Source of the DNA: a virus
Taxonomy: Duplodnaviria > Heunggongvirae > Uroviricota > Caudoviricetes
Direction: 5' to 3' (one strand)
IMG/VR virus record: IMGVR_UViG_2531839662_000026
DNA: 20,298 nt
In this document: piece by piece, positions 1 through 20,298 of the stretch
How the letters are laid out: every line of letters starts with the position of its first letter
How positions within the stretch are numbered: position 1 is the stretch's first letter
Translations under genes and position numbers: made by a program
The notes under the pieces: model-generated
Seen by the model: the letters and a program-made list of their open reading frames with translations, nothing else
Told to the model about the DNA's origin: nothing
The model's database searches: none

Positions 1-258
1 ATGCAAACCGTTATTTTTGGTCGTTCGGGTTGCCCTTACTGTGTGCGTGCAAAAGATCTGGCTGAGAAATTGAGCAATGAACGCGATGATTTTCAGTATC
101 AGTATGTAGATATTCGTGCGGAAGGGATCACTAAAGAAGATCTACAACAAAAGGCAGGTAAACCCGTAGAAACCGTGCCGCAGATTTTTGTCGATCAGCA
201 ACATATCGGCGGCTATACCGATTTTGCTGCATGGGTGAAAGAAAATCTGGACGCCTGA
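1..258 (+). CDS. grxA: Glutaredoxin 1 (85 aa), complete
   Basis: ORF translation MQTVIFGRSGCPYCVRAKDLAEK... has the CPYC active site and matches my recollection of E. coli Grx1 along its full length; ATG at 1, TGA at 256-258. Confidence 0.93.
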   Translation: MQTVIFGRSGCPYCVRAKDLAEKLSNERDDFQYQYVDIRAEGITKEDLQQKAGKPVETVPQIFVDQQHIGGYTDFAAWVKENLDA

Positions 259-267
259 TCGTCTGAC

Positions 268-288
268 AAGCCCTCGCGTTGAGGGCTT
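268..288. terminator. Hairpin between convergent grxA and ybjM (aagccctc-gcgt-gagggctt), followed by a T-run on the + strand
   Basis: Inverted repeat read directly from sequence, followed by tttactgatttttt; position between two convergent stop codons. Confidence 0.5.
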
Positions 289-665
289 TACTGATTTTTT
301 CTGTGCTGTGGTTTAAACAAACTACTGATAAATAAGAAACACAGTGCCCCCAGCGCACACCAGAACACCGCGCTTAGTAACCATGCCAGCTCTTGCCAGA
401 ATGAGCGCGTCGGTGAAAAAAACAGCCGCATAATGAGCATCGAACAGGGTGCCGCCAGCATTGCGCCAAACAGAGGTTTCAGGACTTCTCTACGCTGTGA
501 AAAGAAGCTGGCGACTGCTCCAGGAAGAATGAAAAATAGCAAGCCGATTTCAGGATGCCCGGCAGCCCGAAAAGCGCCTTTCATGTGCGTCGCCAGAAAA
601 AGGCACACCACAATGAAGAGGACAAAACAGCAGATTGCCCCCGCCCAACGTTGTTTATGTTTCAC
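288..665 (-). CDS. ybjM: Inner membrane protein YbjM (125 aa)
   Basis: Hydrophobic 125-aa ORF MKHKQRWAGAICCFVLFIVV...; matches recalled YbjM and the conserved grxA-ybjM-ybjL neighbourhood. Start codon appears to be GTG. Confidence 0.8.
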   Translation of the reverse strand: MKHKQRWAGAICCFVLFIVVCLFLATHMKGAFRAAGHPEIGLLFFILPGAVASFFSQRREVLKPLFGAMLAAPCSMLIMRLFFSPTRSFWQELAWLLSAVFWCALGALCFLFISSLFKPQHRKNQ

Positions 666-934
666 TCGTTCCTCCTGACACTGCGTCTATCGAACACATT
701 TTTCGCCAGTGTGGCGTTCAGTAAGATAAAGCCGCTTCGCATTCCATGCTAATATAGGCCAACGCAATTCATATAGCCGTTGATACCTAATGTGATTACA
801 CTAGTAAAATATATTGTTACTTTACTATCGTTTAGGTGCGCTGAATGAATCTGCGCCCTGAATTCTGGTAAAAAACATTATCGTAAATTACCATTTCTTT
901 CAACAGCTTACTAGTAAACAAGAAGTTAGCCTCC

Positions 935-2620
935 GTGAATATAAACGTCGCCGAATTGTTAAATGGGAATTACATTCTGTTATTATTTGTGGTCCTCGCG
1001 CTTGGGCTATGTCTCGGAAAGTTACGACTTGGTTCGATCCAACTGGGTAATTCCATTGGCGTTTTAGTCGTATCGCTGTTATTAGGCCAACAACATTTCA
1101 GCATTAACACCGATGCGCTTAATCTTGGCTTTATGCTGTTTATTTTCTGCGTCGGGGTCGAAGCCGGACCGAACTTTTTTTCCATTTTTTTTCGCGATGG
1201 GAAAAATTACCTAATGTTAGCACTGGTGATGGTTGGCAGTGCGCTGGTGATCGCCTTAGGGTTAGGTAAGCTGTTTGGCTGGGATATTGGCCTGACGGCC
1301 GGTATGTTAGCAGGCTCTATGACGTCGACACCGGTTCTGGTCGGTGCTGGCGATACACTGCGTCATTCCGGCATGGAAAGCAGGCAGCTCTCACTGGCAC
1401 TGGATAATCTGAGCCTCGGGTATGCCTTAACCTATTTAATCGGTCTGGTGAGTTTGATTGTTGGTGCGCGTTACTTGCCGAAATTGCAGCATCAGGACTT
1501 ACAGACCAGCGCCCAGCAAATCGCCCGCGAACGTGGCCTGGACACTGATGCCAACCGTAAGGTTTATTTACCGGTGATCCGCGCCTATCGCGTCGGCCCG
1601 GAACTGGTGGCCTGGACCGACGGCAAAAATCTGCGTGAACTGGGTATTTATCGACAAACCGGCTGCTACATTGAACGTATTCGACGTAACGGGATTCTGG
1701 CAAATCCAGACGGTGATGCCGTGCTACAAATGGGCGATGAAATAGCGTTGGTAGGCTATCCCGACGCCCATGCCCGACTCGATCCCAGCTTCCGTAACGG
1801 TAAAGAAGTTTTCGATCGTGACCTTCTCGACATGCGTATCGTCACTGAAGAAGTGGTCGTTAAAAACCATAACGCTGTAGGTAAACGTCTCGCACAACTG
1901 AAGTTGACCGATCACGGTTGCTTCCTTAACCGCGTCATTCGTAGCCAGATTGAGATGCCGATAGATGACAACGTCGTGCTTAACAAAGGTGACGTTTTAC
2001 AAGTCAGCGGCGATGCCCGCCGCGTAAAAACCATCGCCGATCGCATCGGCTTTATCTCGATTCACAGCCAGGTCACTGACCTGCTGGCATTCTGCGCCTT
2101 CTTTGTTATTGGGCTGATGATCGGGATGATCACCTTCCAGTTCAGCACATTCAGTTTCGGCATGGGGAACGCTGCCGGGTTGTTATTCGCCGGAATTATG
2201 CTGGGCTTTATGCGTGCTAACCACCCGACCTTCGGTTACATTCCGCAGGGTGCATTAAGCATGGTGAAAGAGTTCGGCTTGATGGTGTTTATGGCAGGCG
2301 TTGGTCTGAGCGCCGGTAGCGGTATTAATAACGGCCTGGGCGCGATTGGCGGTCAGATGTTGATTGCCGGATTGATTGTCAGTCTGGTGCCCGTGGTTAT
2401 CTGTTTCTTGTTCGGTGCTTATGTATTGCGAATGAACCGCGCGCTGTTGTTCGGCGCAATGATGGGCGCACGTACCTGCGCGCCGGCAATGGAGATCATC
2501 AGTGATACAGCTCGCAGTAACATCCCGGCGCTGGGCTATGCGGGCACCTATGCAATCGCCAACGTCCTGCTGACGCTGGCAGGGACAATCATCGTCATGG
2601 TATGGCCAGGATTAGGATAA
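935..2620 (+). CDS. ybjL: Putative transport protein YbjL (561 aa, AAE-family transporter-like)
   Basis: 561-aa polytopic membrane [23 protein letters not shown]... matches recalled YbjL in sequence and length; GTG start at 935. Confidence 0.88.
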
Positions 2621-2732
2621 AACTGAAGTTGCCCTGAAAATGAAATTTTTTTGCACAACCGCAGAACTTTTCCGCAGGGCATCAGTCTTAATTAGTGCCA
2701 CTGCTTTTCTTTGATGTCCCCATTTTGTGGAG

Positions 2733-2775
2733 CCCATCAACCCCGCCATTTCGGTTCAAGGTTGATGGGTTTTTT
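2733..2775 (+). terminator. Rho-independent terminator candidate downstream of ybjL (cccatcaacc ... ggttgatggg + TTTTTT)
   Basis: 10-bp perfect inverted repeat with a ~17-nt loop followed by tttttt, read from sequence; lies in host DNA between the ybjL stop and the prophage boundary. Confidence 0.5.
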
Positions 2776-2833
2776 GTTGCCTGAAATTTAAGCTGTTTAA
2801 AATCATGATGTTAGAAACACTGTTTTTTAACGA

Positions 2834-2855
2834 TGGCGACAAAATGGCGGCAGCG
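2834..2855. repeat. attR core candidate (tggcgacaaaatggcggcagcg)
   Basis: Matches 21 of 22 bases to 20259-20280 inside the 3' end of int; sits immediately beyond the ogr stop, where attP lies in P2/186. Confidence 0.6.
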
Positions 2856-3074
2856 TCAAAGAGAGAGCGCCACCTGTCCTGATTTCATTGGATGCGGCTG
2901 AACCGGATTTGACTCTTTTGGCGTTGCAATCGAACGAACAAAAGTTTCATGGGTAACAAAAGTATGGCTGCAGTTAATGTTCTGGCACTGGTTGTAACGC
3001 TCTTTGGTCAATGAAGATACCTGAAAACTGCTGCGAGTATGGGCGGCACTTCCACACAGTGGGCAAATCATCAT
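2856..3074 (-). CDS. ogr: Late-gene transcription activator, Ogr (P2) / B (186) family zinc-finger protein, ~72 aa
   Basis: Translation MMICPLCGSAAHTRSSFQVSSLTKERYNQCQNINCSHTF... carries the C-x2-C...C-x4-C zinc finger and aligns with recalled P2 Ogr (MFHCPLCQHAAHARTS...KERYHQCQNVNCS). Start trimmed to the ATG at 3074; the ORF track extends upstream to 3107. Confidence 0.85.
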   Translation of the reverse strand: MMICPLCGSAAHTRSSFQVSSLTKERYNQCQNINCSHTFVTHETFVRSIATPKESNPVQPHPMKSGQVALSL

Positions 3075-3164
3075 TTTTCGAGCTCTCCCCATTTTTGCTA
3101 AATTCACAATAATGATACCGCATTATTCCATTTTGCAAACTTAAAAGTTCTCCATTGCGAAGAA

Positions 3165-4265
3165 TCATTCCATTTCGAAATCATCAATCCTCACTTCAAG
3201 CTCCAGACTGGTTGTAAAACCGTTATCCGGGCTGACGGTATGTGTCAGAGTCGTAATGGTCCATTCCGCATCATCTATCGGCTGTTTAAAACCACTGACC
3301 TTCACAGGCATTTCCGTGTAGAGATCTGCCCGCCCTTCTGCCAGTTGTAGCGAAAATGACGCAACGCCGCGTTGCAGGCGTTCCCACTGCATTTTCGCCG
3401 CTCGTTCGGCGTTGCTCCGGTTGGCATAAGTGCGATTAAGTACCAGCACGTTTTCATCCGTACCCACCAGGTAATCGCCCTGCTTCGCTTCTGGCTCTTT
3501 CTTCTGCTTCTTAGTTCTGCGCTTACGCTTCACCGTGGTGCTTTCTTTCTTCGCAGGTTCGCGGGTATGCAACCAGCTGGCAATTACGCCCGTGTAGGCT
3601 CCGCGATCTGCCAGGGTAAATCGGTGACTGTCGCCGTCCTTGCGTGTGATAGTGATCACTGGCAGAGGTTTACCAGTGGCGCTTTTGCCCTGCCCCTGCC
3701 GGATGAATAACAGATTGCCATTTTTCACCGACGCGATGGCACCGTACTGTCGCGCCAGCCGCATCAGAAAACTGCCGTCACTCTCATTAGTCTGGTCTAT
3801 ATGCTCCACGGGCTTATCCGACAGGTCTTTACCCAGTGCCATCTTCAGCTTGTGCCGCGCGGCTATTTCCTTCACCACTTCCCCGACGGTGGTCTTATGC
3901 CACGATTTTTCACGGCGGGTATTCAGCGTTTCCCGAAAATCAGCACTTCGCGCCCGGATAGTCAGGCGGTCCGGTGCGCCAGTGTGTTCAATCTCGTCCA
4001 CTGTGAATGCCCCTTTCGGGAAAAGCGGCTGCCCCTTCCAGCCCAGCGCCAGCGTAATAACCGCACCACGGCGCGGCAGCACGATTTTTCCGTCAGCGTC
4101 ATCCAGCTCCAGATCAAGCTGGTCCGCTTCAAAGCCCCGGTTATCCGTCAGCGTCAAACTCATCAGGCGGTTATCCAGCACAGTGGTGATATCCCTGCCC
4201 TCAATACTGATGCTGAATGCGGGAGTTTTGTTGCCTTTGTTAAGCAGTTCAGAGCTGAAATTCAC
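3165..4265 (-). CDS. D: Phage tail protein D (P2 gpD homologue)
   Basis: 366-aa ORF with ...LTDNRGFEADQLDLELDDADGKIVLPRRGAVITLALGW..., matching recalled P2 gpD; located between U' and ogr as in P2. Start probably GTG, overlapping the U stop. Confidence 0.85.
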   Translation of the reverse strand: MNFSSELLNKGNKTPAFSISIEGRDITTVLDNRLMSLTLTDNRGFEADQLDLELDDADGKIVLPRRGAVITLALGWKGQPLFPKGAFTVDEIEHTGAPDRLTIRARSADFRETLNTRREKSWHKTTVGEVVKEIAARHKLKMALGKDLSDKPVEHIDQTNESDGSFLMRLARQYGAIASVKNGNLLFIRQGQGKSATGKPLPVITITRKDGDSHRFTLADRGAYTGVIASWLHTREPAKKESTTVKRKRRTKKQKKEPEAKQGDYLVGTDENVLVLNRTYANRSNAERAAKMQWERLQRGVASFSLQLAEGRADLYTEMPVKVSGFKQPIDDAEWTITTLTHTVSPDNGFTTSLELEVRIDDFEME

Positions 4266-4660
4266 GACAGCAGCCCTCCCACCGTTTTACTGATATCGCT
4301 TAAGGCAGACGTTGCCGTGTCCTGCAGATTATTCAGTTGCGCACTGAGATCACCGAACATATCGGACAGGGATTCATCCACTCGTTTGAGCGACAGGGTG
4401 AACTCAATCCGGCGCGGCATACCGTCGCGGAAAAACTCCGTTTTAGTCTGATTCAGTCCCTCAATCACATACATGCCGTAAATCGTGCCGCTGCCTTCAA
4501 TCAGGGGCCATGCTTTCCCCTGTTCTGCCATCTGCTCCAGTGCCAGCAACGACAGCCTGCCGCCTGTTATTTCCGGCATAAGAACACCGGAAAGCGTCAG
4601 CATGTCGTTTTCCGGTCCCAGAAACTGCGTGGACGGACGTCGGTTTAACGCACCTCCGGT
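4262..4660 (-). pseudogene. U: 5'-truncated tail protein U gene (P2 gpU homologue), fused to an N fragment by an internal deletion
   Basis: ORF 4262-4603 (...GVLMPEITGGRLSLLALEQMAEQGKAWPLIEGSGTIYGMYVIEG...) resembles the C-terminal two-thirds of gpU. The same frame stays open upstream to about 4660 without a start codon, then meets a stop at the junction with N'. Confidence 0.6.
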
Positions 4661-4661
4661 C

Positions 4662-4760
4662 TACGGTGAACTTGCTGGACAGTTCTTCAACTGCCACACC
4701 GTTCAGACGCGCCAGTTGCTGCAGATAAGCGTTAAAAGCAAAGCGGGTATTCTTCTTCAT
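4662..4760 (-). pseudogene. N: Remnant of major capsid protein gene N (first ~33 codons only)
   Basis: ORF 4497-4760 begins MKKNTRFAFNAYLQQLARLNGVAVEELSSKFTV, which matches the recalled N-terminus of P2 gpN (MRQETRFKFNAYLSRVAELNGIDAGDVSKKFTV); similarity ends abruptly after FTV. Sits 16 nt downstream of O, as N does in P2. Confidence 0.6.
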
Positions 4761-4776
4761 CAGGTTTTGTGCTCCA

Positions 4777-5610
4777 TCAGCAATTGGTCAGAGTGTCAGC
4801 GGGGGCGTTACCGCCTGTTGCACGCTGGCGGTAGTCCTGGCGGCTGTCTTCATGGCTCAGCTTGTCCACCAGTTCGTTAAAGGCGGTCTGCTGTGCCTGC
4901 AGGGCAGTCTCCAGCTCAGACAGGCGTTCTTCCTGCTCAGACAGGGATTTTTCGGTGCGCGCACTCAGGTTCTGCTGCTCAGTGGCGACCAGTTCCACGG
5001 CCTTATGCACATCAGAGAACCGGGCGTCATCGGACTGCTCTTTTTTGGTGAACAGCGCCGTGACACGGGCAAACAGGGACGGTTTGTCATCCTGGATTTC
5101 TTCCAGTTCGATCACCGTTTCCTCTGCAGCGGTAAAAAGATTGGCGGGATTCTGCTTGCGGTTTGCCAGCGGGTTATGGGCTGCACTGGCGCTGAATGTC
5201 AGCATTTCAGTGCCCAGACTGGCAGGGTCATCAGTGGCAGCCAGGCCGACCAGGTAGGCTTTGCCCGTATCAGCGAACTTCGGGCTAACTTCCATAGATG
5301 TGAATAATTTCTGGCCTTTTTTCACCAGTTCCACCAGGGACTCCGTTGGCTCAACGTCGGCATACAGCGCCATCTTGCCTGCCAGCGGACCTTCCTTGAT
5401 TTCTTCAGCAAACAGCGCCGTCACCTTGCCGTAGCGGTTAAAGGTGCTGTCCGGCAGATAAGACTTGATGTGCTCAAGGTTAATCAGCGCGGTATACACC
5501 GCCGGGTTGTAGCTGGCTGCCATCTGTTCCAGCCATTCACGCTGGATTTCGCGTCCGTCGGTGGTGGCACCTTCCACCCCGATGCGAAAACGCTTTGCTT
5601 TCACTGTCAT
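4777..5610 (-). CDS. O: Capsid scaffolding protein (P2 gpO homologue)
   Basis: 277-aa ORF with FRIGVEGATTDGREI...INLEH...YLVGLAATDDPASLGTEML...KATGG...; matches recalled P2 gpO; divergent from P as in P2. Confidence 0.88.
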   Translation of the reverse strand: MTVKAKRFRIGVEGATTDGREIQREWLEQMAASYNPAVYTALINLEHIKSYLPDSTFNRYGKVTALFAEEIKEGPLAGKMALYADVEPTESLVELVKKGQKLFTSMEVSPKFADTGKAYLVGLAATDDPASLGTEMLTFSASAAHNPLANRKQNPANLFTAAEETVIELEEIQDDKPSLFARVTALFTKKEQSDDARFSDVHKAVELVATEQQNLSARTEKSLSEQEERLSELETALQAQQTAFNELVDKLSHEDSRQDYRQRATGGNAPADTLTNC

Positions 5611-5688
5611 GAGCCGTGCTCCGTTAGAAAAAACTTACTGGAGCCTTATGGTTGCGGTGATGGGGGCAGTGAAACAATGCGCGGTATT

Positions 5689-5706
5689 TGTACCGACAAC
5701 CACACA
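5689..5706. promoter_or_regulatory. TGT-N12-ACA dyad (tgtaccgacaaccacaca), candidate Ogr/B-dependent late promoter element in the O/P divergent intergenic region
   Basis: Motif read from sequence. P2-family late promoters carry a TGT-N12-ACA activator site upstream of the -35 position; this one lies ~87 bp upstream of the O start codon. Confidence 0.3.
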
Positions 5707-5752
5707 AACCGCAGGCGGGGAAAGCCTTCATTCAAGGTTGTAGGTTTGTGCC

Positions 5753-7519
5753 ATGAACACCACACTGACACCCGCAGATCTCGATCCCCGTCGGCAGGCC
5801 ATGCTGCTGTACTTTCAGGGATACCGCGTAGCCCGCATTGCTGAAATGCTGGGCGAGAAAGTTGCAACCGTTCACAGCTGGAAAAAACGCGACAAGTGGG
5901 GTGACTATGGGCCGCTGGATCAGATGCAGCTCACCACCGCCGCACGCTACTGCCAGCTCATCATGAAGGAGCACAAAGAAGGGAAAGATTTCAAAGAGAT
6001 TGACCTGCTGGCGCGCCAGTCGGAGCGCCACGCGCGGATCGGCAAGTTTAACAATGGCGGCAACGAAGCCGACTTAAACCCTAACGTCGCCAACCGCAAT
6101 AAAGGCCCACGCCGTCAGCCGGAAAAGAATGTTTTCACCGATGAGCAGATTGAGAAGCTGGAAGAAATCTTCCATTCCTCCATGTTCAACTACCAGCGCC
6201 ACTGGTGGGAAGCCGGAAAAACCAACCGCATCCGCAACCTGCTGAAGTCACGCCAGATCGGCGCGACCTTTTACTTTGCCCGTGAAGCCCTGATTGACGC
6301 CCTGCTTACCGGACGTAACCAGATTTTCCTTTCCGCCAGCAAGGCACAGGCCCACGTCTTTAAGCAGTACATCATCGACTTCGCCAAAGAAGTGGGGGTG
6401 GAGTTGAAAGGCGATCCGATGGTGCTTCCTAACGGGGCCACGCTTTACTTCCTCGGCACCAATGCCCGCACGGCCCAGAGTTATCACGGCAACCTGTATC
6501 TGGATGAATATTTCTGGATACCGAAATTCCAGGAGCTGCGCAAAGTGGCTTCCGGTATGGCTATTCACAAAAAATGGCGACAAACCTATTTTTCCACGCC
6601 ATCCAGCCTGACACACAGTGCTTATCCGTTCTGGTCCGGTGCGCTGTTCAACCGTGGGCGCAACAAGGCCGACAAGGTGGACATCGACCTGTCCCACAGC
6701 AATCTGGCCCCCGGCCTGCTGTGCGCAGACGGGCAATACCGCCAGATAGTCACCGTGGAAGATGCGGTGCGCGGCGGCTGTAACCTGTTCGACCTTGACC
6801 AGTTGCGCATGGAGTACAGCCCGGACGAATACCAGAACCTGCTGATGTGCGAGTTTGTGGACGATCTCGCGTCCGTATTTCCGCTCAGCGAGCTGCAGGC
6901 GTGCATGGTGGACAGCTGGGAAGTCTGGACCGACTTTCATGCACTGGCTCTGCGCCCGTTTGGCTGGCGCGAAGTGTGGATCGGTTATGACCCGGCAAAA
7001 GGTACGCAAAACGGCGACAGCGCCGGATGCGTGGTGGTGGCACCGCCAGCCGTGCCTGGTGGTAAGTTCCGCATTCTTGAGCGTCACCAGTGGCGCGGGA
7101 TGGACTTCCGCGCCCAGGCTGACGCCATCAAAAAACTGACCGAACAGTACAACGTGACCTATATCGGTATCGACTCAACCGGCGTTGGTCACGGGGTTTA
7201 TGAGAACGTGAAAGCGTTCTTTCCTGCCGTCCGGGAGTTTGTCTACAACCCCAATGTTAAAAACGCCCTGGTACTCAAGGCCTACGACATTATCAGCCAC
7301 CGCCGTCTGGAGTTTGACGCCGGGCACACCGACATTGCGCAGTCATTTATGGCAATCCGTCGCGCTACCACTGCCAGTGGCAACCGCCCGACCTATGAAG
7401 CCAGCCGCAGCGAAGAAGCCAGCCATGCCGATCTGGCCTGGGCAACAATGCACGCACTGTTTAACGAACCGCTGCAGGGCGAGTCCGCCAATACCAGCAA
7501 TATTGTGGAGATTTTTTGA
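5753..7519 (+). CDS. P: Terminase large (ATPase) subunit (P2 gpP homologue)
   Basis: 588-aa ORF MNTTLTPADLDPRRQAMLLYFQGYRVARIAEMLG... matches recalled P2 gpP in sequence and length; stop overlaps the Q start (tgATG). Confidence 0.9.
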   Translation: MNTTLTPADLDPRRQAMLLYFQGYRVARIAEMLGEKVATVHSWKKRDKWGDYGPLDQMQLTTAARYCQLIMKEHKEGKDFKEIDLLARQSERHARIGKFNNGGNEADLNPNVANRNKGPRRQPEKNVFTDEQIEKLEEIFHSSMFNYQRHWWEAGKTNRIRNLLKSRQIGATFYFAREALIDALLTGRNQIFLSASKAQAHVFKQYIIDFAKEVGVELKGDPMVLPNGATLYFLGTNARTAQSYHGNLYLDEYFWIPKFQELRKVASGMAIHKKWRQTYFSTPSSLTHSAYPFWSGALFNRGRNKADKVDIDLSHSNLAPGLLCADGQYRQIVTVEDAVRGGCNLFDLDQLRMEYSPDEYQNLLMCEFVDDLASVFPLSELQACMVDSWEVWTDFHALALRPFGWREVWIGYDPAKGTQNGDSAGCVVVAPPAVPGGKFRILERHQWRGMDFRAQADAIKKLTEQYNVTYIGIDSTGVGHGVYENVKAFFPAVREFVYNPNVKNALVLKAYDIISHRRLEFDAGHTDIAQSFMAIRRATTASGNRPTYEASRSEEASHADLAWATMHALFNEPLQGESANTSNIVEIF

Positions 7520-8553
7520 TGGGAAAGAGTAAGAAGAACCGCGCTGCGTCGACGAAACAGATCCAGCATAAAAGCCAGACTTCAGCCGAAGCATTCAGCT
7601 TCGGTGATCCCGTTCCTGTTCTGGACCGCCGCGAACTGCTGGACTATGTGGAATGCGTACAGATGGAGTGTTGGTACGAGCCACCCGTAAGTTTTGACGG
7701 ACTGGCGCGCACCTTCCGGGCTGCCGTGCATCACAGTTCCCCGATTGCAGTAAAGTGCAACATTCTGACCAGTACCTATATCCCTCATCCGCTGCTCAGC
7801 CAACAGGCTTTTTCGCGTTTTGTACAGGACTATCTGGTATTTGGTAACGCCTACCTGGAGAAACGCACGAACCGATTCGGTGAAGTTATCGCCCTTGAGC
7901 CTGCGCTGGCAAAATACACCCGACGCGGGTTAGACCTGGATACCTACTGGTTTGTGCAATACGGTATGACAACCCAGCCGTATCAGTTCACGAAAGGCAG
8001 CATTTTTCAGCTGATGGAACCGGACATCAACCAGGAGATCTACGGCCTGCCCGGCTATCTTTCTGCCATCCCATCCGCTTTGCTCAACGAGTCCGCCACG
8101 CTGTTCCGCCGCAAGTATTACATTAACGGCAGTCATGCCGGCTTCATCATGTACATGACCGATGCCGCGCAGAACCAGGAGGATGTGAACAACCTCCGCA
8201 ACGCAATGAAAAGCGCCAAAGGTCCGGGTAACTTCCGCAATCTGTTTATGTACTCGCCTAATGGTAAAAAAGACGGACTTCAGATTATCCCGTTGTCAGA
8301 AGTCGCAGCGAAGGATGAATTTCTGAATATCAAAAATGTTAGTCGCGATGACATGATGGCGGCACACCGCGTGCCGCCACAGATGATGGGGATAATGCCA
8401 AATAATGTTGGGGGGTTTGGGGATGTGGAGAAGGCAAGTAATGTATTTGTACGCAATGAACTAATACCATTGCAAAAAAGATTTGAAGAGTTAAATGTTT
8501 GGTTAAAAGAAAAAGTGATACAGTTCGAAGAATATAAACTTCATTCAAATTAG
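7519..8553 (+). CDS. Q: Portal (capsid vertex) protein (P2 gpQ homologue)
   Basis: 344-aa ORF MGKSKKNRA...FSFGDPVPVLDRRELLDYVEC...LARTFRAAVHHSSPIAVKCNILTSTYIPHP... matches recalled P2 gpQ closely. Start set at the ATG at 7519. Confidence 0.9.
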   Translation: MGKSKKNRAASTKQIQHKSQTSAEAFSFGDPVPVLDRRELLDYVECVQMECWYEPPVSFDGLARTFRAAVHHSSPIAVKCNILTSTYIPHPLLSQQAFSRFVQDYLVFGNAYLEKRTNRFGEVIALEPALAKYTRRGLDLDTYWFVQYGMTTQPYQFTKGSIFQLMEPDINQEIYGLPGYLSAIPSALLNESATLFRRKYYINGSHAGFIMYMTDAAQNQEDVNNLRNAMKSAKGPGNFRNLFMYSPNGKKDGLQIIPLSEVAAKDEFLNIKNVSRDDMMAAHRVPPQMMGIMPNNVGGFGDVEKASNVFVRNELIPLQKRFEELNVWLKEKVIQFEEYKLHSN

Positions 8554-8559
8554 CTTTAA

Positions 8560-8578
8560 GGCTGCCAGTTTGGCAGCC
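8560..8578. terminator. Hairpin (ggctgcca-gtt-tggcagcc) between convergent Q and the ATPase cargo gene
   Basis: Perfect 8-bp inverted repeat in the 32-bp gap between two convergent stop codons. No strong T-run, so termination efficiency is uncertain. Confidence 0.35.
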
Positions 8579-8585
8579 AGAACCT

Positions 8586-9836
8586 TTATCGCCATTTTAG
8601 ATAAAAAGCAAAAAATGGATCAGTAATATGCAACTTTCGGTCCTCCTTATCCCAATCTATTACAGGAGTTGAAGCTTCTTCCGTAGCAGCTATTTTAGCC
8701 ATTTTTTCTATAACACGAGTAACCTCATGAGCTTGTGGAGGAGCATCTTGCACCAGTTCGCGTATGGCTGATCTTAACTCCTCATACTGAATACTTTGCA
8801 TTCCTGGTTTCATATGTGACAATGCATATAATACAACTTTATATATATCTACTTCCTCACCACTTTTCAGTTTTCTAGGAATTCTGTCAGTTCGCTGATT
8901 AGGGCCACTAGCTAACTTATCAAATACTATTTTCCCAGTGGATTCTGCAACCTTTCTAAAAATATCATCATCTAAAGAATTAATAACTAACTTACTCGGC
9001 AAAGTTTCTTTAACATTATTTGCTAAGCATATAGCCTTGCAAAACTCTTGCATTAAATGAGGGCTTCCCAATGATTCATTGGCAATTTTATCAATTACTG
9101 AATCACTAACTTCCATGTTTAACAGAGGAAATCCCACTTTTGCTATTTGTTTTAGTTCATCCATTTCCCACGAAGGCATGGAAATATTTTCTAGCCGTCC
9201 GGTAATTTCTTTTTCAACTTTTACAGCATCATATCTTCGATGTGGAATGGCTATCAGTACAACTGGTACTCCATCAAAAACTAATGGTTTTATCGCTCTA
9301 ATAAAGTTACCTTGTAGGTCACGATCAAGGTAATGAAAGTCATCAATTATAAGACTAGACTTGGTTTGAGAGAGAACTTTTAGTGCAGAACTTTTTGCGG
9401 ATATCGTTCGCGATTTTTTATTACCATTTGACTTTCCATCCGTCTGAACTAAACCAGCCTCACCTGTACCTTTAACAACGAATGCACTTGCGGTCCCCGA
9501 TACCTTACCACTAACTGCAATAGCACTATTTTCTCCAGAATTAACTTCAATACTATGGTAGCCATTTAGTTTTTCTAATACCTGCTCCCAAATATCATCT
9601 TCAGTTGTAATACTCCCACCGTCAATCCATACAACATCATCGTCCATGACTGGGAATACCATTCTTGTAATTACAGTCTTACCAGACTTTGTTTGCCCAG
9701 TTAAAGTCACTAACTTACATAAATTATCTTTAGCACTCTCCAGTTTTCCATGAACCTCTCCTTCAGAGCGCTCAACATAAGTCAATTTCGGCATACCGCC
9801 AGGCACAAAAACTTGTGAAGCACGTTGTTTATCCAT
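8586..9836 (-). CDS. Cargo gene: 416-aa P-loop NTPase (Walker A GQTKSGKT, Walker B LIIDDFH), function unknown; candidate anti-phage or accessory ATPase
   Basis: Long ORF with an ATG start preceded by a GGGAAG Shine-Dalgarno-like sequence. Walker motifs are visible in the translation. AT-rich compared with neighbouring phage structural genes. No homologue recognised from memory. Confidence 0.7.
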   Translation of the reverse strand: MDKQRASQVFVPGGMPKLTYVERSEGEVHGKLESAKDNLCKLVTLTGQTKSGKTVITRMVFPVMDDDVVWIDGGSITTEDDIWEQVLEKLNGYHSIEVNSGENSAIAVSGKVSGTASAFVVKGTGEAGLVQTDGKSNGNKKSRTISAKSSALKVLSQTKSSLIIDDFHYLDRDLQGNFIRAIKPLVFDGVPVVLIAIPHRRYDAVKVEKEITGRLENISMPSWEMDELKQIAKVGFPLLNMEVSDSVIDKIANESLGSPHLMQEFCKAICLANNVKETLPSKLVINSLDDDIFRKVAESTGKIVFDKLASGPNQRTDRIPRKLKSGEEVDIYKVVLYALSHMKPGMQSIQYEELRSAIRELVQDAPPQAHEVTRVIEKMAKIAATEEASTPVIDWDKEDRKLHITDPFFAFYLKWR

Positions 9837-9873
9837 GAATACTTCCCAATTAACACAGCTCTAGTGAACTACG

Positions 9874-9902
9874 ATTCTAAAATAACATCTGAGCTTGGAC
9901 AA
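9874..9902 (-). promoter_or_regulatory. Candidate sigma70 promoter for the ATPase cargo gene (TTGTCC - 17 nt - TAGAAT on the - strand)
   Basis: Hexamers and spacing read from sequence, ~40-65 nt upstream of the ATG at 9836. Confidence 0.3.
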
Positions 9903-9944
9903 TTAACATTACATGATTTGAGTATTCAAAGCCACAAGCGCGCG

Positions 9945-9963
9945 CTCGTATCCCCGCCACGCC
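9945..9963 (-). other. Candidate cos (cohesive end) site: - strand reads GGCGTGGCGGGGATACGAG
   Basis: First 13 nt match my recollection of the 186 cos end (GGCGTGGCGGGGAAAGCAT; P2 is GGCGAGGCGGGGAAAGCAC). Lies in a GC-rich non-coding island between the Q-side and A-side gene blocks, where cos is expected. Confidence 0.4.
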
Positions 9964-10123
9964 TGCCCGCTTTATGTAGCGGTTTTCATGCGCCTGCATG
10001 ACATAAGCAAAATCCCGCCACTCCTGGCGGGCCTCAGCTAAAACGATCCTCAAACGATCATGCGGATTCATGCGGCATAGACATGCACAATCTCCAAAGC
10101 GGGCATCGAGACTTTTTGGAAAC

Positions 10124-10735
10124 CTACGTAACCACAGTTAATGTGTGCATCCTGTCTCGAATTGCATCACACGTCTCATCAAAAAGCTTGGTGATGGTTG
10201 TATGGTTCAACTCCGCCTCTTTCCAATAATTTTGCCCGTCAAATTCTGGATCGCTATGCTTAAACGATATTGACTCTGTAAGGCATTCCTTCCGGAAACG
10301 GTCCAAGATTATATAAACCTCTGGTGAGATGAACGGTTTGTTAGATTCAACACTTGTAACAAAAGTGTTAAATGCATCAAAAAAAACTTTCAACCTTCTA
10401 AATTTTCTCTCTTCAAATGGTTCGTTGGGGTCAACATGATCCAGCGCAGGCCTCAGCTTAAGCACGCTTTCTCTGGTTTCAAACATCGAATTCCAAATGA
10501 GACTATATGCTGATAACTCCTTATCAAAATACGCTTTCGTTACATAAACAGAATTGTCTAACTTAGCCTTTATTCTTTCATTAGTTGCACTCAGTTGTGA
10601 TTGAAATTCAGCAATATCTTTGTTTAGCCGCGACTTATATCTTTCTAAATAAACTTTCCCGATCCAAACAAATATGCCAGATGCAACAAAAGACACCCCA
10701 CCCAACGAAGCCAGAACTTTAAAGACTAAATCCAT
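10124..10735 (-). CDS. Cargo gene: 203-aa protein with one N-terminal transmembrane helix, function unknown
   Basis: ATG at 10735 with a GGTGG Shine-Dalgarno-like sequence upstream. N-terminus VLASLGGVSFVASGIFVWIG is hydrophobic. AT-rich. A TATAAT -10 hexamer lies about 20-25 nt upstream of the ATG. Confidence 0.6.
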   Translation of the reverse strand: MDLVFKVLASLGGVSFVASGIFVWIGKVYLERYKSRLNKDIAEFQSQLSATNERIKAKLDNSVYVTKAYFDKELSAYSLIWNSMFETRESVLKLRPALDHVDPNEPFEERKFRRLKVFFDAFNTFVTSVESNKPFISPEVYIILDRFRKECLTESISFKHSDPEFDGQNYWKEAELNHTTITKLFDETCDAIRDRMHTLTVVT

Positions 10736-10783
10736 TGCGCCCCCACCTGCAAAAATAGTATTCCATTATAAGCTAATACATTT

Positions 10784-10999
10784 TTAATCAAACAGGGGAT
10801 AATTCGCGTCAACCTCATCACTTCTCTGCTCTCCCCTGGTGACTTCCATCAAAAACCCCAGGCCGTCATATAGCGAAACGGGGAATTCCAGCTCAAGCCA
10901 GAAGCAGTCTTCATAGATGCGGCCCAACCAAAAACCTCCGCCACACTCCTTTGGGCGTTGAAAGAAGACCCAGTCGCCAAGGGTTAAACGTTCCAGCAC
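10784..10999 (-). CDS. Hypothetical 71-aa ORF (GTG start), possibly the 3' part of an amber-interrupted gene
   Basis: ORF from the six-frame track. In the same frame, 45 nt upstream, an ATG with an RBS opens MGKKDSNHQIIYRG and then hits TAG immediately before the GTG. Confidence 0.3.
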   Translation of the reverse strand: MLERLTLGDWVFFQRPKECGGGFWLGRIYEDCFWLELEFPVSLYDGLGFLMEVTRGEQRSDEVDANYPLFD

Positions 11000-11117
11000 C
11001 TAGCCCCGATAAATAATCTGGTGATTACTGTCTTTTTTACCCATGGCTAACGCCTCGCTACTCTCGTTGTTCAACCTTGCTGACGTCAGATTCAAGTTCT
11101 TACATCAGGAACGTTCC

Positions 11118-11351
11118 TTAGTGCAGCCAGCTGTCGTCTTCCCAAACCTGTTGCATAATTTCCATCACCCGCTTTTTGTCTTCATCAAGCTTTAAGCCAC
11201 TCAGCTCAACGCCGTTTGCCGACCCTTTACGGATGCGGATAGCGGTCTTGGGATAGATGGGTTGCAGGTTGCGGTAAAGCTCGGACTCCAGAGCGTCCAG
11301 GGTAGACTGGCTAATCTTCTGCTCTTTATCGATCATTATTTCAATGCGCAT
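11118..11351 (-). CDS. DinI-family protein (~77 aa)
   Basis: Translation from the internal ATG, MRIEIMIDKEQKISQSTLDALESELYRNLQPIYP...VMEIMQQVWEDDSWLH, aligns with recalled E. coli DinI (MRIEVTIAKTSPLPAGAIDALAGELSRRIQYAFP...ISEILQETWESADDWF). GAGGTG RBS upstream of the ATG at 11351. Confidence 0.75.
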   Translation of the reverse strand: MRIEIMIDKEQKISQSTLDALESELYRNLQPIYPKTAIRIRKGSANGVELSGLKLDEDKKRVMEIMQQVWEDDSWLH

Positions 11352-11361
11352 AAAAGTCACC

Positions 11362-11550
11362 TCAGCTGATGACATCCATTGAGCGGTTGTATTCGTGGCT
11401 TCTGATTTTTGCCATGAGTTCATCAGTCAATTCAGAAACCCACTGCAGGGCCAGCCCCTTCTCTTCATCACTACACTCACTAGCCGCTACAAGCTTAAGA
11501 AAAAAATCAATGCGCTGGAGCTTCAAAGACTCCAAAAAATAGTCCTGCAT
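11362..11550 (-). CDS. Hypothetical 62-aa protein, first gene of the DinI-like operon; possible Tum-like antirepressor N-terminal module
   Basis: ATG at 11550 preceded by a perfect AGGAGG RBS. Position is equivalent to the 186 tum locus, downstream of A and near cos. The function is inferred from position only. Confidence 0.45.
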   Translation of the reverse strand: MQDYFLESLKLQRIDFFLKLVAASECSDEEKGLALQWVSELTDELMAKIRSHEYNRSMDVIS

Positions 11551-11593
11551 CTTTCCTCCTATGACACCGCAAACAATACTGTATAGATAACCA

Positions 11594-11609
11594 CTATTTA
11601 TATTTACAG
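11594..11609. promoter_or_regulatory. Degenerate LexA-box-like sequence (CTAT-N8-ACAG) overlapping a candidate -10 (TATACT) upstream of the 62-aa/DinI-like operon
   Basis: Read from sequence: 16 of 20 positions match TACTGTATATATATACAGTA, with one mismatch in a core CTGT half-site. On the - strand a TTTACA -35-like hexamer lies about 15 nt upstream of the -10. Confidence 0.3.
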
Positions 11610-11703
11610 TATATAATAATCTTACTGATGTAAAACGTTTTTTTACGTTCATCAGCCTGATATGCCTGGTATTATTAAGAGCACGAATTGTTAACCCGCG
11701 TAA

Positions 11704-14118
11704 TTAATACAGGTTCCGCCACTTATCATCTTCCTGCAAACGCTGGTTCCGATAGAAGACACGCAGGCCTGCTCCTGACGGAATACTGCCGCCGCGAAGG
11801 AGTAAATCGACCTCTTTCTCGCTGCCATCAAATCCTCTGGACTTCAGTTCATAGACGAGCTGCTGTCGTTGATGGTCTGTAATTCGCTGTTTGTAGTCTC
11901 TACGCCGTTTCGGTTTCACCAGGCGTAACCTTGCAGCCAGTTCCCGGCGCTCTTTTTTGTTCATACTGTGCAGGTAATCGTGCAACTCCTTGTCATCCAT
12001 GTGGGTAATGTCCGTTCTGGTATCCCCATCAGCTGATTTGTCTTTCCCTTGTTGGTTCAAATTTTCAGCAAGGGGACAGTTATTGCCACGAGTCCAAGGG
12101 GCGCAAGCGCCCTGGTCGGCTGCCGCCTCCTGAACGTCAACGGCCTTACGAACCATTTTCCACTTCACCGCATGAGTGCAGATCTTGCCCTCTGCAATGG
12201 GTGACCAGATGCCATAAATACGAATACCGTGATCGCCATAGGCGGTTGGCTCTTCGTTGATTTCATAAGCGGTTCTGATGAGGTGATATTTACGGGGAAC
12301 CAGTACGCCGCCCTGCTTCATGATATAGGTGGCAAAACAACCAGCATCAGCAGCAGCCAGAATGGCATCAAGGCGCGGGTTATCCAGTACCGGCGCACCT
12401 GCTTTTTTGTCACCCTGTTGCCTTGCCGCCTGACCAGCCAGCAATCGCAGTTCACGGTAAGCCTGACGCCCCGGAATGCCAAAGAAGCGGAATTGCTGAA
12501 CACGATGCAGAGACGCCCAGGCATTAACGTATTCAGCGTTATCACGCAGGGATTTACCCGTTTCCTTGCTGATCTCCCCAGCCAGACCACGCCCGTCAAT
12601 GTTCTTACTGATGTATTTCGCGATATAGCTTGTTGGCGTACCTTTGCGCGGGTTTATCAGCTCAGACTTAAAGCGTGGTCCCGTGTTATTGCCCAGCTCC
12701 TCGCGGTCTTCACGGATGGCAAACTTACGCAGTAATGCAGTGATGGCGCGGCGGTCTTTTTTACGCATGAAACACATGAGATGCCAGTGCACAGTACCGT
12801 CATGATGCGGCTCAGCTACCCGCACGCCATACCAGCGCAACTCGGCTTTATGCATAGCCTTACGAAATGCAGCAAACATGCCGACCAGATAATCGCTACT
12901 TTGTCTTACCGTCGCGTTTGTCCAGGTCGGGTTTGGTCTGCCGTTATTGAGCGTGGAATGGAAACGCGACGGACAGGTGATAGTGTAGAAAACGGCACAG
13001 TCACTGCGCATTTCCGCGATAAGCTCCAGACCTTTAACACAGGCCATCATCTCATTGCGGCGATGCGCCGGGTTGCTGCTGCTGGCGTTTACCACATCTT
13101 CCATATCCAGCGTGTCGCCGTCTTCGTTCACCAGTTCATGAGAACGAAAAAACTCCAGCGACTTACGGCGCTGCTCACGTTTATGCATCACGGCTTCATA
13201 GCTGACATAGGGGGATGCTTTTTTGCTGACCAGGCAGACAGCACGCAACTGCTCTTCCCGCCATTCGCAACGCATCTTCCATAATTTCCGATACCACCAG
13301 TCGGCACACAACATACGCGCCAGCGAACCCGGGATGAGTTCATAGGGCACTGGTTTGCGGCGGTTTCTTTTCCGACGAAGTTTCTCAAATGCAGGCGGGA
13401 TAACATCCAGACGCAGGGTTTCCGCTGCCACCTTTTCCCATGTCTTGCGGATTTCTTCTGGCTTAACGTCATCGGTGGCATACAAATCACCACAAGCGTC
13501 CTCAAGACACATGCTCATATGCGCTGCTACCAGGGTGGACAGGCGTTTCACCTGATCCTGGCTCATTTCAGGCAGGATCAGCAGACCCTCCAGCCCTTGA
13601 TGGCTTGCCATAAAACGGAAAGAAACAGATAGCTGACTGTCACGTACACAATCCAGTCGCTCCAGACATGGCTTAATCGTCTCACGCAAATAGCGGGAAT
13701 AAGCCTTTGGCCTGCCCAGGCTGCTGAAGTATTCAATACGTTGCATCAGCGGCTTGCTGATATGGGAAGGCTGGGCGTTTACGTCCGCCAGAATGACCAT
13801 GTCCGGATTAAAACGCTGCTGCTCATGCGCCAGCTTTGCCCGGCTAATGAGCTTATCCTGCTCCATTTCGCGCTGGACAGGATCACGGGATTCATTAAAG
13901 AAATAACGCTCCCAGACCTGCTCACTCAGTGCCTCGCGGCGCAGTTGTTCCTGCTCGTTATCGGCAGCGTACAGAGTGATCAGGTTTGAAAGTGCAGACT
14001 CCGGCGCAACTTCCGCCGGGTCCAGATAAGGGTTAATGGCCTTTTTCGAGCCGTTCCATGAAAATGCTGCGGCGGCCTCGTTAAAGCCGCTGCAATTGTT
14101 CATATCGTCATGACTCAT
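11704..14118 (-). CDS. A: Replication initiation endonuclease (P2 gpA family rolling-circle initiator)
   Basis: ~800-aa ORF with the conserved tyrosine motif [10 protein letters not shown] and overall similarity to recalled P2/186 A. Start placed at the ATG at 14118, which overlaps the dam stop (ATGA); the ORF track extends to a GTG at 14124. Confidence 0.88.
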
Positions 14119-14972
14119 ACACACACTCCGTACACGGCAGAACTATCCACGCCACGCGAAGGATCAAATCCCAACCAGCAGCTCGGCCCGGAAACAGCAA
14201 TGATTTCTGTTGCAGATTTACCCTCGCCAGCTGACACGCCGATGCTGCGTTTTGCCTTGATATAGTGGTGAGTAAAATTGCGATACAGCGAACGAATCAG
14301 GGATGTGTCATTGTTAGAAACAATGACCGGATGTCCTTCTGATGACCGATGTTCAAGAATGGATGCCAGGTGATACTGGTCATCTTCAGTGAAACCATCA
14401 GTGTGATAGCCGGAAAACGTACCGTCATACGGCGGATCGCAATACACCACATCCCCCACCTGCAGCATCGCCAGCGTTTCATCAAAGCTCGCGCAGATAA
14501 ACGTTGCCCGCTGGGCTTTCTCTGCAAATGCGCGAATTTCTTTTTCAGGGAAATACGGATTTTTATAATTACCGTAGGGAATGTTGAAATACCCGCTCTT
14601 GTTATAGCGACATAAACCACGGTAACCGTGACGATTGAGATACAGGAAATATATCGCCTTCATGAAATCAGTAATTTCAGTTGAGTAATTAAACTCCTGT
14701 CTTATGTTGTAATAAGCCAGCTCACTGTTTGCTTCCTCAAATAAAACTTTGGCACGAGATATAAACGCTTCGCAATCAGCGGCAATCTTTTTATAGAGGT
14801 TGATTAAATCAGGATTAATATCCGCAACCAGATAGCTGGGGTAATCCGTCGCCATCATCACAGCACAAGAACCCGCGAAAGGTTCAACCAGTCGCGGGCC
14901 AGCAGGAAGGTATTTTTTCAGTTCGGACATAATGGCGGTTTTATTACCCGCCCATTTCAGGATGGTGCTCAT
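14115..14972 (-). CDS. dam: Dam-like N6-adenine DNA methyltransferase (~285 aa)
   Basis: Translation [11 protein letters not shown]...[11 protein letters not shown]...[15 protein letters not shown]...VYCDPPY... carries the KWAGxK, FxGxG and DPPY motifs and aligns with recalled E. coli Dam. Start trimmed to the ATG at 14972, which overlaps the upstream stop. Confidence 0.85.
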
Positions 14973-15196
14973 ACAGCACCTCCGTTGTAATGTTTGCCTT
15001 TCAGCTCTGCGATTTCCTGGCAGGTAATGCAAAGCTGCACTCCAGGAATGGCACGGCGGCGTGCTGGCGGAATTGGCGCTTCACACTCAACGCAAAGCAC
15101 GCGGGACACGCCCGGCGTTTTGGCACGGGCAGCACGGATATGGCGTTGGCGTTCTTCTTCAACGCGCTGCTGTACGAGATCCATTGCATCAGCCAT
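14969..15196 (-). CDS. TraR/DksA-family C4 zinc-finger protein (75 aa)
   Basis: C-x2-C-x17-C-x2-C motif (CVECEAPIPPARRRAIPGVQLCITC) in the translation. A protein of this family occupies the same position in P2-like early operons. Confidence 0.7.
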   Translation of the reverse strand: MADAMDLVQQRVEEERQRHIRAARAKTPGVSRVLCVECEAPIPPARRRAIPGVQLCITCQEIAELKGKHYNGGAV

Positions 15197-15429
15197 CAGT
15201 GGATCTCCTGCGCTTCGTTCTGGATTGCTTCAGCAGTCACACGCAGCAGTTCTGCCGCTTCGACGTGGTTTAGCTGGCGGGAGGTGATATGACACGCCAG
15301 GCTATCGAGGCGAGCAGCCATTGCTTCAGCCCTTGCCCGGCGTTCTTCCAGACGAGCCTCTGTCAGTAAAAGATTAAGACCTGCATCATCCGGTCCGGTT
15401 TTGGTCGTGAGGGTTTCAATATTACGCAT
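15196..15429 (-). CDS. Hypothetical early-operon protein (~77 aa)
   Basis: ORF with an ATG at 15429 preceded by an AGGAG RBS; its stop overlaps the downstream start (ATGA). No function recognised. Confidence 0.5.
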   Translation of the reverse strand: MRNIETLTTKTGPDDAGLNLLLTEARLEERRARAEAMAARLDSLACHITSRQLNHVEAAELLRVTAEAIQNEAQEIH

Positions 15430-15496
15430 AAGCAATGCTCCTGAATTTAGATAAAGGGATGCCCGGCGGGTTTACGCCATTAATTTCATTAGTTGG

Positions 15497-15838
15497 TTAA
15501 TTCGGCATGGTTAGCCGTCTGGGAAATAAGCTCACCACTGCACGAAAATGATTCATTGCTTTAATCAACTCCCGCTTTTCGTCAGTGGTCAGCTCATTAA
15601 TGCTGATGCTATGACGTTCAGCTGGAATTTTTGCCATAAAGAATATGGCAGCCAGTGCCCGTTTATTTTGTTCATTATTGATATCCCGTGGATCACGCAT
15701 ATCTTTAATAAACCGCTCAAGCTCTGACTCAATATTCAAACCAAAAACTTTCGCCCTTAATTCCGCTATGTGATTAAGTCCATTCAGGCGTTCACCGGGG
15801 CTTAATGGAACAGTCGCCGCAGCGCCTTCAATAGCCAT
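15497..15838 (-). CDS. Hypothetical early-operon protein (113 aa)
   Basis: ATG start with a G-rich RBS; lies in the early lytic operon between cII and A. No motif recognised. Confidence 0.5.
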   Translation of the reverse strand: MAIEGAAATVPLSPGERLNGLNHIAELRAKVFGLNIESELERFIKDMRDPRDINNEQNKRALAAIFFMAKIPAERHSISINELTTDEKRELIKAMNHFRAVVSLFPRRLTMPN

Positions 15839-16002
15839 TTGTTCCCCCGTTTTTTCGTAGATAGTTCTGCCAGCAATTCATCTTGTGAACGGCACGGATG
15901 CCAGCGTTTACCATCCTCACCCATGATCCAGCCGTGACCGTAGTGCATTGCCGGGCTTTGTTTTACCAGCAGCGATGCAAATGATGGTTCTTTCGTCAGC
16001 AT
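15802..16002 (-). CDS. Hypothetical small protein (~66 aa) immediately downstream of cII
   Basis: Internal ATG at 16002 with a GAGGTG RBS. Overlaps the next gene by ~37 nt, so the call is weak. Confidence 0.3.
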   Translation of the reverse strand: MLTKEPSFASLLVKQSPAMHYGHGWIMGEDGKRWHPCRSQDELLAELSTKKRGNKWLLKALRRLFH

Positions 16003-16009
16003 AAGCACC

Positions 16010-16519
16010 TCACAGCAAACCGAATGAAGCACCGAGGCCAGTCACGGTATCAACTGCACTCGCCATCGCAGGATTAGCCTGTAAACGGGCCTGCAATGAA
16101 ACAGCAGCCAGCGCCATCAGTCGTGTTACAGAGTTAATGCTGCTGATAGCATCACGACGACCGGCACTAGTTTTTACATCACCAGATACCGCACCTGCTG
16201 CAACACGTCCGATCTCTGCAGTTGCGCTCATGACGTAATGCGGCAGTTTCTCTTTTGCAACCTCATTAATCGGTACACATGGCAGGCAGTGAATCTGTGC
16301 CAGAAAACCATCTACCAGCGTTGAATCTTCAGTCAGATCGGTAAGCAGCCAGATTTCTGGTGCGGTTAATAAATGAGGTTGAGATGGGTTCAGCTTGTTC
16401 CGCAGAATCTGCACATTCATGCCAGCACGTTCTGCCAGTTGCACCAGGTTGTGGCGCAATGCGAATGCACGACAGGCTTCATCAAAATGTGGATGTTTGG
16501 AAACTTGGTAATCAAACAT
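16010..16519 (-). CDS. cII: CII-like lysogeny-establishment transcription activator (186 CII family, ~169 aa)
   Basis: Translation from the internal Met, [49 protein letters not shown]...[24 protein letters not shown]..., matches recalled 186 CII almost residue for residue. Start trimmed from the ORF-track coordinate 16573 to 16519. Confidence 0.85.
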
Positions 16520-16551
16520 GGTCGACACCCCTGATGTATCCCAAAATGGAA

Positions 16552-16773
16552 CTAGTTGAATACAACATTGCAATCAGTAAGTGCATCAACGGTAAGAGCA
16601 GCAAGGTTGATCATCACCTTTTCTCTTTTCTTGTCTTTCCGAAGGCGATGCCGAGGGATGCGACCGTCAGCCAGCATATCGTTAATTGTGTCGATTGAAA
16701 GACCAGTAAGTTCGCTATAACGCTCAATTGTGACATGTGGCGTATTCAGAGTTATTGAAATGTTAGGGGTCAT
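16552..16773 (-). CDS. apl: Apl-like excisionase / transcriptional repressor (186 Apl, P2 Cox analogue), ~73 aa
   Basis: Translation from the ATG at 16773, [44 protein letters not shown]..., is a small HTH protein; first gene of the early lytic operon, divergent from cI. Match to 186 Apl is from memory. Confidence 0.8.
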
Positions 16774-16868
16774 GATGCAACATCTCCTATTGGCTTGTGG
16801 TGAGCCTGTAGTAATCGTGACAAGTACCCAAATGGGGACAAAACTGATACTAGGATCGCAAAAGAGAT
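16774..16868. promoter_or_regulatory. Immunity switch region between divergent apl and cI (expected site of lytic and lysogenic promoters and CI operators)
   Basis: 95-bp intergenic region between the two divergently oriented regulators. Individual promoter hexamers and operators could not be assigned confidently by eye. Confidence 0.5.
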
Positions 16869-17465
16869 ATGTCAACATCAAAGTACCCAAGTGAGATCAA
16901 AATAAATCCCAATAAAGGTGGTAAGGCTGCGATTGAGCGATTAGTCGAAGCTTATGGCTTTACGACACGACAGGCTTTAGCTGATCACTTGGAAGTATCA
17001 AAAAGCACTCTGGCGAACAGGTATTTGCGGGATACGTTTCCTGCAGACTGGATAATCCAATGTGCTCTTGAAACAGGAACCTCACTGAAATGGTTAACCA
17101 CCGGGCAAGGACTTAAGCAAAGCTCGCTGACAGTAGCCACAGAAGAGCTTCCCAAGTTTCGCCTTACCGCAGGCAAAATGATTGAAGATGGTTCATATGT
17201 ATTCGATTCATCATTTCTTCCTGCAAATCTTTCATCACCAATTGTTATTCAGGATGGGCTTGTCACATACATTTGTGATCAAAAATTTTCTGAAGTACTT
17301 GATGGACACTGGTTAATCAACATCGACGGAACCTATTCCATTCGAAAAATCACAAAGCTTCCAAAAGGTATGATTAAAATTACAACTACAGAGAATAGCT
17401 TTGAATGTGCATTTTCTGATATTGAAGTGGTTGCTTGTATAAGAAGTACAATAGTTTCAAATTGA
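16869..17465 (+). CDS. cI: CI-like immunity repressor (198 aa)
   Basis: ATG start. N-terminal HTH-like segment (RQALADHLEVSKSTLANRYL), plus position and orientation (divergent from apl, same strand as int), fit the 186 CI family. Confidence 0.8.
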   Translation: MSTSKYPSEIKINPNKGGKAAIERLVEAYGFTTRQALADHLEVSKSTLANRYLRDTFPADWIIQCALETGTSLKWLTTGQGLKQSSLTVATEELPKFRLTAGKMIEDGSYVFDSSFLPANLSSPIVIQDGLVTYICDQKFSEVLDGHWLINIDGTYSIRKITKLPKGMIKITTTENSFECAFSDIEVVACIRSTIVSN

Positions 17466-17485
17466 TATAGTAAAAGGATTTAAAA

Positions 17486-19162
17486 ATGAATTCATTTTCC
17501 ATCGTTATATTATTATTAGCATTTCTCGCCCCTGTTCTAGCTATAATATTATTTAAGCAAAGTAAAGAACACAAAGCCGCCATAGATAACCTGACGGCTA
17601 ACAACATAGCCCTTTCCAGCCAACTGAGTGAAAATCAAGAAAAGTTAGCACAGACTGCACGAGATCTATCAGAGCTTGAAGGGCGAGCAGCACCATTATG
17701 GCAATACGAAGAATTGCACAGCGCAGTGATGGAGGCAGAGAATAAGATAAAAAATGCAGACTCAATAGCTAGGCAAAAAATAGAAGAAGCCCAAATAAAG
17801 GCAGCTAAGACAGTAAACGAAGCAAGTTATCAAGCTCAGATAACAATAAGCAACGCTAATAGCGAAGCTATAGCAATCACCAAAGACGCTCGCGATGCAC
17901 GCCTGAAAGCCAAAGAACGTCTTGATAATGCCAACAGTAAAGCAAATGAGCTGATCTCAAATGCTAATGACAACGCAGTAAAAATTATTACCGATGCAGA
18001 AGAAAGAGCAAAAGAGATTGCTGGTTCAGCATATGAAGCTAAAGAGTTTGCAGAAAAATATGAAGCAGTTGCCAAATCAATGAAAAATAAAATTGAAGGT
18101 TATGGCGATGAATGGATCATCCCTAACCGTAGTGTACTTGATGAATTGGCAGAAAATTATGAGTTTACAGATGCAGGCAAGGAATTACAAAAAGCCAGGG
18201 AGTTAACAAAATCATTAATAAAAACTAATAAAGCAGCTTCGTGTGATTATGTTGAGCAAAACAGGCGTAATACTGCTATCAACTTTGTTTTGGATGCCTT
18301 CAATGGAAGAGTTGACAGTATTTTATCAAAAGTCAAACACAACAATTTTGGAAAACTTTCCCAAGAAATAAAAGATGCATTTCAACTTGTAAATTATAAT
18401 GGCTCTGCTTTTAGATCCGCAAAAATAAGTGACATCTATCTTCAGGCACGACTCAACGAGCTAAAATGGGGAGTTGCAGTTAATGAAATTATGCTCGAAG
18501 AAAAAGAGGAGCAAAGAAGGATTAAAGAACAGCTTCGTGAAGAGGAAAGAGCTCGTAGAGAGTATGAAAAAGCGATAAAAGAAGCCGAAAAAGAAGAAAA
18601 AGCTATTCAGCAAGCTATAAATAAAGCAACGAAAGAGCTTATGCTTGCAAATGAAGAACAACGCTTAGCTTTAGAGCAAAAAATAGCTGAACTACAGTTA
18701 AAATATGAAGAAGCTGAAGCTAAAAACCAACGAGCTATTTCTATGGCTCAACAAACTAGATCAGGCCATGTTTATATAATTAGCAATATTGGCTCATTTG
18801 GCGAAGATGTATATAAAATTGGAATGACACGCCGCCTTGAACCACTTGATCGTGTTCGTGAACTTGGGGATGCTAGTGTTCCTTTTTCGTTCGATGTTCA
18901 TGCGATGATTTATAGTGATGATGCACCGTCATTAGAAAATCATCTGCATAAAGTCTTCAACGAAAAGCAGGTCAATAAAATTAACTCACGAAAAGAGTTT
19001 TTTAACGTAAATATTAAAGAAATTAAATCGGTTATTGAAGATATGAACATCAATGCCCACTGGACAATGTTTGCAGAGGCGAAAGAATATAGAGAGTCAC
19101 TAGCTATTGAGCAGGAACGCAAAGCAGCCACTTCCGCCAACGATGAACTACATGTTGCTTAG
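17486..19162 (+). CDS. Cargo gene: 558-aa protein with an N-terminal transmembrane helix, a long coiled coil and a C-terminal T5orf172/GIY-YIG-like domain; candidate lysogen-expressed defence or exclusion factor
   Basis: ATG with an AAGGA RBS 8 nt upstream, 20 bp after the cI stop. Hydrophobic N-terminus FSIVILLLAFLAPVLAIILF. Strongly A/E/K/Q-rich middle with repeated NANS/NAND motifs. C-terminus GHVYIISNIGSFGEDVYKIGMTRRLEPLDRVRELGDASVPFSFDVH...EFFNVNIKEIKSVIEDMN fits the T5orf172 (MUG113) pattern as I recall it. Markedly AT-rich. Confidence 0.8.
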   Translation: MNSFSIVILLLAFLAPVLAIILFKQSKEHKAAIDNLTANNIALSSQLSENQEKLAQTARDLSELEGRAAPLWQYEELHSAVMEAENKIKNADSIARQKIEEAQIKAAKTVNEASYQAQITISNANSEAIAITKDARDARLKAKERLDNANSKANELISNANDNAVKIITDAEERAKEIAGSAYEAKEFAEKYEAVAKSMKNKIEGYGDEWIIPNRSVLDELAENYEFTDAGKELQKARELTKSLIKTNKAASCDYVEQNRRNTAINFVLDAFNGRVDSILSKVKHNNFGKLSQEIKDAFQLVNYNGSAFRSAKISDIYLQARLNELKWGVAVNEIMLEEKEEQRRIKEQLREEERARREYEKAIKEAEKEEKAIQQAINKATKELMLANEEQRLALEQKIAELQLKYEEAEAKNQRAISMAQQTRSGHVYIISNIGSFGEDVYKIGMTRRLEPLDRVRELGDASVPFSFDVHAMIYSDDAPSLENHLHKVFNEKQVNKINSRKEFFNVNIKEIKSVIEDMNINAHWTMFAEAKEYRESLAIEQERKAATSANDELHVA

Positions 19163-19220
19163 CAATGTATGTTTCATAGCAATCACACATTGATTACTGG
19201 TTGTATATACAGTTAAATTT

Positions 19221-19245
19221 AGCCCTCTGATATGAGGGCTTTTTT
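19221..19245 (+). terminator. Rho-independent terminator candidate (agccctc-tgatat-gagggct + TTTTT) ending one base before the int ATG
   Basis: 7-bp perfect stem followed by ttttt, read from sequence; the int start codon follows at 19246. Confidence 0.5.
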
Positions 19246-20298
19246 ATGGCAGTACGAAAACTCACCACAGGAAAATGGCTTTGCGAATGTTACCCCGCCG
19301 GACGTAGTGGACGTCGTGTGCGTAAACAATTCGCCACCAAAGGCGAAGCACTGGCTTTTGAGCGTCACACGATGGAAGAAACCGAAGCAAAGCCCTGGCT
19401 AGGTGAATCAGTGGATCGTCGAACACTGAAAGACGTGGTTGAGCTATGGTTCAAACTACATGGTAAATCACTGACAGCTGGGCAGCATGTCTATGACAAA
19501 TTGCTGCTGATGGTTGACGCTCTGGGCAATCCCCTTGCAACTGATCTAACCTCTAAAATGTTTGCCCACTATCGAGATAAACGCCTGACAGGTGAGATCT
19601 ACTTCAGCGAGAAATGGAAGAAAGGAGCAAGCCCGGTCACCATTAACCTGGAGCAAAGCTATCTAAGTAGTGTTTTTAGCGAACTATCCCGCCTGGGCGA
19701 ATGGTCGTATCCGAACCCACTGGAGAACATGCGAAAATTCACCATCGCAGAAAAAGAGATGGCATGGCTTACCCATGAGCAGATTGTTGAATTACTGGCT
19801 GATTGCAAACGTCAGGACCCAATTCTGGCACTGGTAGTTAAGATATGCTTAAGCACAGGCGCACGCTGGCGAGAAGCCATAAATCTTACTCGTTCACAGG
19901 TGACCAAATACCGAATTACCTTTGTAAGAACGAAGGGGAAGAAAAATAGAAGCATCCCTATCAGTAAAGAGCTTTACGAAGAGATCATGGCGCTTGATGG
20001 GTTCAATTTCTTCACAGACTGCTATTTTCAATTTTTATCCGTGATGGAAAAAACGTCTATCGTGCTCCCTCGCGGTCAACTCACACACGTTCTGCGCCAT
20101 ACGTTTGCGGCGCACTTCATGATGTCGGGTGGAAACATTCTGGCCTTACAAAAAATTCTCGGACACCACGATATAAAAATGACTATGCGTTACGCACATC
20201 TGGCACCGGATCATCTGGAAACGGCGCTCCGTTTCAATCCTCTGGCAACGCTGCCAAGTGGCGACAAAGTGGCGGCAGCGGTTGGCATTACCCCGTAA
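19246..20298 (+). CDS. int: Tyrosine integrase, P2/186 family (350 aa)
   Basis: Translation aligns along its length with recalled P2 Int (e.g. CLSTGARW.EA..L....V....ITF..TK, HVLRHTFA.HFMM.GG.I..LQ.ILGH..I..TM.YAH.AP). Its 3' end contains the att core copy; stop at 20296-20298. Confidence 0.9.
   Translation: MAVRKLTTGKWLCECYPAGRSGRRVRKQFATKGEALAFERHTMEETEAKPWLGESVDRRTLKDVVELWFKLHGKSLTAGQHVYDKLLLMVDALGNPLATDLTSKMFAHYRDKRLTGEIYFSEKWKKGASPVTINLEQSYLSSVFSELSRLGEWSYPNPLENMRKFTIAEKEMAWLTHEQIVELLADCKRQDPILALVVKICLSTGARWREAINLTRSQVTKYRITFVRTKGKKNRSIPISKELYEEIMALDGFNFFTDCYFQFLSVMEKTSIVLPRGQLTHVLRHTFAAHFMMSGGNILALQKILGHHDIKMTMRYAHLAPDHLETALRFNPLATLPSGDKVAAAVGITP
20259..20280. repeat. attL core candidate (tggcgacaaagtggcggcagcg) inside the 3' end of int
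   Basis: Matches 21 of 22 bases to 2834-2855. Confidence 0.6.

Follow-up and report, generated by a model that had tools for sequence, protein, structure and literature searches.

The two imperfect 22-base repeats near the ends of the P2-family prophage of E. coli UMNF18 are very probably not the recombination core but arm-type sites bound by the integrase that the prophage itself encodes, a reading to which we give a probability of about 0.88 from the sequence. This assignment to Int is based on consensus match, geometry and conservation. The true core is predicted to be ATGGGTTTTTTGTT(GCCTGAAATTTA), at the 3' end of rybB, an sRNA gene that is left intact. The window, meaning the whole stretch of 20,298 nucleotides that was analysed, is E. 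coli UMNF18 sequence (NZ_AGTD01000001.1, minus strand), and its features are collected in Table 1.

Table 1 Features of the window and of the adjoining right-hand junction. Positions are those of the window unless stated otherwise.
Feature	Position	Strand	Evidence and remarks
ybjL (host, aspartate:alanine antiporter), left host flank	935..2620	+	ORF; RefSeq annotation of identical record
rybB sRNA gene (host), intact	2697..2778	+	terminator 3' half and U-tract form the predicted attachment core
Predicted attL core	2765..2790	.	ATGGGTTTTTTGTT + GCCTGAAATTTA; crossover inside first 14 bases, 2765-2778
IHF-like site AATCATGATGTTA	2801..2813	+	between core and ogr-side arm; consensus match only, 1 mismatch to WATCAANNNNTTR
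ogr-side putative Int arm site (P arm in P2 naming)	2831..2852	-	TGCCGCCATTT + TGTCGCCATCG; overlaps 22-mer 2834-2855
ogr (late-gene activator, homologue of 186 B)	2856..3074	-	Pfam Ogr_Delta, 7e-22; KP12 homologue 219 nt
Gene D (tail/baseplate hub)	3165..4265	-	Pfam Phage_GPD
Gene U, truncated, about 34 N-terminal codons gone	4262..4647	-	Phage_P2_GpU profile 45-120 of 120 only; KP12 alignment ends 4647
Deletion junction, 12 bases of filler	4648..4659	.	16.4 kb lost, N codon ~34 to U codon ~34; blastn against KP12
Major capsid gene N remnant, first ~34 codons	4660..4760	-	aligns from KP12 13724 to N start 13824
Gene O (capsid scaffold)	4777..5610	-	Pfam Phage_GPO, 3e-113
Gene P (terminase large subunit)	5753..7519	+	Pfam Terminase_6N, Terminase_6C, Terminase_5
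Gene Q (portal)	7516..8553	+	Pfam Phage_portal
Low-GC cargo gene, 416-residue AAA-type ATPase, candidate defence gene	8586..9836	-	PADLOC PDC-S59, 1e-31; GC 0.35-0.39
cos-like site GGCGTGGCGGGGATACGAG	9945..9963	-	first 13 nt are those of the annotated 186 cos; conserved in KP12
Tum/DinI-like protein (186 SOS antirepressor type)	11118..11423	-	phrog_189, 1.5e-31, family of annotated 186 tum products
Replication endonuclease A	11704..14118	-	phrog_91, 6e-289; RefSeq
cII-like activator	16010..16519	-	phrog_101; RefSeq
apl/cox-like excisionase and repressor	16552..16773	-	phrog_575, 1e-31
CI repressor	16869..17465	+	phrog_4, phrog_34054; RefSeq 'phage repressor protein CI'
Cargo gene between cI and int, PD-Lambda-1 homologue	17486..19162	+	PADLOC PD-Lambda-1, 1e-119; Pfam DUF4041, T5orf172, MUG113; GC 0.35-0.40
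int, 186-type tyrosine integrase, wholly phage-encoded	19246..20298	+	Pfam Int_N and Phage_integrase; KP12 has same 3' end
int-side putative Int arm site (P' arm in P2 naming)	20256..20277	-	TGCCGCCACTT + TGTCGCCACTT; within last int codons; overlaps 22-mer 20259-20280
Predicted attR core copy, outside the window	window-equivalent 20373-20398 (L001 7174-7199)		

The repeat and the ends of the prophage

The original prediction took the repeat for an att core duplicated on integration, with the prophage spanning 2834-20280 and the last six codons of int supplied by the host. The repeat itself is exactly where it was placed, the left copy being TGGCGACAAAATGGCGGCAGCG (2834-2855) and the right copy TGGCGACAAAGTGGCGGCAGCG (20259-20280). 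The two share the + strand and agree at 21 of 22 positions; no match was found in 100 dinucleotide-preserving shuffles. The left copy stops one base short of the ogr stop codon (2856-2858, - strand), and the right copy sits in the last codons of a 350-residue tyrosine integrase ORF that terminates at 20298. A direct repeat far above chance, beside the ogr stop and the 3' end of int, is in the place expected for a P2-type attP, and this is what favours a duplicated core.

However, comparison with sites that lack the prophage points elsewhere. That a P2/186-family prophage lies between ybjL and rcdA is borne out, in that K-12 and other strains show ybjL followed by rcdA with no insert. The 22-mer is absent from the ybjL-rcdA interval of the fetched loci of CRE1493 (L003) and ATCC 25922 (L004), with up to four substitutions allowed, and none is visible in the intergenic sequence of K-12, CRE1493 and ATCC 25922, where the single copy looked for in prophage-free strains is therefore missing. 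On the left, homology with the empty sites stops at 2778 or 2790, which is 44-56 bases ahead of the left 22-mer. On the right, it restarts at L001 7188-7200, 89-101 bases past the int stop (75-100 bases beyond the window in a rounder figure) and about 107 bases from the right 22-mer, which puts the right boundary of the prophage outside the window and not at 20280. The 22-mer thus has neither a copy in the empty site nor a position at the ends of host homology, and the sequence ATGGGTTTTTTGTT(GCCTGAAATTTA), found at 2765-2790 and at L001 7174-7199, has both.

Further evidence comes from related phages. When both prophage ends are joined at the core, the resulting 910 nucleotides are contiguous in Klebsiella phage KP12 (98.5%), and the blastn alignment between the window and KP12 begins exactly at 2765. 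KP12 has the order int, core, ogr, with both 22-mers and the full int ORF on one molecule, so that its contiguous attP holds the two copies around a different shared core. Because the joined ends are contiguous in KP12, both 22-mers and int in its full length belong to the phage; its six terminal codons (VGITP*, 20281-20298), formerly assigned to the host, are identical in KP12. In Klebsiella phage 4LV2017 the exact 22-mer adjoins ogr, and the depositors marked ATGGGTTTTTTGTTGCCTG(C), a core of 19-20 bases, as attL/attR. Relatives at the same insertion site retain the 22-mer 43 bases inside the junction. For all these reasons the idea that the 22-mer is the duplicated core can be set aside almost completely. 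Arm repeats that are read as boundaries misplace both ends, here by 69 and 118 bases, and wrongly assign int codons to the host.

A predicted attachment core at the 3' end of rybB

The last 14 bases of rybB recur unchanged in the core, a match that extends to 26 bases in some host alleles, the attB alleles being ATCTAAAACTTA and GCCTGAAATTTA; the crossover position is resolved only to a 14-base interval. rybB is a sigma-E-dependent sRNA gene. The Rfam model for RybB (RF00110) scores 105.3 bits against a gathering score of 40, with model positions 1-79 of 79 aligned at 2700-2778, overlapping the core from 2765. The K-12 annotation places rybB between ybjL and rcdA, and the 82 nucleotides from 2697 are identical to K-12. 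Sequence comparison shows that strands were exchanged inside the 14 bases shared with rybB, so that an intact rybB is rebuilt at attL, and attR carries the phage's own hairpin and the shared T-run behind int. The predicted junctions after excision are ...GGTTGATGGGTTTTTTGTT(ATCTAAAACTTA or GCCTGAAATTTA)TCTACTACC... for attB and ...CATAAATGGGTTTTTTGTTGCCTGAAATTTAAGCTG... for attP, with one 22-mer on each side of the latter.

Two other identities were considered for this region. The hairpin at the core might have been the terminator of ybjL, and the K-12 annotation and Rfam show it to be that of rybB. A tRNA or tmRNA target, as in 186 and Fels-2, was also rejected, since ARAGORN detects none in the window and the target is rybB.

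It is worth adding that the original prediction overlooked rybB, the gene actually targeted at its 3' end. The use of rybB as an insertion site of P2-like prophages is already published, in the E. coli W genome paper (PMC3032704). The ybjL-ogr junction of the window recurs in about 1115 of 5426 complete E. coli genomes, and about one fifth of complete E. coli genomes hold a prophage of the same family at rybB.

Putative arm sites of the integrase

Each 22-mer is made up of two TGGCGRCA units spaced 11 bases apart, and only two perfect matches to this pattern occur in the whole window. Its reverse complement reads as two 11-base units, TGCCGCCAYTT followed by TGTCGCCAYNN. The published consensus for arm sites of 186-type Int is tgccGCCActt (PMC3448106), and the four units TGCCGCCACTT, TGTCGCCACTT, TGCCGCCATTT and TGTCGCCATCG fit it, with CGCCA kept in all. 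Against YAYCGCCAYTY, which the GenBank record of 186 gives for predicted arm-type sequences, three of the units match at 10 of 11 positions and TGTCGCCATCG at 8 of 11; at position 2 the base is G here and not A.

There are two 11-base units on each side, all four in a single orientation, and both arms are within the KP12 attP, at distances from the core of 43 bases (ogr side) and 92 bases (int side). In order, the attP of an excised phage would consist of the 3' end of int with its arm pair, 92 bases, the 26-base core, 43 bases, the other arm pair and the ogr stop. Integration leaves the arm pairs at opposite ends of the prophage, 17.4 kb apart, and this separation is why they resemble terminal direct repeats. 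Terminal direct repeats of a P2/186-type prophage can, in other words, be integrase arm sites and not an att core.

Conservation of the two blocks was followed in relatives. In 13 non-identical relatives the ogr-side pair has stayed at its 43-base distance from the core while the spacers diverged, and the int-side block is kept in 32 non-identical relatives. In about 15 of these 32, unrelated DNA immediately precedes the arm, whose reading frame belongs to a stub of 13-36 residues or to another ORF; in two relatives (L014 and L024) int stops earlier and is separated from the arm by another ORF. Because the block is kept with no int attached in about 15 relatives, the constraint on the int side is on the DNA and not on the C-terminus of Int. 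This bears directly on the suggestion that the right copy is retained only as code for the C-terminal tail of Int (SGDKVAAAVGITP), the left copy being a functionless relic of an ancient duplication. The right copy is indeed translated within Int in the window and in roughly half of the relatives, but the block unjoined to int and the ORF that intervenes in L014 and L024 do not fit; the tail has no counterpart in 186 Int, and the left copy, which encodes nothing, has kept both its sequence and its place while the spacers around it diverged. Such an origin for the repeat is very improbable.

Int itself is 56% identical to 186 Int and 35% identical to P2 Int. Its residues 1-45 align with 186 Int, and W11, E14 and Y16 are as in 186, compared to Y, D and R in P2; these positions have been proposed as markers of 186-type arm recognition (PMC3448106). 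The prophage therefore encodes an Int whose N-terminal arm-binding domain is of the type that fits such sites. This N-terminus is one of three points that tell against the repeats being conserved elements beside the core that bind the Apl/Cox excisionase, CI or a host factor, or serve some other role. Cox/Apl and IHF do likewise bind repeated sites in the attP arms of P2 and 186, and the identity of the binding protein is here predicted from sequence alone. However, the units fit the consensus annotated in the 186 record as predicted Int arm-type and generalised to 186-type phages, and the Cox/Apl sites of P2 and 186 are on one side only, from the core to the int-side arm, whereas the repeats are on both sides and in the outer arm positions. 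Binding by another protein is thus improbable, and Int arm sites remain the preferred reading.

Three IHF-like sites are found in the 240-nucleotide attP, compared to 0.29 in shuffles, and they are located between the arms and the core; the IHF footprints of P2 and 186 fall at corresponding places. The IHF and Apl assignments are put forward at the consensus or positional level only. A third, inverted motif just past the int stop (TAACCACCACT) is degenerate in UMNF18, and most relatives have AATCGCCACTC. By analogy with lambda, P2 and 186, the N-terminal domain of Int would bind each pair of 11-base units and its core-binding and catalytic domains would work at the core, with the arms bent by IHF and excision directed by the Apl/Cox-like protein.

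Gene content and deletion

Its genes mark the element as a prophage of the P2 family (Peduoviridae) whose CI/Apl/CII/Tum switch is of the 186 type. The P2 gene order is kept (ogr, D, U', N', O, P, Q, cos, A, switch, int), with 95-97% identity to KP12. The 186-type lysogeny module is recognisable from RefSeq and PHROG, which identify CI, CII, Fil, a Cox-like excisionase and a DinI/Tum-like protein, and the cII-fil region matches 186 at 72% by blastn. The earlier description of the prophage as 186-like therefore fits no more than the lysogeny switch and the type of Int; elsewhere it does not apply, similarity to 186 DNA being limited to five patches of 66-72%.

Alignment with KP12 indicates that the UMNF18 prophage is a 17.6-kb deletion remnant, a defective member of the family rather than a complete prophage. 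The deleted segment comprises most of the capsid gene N, the small terminase gene M, L, the lysis genes, the tail genes up to T and the start of U, so that D and most of U are the only tail genes left. At the N remnant, RefSeq has the label 'P2 family phage major capsid protein'. The N-U junction is contiguous in only one of 5426 genomes, that of UMNF18, which rules out a shared deletion lineage. The remnant still has both att sites together with int, apl, cos, the replication gene A and the genes for terminase and portal. It may yet be capable of excision, and it cannot make particles alone.

For the 416-residue ATPase the Pfam match to AAA_22 is weak, just under the gathering score, and the gene is absent from KP12. 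Two slots flanking int hold variable and mostly unannotated genes, one between cI and int (PD-Lambda-1 here) and the other between int and the arm (as in L014 and L024). Mosaic breakpoints in relatives coincide exactly with the outer edge of the int-side arm. Two further readings may be sketched. In one, the arm-core-arm block behaves as an exchangeable cassette, and the slots flanking int could be uncatalogued hotspots of defence genes in this phage group; in the other, the UMNF18 remnant might excise and be mobilised by a co-resident P2-like helper. These readings are speculative and rather unlikely to hold. Earlier publications already cover the rybB site, the arm consensus of 186-type phages and the layout of the P2 attP, and the main value of the present analysis is as a correction that leaves current understanding unchanged.

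Comparison with known systems

Lambda is the paradigm of the heterobivalent tyrosine integrases, with its attB between gal and bio. The principle is shared with lambda Int and attP, where an N-terminal domain binds arm sites far from the core in a complex shaped by IHF and an excisionase, but the sequences, number and layout of the lambda arms are unrelated to those described here. The heterobivalent principle, with arm binding by the N-terminus of Int, is summarised elsewhere (PMC3448106).

The attP of P2 (NC_001895) has the same sequence of elements, namely ogr, arm, IHF, core, Cox/Apl region, and an arm inside the last int codons. Each P2 arm has two repeats 11 bases apart, and the arm-core gaps are 35 and 86 bases, compared to 43 and 92 here. 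P2 and the UMNF18 prophage also have equal structural gene order and a target that is not a tRNA gene. In contrast, the P2 arm motif is TGTGGACA, unlike that found here, the core and attB also differ, and P2 carries a C/Cox switch where the UMNF18 prophage has CI/Apl.

In 186 (Eganvirus; NC_001317), tandem 11-base arm pairs flank the core, as here, at similar distances and in the same orientation to B/ogr and int. The int-side pair of 186, TACCGCCACTTTATCGCCATTC, is identical to the int-side pair here at 18 of 22 positions, as counted by eye, and 186 shares the CI, Apl, CII, Fil and Tum-type switch genes with the UMNF18 prophage. Whereas the prophage described here enters the 3' end of rybB, 186 uses that of tRNA-Ile (ileY), and its common core is 36 bases long. 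In 186, orf69 separates int from the arm, which here is within int, and 186 has 3+2 predicted arm sites, the third being inverted, compared to 2+2 clear sites here.

P2-like prophages have been described at rybB in E. coli W, B and Crooks (Rybb*W, Rybb*B and Rybb*Cr; PMC3032704), and NC-MV of E. coli NC101 was reported between ybjL and rcdA (PMC12803456); these share the insertion locus, the likeness being drawn from the reported locus only. The cargo genes of the UMNF18 copy are unlike those of KP12, and both 4LV2017 and KP12 have the same locus, core, arms and int as the prophage described here, at 96-98% identity.

The 22-base repeat and the prophage ends

The repeat TGGCGACAAARTGGCGGCAGCG is present twice on the plus strand, as originally noted, with one position differing between the copies; no match arose in 100 dinucleotide-preserving shuffles. 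A single base separates the left copy from the stop codon of the Ogr/Delta zinc-finger gene (minus strand), and the right copy lies within the final codons of a 350-residue tyrosine integrase ORF that extends to the final base of the window. Each copy contains the unit TGGCGRCA twice, at a spacing of 11 bases.

The window matches the minus strand of E. coli UMNF18 (NZ_AGTD01000001.1) with 100% identity; in that record 104 bases separate the int stop from rcdA, which ybjJ and ybjI follow. K-12 MG1655, CRE1493 and ATCC 25922 all have ybjL, 174 bases and rcdA, with no insert; the insertion is therefore strain-variable, and the earlier statement that ybjL is followed directly by rcdA in K-12 was right. 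The ybjL-ogr junction is found in about 1115 of 5426 complete E. coli genomes, and the same int in about 1119.

These empty sites locate the ends. On the left, their homology to the window stops at 2778 (K-12, CRE1493) or 2790 (ATCC 25922), which is 44-56 bases ahead of the left 22-mer. On the right, UMNF18 reads ...cataaATGGGTTTTTTGTTATCTAAAACTTAtctactaccc... at 7174-7199 of its locus (L001, in which 7099 corresponds to window 20298), and from 7188 onward its sequence agrees fully with the K-12-type empty site. The sequence shared by attL and attR is ATGGGTTTTTTGTT, followed by GCCTGAAATTTA at attL and ATCTAAAACTTA at attR. Because host sequence lies to the left of this 14-mer at attL and to its right at attR, strand exchange falls within these 14 bases; the exact positions inside the segment are putative, and assigned by analogy. 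The boundaries shown by these alignments give a core-to-core length of 17,608 bases (2765 to window-equivalent 20373) and a right end 75-100 bases past the window.

The proposal that the 22-mer is itself the attachment core, and so marks the prophage edges, fails on both counts: the true right boundary lies beyond the window, and the 22-mer was not found in the CRE1493 and ATCC 25922 empty sites (L003 and L004, allowing up to 4 substitutions), nor was one visible on inspection of the K-12 intergenic sequence. The repeat is real and non-random, and most likely functional, yet no prophage boundary.

It is worth adding that there are two empty-site alleles directly 3' of the rybB U-tract. K-12 (L054) and CRE1493 (L003 3480-3491) have ATCTAAAACTTA, whereas ATCC 25922 (L004 3480-3491) has GCCTGAAATTTA and agrees with the phage core across all 26 bases. 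UMNF18 has the K-12/CRE1493 allele at attR and the phage version at attL. In several viral contigs (L013, L031 and L053) the host-side flank, to the right of the core, consists of a long hexamer microsatellite of the (CACCAA)n type, which suggests a different host species with the same rybB-type core.

rybB as the target

The sRNA gene rybB, which is sigma-E-dependent, is annotated between ybjL and rcdA in K-12. Rfam identifies full-length RybB at 2700-2778 of the window with 105.3 bits (gathering score 40), and the 14-base crossover segment consists of the final part of the RybB terminator stem together with the U-tract. From 2697 on, 82 bases agree fully with K-12, so that rybB is rebuilt intact at attL. 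At attR, a short hairpin of the phage's own, AACCCGTTTACATAAATGGGTT (-9 kcal/mol), stands ahead of the same T-run and is placed to terminate the int transcript. The core hairpin was also considered as a ybjL terminator, which is ruled out by the K-12 annotation and the Rfam match.

According to the E. coli W genome paper, three P2-like prophages, Rybb*W, Rybb*B and Rybb*Cr, are inserted at the rybB ncRNA, and Rybb*B carries retron Ec86 (PMC3032704). The P2-related prophage NC-MV of strain NC101 was located between ybjL and rcdA in a 2026 paper (PMC12803456).

A contiguous attP in a related phage

The two prophage ends were joined at the core (L001 6700-7187 plus window 2779-3200; 910 nt) and compared with a phage collection. 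The join is contiguous in Klebsiella phage KP12 (contig OM835953.1, 98.5% identity), where the elements run int, 22-mer, core, 22-mer-like site and ogr. With the whole window as blastn query, the alignment to KP12 starts exactly at 2765. The KP12 int ORF has the same ending, ...GCGGTTGGCATTACCCCGTAATAA, and hence the last six int codons, previously attributed to host DNA, are phage-encoded. For Klebsiella phage 4LV2017 (Peduoviridae, Elveevirus) the depositors independently annotated attL/attR as ATGGGTTTTTTGTTGCCTG(C), and an exact 22-mer lies between core and ogr.

Conservation of the putative arm sites

Read on the other strand, the repeats become TGCCGCCACTT-TGTCGCCACTT on the int side and TGCCGCCATTT-TGTCGCCATCG on the ogr side. 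They are best explained as a pair of 186-type Int arm sites, with the 3' end of rybB as the core between them; on integration the two sites move apart to opposite ends of the prophage.

In IMG/VR, a search with the phage-side core returned 43 loci. On the ogr side, TGGCGACAAA-TGGCGGCAG occurs in 13 non-identical sequences, always 43 bases past the 26-base core, with majority-base frequencies of 80-100% except at the variable eleventh base; in the intervening spacers they fall to 30-60%. In strain 2c3, a different P2-like prophage has a further gene ahead of ogr and a spacer of unrelated sequence, yet its 22-mer is identical and lies at the same distance. On the int side, the block from RTGGCGACAAAGTGGCGGCAGCGGTTGGCAT onward is kept in 32 non-identical sequences. 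In about 15 of these the DNA immediately upstream is unrelated, the arm frame being a 13-36-residue stub or another ORF, and in two loci (L014, L024) int ends earlier (346 and 343 residues) and a separate ORF of 195 or 240 residues precedes the arm. Since the block persists in such settings, the constraint is on the DNA and not on the C-terminal tail of Int. Between each arm and the core there are IHF-like sites (up to one mismatch to WATCAANNNNTTR), 3 in all compared with 0.29 in shuffles, and the consensus of the relatives matches the motif perfectly.

The extra gene in strain 2c3 (L002 3748-4110) encodes a 120-residue hypothetical protein, and lies with the unrelated spacer between the ogr-side arm and a 72-residue ogr of a different sequence type. 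Between int and arm, extra ORFs occur at L014 4125-4712 and L024 10978-11700, and in about 15 of the loci L011-L053 overall; the two examined (195 and 240 residues) had no Pfam match. The cI-int interval of relatives holds a different ORF, of 359 or 352 residues and no known function. The pattern suggests that int is flanked by two variable gene slots in this group of phages.

Gene content of the UMNF18 element

Pfam, PHROG and RefSeq identify ogr, D, a truncated U, O, P (large terminase), Q (portal), replication gene A and a Dam methylase, then switch genes (TraR-like, DUF2732, Fil, CII, a Cox/Apl-like excisionase, CI and Tum/DinI-like) and int. Compared with KP12, 16,403 bases have been deleted; the gap begins near codon 34 of the capsid gene N and ends near codon 34 of U. 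The deletion junction is contiguous in only one of the 5426 complete genomes, UMNF18 itself; in about 1100 others its halves match at separate places. The UMNF18 element is a strain-specific defective remnant, which retains both att sites, int, the excisionase gene and a cos-like site. The identity of its first 13 nt to the 186 cos, and its conservation in KP12, indicate that a packaging site is still present.

KP12 has the same cargo gene between cI and int, annotated as 'chromosome segregation ATPase'. The two minus-strand cargo genes flank the cos-like site, have low GC (0.35-0.44) and are missing from KP12; they are probably in a variable cargo region adjoining the portal gene.

Features of the UMNF18 prophage and its left flank (window coordinates)
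Feature	Position	Strand	Description
rybB	2697-2778		between ybjL and prophage; last 14 bases are the attachment core
attL core	2765-2790		26 bases
ogr-side arm pair (putative)	2831-2852	-	overlaps left 22-mer
Left 22-mer	2834-2855	+	
Deletion junction	4648-4659		12-base filler ACGCACCTCCGG
Cargo gene	8586-9836	-	416-aa AAA-type ATPase; PADLOC candidate PDC-S59 match, 1e-31
cos-like site	9945-9963	-	GGCGTGGCGGGGATACGAG; first 13 nt identical to the annotated 186 cos; conserved in KP12
Cargo gene	10124-10735	-	203-aa protein, function not known; phrog_26391
Cargo gene between cI and int	17486-19162	+	low GC; 558 aa, DUF4041 + T5orf172/MUG113; PADLOC PD-Lambda-1 match, 1e-119
int-side arm pair (putative)	20256-20277	-	overlaps right 22-mer
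Right 22-mer	20259-20280	+	

Comparison with 186 and P2

The prophage has P2 gene order and a 186-type switch. The description '186-like' applies only to the switch and the type of Int. At the DNA level, similarity to 186 is limited to five patches of 66-72%; identity to KP12 is 95-97% over all shared parts.

Nilsson et al. distinguished two arm consensus types, tgTGGaCa (P2) and tgccGCCActt (186) (PMC3448106), and in the GenBank record of 186 predicted Int arm-type sequences are marked, with the consensus YAYCGCCAYTY. The sites in UMNF18 match the 186 type of consensus. A scan of 186 found arm-type tandem pairs, spaced by exactly 11 bases, on both sides of the core and on the same strand relative to B/int as in the UMNF18 prophage; by eye, the int-side pair is identical to 186 TACCGCCACTTTATCGCCATTC at 18 of 22 positions. 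Int itself shares 56% identity with 186 Int and 35% with P2 Int. Like 186 it carries W11, E14 and Y16, whereas P2 has Y, D and R at these positions, which are those proposed to discriminate the two arm types (PMC3448106). By analogy, the N-terminal domain of Int may physically bind the arm sites, and IHF and Apl may have similar roles here.

In most of the loci L011-L053, AATCGCCACTC directly follows the int stop and forms a third, inverted arm-like motif, and 186 likewise has an inverted arm site as its third. In UMNF18 (L001 7100-7112, just past the window end) and KP12 this motif is degenerate (TAACCACCACT).

The annotated attP of P2 has the order ogr, P arm, IHF, core, Cox sites and P' arm, with the P' arm inside the final int codons. 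Its arm-core gaps are 35 and 86 bases, compared with 43 and 92 in the UMNF18 prophage. The value of the analysis is a corrected annotation: both the consensus of the arm sites and the attP architecture of P2/186 are already published and annotated in GenBank, and the UMNF18 prophage is no departure from them.

What the first reader, a model, noticed from the sequence alone, without database searches (positions are those of the whole stretch)
4604..4661. Deletion junction fusing the capsid gene N start to the tail gene U 3' part
The first ~33 codons of N run straight into the U reading frame in a different frame. Every gene that P2-like phages carry between N and U (small terminase, head completion, lysis, baseplate, fibres, sheath, tube, tape measure) is missing, roughly 13 kb compared with an intact 186 or P2. 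The prophage is therefore cryptic, yet it keeps regulation, replication, integrase and all three cargo genes, which is consistent with host retention of useful cargo.
Basis: partly seen in the sequence, partly recalled or inferred. Interest (0 to 1): 0.5.

Follow-up and report, generated by a model that had tools for sequence, protein, structure and literature searches.

The report
Deletion scar in a defective prophage
This is the scar of a 16-kb internal deletion that removed the capsid, lysis and tail genes of a P2/186-like prophage in E. coli UMNF18; the deletion is ordinary prophage decay, but its tail-gene end falls on a nucleotide where at least five other, unrelated rearrangements of related prophages also end.

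Summary
The window is E. coli UMNF18 chromosome, carrying a 186/P2-like prophage between ybjL and rcdA. Capsid gene N stops after 101 nt (window 4760-4660). Tail gene U resumes at its nt 101 (4647-4262). Everything between is gone: 16,294 bp versus the closest intact relative (E. coli F1022), 14,751 bp versus phage 4LV2017 and about 18.2 kb on the P2 map, not about 13 kb.

N does not run straight into U. Twelve nucleotides (4659-4648) are a patch of tail-completion gene S, joined through GA to N and TA to U (16-nt exact match). This is microhomology-mediated illegitimate recombination.

RefSeq already flags both remnants as pseudogenes. Only 1 of 5,426 complete E. coli genomes has this junction. 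All other prophage genes are intact, including PD-Lambda-1 and a PDC-S59-like ATPase. The event therefore looks recent, and cargo retention says nothing yet about selection.

One thing is unexpected. The U-side break (U nt 102|103) is shared by five other rearrangements with different partners. A second U position (nt 169-171) is shared by four more. The cause is unknown; the phage invertase and the gpA nickase do not fit. As a deletion this is ordinary. The recurrent breakpoints deserve a census.

The parts
2765..2778 (.). attR core (ATGGGTTTTTTGTT). The second copy (attL) lies 75 nt beyond the window end in the UMNF18 chromosome.
   Evidence: 14-nt direct repeat flanking the prophage in L137. 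It is the reverse complement of the attL/attR annotated in phage 4LV2017.
2856..3074 (-). ogr/delta-type late-gene activator, intact
   Evidence: Pfam Ogr_Delta 7e-22. PGAP CDS of 72 aa.
3165..4265 (-). tail gene D, intact (366 aa)
   Evidence: Pfam Phage_GPD 2.5e-27. Same length as in intact relatives.
4262..4647 (-). remnant of tail gene U (U nt 101-486; codons 1-34 lost). The internal ATG at 4603 opens a 113-aa ORF.
   Evidence: blastn to 4LV2017, KP12 and F1022. Pfam GpU positions 45-120 of 120. PGAP pseudogene 'missing N-terminus'.
4646..4647 (-). TA microhomology at the S-to-U join. This is also the recurrent breakpoint 'site A' (U nt 101-102; break 102|103).
   Evidence: Three-way alignment. 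Five other rearrangements with different left partners join U at the same nucleotide.
4648..4659 (-). 12-nt patch copied from tail-completion gene S (sense strand CCGGAGGTGCGT)
   Evidence: With the flanking microhomologies it forms a 16-nt exact match, GACCGGAGGTGCGTTA, to gene S of F1022 (L138 15226-15241). The match is in the same orientation and colinear between N and U. About 0.001 exact 12-mer matches are expected by chance in 16.3 kb.
4660..4661 (-). GA microhomology at the N-to-S join
   Evidence: Three-way alignment.
4660..4760 (-). remnant of major capsid gene N (nt 1-101; codons 1-33 plus 2 nt)
   Evidence: blastn. The translation is identical to the N-terminus of 4LV2017 gpN through residue 33. 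PGAP pseudogene 'missing C-terminus'.
4497..4760 (-). 87-aa chimeric ORF (N codons 1-33, 4 codons of patch, then U read out of frame); probably meaningless
   Evidence: ORF list and translation. No Pfam hit. No gene with this product is on record in the public gene index.
4777..5610 (-). scaffold gene O, intact; its late promoter now drives N'-patch-U'-D
   Evidence: Pfam Phage_GPO 3e-113. Operon structure taken from the P2 annotation; co-transcription is inferred.
5753..8553 (+). large terminase P and portal Q, intact
   Evidence: ORFs of 588 and 345 aa. PGAP products.
8586..10735 (-). cos-adjacent cargo: a 416-aa PDC-S59-like AAA ATPase (8586-9836), a cos-like block (about 9937-10086) and a 203-aa protein of unknown function (10124-10735)
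   Evidence: PADLOC PDC-S59 1.2e-31. The 150-nt block is conserved in all relatives. ATCCCCGCCACGCC at 9950-9963 is the reverse complement of the start of the 186 cohesive end as I recall it. The location matches the P2 defence hotspot between gpA and gpQ (PMC9122126).
11704..14124 (-). replication endonuclease A, intact
   Evidence: ORF. PGAP 'replication endonuclease'. The ori nick region aligned to P2 lies near window 12096.
16869..20298 (+). 186-type CI repressor (16869-17465), PD-Lambda-1 defence gene (17486-19162) and integrase (19246-20298), all intact
   Evidence: Pfam Phage_CI_repr and CI_C. PADLOC PD-Lambda-1 1e-119. Pfam T5orf172/DUF4041. PGAP.

Best explanation
Window 4646-4661 is the scar of an internal loss of about 16.3 kb in a 186/P2-like prophage of E. 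coli UMNF18.

Shown:
- Capsid gene N is cut after nt 101.
- It is joined through a shared GA to 12 nt of tail-completion gene S.
- That patch is joined through a shared TA to tail gene U at nt 103.
- Nothing else of the 16.3 kb between N and U remains: the rest of N, then M, L, X, holin, lysozyme, spanins, R, S, V, W, J, I, fibre genes, invertase, sheath, tube, E/E' and tape measure.

Inferred mechanism: RecA-independent, microhomology-mediated illegitimate recombination. This was either one event with two template switches (N to S to U) or two successive deletions that left a 12-nt island.

Inferred consequence: the element cannot build heads or tails, cannot cut cos (no small terminase) and cannot lyse. 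It keeps immunity, SOS-type control, replication, integrase, both att cores, cos and three cargo genes, two of which match defence or candidate-defence models. The O late promoter now reads O, the N' stub, and probably U' and D.

The event looks recent and clonal.

The U-side break sits on a nucleotide-precise recurrent breakpoint of this phage family. The cause of that recurrence is not established.
For: **Arms of the deletion.** They were mapped on four intact phages and on the closest E. coli relative.

**The S patch.** There is a 16-nt exact, colinear, same-strand match of patch plus microhomologies to gene S of F1022, and the same S allele occurs in other close relatives. About 0.001 exact 12-mer matches are expected by chance.

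**Microhomology.** 21 of the 23 junctions mapped in 13 related defective prophages have at least 2 nt of microhomology, against 16% expected at random (my tally).

**Independent copies.** A second assembly is identical, and 6 of the 24 contigs read carry this arrangement.

**Existing annotation.** PGAP independently annotates N' and U' as adjacent partial pseudogenes and nothing else in the prophage as a pseudogene.

**Rarity.** Only 1 of 5,426 complete E. coli genomes has this junction.

**Recurrent breakpoint.** Rearrangements in L007 (inverted T), L008 (Q), L011 (T), L012 (T) and L014 (3' of the invertase gene) all join U at GGGTA|AACCGACG. One break position, 102|103, is compatible with all six. 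They come from at least four prophage lineages and two attachment sites. The L012 type recurs in the complete genome KSC64 and in an IMG/VR contig, and the L014 type recurs in a second metagenome.
Against: - No single-step intermediate (N-S or S-U junction alone) was found in 5,426 complete genomes. One complex event and two sequential deletions therefore cannot be told apart.
- RecA independence and template switching are inferred from junction anatomy only.
- The 2-nt overlaps are short. Any one of them alone would not be significant.
- My first reading of the filler, as two 11-mers from lysB and FI (nominal chance 0.15-0.4%), turned out to be wrong once a closer relative was found. This shows how easily short matches mislead.
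Confidence: 0.88

Rival explanations
1. A site-specific nick or break at the U site started the event. An unidentified enzyme or structure cuts (or exposes) the DNA at TA|AACCG, in the loop of the small hairpin GTCGG-GTAAA-CCGAC. That fixed end is then joined by microhomology to whatever end or template is available. The window's deletion would be one outcome of a recurrent process that knocks out P2-like prophages.
For: - Six different partners share one nucleotide position in U. They are 6 of the 9 distinct arrangements that carry the 113-aa U' ORF.
- A second position, U nt 169-171 (TTA|TG|CCGGAG), is shared by four more partners: invertase, O, J and E.
- One case is a reciprocal inversion that keeps AA/TT at both junctions.
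- The hairpin appears in both the MFE and the centroid fold.
- A fixed end with variable partners is the classic signature of nick-site-driven illegitimate recombination, as at M13 and pC194 origins (Michel and Ehrlich 1986, from memory).
- TA..CCG occurs in the first 250 nt of U only at the two hot spots.
Against: - No enzyme is identified.
- The stem is only 5 bp, and about half of U alleles have a mismatch in it.
- The TA..CCG motif was read off the two sites after the fact. They share only 6 of 16 positions around the break.
- No in-frame fusion at site A appears among the 120 best U homologues, although about three would be expected.
- Both sets of cases were found by asking for U-containing proteins, so nothing is known about how hot other genes are. 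gpL may have its own preferred endpoint.
- Hot spots of illegitimate recombination are known from lambda bio transducing phages (from memory), so a hot spot need not mean a dedicated enzyme.
Confidence: 0.35
2. The phage's own Hin/Gin-type DNA invertase recombined a quasi-site in U (GTAAACC-GA resembles a half site) with other quasi-sites. This would give deletions between direct sites and inversions between inverted sites.
For: - Intact relatives carry the invertase next to the fibre genes.
- Many junctions have exactly 2 nt of overlap.
- One inversion is reciprocal.
- U has GTCGGGTAAACC, which matches 7 of 12 positions of the native half site TTCTCCCAAACC.
Against: - In the native register the crossover would lie after AAACC. 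Every junction crosses 3-5 nt earlier, and none of the intact left partners contains AAACC (AACACG, AACCGG, AAAGCG, AAATCG, ATCCCT, ACGCAG).
- There is no second half site on the other side of either hot spot.
- Site B has no resemblance to the native site at all.
Confidence: 0.03
3. The rolling-circle initiator gpA nicked a pseudo-origin in U and transferred the covalently held 5' end to a foreign 3' end.
For: - The pattern of a fixed end with variable partners fits, and so does the strand polarity: the fixed part is the 5' side of the sense strand, the strand nicked at ori in P2.
- gpA is intact in the window.
Against: - The ori nick region (P2 GCGCCTC|GGAGTCCTGTCAATAACTGT; window GCGCCCCTTGGACTCGTGGCAATAACTGT) has no similarity to either U site.
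- No second copy of the 16-mer around site A exists within 3 mismatches anywhere in a complete relative.
Confidence: 0.03
4. The shortened element is maintained because it is useful. Either the host keeps it as a fixed defence island, or it is a helper-dependent, satellite-like element that a co-resident P2/186-like phage can package.
For: - Cargo genes match PD-Lambda-1 and PDC-S59.
- The 416-aa protein has the same accession in the intact F1022 prophage.
- Defective P2-like elements with conserved defence genes are a described class (PMC13586616).
- att, int, the cos-like site, replication, ogr, P, Q and O are all kept.
- att-to-att length is about 17.6 kb, so a dimer would fill a P2-size head (inference).
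Against: - The element shows no decay other than the deletion and is rare (1 of 5,426 complete genomes), so its age gives selection no time to show.
- The N' and U' stubs and the 12-nt S patch are debris, not design.
- No P4-type hijacking genes (sid, psu, delta, alpha) are annotated.
- No defence phenotype or mobilisation has been tested.
Confidence: 0.2
5. Assembly artefact: reads from the two ends of an intact prophage were wrongly joined.
For: UMNF18 is an older shotgun assembly (record title).
Against: - An independent Logan assembly is identical over 14.6 kb, and five further contigs have the same gene neighbourhood.
- A junction with 2-nt overlaps and a 12-nt patch cannot arise from k-mer overlap.
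- Contigs run through the junction without a competing path.
Confidence: 0.02

Closest known systems
Intact 186/P2-like phages of Enterobacteriaceae: the E. coli F1022 prophage (NZ_OY754357.1), Klebsiella phages KP12_3, Kp4845-2 and 4LV2017, and P2 and 186 themselves
   Same: Same gene order and 95-99% DNA identity on both sides of the scar. F1022 has the same attachment site (ybjL-rcdA) and the same cos-adjacent cargo.
   Different: The window lacks the 16.3 kb from N codon 34 to U codon 35. It carries PD-Lambda-1 between CI and int, as KP12_3 does but F1022 does not.
Defective P2-like prophages with conserved defence genes (Nucleic Acids Res 2026, PMC13586616), and the P2 cos-adjacent defence hotspot (Cell Host Microbe 2022, PMC9122126)
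   Same: Core morphogenesis genes are lost or pseudogenised, while the defence loci stay like those of intact elements. The cargo sits between gpA and gpQ next to cos.
   Different: That work reports no preferred pattern of core-gene loss and no breakpoint anatomy. Here the scar is resolved to the nucleotide and one end is recurrent.
Microhomology-mediated illegitimate recombination and template switching (short-homology-dependent illegitimate recombination in E. coli, alternative end joining, MMBIR-type events)
   Same: Overlaps of 2-5 nt at every junction, a short templated patch from DNA lying between the two ends, and both deletions and inversions in sister elements.
   Different: One partner is fixed to the nucleotide in many independent events. 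The general models do not predict this without a local break, stall or exposed single strand.
Nick-site hot spots of illegitimate recombination at rolling-circle origins (M13 gene II, pC194; from memory)
   Same: One endpoint is fixed and the other variable, with little homology.
   Different: The U sites are not the phage origin and do not resemble it. No nickase is identified.

Membership tests
P2/186-like (Peduoviridae) prophage | Divergent Q-P / O-N late module, D-ogr at the right end, and an early region with CI, CII, A and int, in P2 order | tested here: met
   95-99% blastn identity to four phages and to the F1022 prophage. Pfam hits for GPO, GpU, GPD, Ogr_Delta and CI. PGAP products agree.
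P2/186-like (Peduoviridae) prophage | Flanking att repeats and a cos site | tested here: inconclusive
   The att core, 14 nt on both sides, is met. The P2 cos 19-mer is absent. A 14-nt match to the 186 cohesive end rests on my memory of that sequence.
P2/186-like (Peduoviridae) prophage | Complete virion and lysis modules (a functional phage) | tested here: not met
   16,294 bp from N nt 102 to U nt 100 are absent.
Defective prophage retaining defence cargo | Core genes lost or pseudogenised while the defence genes match those of intact elements | tested here: met
   N' and U' are the only pseudogenes. The 416-aa cargo protein has the same accession in UMNF18 and in intact F1022. PADLOC gives PD-Lambda-1 at 1e-119.
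Defective prophage retaining defence cargo | The cargo protects the host, and retention is selected | not testable with these tools
   No phenotype data. The element shows no other decay, so its age is uninformative.
Microhomology-mediated illegitimate recombination / template switching | Short identity (1-5 nt) shared by both parents at each junction | tested here: met
   GA and TA in the window. 21 of 23 junctions in sister elements have at least 2 nt.
Microhomology-mediated illegitimate recombination / template switching | Templated insertion copied from nearby sequence | tested here: met
   The 12-nt patch, 16 nt with overlaps, is identical to gene S. It lies between the two ends on the same strand.
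Microhomology-mediated illegitimate recombination / template switching | Independence from RecA; replication-coupled origin | not testable with these tools
   Needs genetics.
Hin/Gin/Cin invertase recombination at quasi-sites | Crossover at the central dinucleotide between two AAACC-type half sites | tested here: not met
   The native sites are TTCTCC(A/C)AAACC-AA-.... Junctions cross 3-5 nt upstream of that register, and the partners lack AAACC.
HUH initiator (gpA) action at a pseudo-origin | Sequence resembling the ori nick site | tested here: not met
   No similarity between the ori region and the U sites. No second copy of the U 16-mer within 3 mismatches.
P4-like satellite or PICI | Hijacking genes (sid, psu, delta, alpha primase) and own regulation | tested here: not met
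   None are annotated by PGAP in the element. Every gene has a P2/186 counterpart or is cargo.

The most novel reading that the evidence does not exclude
Tail gene U of P2/186-like prophages contains two nucleotide-precise fragile sites: nt 102|103 in the loop of GTCGG-GTAAA-CCGAC, and nt 169-171 just 5' of CCGGAG. A specific nick, stall or exposed single strand at these sites repeatedly seeds large deletions and inversions that disarm the prophage. The UMNF18 scar would be one product of this process. If true, it would be a sequence-programmed route from active prophage to harmless defence island.
Probability: 0.3. Interest if true: 0.65.

Novelty: new member of a known kind. Interest (0 to 1): 0.3.

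Why it matters
As a single deletion it matters little. It tells an annotator that this UMNF18 prophage is dead as a virus but still carries PD-Lambda-1 and a candidate defence ATPase.

The wider point is the recurrence. At least ten independent rearrangements in related prophages end at two exact nucleotides of one gene. If that holds up in a full census, prophage inactivation in E. coli is not random decay. It is channelled by local DNA features or by an enzyme. Such a finding would bear on how quickly lysogens convert dangerous prophages into fixed defence islands, and it would give a tractable hot spot for studying illegitimate recombination in vivo.

Tried and rejected
1. **Filler from lysB and FI.** I first explained the 12-nt filler as two overlapping 11-mers from lysB and sheath gene FI of Klebsiella phages. 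Random fillers were tiled that well in only 0.15-0.4% of trials. I rejected this when the closer E. coli relative F1022 gave one continuous 16-nt match in gene S.
2. **Klebsiella host.** I assumed this from the best phage hits. The exact YbjL protein and a 100% BLAST match show E. coli UMNF18.
3. **Invertase quasi-site recombination.** Rejected on register, using the phage's own crossover sites.
4. **gpA pseudo-origin.** No similarity to the ori nick region.
5. **Searches for the junction elsewhere.** There were no hits in species-representative genomes. Two junction-derived probes (an FI–U test join and the patch with the start of U) found nothing in IMG/VR. The 87-aa chimeric ORF is not in the gene index.
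6. **U-site pattern in representative genomes.** None.
7. **Single-step intermediates (N-S or S-U alone).** None in complete E. coli genomes.
8. **L008 and L011 junction types in complete genomes.** Not found. The L008 probe instead picked up a different Q'-T'-U arrangement in 17 genomes, including APEC O78 and ACN001.
9. **P2 cos 19-mer.** Absent from the window.
10. **Literature.** Searches for the P2 A-protein cleavage site and for prophage deletion hot spots gave nothing directly relevant.
11. **Shared motif TA..CCG at both hot spots.** Noted, but it was derived after the fact and is statistically weak.

Full report
**What the window is.**
The window is E. coli, not Klebsiella. The host protein at 935-2620 is exactly YbjL of E. 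coli. A 401-nt probe across the finding matches the chromosome of porcine ETEC strain UMNF18 (NZ_AGTD01000001.1) at 100%.

The window holds a 186/P2-like prophage inserted between ybjL and rcdA, read in the opposite orientation to the P2 map. Running from ybjL, the order is:
- attR core (2765-2778), ogr, D, a U remnant, an N remnant, O;
- then P and Q on the other strand;
- a cos-adjacent cargo block;
- A, a Dam-type methylase, CII, CI, a 558-aa cargo gene and int.

The window ends at the int stop codon. The second att core lies 75 nt further on.

**Checking the observation.**
blastn against Klebsiella phage 4LV2017 gives two arms. Window 2665-4645 matches 33540-31560, and window 4660-8487 matches 16808-12981, so 14,751 bp of that phage are missing.

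Phage KP12_3 and an E. coli circular record extend the U arm to 4647.

The closest relative is the prophage of E. coli F1022. It sits at the same chromosomal site, carries the same 416-aa and 203-aa cargo, and is 98.7% identical on both arms. Window 942-4647 matches L138 1-3706, and window 4660-13998 matches L138 20001-29349, so 16,294 bp are missing. On the P2 map the same interval (N codon 34 to U codon 35) is about 18.2 kb.

What remains of each gene:
- N keeps nt 1-101, that is codons 1-33 plus GA.
- U keeps nt 101-486, so codons 1-34 are lost.
- The N frame reads on out of frame to a stop at 4497 (87 aa).
- The U frame re-opens at the ATG at 4603 (113 aa, Pfam GpU positions 45-120).

RefSeq's PGAP already marks the two pieces as adjacent partial pseudogenes (window 4262-4648 and 4659-4760). 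It marks nothing else in the prophage as a pseudogene.

**Anatomy of the scar.**
Twelve nucleotides (4659-4648; sense strand CCGGAGGTGCGT) match neither N nor U.

I first tiled them with two 11-mers found in lysB and FI of Klebsiella phages. That reading was wrong. In F1022 the 12 nt, plus two nt on each side, form one 16-nt exact match, GACCGGAGGTGCGTTA. It lies in tail-completion gene S (L138 15226-15241), on the same strand and between N and U. The same S allele is present in several other close relatives. An exact 12-mer is expected about 0.001 times by chance in 16.3 kb.

The junction therefore reads: N ...CACCGTA[GA], then CCGGAGGTGCGT from S, then [TA]AACCGACG... of U. The two gaps are 4,759 bp and 11,521 bp.

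This anatomy is that of microhomology-mediated illegitimate recombination. It could be one event with two template switches, or two successive deletions. No single-step intermediate exists among 5,426 complete E. coli genomes, so the two cannot be separated.

**How common the scar is.**
- Only UMNF18 among 5,426 complete E. coli genomes has it.
- In the larger gene index, the 113-aa U' ORF is recorded in 161 blocks. Of the 24 longest contigs read, six have the window's gene neighbourhood.
- One of these, from SRR8989465, is 100% identical to the window over 14,603 bp.

The scar is real, clonal and apparently young.

**What the element can still do (inference).**
It has lost the capsid protein, small terminase, head completion, holin, lysozyme, spanins and every tail gene except D and part of U. 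It cannot form particles or lyse.

It keeps CI, CII, a DinI/Tum-like gene, A, int, both att cores, a cos-like block, P, Q, O, D and ogr. Excision and replication after SOS induction remain plausible. By analogy with the P2 operon map, the O promoter should now transcribe O, the N' stub, U' and D.

**Cargo.**
- The 558-aa protein between CI and int matches PD-Lambda-1 (PADLOC 1e-119; Pfam DUF4041 and T5orf172).
- The 416-aa protein matches candidate system PDC-S59 (1e-31; weak AAA_22).
- The 203-aa protein matches nothing meaningful.

The latter two lie in the cos-adjacent defence hotspot of P2-like phages described by Rousset et al. (PMC9122126).

Defective P2-like elements that keep near-identical defence genes are a published class, and whether they are domesticated is still an open question (PMC13586616). 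It is not supported by this locus itself, because nothing else has had time to decay.

**The unexpected part: recurrent breakpoints.**
The look-up of the 113-aa U' ORF returned ten different gene neighbourhoods.

Aligning the 200 nt upstream of the ORF showed that five arrangements with different left partners join U at exactly the nucleotide used in the window...|AAACCGACGTCC:

| Locus | Left partner |
|---|---|
| L007 | inverted piece of T |
| L008 | portal gene Q |
| L011 | T |
| L012 | T, at another position |
| L014 | the 3' flank of the invertase gene |

- Each has 2-3 nt of microhomology (AA, TAA, AAA, AAA, TA).
- One break position, between U nt 102 and 103, fits all six cases.
- Three other arrangements (L009, L010, L013) break elsewhere in the same 144-nt stretch. 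L006 is an intact phage with a nonsense codon in U.
- So 6 of 9 distinct rearrangements share one nucleotide.

The cases are not one clone. Over 1,483 nt of U plus D:
- L005 and L011 are identical;
- L008 differs at 5 positions and L012 at 11;
- L014 differs at 13 and sits at the ssrA attachment site;
- L007 differs at 68.

The L012 type recurs in the complete genome KSC64 and in an IMG/VR contig. The L014 type recurs in a second metagenome. L007 is a reciprocal inversion that keeps AA/TT at both ends.

Among 121 unselected copies of this U allele in IMG/VR and metagenomes, 118 are intact at the site, two carry such junctions, and one has a 1-nt deletion in the adjacent G run.

**A second recurrent position.**
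A protein search with U' found many in-frame fusions of U to other phage genes. Four of them join U at the same nucleotide (nt 169-171, TTA|TG|CCGGAG), each with TG microhomology. Their left partners are the invertase, O, J and E.

Overall, 21 of the 23 junctions I mapped in these elements have at least 2 nt of microhomology. Random expectation is 16%.

**What causes the recurrence.**
I could not establish this.
- Site A lies in the 5-nt loop of a small hairpin, GTCGG-GTAAA-CCGAC, which appears in both the MFE and the centroid fold. The stem is only 5 bp, and about half of the alleles have a mismatch in it.
- The phage invertase is excluded. Its native sites are TTCTCC(A/C)AAACC-AA-.... The U sequence GTAAACC-GA would place the crossover 3-5 nt to the right of where every junction crosses, and the partners lack AAACC.
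- The gpA nickase is not supported. The ori nick region has no likeness to the U sites.
- Both hot spots read TA..CCG, and those are the only two such motifs in the first 250 nt of U. The motif was derived after the fact and is weak.

A pattern of one fixed end with variable partners is what nick-site-driven illegitimate recombination gives at M13 and pC194 origins. Hot spots are also classical in lambda bio formation (both from memory). The phenomenon may therefore be a local fragile site rather than a new enzyme.

A caveat on scope applies. All cases were found by asking for U, so I cannot say that U is hotter than other genes. I can only say that, within U, endpoints pile up on two nucleotides.

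**Verdict.**
The finding is correct in substance and ordinary in kind. It is a recent, clonal, microhomology-mediated internal deletion that turned a 186/P2-like prophage into a defective element, and public annotation already flags it as pseudogenes.

The corrections are the size, the 12-nt S patch and the host. The selection claim is untested. The recurrent U breakpoints are the one thing worth following up.

Noticed in passing
window 4646-4647 (U nt 101-102); loci L007, L008, L011, L012, L014 at 9957/9958; L088; L134: Six rearrangements with different left partners (S, inverted T, Q, T, T, invertase 3' flank) join U at the same nucleotide, GGGTA|AACCGACG. The position lies in the loop of a small hairpin. 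The cases come from at least four prophage lineages and two attachment sites.
   Followed up: partly
U nt 169-171 (window about 4577-4579); loci L139, L140, L141, L142: A second recurrent breakpoint. In-frame fusions of the invertase, O, J and E genes to U all cross at TTA|TG|CCGGAG, each with TG microhomology.
   Followed up: partly
window 17486-19162 (+): The 558-aa gene between the CI repressor and integrase matches the PD-Lambda-1 defence system (PADLOC 1e-119; DUF4041 plus a T5orf172/MUG113 nuclease-like domain). It is present in KP12_3 but absent from the F1022 relative.
   Followed up: partly
window 8586-9836 (-) and 10124-10735 (-): The cos-adjacent cargo has two parts. One is a 416-aa AAA ATPase matching candidate defence family PDC-S59. 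The other is a 203-aa protein with no meaningful family hit, which PGAP mislabels 'valyl-tRNA synthetase'.
   Followed up: partly
window 9937-10086, especially 9950-9963: A 150-nt block is conserved in all relatives between the variable cargo genes. It contains ATCCCCGCCACGCC, the reverse complement of the start of the 186 cohesive end as I remember it, so it is probably cos. The P2 cos 19-mer is absent.
   Followed up: partly
L007 9113-9959; L013 5052-6371: Two reciprocal inversions occur inside sister prophages. One lies between T and the U hot spot and keeps AA/TT at both ends. The other lies in Q/P, between 5-bp inverted repeats TATCC/GGATA.
   Followed up: partly
L006 about 9917; L090 upstream of 4494: There are small lesions in U of otherwise intact phages: a CAG-to-TAG nonsense codon (codon 21), and a 1-nt deletion in the GGG run immediately next to hot spot A.
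   Followed up: no
E. coli APEC O78, ACN001 and 15 other complete genomes (hits H166-H177): A different defective arrangement, with a portal fragment joined to a tape-measure fragment followed by an intact U start, is fixed in 17 complete genomes, many from poultry.
   Followed up: no
proteins P0019 and P0049 (gpL-U fusions): Two independent fusions leave gpL at the same codon (…LKQVA|L) but enter U at different places. This hints that other genes have preferred endpoints too.
   Followed up: no
L138 29427-30248: The F1022 relative has an extra 822-nt gene between A and the methylase, and a shorter CI region without PD-Lambda-1. This shows modular swaps in the early region between otherwise 98.7% identical prophages.
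   Followed up: no

Follow-up and report, generated by a model that had tools for sequence, protein, structure and literature searches.

A solitary AAA+/STAND-like ATPase gene in the cos-Q interval of a P2-like prophage: a candidate single-gene anti-phage cassette

The stretch of DNA analyzed here (the window; 20,298 nt of IMG/VR record IMGVR_UViG_2531839662_000026) corresponds to a degraded P2-like prophage of Escherichia coli UMNF18, from which the capsid-to-tail genes are gone. It contains an intact open reading frame on the minus strand (8586..9836), which starts with ATG and encodes a 416-residue protein resembling a stand-alone AAA+/STAND-like P-loop NTPase; the identical coding sequence is present in RefSeq as WP_000360886.1, annotated "hypothetical protein". 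A Shine-Dalgarno-like motif, GGGAAG, is located 5 nt ahead of the ATG. The GC content is 0.37 over positions 8501-9500, compared with 0.52-0.58 in the adjoining P and Q genes. In agreement with an earlier, sequence-only reading of this DNA, the window therefore harbors an AT-rich gene on the strand opposite to Q, with which it is convergent.

That reading had also placed a candidate cos site beside the gene. When the window was scanned for the 19-mer of P2 cos at a tolerance of 3 mismatches, no match came up because the local cos variant differs at 5 positions; alignment of the whole cos region of P2, however, identified the site (46/59 identities, E 2e-9). According to the alignment with the annotated cosL and cosR of P2 and to comparison of junctions, the 19 nt equivalent of the cohesive end, GGCGTGGCGGGGATACGAG, is located at 9945..9963 (minus strand). 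The cos region is kept in 85 phage records. Since the stop codon of Q is at position 8553, the ATPase gene sits between cos and Q. The corresponding interval of P2 itself is short and non-coding, as had been stated: it spans 167 bp, with cosL at 1-19, tQ at 160-181 and the Q stop codon at 187.

The cos equivalent forms the left boundary of the inserted DNA; beyond the cohesive end, homology between loci continues for about 7-10 nt and then stops. At the opposite boundary, the break in homology probably falls inside Q, at its AT-rich 3' end. A consensus scan detected a promoter-like site (TTGTCC-17-TAGAAT; 9874..9902, minus strand) 5' of the ATPase gene. The proposal that the gene has its own promoter is thus backed by a consensus match, but the region contains 5 such matches versus 6.1 expected from shuffled sequence; because this number is no higher than chance, the promoter function of the site is only putative. 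An 8-bp GC-rich hairpin (GGCTGCCA-GTT-TGGCAGCC; 8560..8578, no strand assigned), a putative bidirectional terminator, is located between the convergent stop codons of Q and the ATPase gene. It was not called by a terminator scan because it misses a T-run. This hairpin is specific to the ATPase cassette and is unlike both the hairpins beside other cargos and tQ of P2; indeed, promoter and hairpin sequences alike differ between the cargo types found at this position. The best explanation is that the interval from ~8555 to ~9940 constitutes a mobile "moron" cassette in the cos-Q spacer, composed of a single gene with a promoter-like site before it and a hairpin behind it.

The locus is the published gpA-gpQ defence hotspot of P2, and the occupants reported for it include the ATPase protein (Rousset et al. 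2022). Our comparison shows that this hotspot consists of two separately exchanged compartments with cos between them, and that the cos-Q compartment swaps entire cassettes with their own putative promoter and terminator. This anatomy is a finer view of the P2 hotspot and is incremental to the study of Rousset et al. (2022) and to a 2026 NAR study on P2/P4 defence hotspots. The sequence-only reading had pointed to old and tin as cos-proximal cargo of P2; cos-proximal they are, but both lie on the gpA side of cos and not on the Q side. Its view of the ATPase gene as foreign, self-contained cargo in a cos-proximal variable region agrees with the low GC content and with the lack of an obligatory partner. 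The survey it had suggested of what homologous P2-like prophages carry here yielded AbiU-like or DUF4145 cargo, or variants of the ATPase with 69-71% identity, the latter in Salmonella and E. coli. The AIPR/AbiU-like gene was matched with E 5e-24, and the DUF4145 gene has a weak match to PD-T7-4 (E 1e-6). The prophage of the window contains in addition a homologue of PD-Lambda-1, a validated defence family.

The arrangement around the gene is constant. In all 16 P2-like loci compared, cos is followed by 115-135 bp, the ATPase gene and a convergent Q, even when gpA is just 35% identical. The gene is rare, though: of 5426 complete E. coli genomes, about 1290 contain this P2-like region and 10 have the gene, which is therefore dispensable for P2-like biology. 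Seven E. coli genomes share the intact reading frame at 99.8-100% identity, and in five others a 45-nt remnant is all that is left of it. For the Salmonella variant, the index of an assembly collection lists more than 2700 blocks. Outside P2-like elements, a lambdoid prophage has a 70% identical variant in its nin region, variants of 33-37% identity are located beside a CI-like repressor or among the early genes of other temperate phages, and a Vibrio cholerae copy adjoins a Tn5-type transposase. A tblastn search of the phage GenBank collection returned a single distant match (Clostridioides phage ES-S-0173-01, 27%), so that no P2-like isolate sequenced in that collection has the gene. In total 1673 homologues were retrieved; at 50% identity and E<=1e-30 there are 416 clusters, nearly all full-length. 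The E. coli protein shares 52-60% identity with homologues in other phyla (e.g. Nostoc, Verrucomicrobiales) and about 40% with an archaeal one from Methanosarcina. Conservation of 52-60% across phyla is unusually high for an immune sensor and counts against an immune role.

No recurrent partner was detected: no neighboring gene family was present in more than 4 of the 77 species-level loci, bacterial and archaeal, that were compared. The ATPase gene stands by itself whether its surroundings are P2-like, lambdoid or chromosomal. The 128 nearest neighbors are mostly housekeeping genes and include few defence genes (type II RM, PycC, AbiLi and PD-T4-6), and the defence-island signal around the 77 homologues is at best weak, being not clearly above background. 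As far as loci outside phages are concerned, the mostly housekeeping nature of the nearest neighbors counts against defence.

The Walker A (GQTKSGKT, residues 47-54; 9675..9698, minus strand) and Walker B (LIIDDFH, residues 162-168; 9333..9353, minus strand) motifs proposed from the letters were upheld by alignment. Across 50 homologues with 52-90% identity, residues G47, T49, K50, G52 and K53 of the former and D165, D166, F167, H168 and Y169 at the latter are invariant; 86 columns are invariant in total, and all nucleotide-binding motifs are among them. In the AF2 model (overall pLDDT 77.8) Walker A is at the beta1-alpha1 junction and Walker B, which is of the hhhhDD type, at the end of beta3 (strand 161-165). 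The core is interrupted by a disordered, hypervariable insert rich in Gly, Ser and Lys (residues 97-141; 9414..9548, minus strand; pLDDT <50), whose mean pairwise identity is 26% versus 55-70% elsewhere and whose length is held at 45-50 residues. The core is followed by a helical lid (residues 223-277; 9006..9170, minus strand), delineated from the model and from a weak alignment with the RuvB lid. It contains the motif GSPH (residues 257-260), in which S258, P259 and H260, as well as the adjoining L261, are invariant among the 50 homologues and G257 is kept in at least 90% of sequences; GSP (257-259) is GxP-like. Beyond a basic linker (pI about 10), the C-terminal domain (residues 325-416; 8589..8864, minus strand) is predicted to adopt a winged-helix fold; the same fold results when it is modeled in isolation, and structure searches then pair it with winged-helix domains only. 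This domain is acidic (median pI 4.7), and no other part of the protein is as well conserved. The long helical C-terminal region noticed earlier thus corresponds in part to the lid and the linker helix, but it also includes the winged helix and is not simply helical.

Foldseek searches with the AF2 model gave Orc1/Cdc6 and CED-4 as best matches. Concerning the class of ATPase, for which AAA+, STAND, ABC and KAP had been put forward, the structure search returned the AAA+ fold and not that of ABC proteins. Features typical of AAA+/ASCE proteins, i.e. Walker A GxxxxGK[ST], Walker B hhhhD[DE], a five-stranded alpha/beta core and a helical lid, are all present. Structure prediction thus shows a P-loop NTPase of the Orc1/Cdc6-ATPase_2-STAND assemblage, built from an AAA+ alpha/beta core, lid, linker and winged helix. 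No enzymatic effector domain was found in the 416 residues, and the chain ends after the winged helix. Two fusion proteins only were found (P0124 and P0125), and these add a second STAND/ATPase_2-like P-loop module, not a sensor or effector. A PADLOC match of residues 301-365 to LmuA/DUF4297, a Cap4-like nuclease (E 4e-4), was dismissed since the C-terminal domain is a winged helix. PDB searches with the single sequence and with the family profile gave nothing significant (best, RuvB lid, E 0.047), and an NCBIfam search gave only noise (e.g. DS8_antiphage, 11.5 bits versus a cut-off of 790).

The family, which the sequence-only reading could not name, does have a label. The protein matches the PADLOC profile PDC-S59 (PDLC05049) over nearly its full length (E 1.2e-31, 108.3 bits; residues 7-415 versus 6-402 of the 428 profile positions), and WP_000360886.1 is tabulated as "hypothetical" in the gpA-gpQ hotspot by Rousset et al. 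(2022). To judge from these matches the family is already catalogued as candidate defence and is not new to databases. An already described defence ATPase had been named as an outcome that would refute the earlier reading, and a full-length match was indeed obtained, but to a candidate system: PDC-S59 is one of 145 PDC systems, computational phage-defence candidates listed by "guilt-by-embedding", i.e. by location in or near known defence systems (Payne et al., bioRxiv 10.1101/2024.01.29.577857). Among the cloned systems tabulated by Rousset et al., the Walker A peptide does not occur, and in the searchable literature no paper names PDC-S59 or WP_000360886, nor is there anything specific on Cdc6-like anti-phage ATPases.

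Location together with the guilt-by-embedding list is the basis on which a role in defence is proposed. Most likely, the ATPase would protect the lysogen against other phages, by analogy with other occupants of the hotspot; of the previously uncharacterized loci, 3 of 8 from P2 and 6 of 8 from P4 gave protection. Overall, the best explanation, to which we assign a probability of roughly 0.55, is that the cassette encodes an ATPase that is expressed from the prophage and acts as a single-gene anti-phage nucleotide switch. Self-assembly of the ATPase, which would depend on ATP, would be triggered by a protein or a nucleic acid derived from the phage, and the assembled form would bind or sequester a replication or packaging factor of phage or host, thereby blocking infection without cutting or modifying anything. 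A nucleotide-dependent switch is only weakly suggested as the mode of action, and the absence of an effector domain counts against the proposed block. A more specific version, which we regard as speculative and rather improbable, holds that a bare NOD-like ATPase lacking effector, sensor repeats and partner suffices for immunity, that the hypervariable loop (residues 97-141) serves as specificity element or decoy, and that ATP-dependent assembly neutralizes a phage replication or packaging factor.

Several other explanations were weighed. A DNA-transaction accessory of mobile elements, that is, an Orc/TnsC/MuB/TniB-like ATP-dependent DNA-binding factor that aids replication, target choice or handling of cos ends, is unlikely. 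The gene does adjoin cos in all P2-like loci, but unrelated genes occupy the same slot and most E. coli genomes with the region manage without it; the V. cholerae copy is beside a transposase, but neither transposase nor replication genes recur in the 77 loci; and the basic linker is followed by an acidic winged helix. The window protein matches Pfam TniB at 18.2 bits, below the gathering threshold of 22.4, and 20 of 50 family members match TniB as well. We consider it less likely still that the protein is a signal-transducing or regulatory NTPase of the MalT or AfsR kind, or serves another lysogenic-conversion function whose benefit to the host is unrelated to phages. MalT and AfsR are among the structural matches, and the STAND-like layout (NBD, helical domain, winged helix) with its hhhhDD and GxP-like motifs would fit, as would the very high conservation across phyla; however, a sensor repeat domain, a basic DNA-binding domain and a conserved regulated neighbor are all absent. 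Also in its favor, gpA-gpQ is occupied in about a quarter of P2-like phages by a plasmid-partitioning system unrelated to defence, and in about 2% by a toxin gene. The PADLOC candidate list and the other occupants of the slot favor defence.

There is very little to recommend a two-gene system that would comprise the ATPase and the 203-aa membrane/coiled-coil protein encoded on the same strand across cos (10124..10735), a combination for which the sequence-only reading had proposed a phage challenge. Although the two genes are adjacent in the window and in one further complete E. coli genome, as well as in certain Salmonella prophages (L007) and in two IMG/VR contigs (L099, L105), cos lies between them, so that the genome, once packaged, has one of them at either end, and a scan placed a terminator-like site (10031-10014) behind the 203-aa gene. 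The two are also inherited independently: the ATPase gene occurs without its neighbor in L002, L004-L006, L012, L097 and L098, the 203-aa gene is found with DUF4145 or AIPR cargo instead, and a neighbor of this type was not found in the 77 other loci. Finally, an inert passenger or decaying remnant without current function would suit a dead prophage that has lost its capsid-to-tail genes, and five genomes with a 45-nt remnant, but is scarcely credible in view of the near-identical intact reading frame in seven E. coli genomes, the 86 invariant columns with their nucleotide-binding motifs and the hundreds of nearly all full-length clusters.

With a single-gene anti-phage switch thus the preferred reading, the protein can be compared with known systems. 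It shares with PDC-S59 the full-length profile match and the single-gene architecture ("S" class); at 108 bits it is a fairly distant member, and embedding in a defence context was not clearly seen in the 77 sampled loci; within P2-like phages the gene does lie in the defence hotspot. Its best structural neighbors are the archaeal ATPase_2 proteins PABY2304 (PDB 2qen) and SSO1545 (PDB 2fna), with which sequence identity is 13-16%; 0 of 50 family members match Pfam PF01637 (ATPase_2) at E<=0.01. To our knowledge, the function of these two proteins is not known either. With Orc1/Cdc6 it has in common a C-terminal winged helix behind the lid, but Walker B reads DD instead of DE, and the winged helix, a basic DNA reader in Orc1/Cdc6, is acidic here, a feature that speaks against DNA being bound simply in the manner of Orc. 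Neither Pfam, NCBIfam nor PDB gave an Orc/Cdc6 sequence match, and no replication origin or replisome gene is recurrently linked to the ATPase gene among the 77 loci. KAP NTPases have a P-loop domain broken by transmembrane helices, whereas the insert described above is disordered and not hydrophobic; no KAP Pfam match was obtained for the window protein or for 50 family members.

The NBD-helical domain-WHD module, the hhhhDD Walker B (IIDD, residues 163-166) and the GxP-like motif are shared with STAND NTPases, and structural matches include CED-4, Avs3/4/5, resistosomes and NB-ARC proteins; at the sequence level, none of Pfam AAA_16, NACHT and NB-ARC exceeds its threshold: AAA_16 scores 18.7 bits versus 32.6, and the NB-ARC match is also sub-threshold. 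STAND immunity proteins (Avs/AVAST, bacterial NLR-like proteins, CED-4/Apaf-1, plant NB-ARC) differ in having C-terminal sensor repeats and an N-terminal effector. As its chain stops after the winged helix, the window protein would be a bare NOD module and, if defensive, among the smallest STAND/Orc-like immune proteins. Its family occurs in bacteria and archaea; should the speculative bare-NOD reading hold, it would represent STAND/Orc-type immunity in a minimal and ancient guise. Validation would turn one of PADLOC's 145 candidates into an established system, and, because no effector is recognizable, could show how an ATPase switch by itself stops phage. Like the anatomy of the hotspot, this would be an incremental step beyond Rousset et al. 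(2022) and the 2026 NAR study.

The protein does not resemble Old, as had been surmised. The PADLOC search revealed no similarity to Old, Gabija, TOPRIM or Tin and no ABC match; P2 Old is a 586-residue ABC-type ATPase fused to TOPRIM and encoded on the gpA side of cos, whereas the window ATPase has an AAA+ fold and ends in a winged helix. What the ATPase gene has in common with old and tin is that all are prophage-borne, AT-rich, cos-proximal accessory genes with a promoter of their own, putative in the present case. P2 Tin, which is reported to act by poisoning gp32 of T4, is an earlier example of a protein that excludes phage with no enzymatic effector.

The window is 100% identical to the chromosome of the porcine isolate E. 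coli UMNF18 at ~919-940 kb, between ybjL and rcdA. The P2-like prophage that it contains is inverted with respect to the P2 map and reads ogr, D, a tail-gene fragment with a capsid-gene fragment, O, P, Q, cargo, gpA, dam, early genes, cI, a DUF4041 gene and int. The prophage is defective because its capsid-to-tail block has been deleted. At 4262..4760 (minus strand) a tail-gene fragment lacking its N-terminus abuts a major-capsid-gene fragment lacking its C-terminus; one large deletion took out the P2 structural block that extends from N to the tail genes, so that the prophage cannot form particles. Both cargo genes are intact despite this deletion. Between the cI repressor and integrase genes, at 17486..19162 (plus strand), lies the gene for a 558-aa AT-rich DUF4041 protein, a PD-Lambda-1 homologue. 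Since this defence family was validated in 2022 (Vassallo et al. 2022, PMC9519451), the defective prophage keeps a second, known defence gene.

The sequence-only reading had described an AT-rich 416-aa gene between cos and Q, on the strand opposite to Q, and this description holds. The CDS (8586..9836, minus strand, ATG start; RefSeq WP_000360886.1, 'hypothetical protein') has a GC content of 0.37 versus 0.52-0.58 in P and Q. The exact 19-mer of the P2 cohesive end was not found in the window; the whole P2 cos region does align (46/59 identities, E 2e-9), and by this alignment the equivalent of the cohesive end, GGCGTGGCGGGGATACGAG, is at 9945..9963 (minus strand). The gene therefore sits between cos and the stop codon of portal gene Q (8553), an interval whose P2 counterpart is 167 bp of non-coding DNA. 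About 150 bp around the cohesive end are 87-95% identical in the best-matching of 85 matching P2-like phage records. The order cos, 115-135 bp, ATPase gene, convergent Q was constant in 16/16 P2-like loci (E. coli, Salmonella, Dryocola and IMG/VR), even with gpA only 35% identical. Upstream of the ATG a consensus scan detected a promoter-like site (TTGTCC-17-TAGAAT, 9902-9874, minus strand), followed downstream by a Shine-Dalgarno-like GGGAAG on the same strand. The suggestion that the gene has its own promoter thus finds a candidate site, but such sites are no more numerous in the region than in shuffled sequence, so that this putative promoter is plausible only. An 8-bp GC hairpin (8560-8578) between the convergent stop codons of the ATPase gene and Q is unlike the hairpins beside other cargos and unlike P2 tQ. 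Terminator-like hairpins lie near cos (10014-10031 and 9967-9982). The 64-aa 'hypothetical protein' WP_071533703 (RefSeq; 9877..10071, minus strand) overlaps the conserved non-coding cos element; it is probably a spurious gene call, and one that most likely also raises the number of 'gene arrangements' in hotspot catalogues.

Junction comparison showed that homology between loci with differing cargo stops ~7-10 nt past the cohesive end (…GAGCGCGCGC, then variable). At ~8400..8580 the AT-rich 3′ end of Q and the following hairpin vary with cargo type (compared with loci L003, L004, L011 and L012 and with P2). The cassette's right-hand recombination junction thus seems to fall inside the end of Q, in which case the portal C-terminal tail would be swapped along with the cargo. 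In strain N39 the cos-Q slot carries an AIPR protein matching AbiU (E 5e-24), and in strain WP8-S17-ESBL-05 a DUF4145 protein that weakly matches PD-T7-4 (E 1e-6). The ATPase gene is rare in E. coli: it is present at ≥99.8% nucleotide identity in 7 of 5426 complete genomes and at ~70% in 3, and the P2-like region itself occurs in ~1290 E. coli genomes. In 5 more complete genomes (IAI39, CE10, AR_0013, N32 and OZ546943) a 45-nt 3′ remnant (window 8586..8630, 100% identity), presumably beside Q, is the sole trace; these remnants look like scars from cassette replacement. In Salmonella an allele with 69% identity is common. We conclude that the ATPase gene forms a mobile cassette of one gene, housed in the cos-Q compartment of the P2 hotspot.

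The possibility that the ATPase and the 203-aa protein, encoded by neighbouring genes, form a two-gene system is largely excluded. The 203-aa gene (10124..10735, minus strand) is located on the gpA side of cos, and hence would be at the opposite DNA end from the ATPase gene in a packaged genome. It is kept in both the N39 and WP8-S17-ESBL-05 loci, beside non-ATPase cargo, and in other loci the ATPase has a different neighbour or none. Because each occurs without the other they are independent modules, the 203-aa gene being independent cargo on the gpA side. Its product (phrog_26391 in PHROGs, no assigned function; no PADLOC match) combines a hydrophobic helix at the N-terminus with a coiled coil, and its RefSeq name, 'valyl-tRNA synthetase', apparently stems from a weak Pfam match to the coiled-coil tRNA-binding arm (E 0.009).

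Pfam gave generic, mostly sub-threshold P-loop matches for the ATPase, namely AAA_22 (26.3 bits versus a threshold of 27) followed by AAA_16 and TniB. Among 50 family members AAA_22 matched 47, AAA_16 46, TniB 20, NB-ARC 6 and ATPase_2 none. NCBIfam had no model for the protein, PHROGs one matching family with no assigned function, and no solved structure was detectable by sequence. The family that the sequence-only reading could not name does have a designation: the ATPase matches the PADLOC candidate PDC-S59 over its full length (E 1.2e-31). Walker A (GQTKSGKT, aa 47-54) and Walker B (LIIDDFH, aa 162-168), both read from the minus strand, are present as proposed, and the key residues of both do not vary among 50 homologues (52-90% identity). 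The Walker B motif is of the hhhhDD type, which is typical of STAND proteins. The AF2 model (pLDDT 77.8, pTM 0.71) has an AAA+ α/β core with a β-hairpin between helix 79-89 and the Walker B strand. The 45-residue tip of this hairpin (aa 97-141) is disordered and hypervariable (26% identity), yet its length is held at 45-50 aa. The core is followed by a helical lid (SPH invariant within a GSPH motif; G257 kept in at least 90% of sequences), a long linker helix, the linker with its GPRQRxDRxxRxLK motif being basic (pI ~10), and an α1-β1-α2-α3-β2-β3 winged helix, which is acidic (median pI 4.7) and the most conserved domain (70% pairwise identity). The C-terminal region, noted earlier as long and helical, is thus made up of lid, linker helix and winged helix and is not purely helical. 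A Foldseek search supported the AAA+ fold. When the C-terminal 139 residues were modelled alone (pLDDT 87), only winged-helix domains matched (Cdc6, 2qen, Fur, histone H1/H5 and cullin), and a weak hint of an LmuA/DUF4297 nuclease was dropped on this ground. Among the classes to be distinguished, ABC and KAP were rejected in view of the modelled core and winged helix, and the ATPase is predicted to be an AAA+ protein of the Orc/Cdc6-ATPase_2-STAND assemblage.

We found 1673 homologues in a 90%-clustered database, with 416 clusters at 50% identity (E≤1e-30), almost all of which measure 400-460 aa and align over their whole length. They occur in Proteobacteria, Bacteroidota, Cyanobacteria, Acidobacteriota, Firmicutes, CPR bacteria and several archaea, and share 39-60% identity with the E. 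coli protein. The only fusions (~900 aa), the metagenomic proteins P0124 (902 aa) and P0125 (917 aa), join a full ATPase to a second ATPase_2/STAND-like (nSTAND-like) P-loop module; together with tandem copies in 2 of 77 species-level loci, these architectures hint that the ATPase may work as an oligomer of like subunits. In gene clustering, none of the neighbour families recurred in more than 4 of the 77 loci. The nearest neighbours are mostly housekeeping genes; three are integrases and a few are defence genes (type II RM, PycC, AbiLi and PD-T4-6), and the defence-island signal is at best weak. In Pseudoduganella sp. SL102 an nSTAND1/AAA_22 + putAbiC gene pair (L016, 8976..10975) begins a new system, it would seem, of defence: it lies ~1.7 kb downstream of the homologue, within the same guaA-adjacent island, and looks separate from it. 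Rival readings make the ATPase a DNA-transaction accessory of mobile elements, or give it a regulatory role or some other part in lysogenic conversion. Relatives in other temperate phages occupy typical moron positions: a 70% identical one lies in the nin region of a lambdoid prophage, and others (33-37% identical) beside a CI-like repressor or among early genes. That lambdoid prophage (IMG/VR contig L104) also has a eukaryotic-type Ser/Thr protein kinase gene just past antiterminator Q (4878..5921), likely another exclusion-type moron. That the ATPase is an inert remnant is unlikely; the cassette codes for an intact and strongly conserved AAA+/STAND-like NTPase that ends in a winged helix and lacks both an effector domain and a partner.

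The gpA-gpQ interval is a published P2 defence hotspot (Rousset et al. 2022, PMC9122126), also described by Vassallo et al. 2022 (PMC9519451) and in a 2026 NAR study (PMC13586616). WP_000360886 is entered as 'hypothetical' in Table S5A of Rousset et al. 2022 (PMC9122126) and is absent from the systems cloned there. The PDC systems are 145 candidates from 'guilt-by-embedding', and no mention of PDC-S59 or WP_000360886 was found in the literature searched. The orphan ATPase is a real finding, sensibly read as a possible defence gene, but less novel than supposed, being a member of a catalogued candidate family in a described hotspot. We favour the reading that it is an anti-phage protein expressed by the prophage, with a probability of roughly 0.55-0.6; unknown loci of the P2 hotspot protected in 3/8 cases (Rousset et al. 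2022, PMC9122126), and those of the P4 hotspot in 6/8. For such a protein we tentatively sketch a mechanism that, taken whole, is rather doubtful: the ATPase would be a slow-hydrolysing nucleotide switch, a phage cue would drive its assembly, and the assembled form might neutralise its target through binding. The interest lies in how an effector-less minimal NOD-like ATPase works, together with the finer division of the P2 hotspot into two compartments around cos. The P2 genes old and tin, cited earlier as cos-proximal cargo, both sit on the opposite, gpA side of P2 cos. As had been anticipated, the ATPase differs from P2 Old: an Old-like identity was rejected, the model combining an AAA+ core with a winged helix.

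Follow-up and report, generated by a model that had tools for sequence, protein, structure and literature searches.

A gene for a small, apparently membrane-anchored protein and a gene for an ATPase flank the cos site of an Escherichia coli prophage. Their arrangement raises the question of whether they are two parts of one system, brought side by side only when the phage genome is circular or integrated as a prophage, or two pieces of cargo that were acquired separately. The window, i.e., the whole 20,298-nt stretch of DNA analyzed here (IMG/VR record IMGVR_UViG_2531839662_000026), matches the chromosome of E. coli UMNF18 at 100% identity and sits inside a 186/P2-like (Peduoviridae) prophage adjoining ybjL. 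Read along the minus strand, the genes are gpA (the replication gene; 11704–14118), a 62-aa ORF, a DinI-family gene, a small ORF, the gene for the 203-aa membrane protein (termed p203 here), a 287-bp spacer (9837–10123), and the gene for a 416-aa P-loop ATPase (8586–9836). The portal gene (7519–8553, plus strand) lies 3′ of the ATPase in this order. A LexA-box-like site, near 11594–11611, is found upstream of orf62-DinI, on the same strand as p203.

The p203 Gene and Its Immediate Setting

The p203 coding sequence (10124–10735, minus strand; RefSeq WP_000366630.1) begins with an ATG, and it lies on the strand of the ATPase gene and 287 bp upstream of it, in agreement with a preliminary description of this locus. 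That description also proposed a cos site between the two genes, and a P2-type site was located at 9945–9963, inside the 287-bp gap. Here, a 19-nt cohesive-end equivalent, GGCGTGGCGGGGATACGAG (9963→9945, minus strand), can be aligned both to the 19-nt cosL/cosR annotated in P2, GGCGAGGCGGGGAAAGCAC, and to the sequence that phage Cartapus carries as its "putative cos site." The surrounding conserved block (9937–10088, assigned to neither strand) is common to 1,273 of the 5,426 complete E. coli genomes on which all E. coli counts below are based.

p203 is a real gene, with a dN/dS of 0.12 relative to an 82%-identical Enterobacter-type orthologue, full-length orthologues in Enterobacter and Citrobacter, and a protein family of 921 representatives (described below). 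It is under purifying selection. The ORF, whose conservation the preliminary description had left in question, also occurs in strain E47 and phage Cartapus, and its product matches phrog_26391 (E 7e-142). The product name attached to WP_000366630.1, "valyl-tRNA synthetase," was rejected as an annotation artefact, because the sole match behind it is a sub-threshold coiled coil (Val_tRNA-synt_C against residues 31–68, 16.7 bits with a cutoff of 25.9); neither the catalytic nor the anticodon-binding domain of a class I synthetase was found.

Several putative expression signals were read from the sequence. On the minus strand, a putative promoter consists of TTGATT (10791–10786), a 15-nt spacer, and TATAAT (10770–10765), and is followed by a putative Shine-Dalgarno sequence, GGTGGGGG (10747–10740). 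Both the TTGATT-15-TATAAT arrangement and the Shine-Dalgarno sequence are kept in E47, Cartapus, and an Enterobacter-type locus (L023); the automatic promoter scan accepts spacers of 16–18 nt only and passed over this site. Downstream of p203, a terminator-like hairpin, CCCGCCAGGAGTGGCGGG, followed by ATTTTGCTTA (10004–10031, with the hairpin at 10031–10014; minus strand), falls inside the conserved cos-flanking block. A second promoter-like site, TTGTCC-17-TAGAAT (9874–9902, minus strand), occurs 38 bp upstream of the ATPase start; it is outside the conserved cos block and is therefore considered part of the ATPase cassette. The hairpin and this second promoter-like site are consensus matches only. 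The p203 cassette itself (∼10089–10783) has a G+C content of 38%, compared with 52–60% for the phage backbone.

The small gene directly upstream belongs to phrog_2100 (10784–11044, minus strand). In the window, a CAG to TAG change at 11000–11002 leaves a 71-aa ORF with a GTG start (10784–10999), while the product is 86 aa long in E47, Cartapus, and Enterobacter-type relatives. It lies on the same strand as p203 with a gap of 48 bp, and is directly 5′ of every intact P2-like p203 (41 E. coli genomes and 21 IMG/VR loci), as would be seen if the two formed a two-gene operon. Such an operon is nevertheless very unlikely, given that p203 is intact both here, where the nonsense change breaks the small gene, and in Enterobacter-type loci, where a frameshift does so. 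Furthermore, a search of IMG/VR with the small protein recovered 80 loci, of which 63 are of the P2-like type and have no p203; homologues in P22-like, SSU5-like, and Klebsiella phages are likewise all without p203, and the distant homologues of p203 occur without the small gene. The G+C content of phrog_2100 is also like that of the backbone and unlike that of cargo. It is a semi-conserved P2-like gene, and no obligate partner of p203.

Two Cargo Slots Around cos

The segment between gpA and the portal gene gpQ has been defined as a hotspot of P2-like phages (Rousset et al., 2022; PMC9122126). p203 lies between these two genes and adjoins cos, and among related phages it is present or absent and is swapped with unrelated genes, as is characteristic of hotspot cargo. 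Of the 1,273 E. coli genomes with the cos block, 52 have p203. Most of the 63 P2-like IMG/VR loci that have the small gene and not p203 carry no cargo at this junction, and cos is reached ∼135 bp beyond the stop codon of the small gene. Elsewhere the same slot holds a protein with an RNRIAHHEP motif (putatively Abi-like, by reading) together with a second ORF, a zinc-ribbon protein resembling DUF4145 system 29 of Rousset et al. (2022), a 372-aa protein, or proteins with two transmembrane (TM) segments. Because the small gene occurs without p203, and the slot is then empty or differently filled, p203 is a discrete insertion of ∼0.7 kb, bordered by the small gene and by the conserved cos block.

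On the opposite side of cos lies the slot next to the portal gene. Among the 20 IMG/VR loci with p203 that extend as far as the portal gene, this slot is filled by at least 11 unrelated cargos. These include DUF4145 (four loci) and a PDC-S59-type ATPase (two loci), along with several identified by reading translations: a retron-like RT pair (four loci), a KAP-type NTPase (three loci), a PRTase and DprA (ShosTA-like) pair, a HipA-like pair, an OLD-like ABC ATPase, a RelA/SpoT-like protein, and further cargos. In phage Cartapus and strain E47, p203 is paired with DUF4145.

The ATPase in the window is one such separate cargo cassette of the cos-portal slot. Its Walker A (GQTKSGKT) and Walker B (IIDDFH) motifs are legible in the translation, it falls just under the cutoff for AAA_22, and it matches the PADLOC model PDC-S59 over residues 7–415 of 416 (E 1.2e-31). 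This full-length match belongs to the ATPase and not to p203. The PDC set of PADLOC comprises 145 untested single- or multi-gene candidates embedded in BREX, DISARM, and type I RM loci, and no paper in the literature searched mentions PDC-S59 or the accessions.

Could p203 and this ATPase constitute a two-gene system that cos divides, so that its halves adjoin only in circular or prophage DNA, the ATPase being the sensor or motor and p203 the effector at the membrane? Pairs of an ATPase and a TM effector are a common design among defence systems, and here the two genes share a strand and are 287 bp apart. The distribution of the genes gives a different picture. p203 is found in 52 of the 5,426 E. 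coli genomes (41 intact copies and 11 decayed remnants; blastn, word size 11), and the ATPase in 10 (seven near-identical and three at 70% identity), and only two genomes, UMNF18 and OY754357, have both. Consequently the ATPase is absent from ∼95% of p203 copies (50 of 52 E. coli genomes; 18 of 20 IMG/VR loci), and p203 is absent from ∼80% of ATPase copies (8 of 10 E. coli genomes; p203 is present in two of nine ATPase loci in IMG/VR).

The two joint occurrences in E. coli do exceed the 0.3–0.4 expected (Fisher p = 0.04–0.06), and in IMG/VR the ATPase is present in 2 of 20 p203 loci with a background of ∼0.7%; moreover, the ATPase alleles of these two loci are only 69% identical to each other. 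This small excess is attributed to physical linkage, since the two sites are only ∼290 bp apart. The contents of the two slots argue further against a shared system. p203 faces cargos that are complete and self-sufficient (retron-like RT, ShosTA-like, KAP NTPase, and OLD-like), while on the gpA side of cos, ATPase loci carry DUF8087, a secreted 141-aa protein, DUF6236 with IS1, other cargo, or nothing, as in two loci (L126 and L127) where the slot opposite the ATPase is empty. The ATPase by itself matches the PDC-S59 candidate model, the terminator-like hairpin (10031–10014) and the promoter-like site (9902–9874) intervene between the genes, and distant homologues of p203 have no ATPase neighbor.

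Consistent co-occurrence of p203 and the ATPase was thus not found in either the E. coli genomes or the IMG/VR loci. The preliminary description had offered two readings, separate cargo genes or a two-gene module that circularization brings together, and had named co-occurrence of homologues as a means of separating them; the first reading stands, whereas the second, together with the suggestion that p203 is a partner of the ATPase, is essentially refuted by the independent occurrence of the two genes. Any residual chance of a split system is very small indeed, and experimental effort on a circularization-joined defence system can be spared.

The separate exchange of p203 and the ATPase, together with the arrangement in P2, where tin and old occupy the position of p203 and no cargo lies between cosL and Q, leads to the conclusion that the hotspot is made up of two slots, on either side of cos, whose contents assort independently. 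This view bears on how the gpA–gpQ "gene arrangements" are parsed into systems. Such arrangements of p203 with DUF4145, KAP NTPase, or this ATPase are already recorded in Table S5A of Rousset et al. (2022; PMC9122126), which covers ∼18,150 gpA–gpQ loci.

Architecture and Family of the p203 Protein

p203 contains one hydrophobic segment, at residues ∼3–27 (maximum of 2.0 on the Kyte-Doolittle scale, 19-residue window), and no second such segment, as all other 19-residue windows score 1.6 or below. Hydropathy and family scans therefore bear out the single N-terminal TM helix, and the lack of a catalytic motif, noted in the preliminary description. The glycine-rich TM helix, LGGVSFVASGIFVWIG, spans codons ∼4–26 (10658–10726, minus strand), as delimited by hydropathy and flanking charges. 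It is followed by a K/R-rich stretch, GKVYLERYKSRLNK, while the six-residue N-terminus is almost uncharged; because of this charge bias, an N-out/C-in topology is predicted. An additional N-terminal signal-like helix in one homologue (P0099) is compatible with the same orientation.

Structure prediction with AlphaFold2, based on a 52-sequence alignment, gave a pLDDT of 84.8 (79.7–84.8 over five models), with helices at residues 2–92 (TM segment, stalk, and first bundle helix), 107–131, 138–160, and 167–199; a model from a shallower alignment was concordant, with a helix over residues 2–92. Accordingly, the TM helix is predicted to continue without a break into a coiled-coil stalk (codons 27–62; 10550–10657, minus strand), and then into an up-down, presumably cytoplasmic four-helix bundle (codons 63–199; 10139–10549, minus strand). 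The length of the stalk is variable, and homologues of 239–272 aa have longer ones. Across 52 diverse homologues, W24, E73, and F135 are invariant and G26, K27, W81, R88, P134, E154, R193, and R195 are at least 90% conserved, and across 25 diverse members the invariant residues are E73, R95, P96, P134, F135, E154, R193, and R195. The bundle thus bears a conserved polar constellation, with E73, W81, R88, P134, F135, E154, R193, and R195 as its conserved residues. p203 is predicted, from these models, to be a helical, bitopic inner-membrane protein with a conserved TM module.

No match to p203 above threshold was obtained in Pfam, NCBIfam, or PADLOC, and none in the PDB by profile or sequence search. 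Scans of 25 diverse homologues against Pfam, NCBIfam, and PADLOC returned only sub-threshold coiled-coil noise, and the sub-threshold matches in the family were to Val_tRNA-synt_C, Apolipoprotein, and LeoBC. LemA and DUF4760, families that combine a TM segment with a helical bundle, are excluded because p203 has no Pfam match. The four-helix bundle is generic, and the fold says nothing specific about function. Four-helix-bundle sensor domains of chemoreceptors and histidine kinases (the Tar/Tsr ligand-binding domain; 4k0d) and the FAT domain, for example, resemble it at 7–12% identity with Foldseek E values of 0.03 or higher, a likeness of generic fold. Chemoreceptor and kinase sensors differ from p203, which has a single TM segment, no signaling domain, and a bundle predicted to be cytoplasmic rather than periplasmic. 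A 4HB_MCP sensor was rejected as an identity for the bundle (no Pfam match, one hydrophobic segment, and no further domain).

The breadth of the family depends on how it is searched. A word-indexed search recovered close relatives only (at least 66% identity; Escherichia, Enterobacter, and Citrobacter), while an exhaustive HMM search yielded 921 representatives (50% clustering), of which 388 reach E ≤ 1e-10. Almost all have a length of 180–270 aa and the layout of p203, and they range over Acidobacteriota, Nitrospirota, Bacillota, Planctomycetota, and Proteobacteria. This is a large family, for which Pfam, NCBIfam, and PADLOC have no model. Nine distant homologues were checked in their contigs, and all are lone genes with no repeated neighbor and, in the contigs inspected, no ATPase beside them. 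Their neighbors include an IS element with an HsdM fragment, a phage integrase, HicB/MqsA/PIN genes, or housekeeping genes; many distant homologues occupy ordinary chromosomal settings, e.g., near SecA, TatAC, or response regulators. Two homologues in phages occupy classical moron sites: in Pseudomonas phage Riah the gene adjoins the CI region, and in Clostridium phage Maintenon it separates the terminase genes.

A scan of one genome per species with the close-family alignment gave no match, and the same scan with motifs taken from distant homologues (a sub-family alignment) gave 80 loci. The N-terminal module (∼65 aa) is composed of the TM segment, an "LGG...SWLGKVWANR" motif, and the first part of the coiled coil, and an HMM of this module matches all 80 loci (E 1e-11 to 1e-24). 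The C-terminal bundle of p203 matches only ∼25 of the 80, a proportion that is meaningless in itself because the loci were selected via the N-terminal motif. The remaining loci encode proteins of 180–440 aa from Vibrio, Aeromonas, Shewanella, Marinobacter, Bacteroidota, and others, and their unrelated C-terminal regions have no match in Pfam or PADLOC. That a single conserved membrane module is joined to several distinct C-terminal domains is a genuine feature, and suggests that the TM module is the shared working part of these proteins and the C-terminal domain the variable part. This recurrent module with differing C-terminal domains provides a modest lead to a modular membrane family that is absent from databases.

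A Candidate Role in Phage Exclusion

p203 as such has been recorded before. It corresponds to system 39 in Table S5B of Rousset et al. (2022; PMC9122126), where it is listed as "1 TM," a single gene with 103 occurrences and no domain, and it is outside the systems that were cloned and tested in that study. Within the supplementary text files of a second survey (Vassallo et al., 2022), p203 was not found. The status of p203 as hotspot cargo is therefore already published, while a role in phage exclusion is a candidate function, and the protein is best filed as uncharacterized prophage hotspot cargo.

The explanation that we favor, at a probability of roughly 70% for the whole, is that p203 is an autonomous single-gene accessory cassette with a role in phage exclusion. 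The parts of this explanation differ in strength. That p203 is an independent single-gene cassette is highly probable. Its autonomy follows from the finding that the upstream gene is broken while p203 remains intact with a dN/dS of 0.12, and from the occurrence of distant homologues as lone genes, with the Riah and Maintenon copies at moron positions. The cassette lies on the gpA side of the hotspot, where it separates the semi-conserved small gene from cos, and is inherited and exchanged apart from the ATPase in the cos-portal slot. An anti-phage function, judged from position only, is a close call that falls slightly short of even odds; p203 would then be a prophage-encoded phage-exclusion or abortive-infection factor that acts alone. 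For practical purposes, it offers a clean 0.7-kb single-gene candidate with a putative promoter of its own, and one that is already frequent, at 103 loci in the survey of Rousset et al. (2022).

The closest positional analogs are tin and old, phage-exclusion genes of lysogenic conversion at the right end of phage P2, which occupy the same sub-slot as p203, between gpA/orf91-type genes and cosR, and which are likewise non-essential, low-G+C, variable cargo of the gpA–gpQ hotspot (Rousset et al., 2022; PMC9122126). The likeness is limited to position and composition. There is no relation in sequence or fold, Tin and Old are soluble (Old being an ATPase-nuclease) while p203 is a predicted bitopic membrane protein, and tin/old are transcribed in the opposite direction to p203, from a cos-proximal promoter. 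Among the single-gene entries of Table S5B that have TM segments only, p203 (39, "1 TM") stands with 27 ("3 TM") and 30 ("2 TM"), and a 2-TM protein that fills the p203 slot in one locus (L113) resembles system 30.

Single-pass or small membrane proteins of temperate phages that serve in superinfection exclusion or abortive infection (e.g., HK97 gp15, T4 Imm, P4 gop, and the "1 TM" partner of an RT-nitrilase system) are, like p203, small membrane proteins that prophages or satellites encode at moron or hotspot positions. They have no homology to p203, however, and the p203 family is far wider than is typical of superinfection-exclusion proteins. Two specific candidates for homology were rejected at an hhalign probability of 0.3% each: the "1 TM" partner of the RT-nitrilase system of Rousset et al. 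(2022), and orf1 of the P2-like Haemophilus phage HP1, a BFVD match with the same architecture.

The main rival explanation is that p203 has a membrane function outside defence, as a general membrane or stress factor, or as an accessory to lysogenic conversion or to lysis and induction; in this case its expression might accompany that of the SOS-controlled orf62-DinI operon upstream, for which the LexA-box-like site 5′ of that operon, on the same strand, could be taken as an indication. The wide spread of the family (many phyla, with 921 representatives when clustered at 50%), the many copies in non-mobile settings, and the lack of a match to any defence-database model also fit such a role. 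Against this, p203 fills a swap slot that elsewhere holds tin/old or putative Abi-like, DUF4145-like, or 2-TM cargos, its distribution is patchy, with copies in 52 of the 1,273 E. coli genomes that have the cos block, and its G+C content is low; homologues elsewhere lie beside integrases, IS elements, and toxin-antitoxin genes, and decayed copies of p203 exist, as expected of dispensable cargo. A function outside defence is accordingly an improbable though serious alternative, and p203 as an accessory cassette with a phage-exclusion role is retained as the preferred explanation.

How such a factor might work can be outlined from the predicted structure. The four-helix bundle could bind a phage or host component, upon which the TM and juxtamembrane module would oligomerize and permeabilize the membrane, resulting in abortive infection; alternatively, this module might interfere with DNA entry. 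We regard this scheme of a bundle sensor and a TM effector as speculative, and more likely wrong in its particulars than right. A broader proposal, in which the p203 family and the other N-module proteins form a new and widespread class of one-protein, membrane-acting anti-phage factors, is less likely than not; in such a class, the TM module would be the common effector and the C-terminal domain an exchangeable sensor. In a PADLOC scan of neighboring genes, 257 HMMs were matched by 140 naive ORFs within 3 kb of family members and 114 by 140 ORFs at 6.5–10 kb, counts that refer to HMMs rather than proteins, with defence genes present in both sets, and from which no enrichment is read. The near set includes GajA/PtuA/AriA-like ATPases and PDC-S04, and the far set includes a type I RM system and MADS components.

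Cargo turnover on the two sides of cos

The cos-portal slot, which corresponds to window positions 8554-9936, is highly variable: at least 11 different cargos occupy it in a set of only 20 IMG/VR loci (within L005-L025), all of which carry the same allele group of p203, the 203-aa single-TM protein encoded on the other side of cos. The occurrence of this many cargos opposite one p203 allele group shows that turnover on the cos-portal side is very fast relative to the other side. In P2 itself, unlike in these loci, the slot is empty.

In the window, the slot is occupied by the P-loop ATPase gene (8586-9836), the product of which is matched over its full length by the PADLOC candidate PDC-S59 (E 1e-31), and residues 301-365 have weak local similarity to LmuA/DUF4297 (E 4e-4). 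At least three alleles of this ATPase occur in P2-like phages (100%, ∼80-90%, and ∼69% identity), and a relative with 33% identity is encoded in a non-P2 contig (L132).

Decay, too, can affect the two sides of cos unequally. A decayed copy of p203, 90% identical, is present in E. coli RM10410 and 2012EL-2448 (L040, L041) and nine similar genomes, where it is either unannotated or represented by a 114-aa fragment. It lies within a degraded P2-like remnant, beside an intact PRTase and DprA (ShosTA-like) pair and an integrase pseudogene; in these remnants, the cargo of one cos side is decayed and that of the other side is kept.

The N-terminal membrane module of p203

The N-terminal TM/juxtamembrane module of p203 (codons 1-62; window 10550-10735) contains the motif LGG..SWLGKVWANR and the start of the coiled coil. 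In the species genomes, 80 proteins (L138-L217) spanning many phyla share this module with strong conservation (E 1e-11 to 1e-24); the four-helix bundle of p203 is present in only ∼25 of them. The remaining proteins have unrelated C-terminal regions of 110-370 aa, for which there was no Pfam or PADLOC match, and the arrangement looks like a set of exchangeable C-terminal domains joined to one membrane module. In many genomes, RefSeq gives the product name "valyl-tRNA synthetase" to WP_000366630.1 (p203 of the window) and WP_016237789.1; this name was rejected, as nothing supports it except a coiled-coil match to Val_tRNA-synt_C that scores below threshold (16.7 bits vs. a cutoff of 25.9).

Reading frames flanking p203

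The small gene upstream of p203 encodes 86 aa in strain E47, phage Cartapus, and the Enterobacter-type locus L023. In the window it is broken by a nonsense codon (CAG to TAG, 11000-11002; region 10997-11044), and a GTG directly 3' of this TAG serves as the restart for the 71-aa ORF of the annotation; in Enterobacter-type loci, the gene is frameshifted within a T-run. Also on the p203 (minus) strand are a 62-aa ORF (orf62; 11362-11550) and a DinI-family gene (11118-11351), preceded on the same strand by a LexA-box-like sequence, TACTGTAAATATAAATAGTG (∼11590-11640), which has one mismatch to CTGT-N8-ACAG; this pattern occurs 11 times in the window vs. 6.4 expected, which is not above chance. TACTGTAAATATAAATAGTG overlaps a putative -10 element, itself preceded by a -35 (TTACAT), which suggests that orf62 and the DinI-family gene form an SOS-controlled operon comparable to the tum operon of phage 186.

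An annotated 64-aa ORF (hypothetical protein WP_071533703.1; 9877-10071, minus strand) spans the core of cos together with the conserved flank. This ORF is unlikely to be a gene: its conservation follows from that of cos itself, and it is interrupted by an internal stop in strain 64EVA.

Defective state of the prophage

In the RefSeq annotation, a partial tail gene abuts a partial major capsid gene (window ∼4262-4760), and thus a deletion has removed most of the morphogenesis genes that lie from N to the tail genes, with ogr, D, O, P, and Q retained. The prophage is defective, and the linear virion genome envisaged in the preliminary description could not be made by this copy. A related prophage remnant with a different deletion occurs in strain ZH177.

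Follow-up and report, generated by a model that had tools for sequence, protein, structure and literature searches.

What do two small genes directly downstream of the replication gene A contribute to a prophage of the P2 family? The question is raised by a window of 20,298 nucleotides (the whole stretch of DNA that was analysed), in which genes for a 62-aa and a 77-aa protein occupy the place that tum takes in phage 186. The best explanation, to which we assign a probability of roughly 0.85, is that the pair, tumA and tumB, is a two-gene SOS induction module of 186-type P2-family phages, located here in a Fels-2-like remnant of Escherichia coli UMNF18. The initial annotation, made from the sequence of the window, also took the pair for a split form of Tum, and this interpretation is supported. 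Two things were unknown to it, namely that the split has already been described and that the prophage is a deletion remnant.

The chromosome of E. coli UMNF18, a porcine isolate, contains the window with 100% identity. The element belongs to the P2 family, is Fels-2-like and has inserted between rcdA and ybjL; the closest phages are Fels-2 and Fels-2-like phages of Klebsiella and Escherichia. The RefSeq annotation of UMNF18 lists CI, CII and Fil, and labels CI as 'phage repressor protein CI'. This CI is of the 186 type, unlike the 99-aa C repressor of P2, which agrees with the earlier placement of the element on the 186 side of the family. By these sequences, lysogeny control is Fels-2-like, on the 186 side, for which CI, Apl, CII, Fil and tum are characteristic, rather than P2-like with C, Cox, orf91, tin and old. 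The features that matter for the argument are collected in Table 1.

Table 1. Features of the window that belong to, or bear on, the tumA-tumB module.
Feature	Position	Strand	Description
gpA replication endonuclease	11704..14118	-	Phage_GPA E 1.5e-127; directly upstream of module; stop 11706-11704
Hairpin after A	11624..11656	-	CTGATGAACGT-loop-ACGTT..CATCAG; RNA fold -12.6 kcal/mol, z = -3.4 versus shuffles
-35-like TTTACA, putative tum promoter (186 p95 equivalent)	11629..11634	-	Read from sequence
LexA box 1 (putative)	11592..11611	-	TACTGTAAATATAAATAGTG; overlaps -10; C-to-T at 11596 (CAG to TAG)
LexA box 2 (putative)	11577..11596	-	TAGTGGTTATCTATACAGTA; ACAG half-site conserved; centre variable
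tumA	11362..11550	-	62-aa ORF; ATG 11550, stop TGA 11364-11362; AGGAGG 11560-11555
tumB	11118..11351	-	77-aa ORF; ATG 11351, stop TAA 11120-11118; DinI family
CI repressor, 186 type	16869..17465	+	32% identical to 186 CI, 54% to E. coli HS CI
LexA-type box upstream of int	19195..19214	.	TACTGGTTGTATATACAGTT; 32 nt upstream of int ATG (19246)

Two small genes with ribosome-binding sites, the second coding for a DinI homologue, had been reported after A, and both their coordinates and their Shine-Dalgarno sites were confirmed. The AGGAGG of tumA lies 4 nt ahead of its ATG. The site of tumB (GAGGTGA, 11363-11357) shares bases with the TGA stop of tumA, and this overlap by itself suggests that the two genes may be translationally coupled. 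The upstream gpA corresponds to CDS 15205..17619 of L127 in the RefSeq annotation of UMNF18. Comparison of related loci (36 distinct DNA versions of tumA besides that of the window, coding for 10 distinct proteins) yields a dN/dS of 0.061 for tumA and of 0.068 for tumB. Ratios of about 0.06 indicate strong purifying selection on both reading frames, which are real genes. A 96-aa version of tumA with its start at 11652, taken from a mechanical list of open reading frames, was rejected because its start falls in the hairpin behind gene A, ahead of the putative promoter and LexA boxes; the 62-aa form is also the one annotated by RefSeq. The plus-strand reading frames 11369..11542 and 11395..11586, which overlap tumA and tumB, are without support, and no Rfam match was found within 8400-12000. 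A terminator-like hairpin at the junction of the two genes folds no better than shuffled sequence (z = -0.9) and is considered incidental.

The relationship of TumA to Tum is a distant one. Pairwise BLASTP of TumA against 186 Tum returned no alignment, and profile methods are therefore needed. A hidden Markov model of the TumA family matches residues 5-48 of 186 Tum with 36 bits (E 3e-13, an E-value for a single comparison) and close relatives of 186 Tum with about 40 bits, and hhalign of the TumA family against the Tum family yields a probability of 97.7% (E 1.7e-12). TumA belongs to phrog_698, which is matched by the N-terminal half of 186 Tum as well (E 5.9e-6), and both TumA and this half of Tum match phrog_8554 and phrog_1993, the latter being the family of PSP3 TumA. 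In the joint alignment of TumA and Tum the residues E7, R13, C26, A34 and E40 are near-invariant. An exhaustive representative search produced 67 relatives of TumA with identities down to about 35%, nearly all of 35-100 aa, and some of these, such as P0147 (...QRIELVARLVADSECGDADKELAINWIAELT...), visibly link the family to 186 Tum (...ERVEMIARLTAEGTCQERDREIALNLIAEIA...). No convincing fusion of the TumA subfamily with DinI is present among the 67; the longer matches are extended gene calls or unrelated sequence. Taken together, the profiles establish TumA as a homologue of the part of 186 Tum that precedes its DinI-like half.

Structure adds a prediction rather than a further relative. TumA falls into no Pfam family (the sole match, at 0.095, is a chance one), and a sequence search of the PDB yielded no relatives. 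AlphaFold2 models the protein with a pLDDT of 87.9 and places helices at residues 2-23 and 28-61, so that TumA is predicted to be a two-helix hairpin whose turn holds the conserved Cys. Foldseek of this model against BFVD returned nothing with E below 0.001, the hits being generic helical hairpins only.

Function is informed most directly by E. coli HS. The product of ECHS_RS04495, the 'tum' gene of the HS prophage (DuoHS), and TumA have the same sequence (100% identity). When this gene is deleted in frame, mitomycin C no longer brings about lysis by the HS prophage, and lysis is likewise lost with a non-cleavable LexA, lexA(Ind-) (PMC12055606). The proposal that the first gene codes for a stand-alone antirepressor matches this published work on an identical protein, as well as a report on PSP3 that is taken up below. 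Binding to CI has been demonstrated for 186 Tum only. For the Fels-2 type it is the requirement of the gene for induction that has been established, and we infer that TumA contacts CI directly. In UMNF18 the presumed target is the CI of the window, and TumA would there have to contact an allele that is 54% identical to HS CI.

The second gene is more easily assigned. TumB covers the Pfam DinI profile (PF06183) completely, at positions 1-63 of 63 (E 2e-24; 86.1 bits against a cut-off of 24.2), belongs to phrog_189 and matches E. coli DinI (PDB 1ghh) over residues 1-75, the C-terminal W-E-D/E segment included (E 2e-9). With 186 Tum it shares 43% identity over Tum residues 71-145 (E 2e-25). The statement in the initial annotation that the C-terminal part of Tum is related to DinI is borne out by the 186 record and by this alignment, as Tum is a protein of 146 aa with a DinI-like C-terminal half. 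By sequence, TumB is homologous to that half and to PSP3 TumB. Alignment of both proteins to 186 Tum, the check suggested at the outset, hence reveals similarity in both cases, by direct alignment for TumB and by profiles for TumA. Given its membership of the DinI family, TumB would act on RecA filaments or on their co-protease activity, and the 186 record annotates truncated Tum products with 'modulates SOS induction'. Modulation of RecA by the DinI-like protein had been put forward as an alternative to the antirepressor; the two are compatible and there is no need for an either/or.

Upstream of the pair lies a hairpin (Table 1) which is kept in E. coli HS, Fels-2 and Cartapus, and which likely terminates or insulates the early operon; the -35-like hexamer of the putative tum promoter falls within its 3' arm. 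A strict sigma-70 consensus scan detected no promoter in the spacer between A and tumA; the tum promoter was assigned by alignment with 186 p95 and by the position of the LexA boxes. The spacing from TTTACA is 15 nt to TATACT (11613..11608) and 17 nt to TACTGT (11611..11606); the latter hexamer is given as the p95 -10 in the 186 record.

The putative operator consists of two overlapping LexA boxes, of which the 20-mers overlap by 5 nt and the 16-nt cores have one base in common. In Fels-2, E. coli HS and Cartapus it reads TACTGTAAATATAAACAGTGGTTAT-NNNN-ACAGTA. The CTG and CAG triplets are retained, with a variable centre of box 2, in almost all of 120 IMG/VR loci, and about 17% of complete E. 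coli genomes carry the canonical tum operator. 186 and PSP3 each have one LexA box only, which aligns with box 2. As for box 1, the canonical form (...AAACAGTG) is found in E. coli HS, Fels-2, Cartapus, 119 of the 120 IMG/VR loci and 905 E. coli genomes, against one locus and 4 complete E. coli genomes for the T variant of UMNF18 (...AAATAGTG). Approximate heterology indices, not computed with the published Lewis matrix, are 4.65 for canonical box 1 and 8.73 for box 1 of the window. On the same approximate scale, box 2 reaches 7.9 against 9.1 for dinG. The T variant is thus predicted, approximately, to have a lower affinity for LexA, yet one that functional sites, dinG among them, also show. 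Since the CAG of box 1 is lost, repression may be weaker than in the relatives; LexA would presumably still bind the mutated operator.

It might be argued that this promoter mainly drives the cargo past tumB during the SOS response, and not prophage induction. Neither the fold behind tumB (z = -0.6) nor a terminator scan gives a significant terminator there, and the first terminator-like hairpin on the same strand is located at 10031..10014. The next two genes have the same orientation: the first is a homologue of gp46 (phrog_2100), and the second codes for a 203-aa protein. The 186 record, too, describes a p95 transcript that partly passes t95a into orf97. However, the first downstream gene bears a nonsense codon in the window (CAG to TAG at 11002-11000 in comparison with the isolated phage Cartapus), and the downstream genes are wholly different among relatives whereas tumA-tumB is constant. 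Such read-through would moreover supplement the antirepressor function rather than replace it. As an account of what the promoter is mainly for, we regard it as possible but rather improbable. Neither TumA nor TumB itself matches a defence model of PADLOC.

A different doubt arises from the state of the prophage. In the E. coli HS prophage the counterparts of window positions 4647 and 4660 are separated by about 15.0 kb, and the loss in UMNF18 spans from inside the capsid gene N to inside the tail gene U, lysis genes included. With about 15 kb of late genes gone, the UMNF18 prophage cannot make virions, and SOS derepression can at most activate early genes, replication, excision and possibly the genes past tumB. 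The module could then be a decaying relic in a dead prophage, its genes intact by chance and useless to element or host. Apart from the deletion, this is favoured by two C-to-T changes relative to Cartapus, of which one destroys the CAG of box 1 and the other creates the TAG stop in the next downstream gene. Against it stand the identity of TumA to the functional HS protein and the intact reading frames of tumA, tumB, cI, int and A. In addition, the same operator variant occurs in two different prophages with late regions that are complete as far as they were fetched. The variant is therefore tolerated and by itself not a sign of decay, which weakens its interpretation as a mark of a dead prophage. 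Overall we consider a useless relic unlikely.

Finally, a reading in which the antirepressor is in fact TumB, with the 62-aa protein as no more than an accessory or leader peptide, is very improbable: Tum is one polypeptide in 186, hence the activity could lie in either half, whole Tum proteins are labelled 'DinI' by PHROG and RefSeq, and deletion of tumA may be polar on tumB via lost translational coupling, but in-frame deletion of the 62-aa gene alone ends induction in E. coli HS (PMC12055606), the upstream gene of PSP3 is reported to carry the antirepressor activity (Lemire 2011), and the 186 record has full-length Tum as the inhibitor of CI binding and the truncated DinI-like products as modulators.

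The preferred reading, that of tumA-tumB as a two-gene SOS induction module, is carried by the homology of both halves to Tum, the identity of TumA to a gene that is required for induction and the conservation of the double LexA operator. In the undamaged cell LexA would sit on the two overlapping SOS boxes over the -10, just past gene A. Upon DNA damage RecA would be activated, LexA would cleave itself and the tumA-tumB operon would be transcribed. TumA would then bind the 186-type CI stoichiometrically and reversibly, so that CI leaves its operators and the early lytic operon is switched on. TumB, translated from the Shine-Dalgarno site that overlaps the stop of tumA, would bind RecA filaments and tune the strength or duration of the SOS response. 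In UMNF18 no phage output would follow; the expected outcome is at most derepression of early genes, replication and excision, and possibly of genes past tumB.

Another observation concerns the diversity of the repressor. Across 64 loci with tumA, tumB and cI, TumA is 97-100% identical to that of the window and CI 39 to 100%. These loci were picked by an exact operator match beside tumA, and the pattern is therefore partly a sampling effect. For 52 distinct CI alleles the mean pairwise identity is 71% in the N-terminal domain and 41% (minimum 22%) in the C-terminal domain. The conservation of the N-terminal DNA-binding domain, next to a diverged C-terminal oligomerisation domain, suggests that TumA may target the former. 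It is conceivable, although we put this forward only tentatively and think it somewhat doubtful, that TumA is a 'master key' antirepressor with which Fels-2-like elements, remnants included, could upon SOS induction lift the repression of relatives with another CI type, whether these share the cell or enter it.

A LexA-type box is also found upstream of int (Table 1). It is the top LexA-like site of the window, with an approximate heterology index of 2.15. The box lies inside a promoter-like element, and a hairpin and T-run follow before the int ATG. In E. coli HS the element consists of TTGACA, a 17-nt spacer with CTGGTTATACATACAG, and AAAAAT. The box is present in 45 of 68 related loci, where the CTG and CAG are invariant, the centre is variable and changes in the hairpin are compensatory; the remaining 23 loci are 186-like, with cI abutting int and no box. 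The HS type of the box was found in 556 E. coli genomes. A literature search found no description of a LexA box at int. From its sequence and distribution, the site is a candidate second SOS node.

The split arrangement is annotated in PSP3, described in Fels-2 and genetically tested in E. coli HS, and the discovery value is therefore small. The module itself is well characterised and very common; the value that remains lies in an annotation gap and in the side observations. The 62-aa gene is still 'hypothetical' in RefSeq and of 'unknown function' in phrog_698, though it is the induction switch of a common prophage type. In UMNF18 this switch sits in a remnant that is unable to lyse the cell yet bears candidate defence cargo, a homologue of PD-Lambda-1 and one of PDC-S59. 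One TumA for many CI alleles, the double operator and the int box all bear on cross-talk between prophages in the SOS response. If TumA is indeed a master key, then together with the double operator and the int box it would give this very common prophage group a more elaborate SOS wiring than 186 has with its one box at p95.

A two-gene split of the 186 Tum module is already known from Fels-2-like prophages, and the order in which the module follows A is common to 186 (A-p95-tum), PSP3 (A-tumA-tumB), Fels-2, E. coli HS and the window. The HS prophage DuoHS resembles the window in its identical TumA, gene order, Shine-Dalgarno sites, hairpin and double operator, has ECHS_RS04495 between gpA and the DinI-like ECHS_RS04500, and occupies the same rcdA-ybjL site. 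Unlike the window, it is complete and inducible, has a canonical box 1 and carries different cargo; its CI is 54% and its TumB 86% identical to those of the window.

Fels-2, the type phage of the group, has the order STM2729-STM2728-STM2726.1 and the same operator plan, and its TumA (STM2728) is 97% identical to that of the window. Its record refers the DinI gene to PSP3 TumB. It differs in its downstream cargo and in having a canonical box 1. According to Lemire 2011, which cites Bunny et al. 2002, tum of Fels-2 and PSP3 is split by a stop codon and the upstream gene is the antirepressor. Salmonella without lexA is viable only once Fels-2 is lost, and a 2025 paper and Lemire 2011 attribute the lethality to Fels-2. 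In PSP3 the record labels tumA as 'similar to 5' end of 186 tum; UV induction' and tumB as 'similar to dinI and 3' end of 186 tum'. PSP3 TumB is nearly identical to TumB of the window, with an identical C-terminal half, whereas its TumA is of another subfamily (phrog_1993) that scores 4.6 bits against the profile of the window's family, and its operator has a single LexA box.

In 186, tum follows A and is expressed from the LexA-repressed p95, the -10 of which overlaps the box; both halves of Tum have homologues in the window. Established work on 186 has Tum made from this promoter, bind CI reversibly and block its operator binding. The differences are that 186 makes one fused polypeptide of 146 aa under one LexA box, and that identity to TumA is about 23% and detectable by profiles only. 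The 186 record does give a separate DinI-like product from an internal start. A DinI-like part is absent from 114 of the 120 listed 186-type relatives of the N-terminal half of Tum and present in only 6, which indicates that the split state is common in the 186-type clade too. Most entries of these stand-alone relatives have 63-91 aa, and some short ones look as if they had arisen from the fused form by fragmentation or a frameshift. P2, by comparison, has orf91 (DUF3850), tin and old after A and neither tum nor a DinI gene in its record, in line with the initial statement that P2 is without such a module.

Similar tendencies exist outside the P2 family. The phages Gifsy-1/2/3 (gfoA, gftA) have a LexA-controlled operon of a DinI homologue and a small antirepressor directed against a non-cleavable repressor. 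These are lambdoid phages, however, in which the two genes come in the opposite order, and neither their antirepressors nor their repressors are related to those considered here. The operator has its closest parallel in the double SOS box of the colicin type, CTGT-N8-(A/C)CAG-TGGTTAT-N4-ACAG, likewise two overlapping LexA boxes. A 43-nt double-box query has matches in 1204 plasmids, and the promoter of the colicin-like bacteriocin of pCKO3 contains TACTGTATATAAAACCAGTGGTTATATGTACAGTA 43 nt upstream of the bacteriocin gene. Double boxes of this design bind two LexA dimers with high affinity, and their repression is very tight. In the window box 1 is mutated and the controlled gene is that of a phage antirepressor, whereas colicin-type boxes control a toxin and a lysis gene.

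The Fels-2-like prophage of E. coli UMNF18 is a deletion remnant. Compared to the complete prophage of E. coli HS, approximately 15.0 kb is missing, and the deletion ends lie inside capsid gene N and inside tail gene U. The lost stretch took with it the lysis genes, the small subunit of the terminase and the majority of the tail genes, and both stumps at the junction are partial pseudogenes in the RefSeq annotation.

Candidate defence cargo is held in two hotspots: the interval between cI and int and the interval between tumB (the DinI-family gene) and the portal gene. RefSeq names for the 558-aa protein of the first hotspot include DUF4041 and 'SNIPE associated domain'. The gene 3' of tumB encodes a homologue of Cartapus gp46 (phrog_2100, labelled as unknown function in PHROGs). 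It is broken by a CAG-to-TAG nonsense codon, with the in-frame TAG at 11002-11000, and RefSeq annotates only the downstream 71-aa piece. The name 'valyl-tRNA synthetase' for the 203-aa cargo protein looks like a mis-annotation. Nothing backs it except a coiled-coil match to Val_tRNA-synt_C that stays below threshold (E = 0.009; 16.7 bits, cut-off 25.9). The interval that separates the 203-aa gene from the 416-aa gene holds a terminator-like hairpin, which falls within an annotated 64-aa ORF (9877..10071), and this 'hypothetical protein' may not be a genuine gene.

Coordinates of the features discussed, in window positions unless another source is named
Feature	Position	Strand	Remarks
Deletion junction	4647-4660		
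416-aa AAA ATPase	8586-9836	-	between tumB and portal gene; candidate system PDC-S59 match, E 1e-31
Promoter-like site	9902..9874		between 203-aa and 416-aa cargo genes
Terminator-like hairpin	10014-10031	-	GC-rich; CCCGCCAGGAGTGGCGGG then ATTTTGCTTA
203-aa cargo protein	10124-10735	-	RefSeq 'valyl-tRNA synthetase'; phrog_26391 (unknown function)
Cartapus gp46 homologue	10784-11045		
tumB	11118-11351	-	
tumA	11362-11550	-	
tum operator	11577-11611		box 1, 11611..11592
pCKO3 counterpart of tum double SOS box	L126 1966-2000		
cI	16869-17465		compared with tumA across IMG/VR loci L004-L123
558-aa protein	17486-19162	+	between cI and int; PADLOC PD-Lambda-1 match, E 1e-119
int-upstream element	19163-19248		LexA-like box 19195-19214; hairpin ~19221-19238; int ATG 19246

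Upstream of int we find a promoter-like element, which contains a strong LexA-type box and is followed by a hairpin and a T-run; these last two immediately precede the int start codon. The int-upstream element is kept in 45 of the 68 related loci, with compensatory changes in the hairpin, and is missing from those loci where int abuts cI. Its HS-type version occurs in 556 E. coli genomes. This arrangement suggests that int expression would be under SOS control and insulated from read-through of cI and the cargo.

Versions of the antirepressor homologue TumA that are 97-100% identical to that of the window accompany 52 distinct alleles of the repressor CI, among which mean pairwise identity is 71% for the N-terminal domain and 41% (minimum 22%) for the C-terminal domain. 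These comparisons hint that the conserved CI DNA-binding domain is the TumA target and that TumA could work across CI types. A glycine-rich tail closing in ...LQ or ...FQ, e.g. NPQNGGESGRGALQ, terminates many of the distant TumA relatives (P0147, P0149, P0153, P0156, P0173, P0178 and P0181); the window TumA lacks this tail.

The tumA-tumB boundary is a mosaic joint. Measured against relatives, tumA shows a synonymous divergence of 0.12 and tumB one of 1.2, and the C-terminal half of PSP3 TumB is identical to that of the window protein.

The Fels-2-like tum operator is a double, overlapping SOS box. In the window a C-to-T change (minus-strand T at 11596) removes the CAG of promoter-proximal LexA box 1. 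This variant is rare: 4 complete E. coli genomes carry it and 905 keep the canonical box, and a single one of the 120 IMG/VR loci has it. Two different prophages with apparently intact late genes carry it as well. Colicin and bacteriocin operators follow the same sequence plan as the Fels-2-like double box, and a 43-nt query matches 1204 plasmids. 186 and PSP3 have one LexA box instead of two.

Follow-up and report, generated by a model that had tools for sequence, protein, structure and literature searches.

A divergent SNIPE/PD-λ-1-family gene as probable anti-phage cargo between cI and int of a 186-like prophage

Taken together, our analyses make it very probable that the gene at positions 17486-19162 (plus strand, ATG to TAG, 558 aa) of the window, that is, of the whole 20,298-nucleotide stretch of DNA analysed, encodes a single-protein anti-phage system of the SNIPE (PD-λ-1) family, borne by a 186-like prophage as cargo of its lysogenic operon. 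Sequence comparison supports its placement as a new, divergent member of this family in a hotspot of a known type. The gene lies between a 186-type cI repressor gene (16869-17465, 198 aa; Pfam Phage_CI_repr, 8e-32, and Phage_CI_C, 2.5e-27) and, as its 3' neighbour, the gene for a tyrosine integrase (int; 19246-20298, 350 aa), both likewise on the plus strand, while a 186-type CII is encoded on the opposite strand. A spacer of 20 nt between the cI stop codon (TGA, 17463-17465) and the ATG contains a Shine-Dalgarno motif, AAGGA (17474-17478), 7 nt 5' of the ATG, and the GC content of the gene is 37.5%, lower than that of the window (48%) and of the replication gene (52.7%). An earlier note on this DNA had thus rightly described an AT-rich gene with its own ribosome-binding site 20 bp downstream of cI, and its statement that int directly follows the repressor gene in 186 and P2 agrees with the abutting cI and int genes of phage 186 and with the 115 gene-free nucleotides between C and int of P2. 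The entire 20.3-kb window is 100% identical to Escherichia coli UMNF18, where the protein is WP_001084072.1 (100% identity) and the carrier, located between ybjL and rcdA, is a P2/186-like prophage that is defective, having lost most tail and capsid genes and containing tail and capsid pseudogenes.

The assignment to the family is carried by profile matches over most of the protein. PADLOC, which the earlier note had proposed as a check for a defence system, returned PD-Lambda-1 with two profiles, PDLC03976 (E = 1.1e-119, with aa 105-550 matching positions 35-481 of the 491 in the profile) and PDLC03977 (2.1e-116), and in PHROGs the protein matched phrog_1847 (4e-132), to which no function is assigned there. 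In Pfam, where T5orf172, MUG113 and perhaps DUF4041 had been anticipated, all three were matched: DUF4041 (PF13250) at aa 267-322 (18284-18451; E = 3.1e-12, with 46.6 bits exceeding the cut-off of 27) and the nuclease domains at aa 427-520 (T5orf172, 6e-17; MUG113, 1.6e-19). The current Pfam name of PF13250 is 'SNIPE', and some close copies of the protein bear the RefSeq name 'SNIPE associated domain-containing protein'. That a close homologue, SNIPE, has already been characterised lowers the novelty of the gene and leaves the correctness of the earlier reading unaffected. Other assignments were discarded. The N-terminal region, searched against Pfam at E ≤ 1, matched only the sub-threshold coil families DivIVA, ATP-synt_B, TssO and TMF, and a DivIVA domain in the stalk was dropped as a sub-threshold, coil-like match. 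Similarly, a relationship to SMC proteins ('chromosome segregation ATPase') was rejected, as TIGR02169, with a cut-off of 729 bits, scored just 15.5 and matched no more than a coiled-coil stretch, and neither Pfam nor the profile searches gave a match to an ATPase family. A profile search of solved structures gave nothing significant (ATP synthase b at E ~0.02, covering the stalk only), and the structures searched included no deposited SNIPE structure.

The single transmembrane (TM) helix of the protein, as the earlier note had claimed, corresponds to the one hydrophobic 19-mer at aa 4-22 (FSIVILLLAFLAPVLAIIL; 17495-17551; KD19 = 3.04), which is the sole strongly hydrophobic segment and is flanked by three residues on its N-terminal side and by the K-rich FKQSKEHK on its C-terminal side; this positive-inside flank predicts an N-out/C-in topology. 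An AlphaFold2 (AF2) model built from a 50-sequence alignment (mean pLDDT 82.5) continues the TM helix into a long helical stalk (aa 25-204, 17558-18097) as one unbroken helix of aa 2-204, followed by a compact helical domain containing DUF4041 (aa 205-315, 18098-18430; compact in the model over aa 214-306), a charged helical linker modelled as a long helix and aligned with SNIPE by BLASTP (aa 316-425, 18431-18760), an α/β domain (aa 427-520) and a C-terminal helix. The ~350 residues of coiled coil that had been reported are therefore indeed helical, but they do not form one stretch, since the DUF4041 domain separates aa 25-204 from aa 316-425. The α/β domain corresponds to a GIY-YIG (T5orf172/MUG113) nuclease domain (18761-19060) with the motifs G427-H-V-Y430, Y443-K-I-G446, R449/R450, H472, E484 (codon 18935-18937) and N497; among 51 diverse homologues Y430 and H472 are invariant, while conservation reaches at least 98% at G427, K444-I445-G446, R449, R450, E484 and N497. 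A Foldseek search of the PDB with the whole chain was uninformative because the helices dominate it (long-helix artefacts only, best E = 0.15; Slx1 at rank 35), and for this reason the C-terminal domain was modelled on its own; that model shows a GIY-YIG fold.

PD-λ-1 was found by functional selection (Vassallo et al. 2022, PMC9519451) and, once its mode of action had been worked out, was given the name SNIPE (Saxton et al., Nature 2026, PMC13190303). [quoted passage not shown] Its DUF4041 domain binds DNA and crosslinks to the siphovirus tape-measure protein, the protein associates with ManYZ, and λ DNA is cut during injection and not afterwards; SNIPE is reported as a direct defence that acts at injection and that cells survive, and myoviruses, podoviruses and prophage induction are unaffected (PMC13190303). 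We took WP_032286722.1 (500 aa), from a lambdoid prophage of E. coli MP1, as canonical SNIPE because nine of the nine residues named in the paper (E223, N250, L253, W257, E264, K305, I308, T319 and E414) are present at the stated positions. Like SNIPE, the 558-aa protein is encoded by a single prophage-borne gene, has the domain order TM helix, helical stalk, DUF4041, charged helical linker and GIY-YIG/T5orf172, is predicted to share the short periplasmic N-terminus and the basic cytoplasmic flank of the TM helix, and keeps the catalytic glutamate (E414 in SNIPE, E484 here). It also has the N-terminal membrane anchor that is essential in SNIPE and that ~66% of homologues possess.

The two proteins differ markedly in the parts that precede the nuclease. 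In BLASTP, the 558-aa protein aligns with WP_032286722.1 over aa 265-555 (49% identity, E = 1e-76) and its N-terminal part has no match; by region, identity falls from 69% in the GIY-YIG domain and 46% in the linker to 18% in the DUF4041 region and 14% in both the stalk and the TM helix, leaving the TM helix and stalk without detectable similarity. Moreover, 204 aa precede the conserved GY motif, compared with 123 aa in SNIPE, a difference of 81 aa, and since ~200 aa is the modal length before this motif in the 51 diverse homologues, it is SNIPE that appears as the short variant. The position of W257 of SNIPE is occupied by K327, and by K or R in 43 of the 51 homologues, so that the family norm seen here resembles the gain-of-function substitution W257R, which strengthens binding of SNIPE to the Bas14 tape-measure protein (PMC13190303). 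The genetic contexts are different as well: the WP_032286722.1-type copy is flanked by ren and the nin region in a lambdoid prophage, whereas the gene described here occupies the cI-int interval of a 186-like myovirus prophage. Given the low identity in the DUF4041 region (18%) and the N-terminal region (14%), neither the association with ManYZ nor the phage range can be transferred from SNIPE, and on sequence grounds the 558-aa form probably has a different range.

Likenesses to other systems are more distant. PD-Lambda-1 of Streptococcus thermophilus EU01 belongs to the same PADLOC/DefenseFinder family and is active against siphoviruses by experiment (bioRxiv 10.1101/2024.10.22.618286), but it is a chromosomal gene of a Gram-positive host and is likened to ours by its family class. 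Two PD-Lambda-1 homologues of S. thermophilus that are 98.5% identical have completely different activity (bioRxiv 10.1101/2024.10.22.618286); changes of at most 1.5% can thus cost activity, and for this reason activity of the 558-aa form cannot be assumed. Zorya and Kiwa similarly act at the inner membrane when the genome is injected; however, they are multi-gene systems with MotAB-like or multi-TM sensors and separate effectors, and they have no homology to the 558-aa protein.

In the model that we favour, the 558-aa protein would be produced constitutively in the lysogen, co-transcribed with cI, and would enter the inner membrane by its single N-terminal TM helix in the N-out/C-in orientation, with everything from the stalk through the DUF4041 domain and the linker to the GIY-YIG nuclease reaching into the cytoplasm and the tether holding the nuclease off the chromosome. 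[quoted passage not shown] Both the nuclease activity and the injection-site mechanism are thus inferred by homology to E. coli SNIPE. We propose that the carrier prophage would escape because it is a myovirus and already inside the cell.

A GIY-YIG protein at the membrane could also protect a population in other ways. The toxicity of TM-less SNIPE to the host chromosome reveals a nuclease without intrinsic self/non-self discrimination, and the DUF4041 and N-terminal regions have diverged so much that regulation could differ; conceivably, then, the protein might be an abortive-infection toxin that is freed from or activated at the membrane, degrades both host and phage DNA and kills the cell. 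We consider this improbable, because the architecture is identical to that of SNIPE, for which direct, injection-stage defence with surviving cells is reported, and because the module encodes no protease or sensor partner. The conservation of the active site bears on a different possibility, namely superinfection exclusion independent of nuclease activity, in which the protein would sterically block the conduit or the tape-measure protein, like Sie or Imm, and the GIY-YIG domain would merely bind DNA. The membrane anchor, the adjoining immunity repressor gene and the historical annotation of T5orf172 as 'DNA-binding' (its UniRef name) would all fit such a role, yet conservation of at least 98% at the catalytic GIY-YIG positions, including the metal-binding glutamate, in the 51 homologues is unexpected for a non-catalytic domain, and E414A abolishes defence by SNIPE; this possibility is accordingly highly improbable.

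It is conceivable, finally, that the gene owes its position to homing, as a selfish element resembling a homing endonuclease, or that it is a routine phage or chromosome-segregation gene. Phage homing endonucleases are known to contain T5orf172/GIY-YIG domains, the gene is rich in AT and has the look of a horizontal acquisition, and the copies in phages KP12 and 813R9 are annotated 'chromosome segregation ATPase'. However, the SMC and DivIVA matches are sub-threshold coiled coil (15-24 bits against cut-offs of 260-729), a TM anchor and DUF4041 are foreign to homing endonucleases, the boundaries of the exchanged segment lie inside cI and at the int leader and not around a free-standing endonuclease gene, and the strong full-length match is to a validated defence family, which together leave this explanation with next to no likelihood. 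By contrast, defence cargo with a membrane-tethered, nuclease-type effector, as the earlier note had proposed, is supported by the PADLOC match, the SNIPE architecture, the position next to and co-oriented with cI, and the defence systems that occupy the same slot in relatives.

Comparison with prophages at the same attachment site delimits the exchanged segment. In blastn, homology to these sibling prophages extends to ~17121, through the cI helix-turn-helix (HTH) domain (16869-17121, ~90% shared), and returns at 19183; breakpoints against L005, L003 and L008 fall at 17110-17121, and homology to Klebsiella phage 4LV2017 returns at 19163. The variable module hence covers 17122-19182 and comprises the cI C-terminal domain (17122-17465) and the gene itself. 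Rather than the clean insertion between cI and int that had been suggested, the breaks inside cI and at the int leader indicate that the exchanged unit is the cI C-terminal domain together with the defence gene. In the same slot, the sibling prophages have a 63-aa ORF and phage 4LV2017 an unassigned 349-aa protein. We surveyed the slot with a CI profile in 66 species-level genomes, 61 of which have both cI and int; the two genes abut in 26 of the 61 and are separated by cargo of 0.4-3.3 kb in the other 35. The proteins encoded in the inserts fall into ~25 clusters, almost all of them in the orientation of cI; PADLOC matches among them are PD-Lambda-1 (7 loci), HEC-01 A+B, PDC-M18 A+B, PDC-M11A, PDC-S20/PifA-like, a TIR-like protein and an OLD/AriA-like ATPase, and several others are unassigned. 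DUF2971 and Panacea genes, also considered as cargo of this slot, actually lie downstream of int, beside attR. The cI-int junction is a defence hotspot of a type already in the literature: a cI-int hotspot has been described in Vibrionaceae K139-like, P2-related phages (Rousset 2022, PMC9122126), and 'integrase-primase' (8% of systems) and 'integrase-att' (3%) are minor hotspots of P2-like prophages (NAR 2026, PMC13586616). These hotspots have in common with ours the repressor-integrase cargo and the differing defence systems at one place in relatives; they differ in that the published enterobacterial account is coarse, while the slot is resolved here to the junction of the cI stop codon and the int leader.

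Beyond the cargo, int is preceded by a conserved leader (19183-19245, plus strand) that is kept in sibling prophages whatever the cargo, and the slot is filled chiefly in the lineage that has this leader before int. The leader contains a promoter-like sequence, TTGATT-17-TTAAAT (19190-19218), with a LexA-box-like palindrome, CTGG-N8-ACAG (19197-19212), as its spacer, and a hairpin, AGCCCTC/GAGGGCT (19221-19240; z = -4.2), with a T-run into the int ATG (to 19246). The hairpin and T-run previously read as the gene's own terminator are therefore real, but they are not the cargo's terminator because the leader is conserved regardless of cargo. A search with the LexA 20-mer consensus, allowing up to three mismatches, gave no match, and the LexA core pattern matched once against 0.85 expected by chance, so that the idea of a LexA box rests on positional conservation. 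In the 20-nt spacer upstream of the gene, a simple scan that also missed pL itself detected no promoter-like or terminator-like site, and consequently the gene is most likely co-transcribed with cI from pL, judging from spacing alone.

Because the regions presumed to determine specificity are strongly unlike those of the SNIPE studied so far, the 558-aa form offers a natural comparator for what sets phage range. It adds a widespread, prophage-borne variant to a family whose mechanism, in which self and non-self are told apart by location at the injection site, was recently solved; it does not overturn current understanding, and is of value chiefly as a natural variant in specificity. The 186-like repressor-integrase junction, in turn, is an example of a defence slot that would be expressed together with the immunity repressor. 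Tentatively, and with more doubt than confidence, we speculate that these observations might be joined as follows. The 558-aa form would represent a distinct, abundant SNIPE subfamily whose long stalk and diverged DUF4041 aim the nuclease at another injection apparatus, either other tape-measure clades or a non-ManYZ conduit in the inner membrane, and it would be hard-wired to one cI allele, the two genes together forming an 'immunity plus injection-nuclease' cassette. Cassette and hotspot would be enabled by the int leader, which might uncouple int from the lysogenic transcript if the covarying hairpin terminates transcription or sequesters the int Shine-Dalgarno sequence and the LexA-box promoter starts inside the hairpin, making int SOS-inducible.

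The 558-aa form is constant in length and 82-99% identical in E. coli, Citrobacter, Salmonella, Klebsiella, Enterobacter, Raoultella and others, within a wider family of 1403 representatives (50% clustering, E ≤ 1e-30). In complete E. coli genomes, the block of cI, gene and int is found in 164 of 5426 (3%) and the int module of the window in 1135. The layout of cI (198 aa), 20 nt, the 558-aa gene, 82 nt and int is identical in Klebsiella, Salmonella and Enterobacter, and the modules of these three contain no conserved partner gene. A partial match in E. coli, examined as a possible N-terminal domain swap, is an IS5-truncated pseudogene. Two sequenced phages, KP12 (99.7%) and vB_EcoM-813R9 (96%), have the block as well, and in both of them the ATPase name given to the gene, mentioned above, is a mis-annotation. 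Finally, we note that a relative with 52% identity likewise occupies the cI-int interval, in this case within a larger island.

The DNA leading into int in the window (19183-19248) contains two elements that are conserved among cargo-bearing 186-like prophages, as seen by comparing the 80 nt preceding int in the window with those of the related prophage loci L021-L057, L073, and L079. The element on the 5' side is promoter-like, TTGAyy-17-TTAAAT, and its spacer is a LexA-box-like palindrome that reads CTGG-N8-ACAG in the window (19197-19212) and CACTGT-N8-ACAGT as the consensus. The LexA-like half-sites and the promoter hexamers are almost invariant across 28 loci; what varies in the same 28 is the N8 between the palindrome halves and the upstream DNA. 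The second element is a hairpin placed directly against the int ATG. Its stem shows covariation (nine stem variants, z -2.1 to -7.0), an SD-like GGAG/GAGG lies in the 3' arm of every variant, and a T-run follows the hairpin in most of them. Loci in which cI and int abut have neither the promoter/LexA-like element nor the hairpin (control z +0.5 and +1.5).

Altogether, the conserved LexA-like promoter element and the covarying hairpin, both missing where cI and int abut, suggest that int is shielded from the cI-cargo transcript, through termination or sequestration of the SD sequence, and that it would be transcribed from a candidate SOS-controlled promoter with its start inside the hairpin. 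No description of such an arrangement was found in the literature searched. A weak sigma-70-like site, TGGACA-16-AAGAAT (19061-19088, + strand; 9/12 matches), is located in the 3'-terminal part of the defence gene, ~160 nt ahead of int; because the region around it holds fewer promoter-like sites than shuffled sequence, this site is probably a chance match.

Elsewhere in the window, a LexA-like box with one core mismatch, TATACTGTAAATATAAATAGTGG (11594-11609, - strand), precedes, at a distance of ~50 nt, a small ORF that is followed by a DinI-family ORF (both ORFs within 11118-11550, - strand). The layout is similar to that of the tum antirepressor operon of 186, which is under SOS control.

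The prophage carrying these elements is defective. At 2856-5610 of the window (5371-8125 of locus L001), ogr and D run straight into a tail gene and a capsid gene, both truncated, and then the scaffold gene, from which it follows that almost the entire tail and lysis region has been deleted. The immunity region is kept, as are both defence-cargo regions. The second of these cargo regions (8586-11000, - strand) is AT-rich (GC 40%) and occupies the classical P2 hotspot, which has the portal gene (7516-8553) on one side and replication gene A (11704-14124) on the other. Encoded here are a 416-aa AAA-ATPase-like protein (8586-9836, - strand), with a match to PDC-S59, a PADLOC candidate, at 1.2e-31 and a weak one to AAA_22, and a 203-aa protein (10124-10735, - strand), for which the RefSeq name 'valyl-tRNA synthetase' is a mis-annotation; no family was assigned to the small ORFs of this region.

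In sibling prophages, the interval from int to attR is another variable slot (L003:4799-5551, L004:4746-5974, L006:4686-5018, L007:4603-5325, L012:4653-5858, and L013:6910-7770), in agreement with the 'integrase-att' minor hotspot of a 2026 NAR survey (PMC13586616). Its cargo includes a DUF2971/PDC-S31 candidate (4e-23), a Panacea-domain protein with a partner, a weakly HEPN-like 240-aa protein, and a pentapeptide-repeat protein as well as unknowns.

In E. coli strain 500111 (L011:1874-3960), an IS5 insertion has taken out cI together with ~240 codons from the start of the SNIPE-family gene, and what remains of that gene is a pseudogene that adjoins int. In E. coli MP1 (L002:6984-10393), the canonical-type SNIPE gene is carried by a lambdoid prophage, with the ren/P replication genes on one side of it and the nin region on the other, and the adjoining gene for a 515-aa HD-domain protein may be a further cargo gene.
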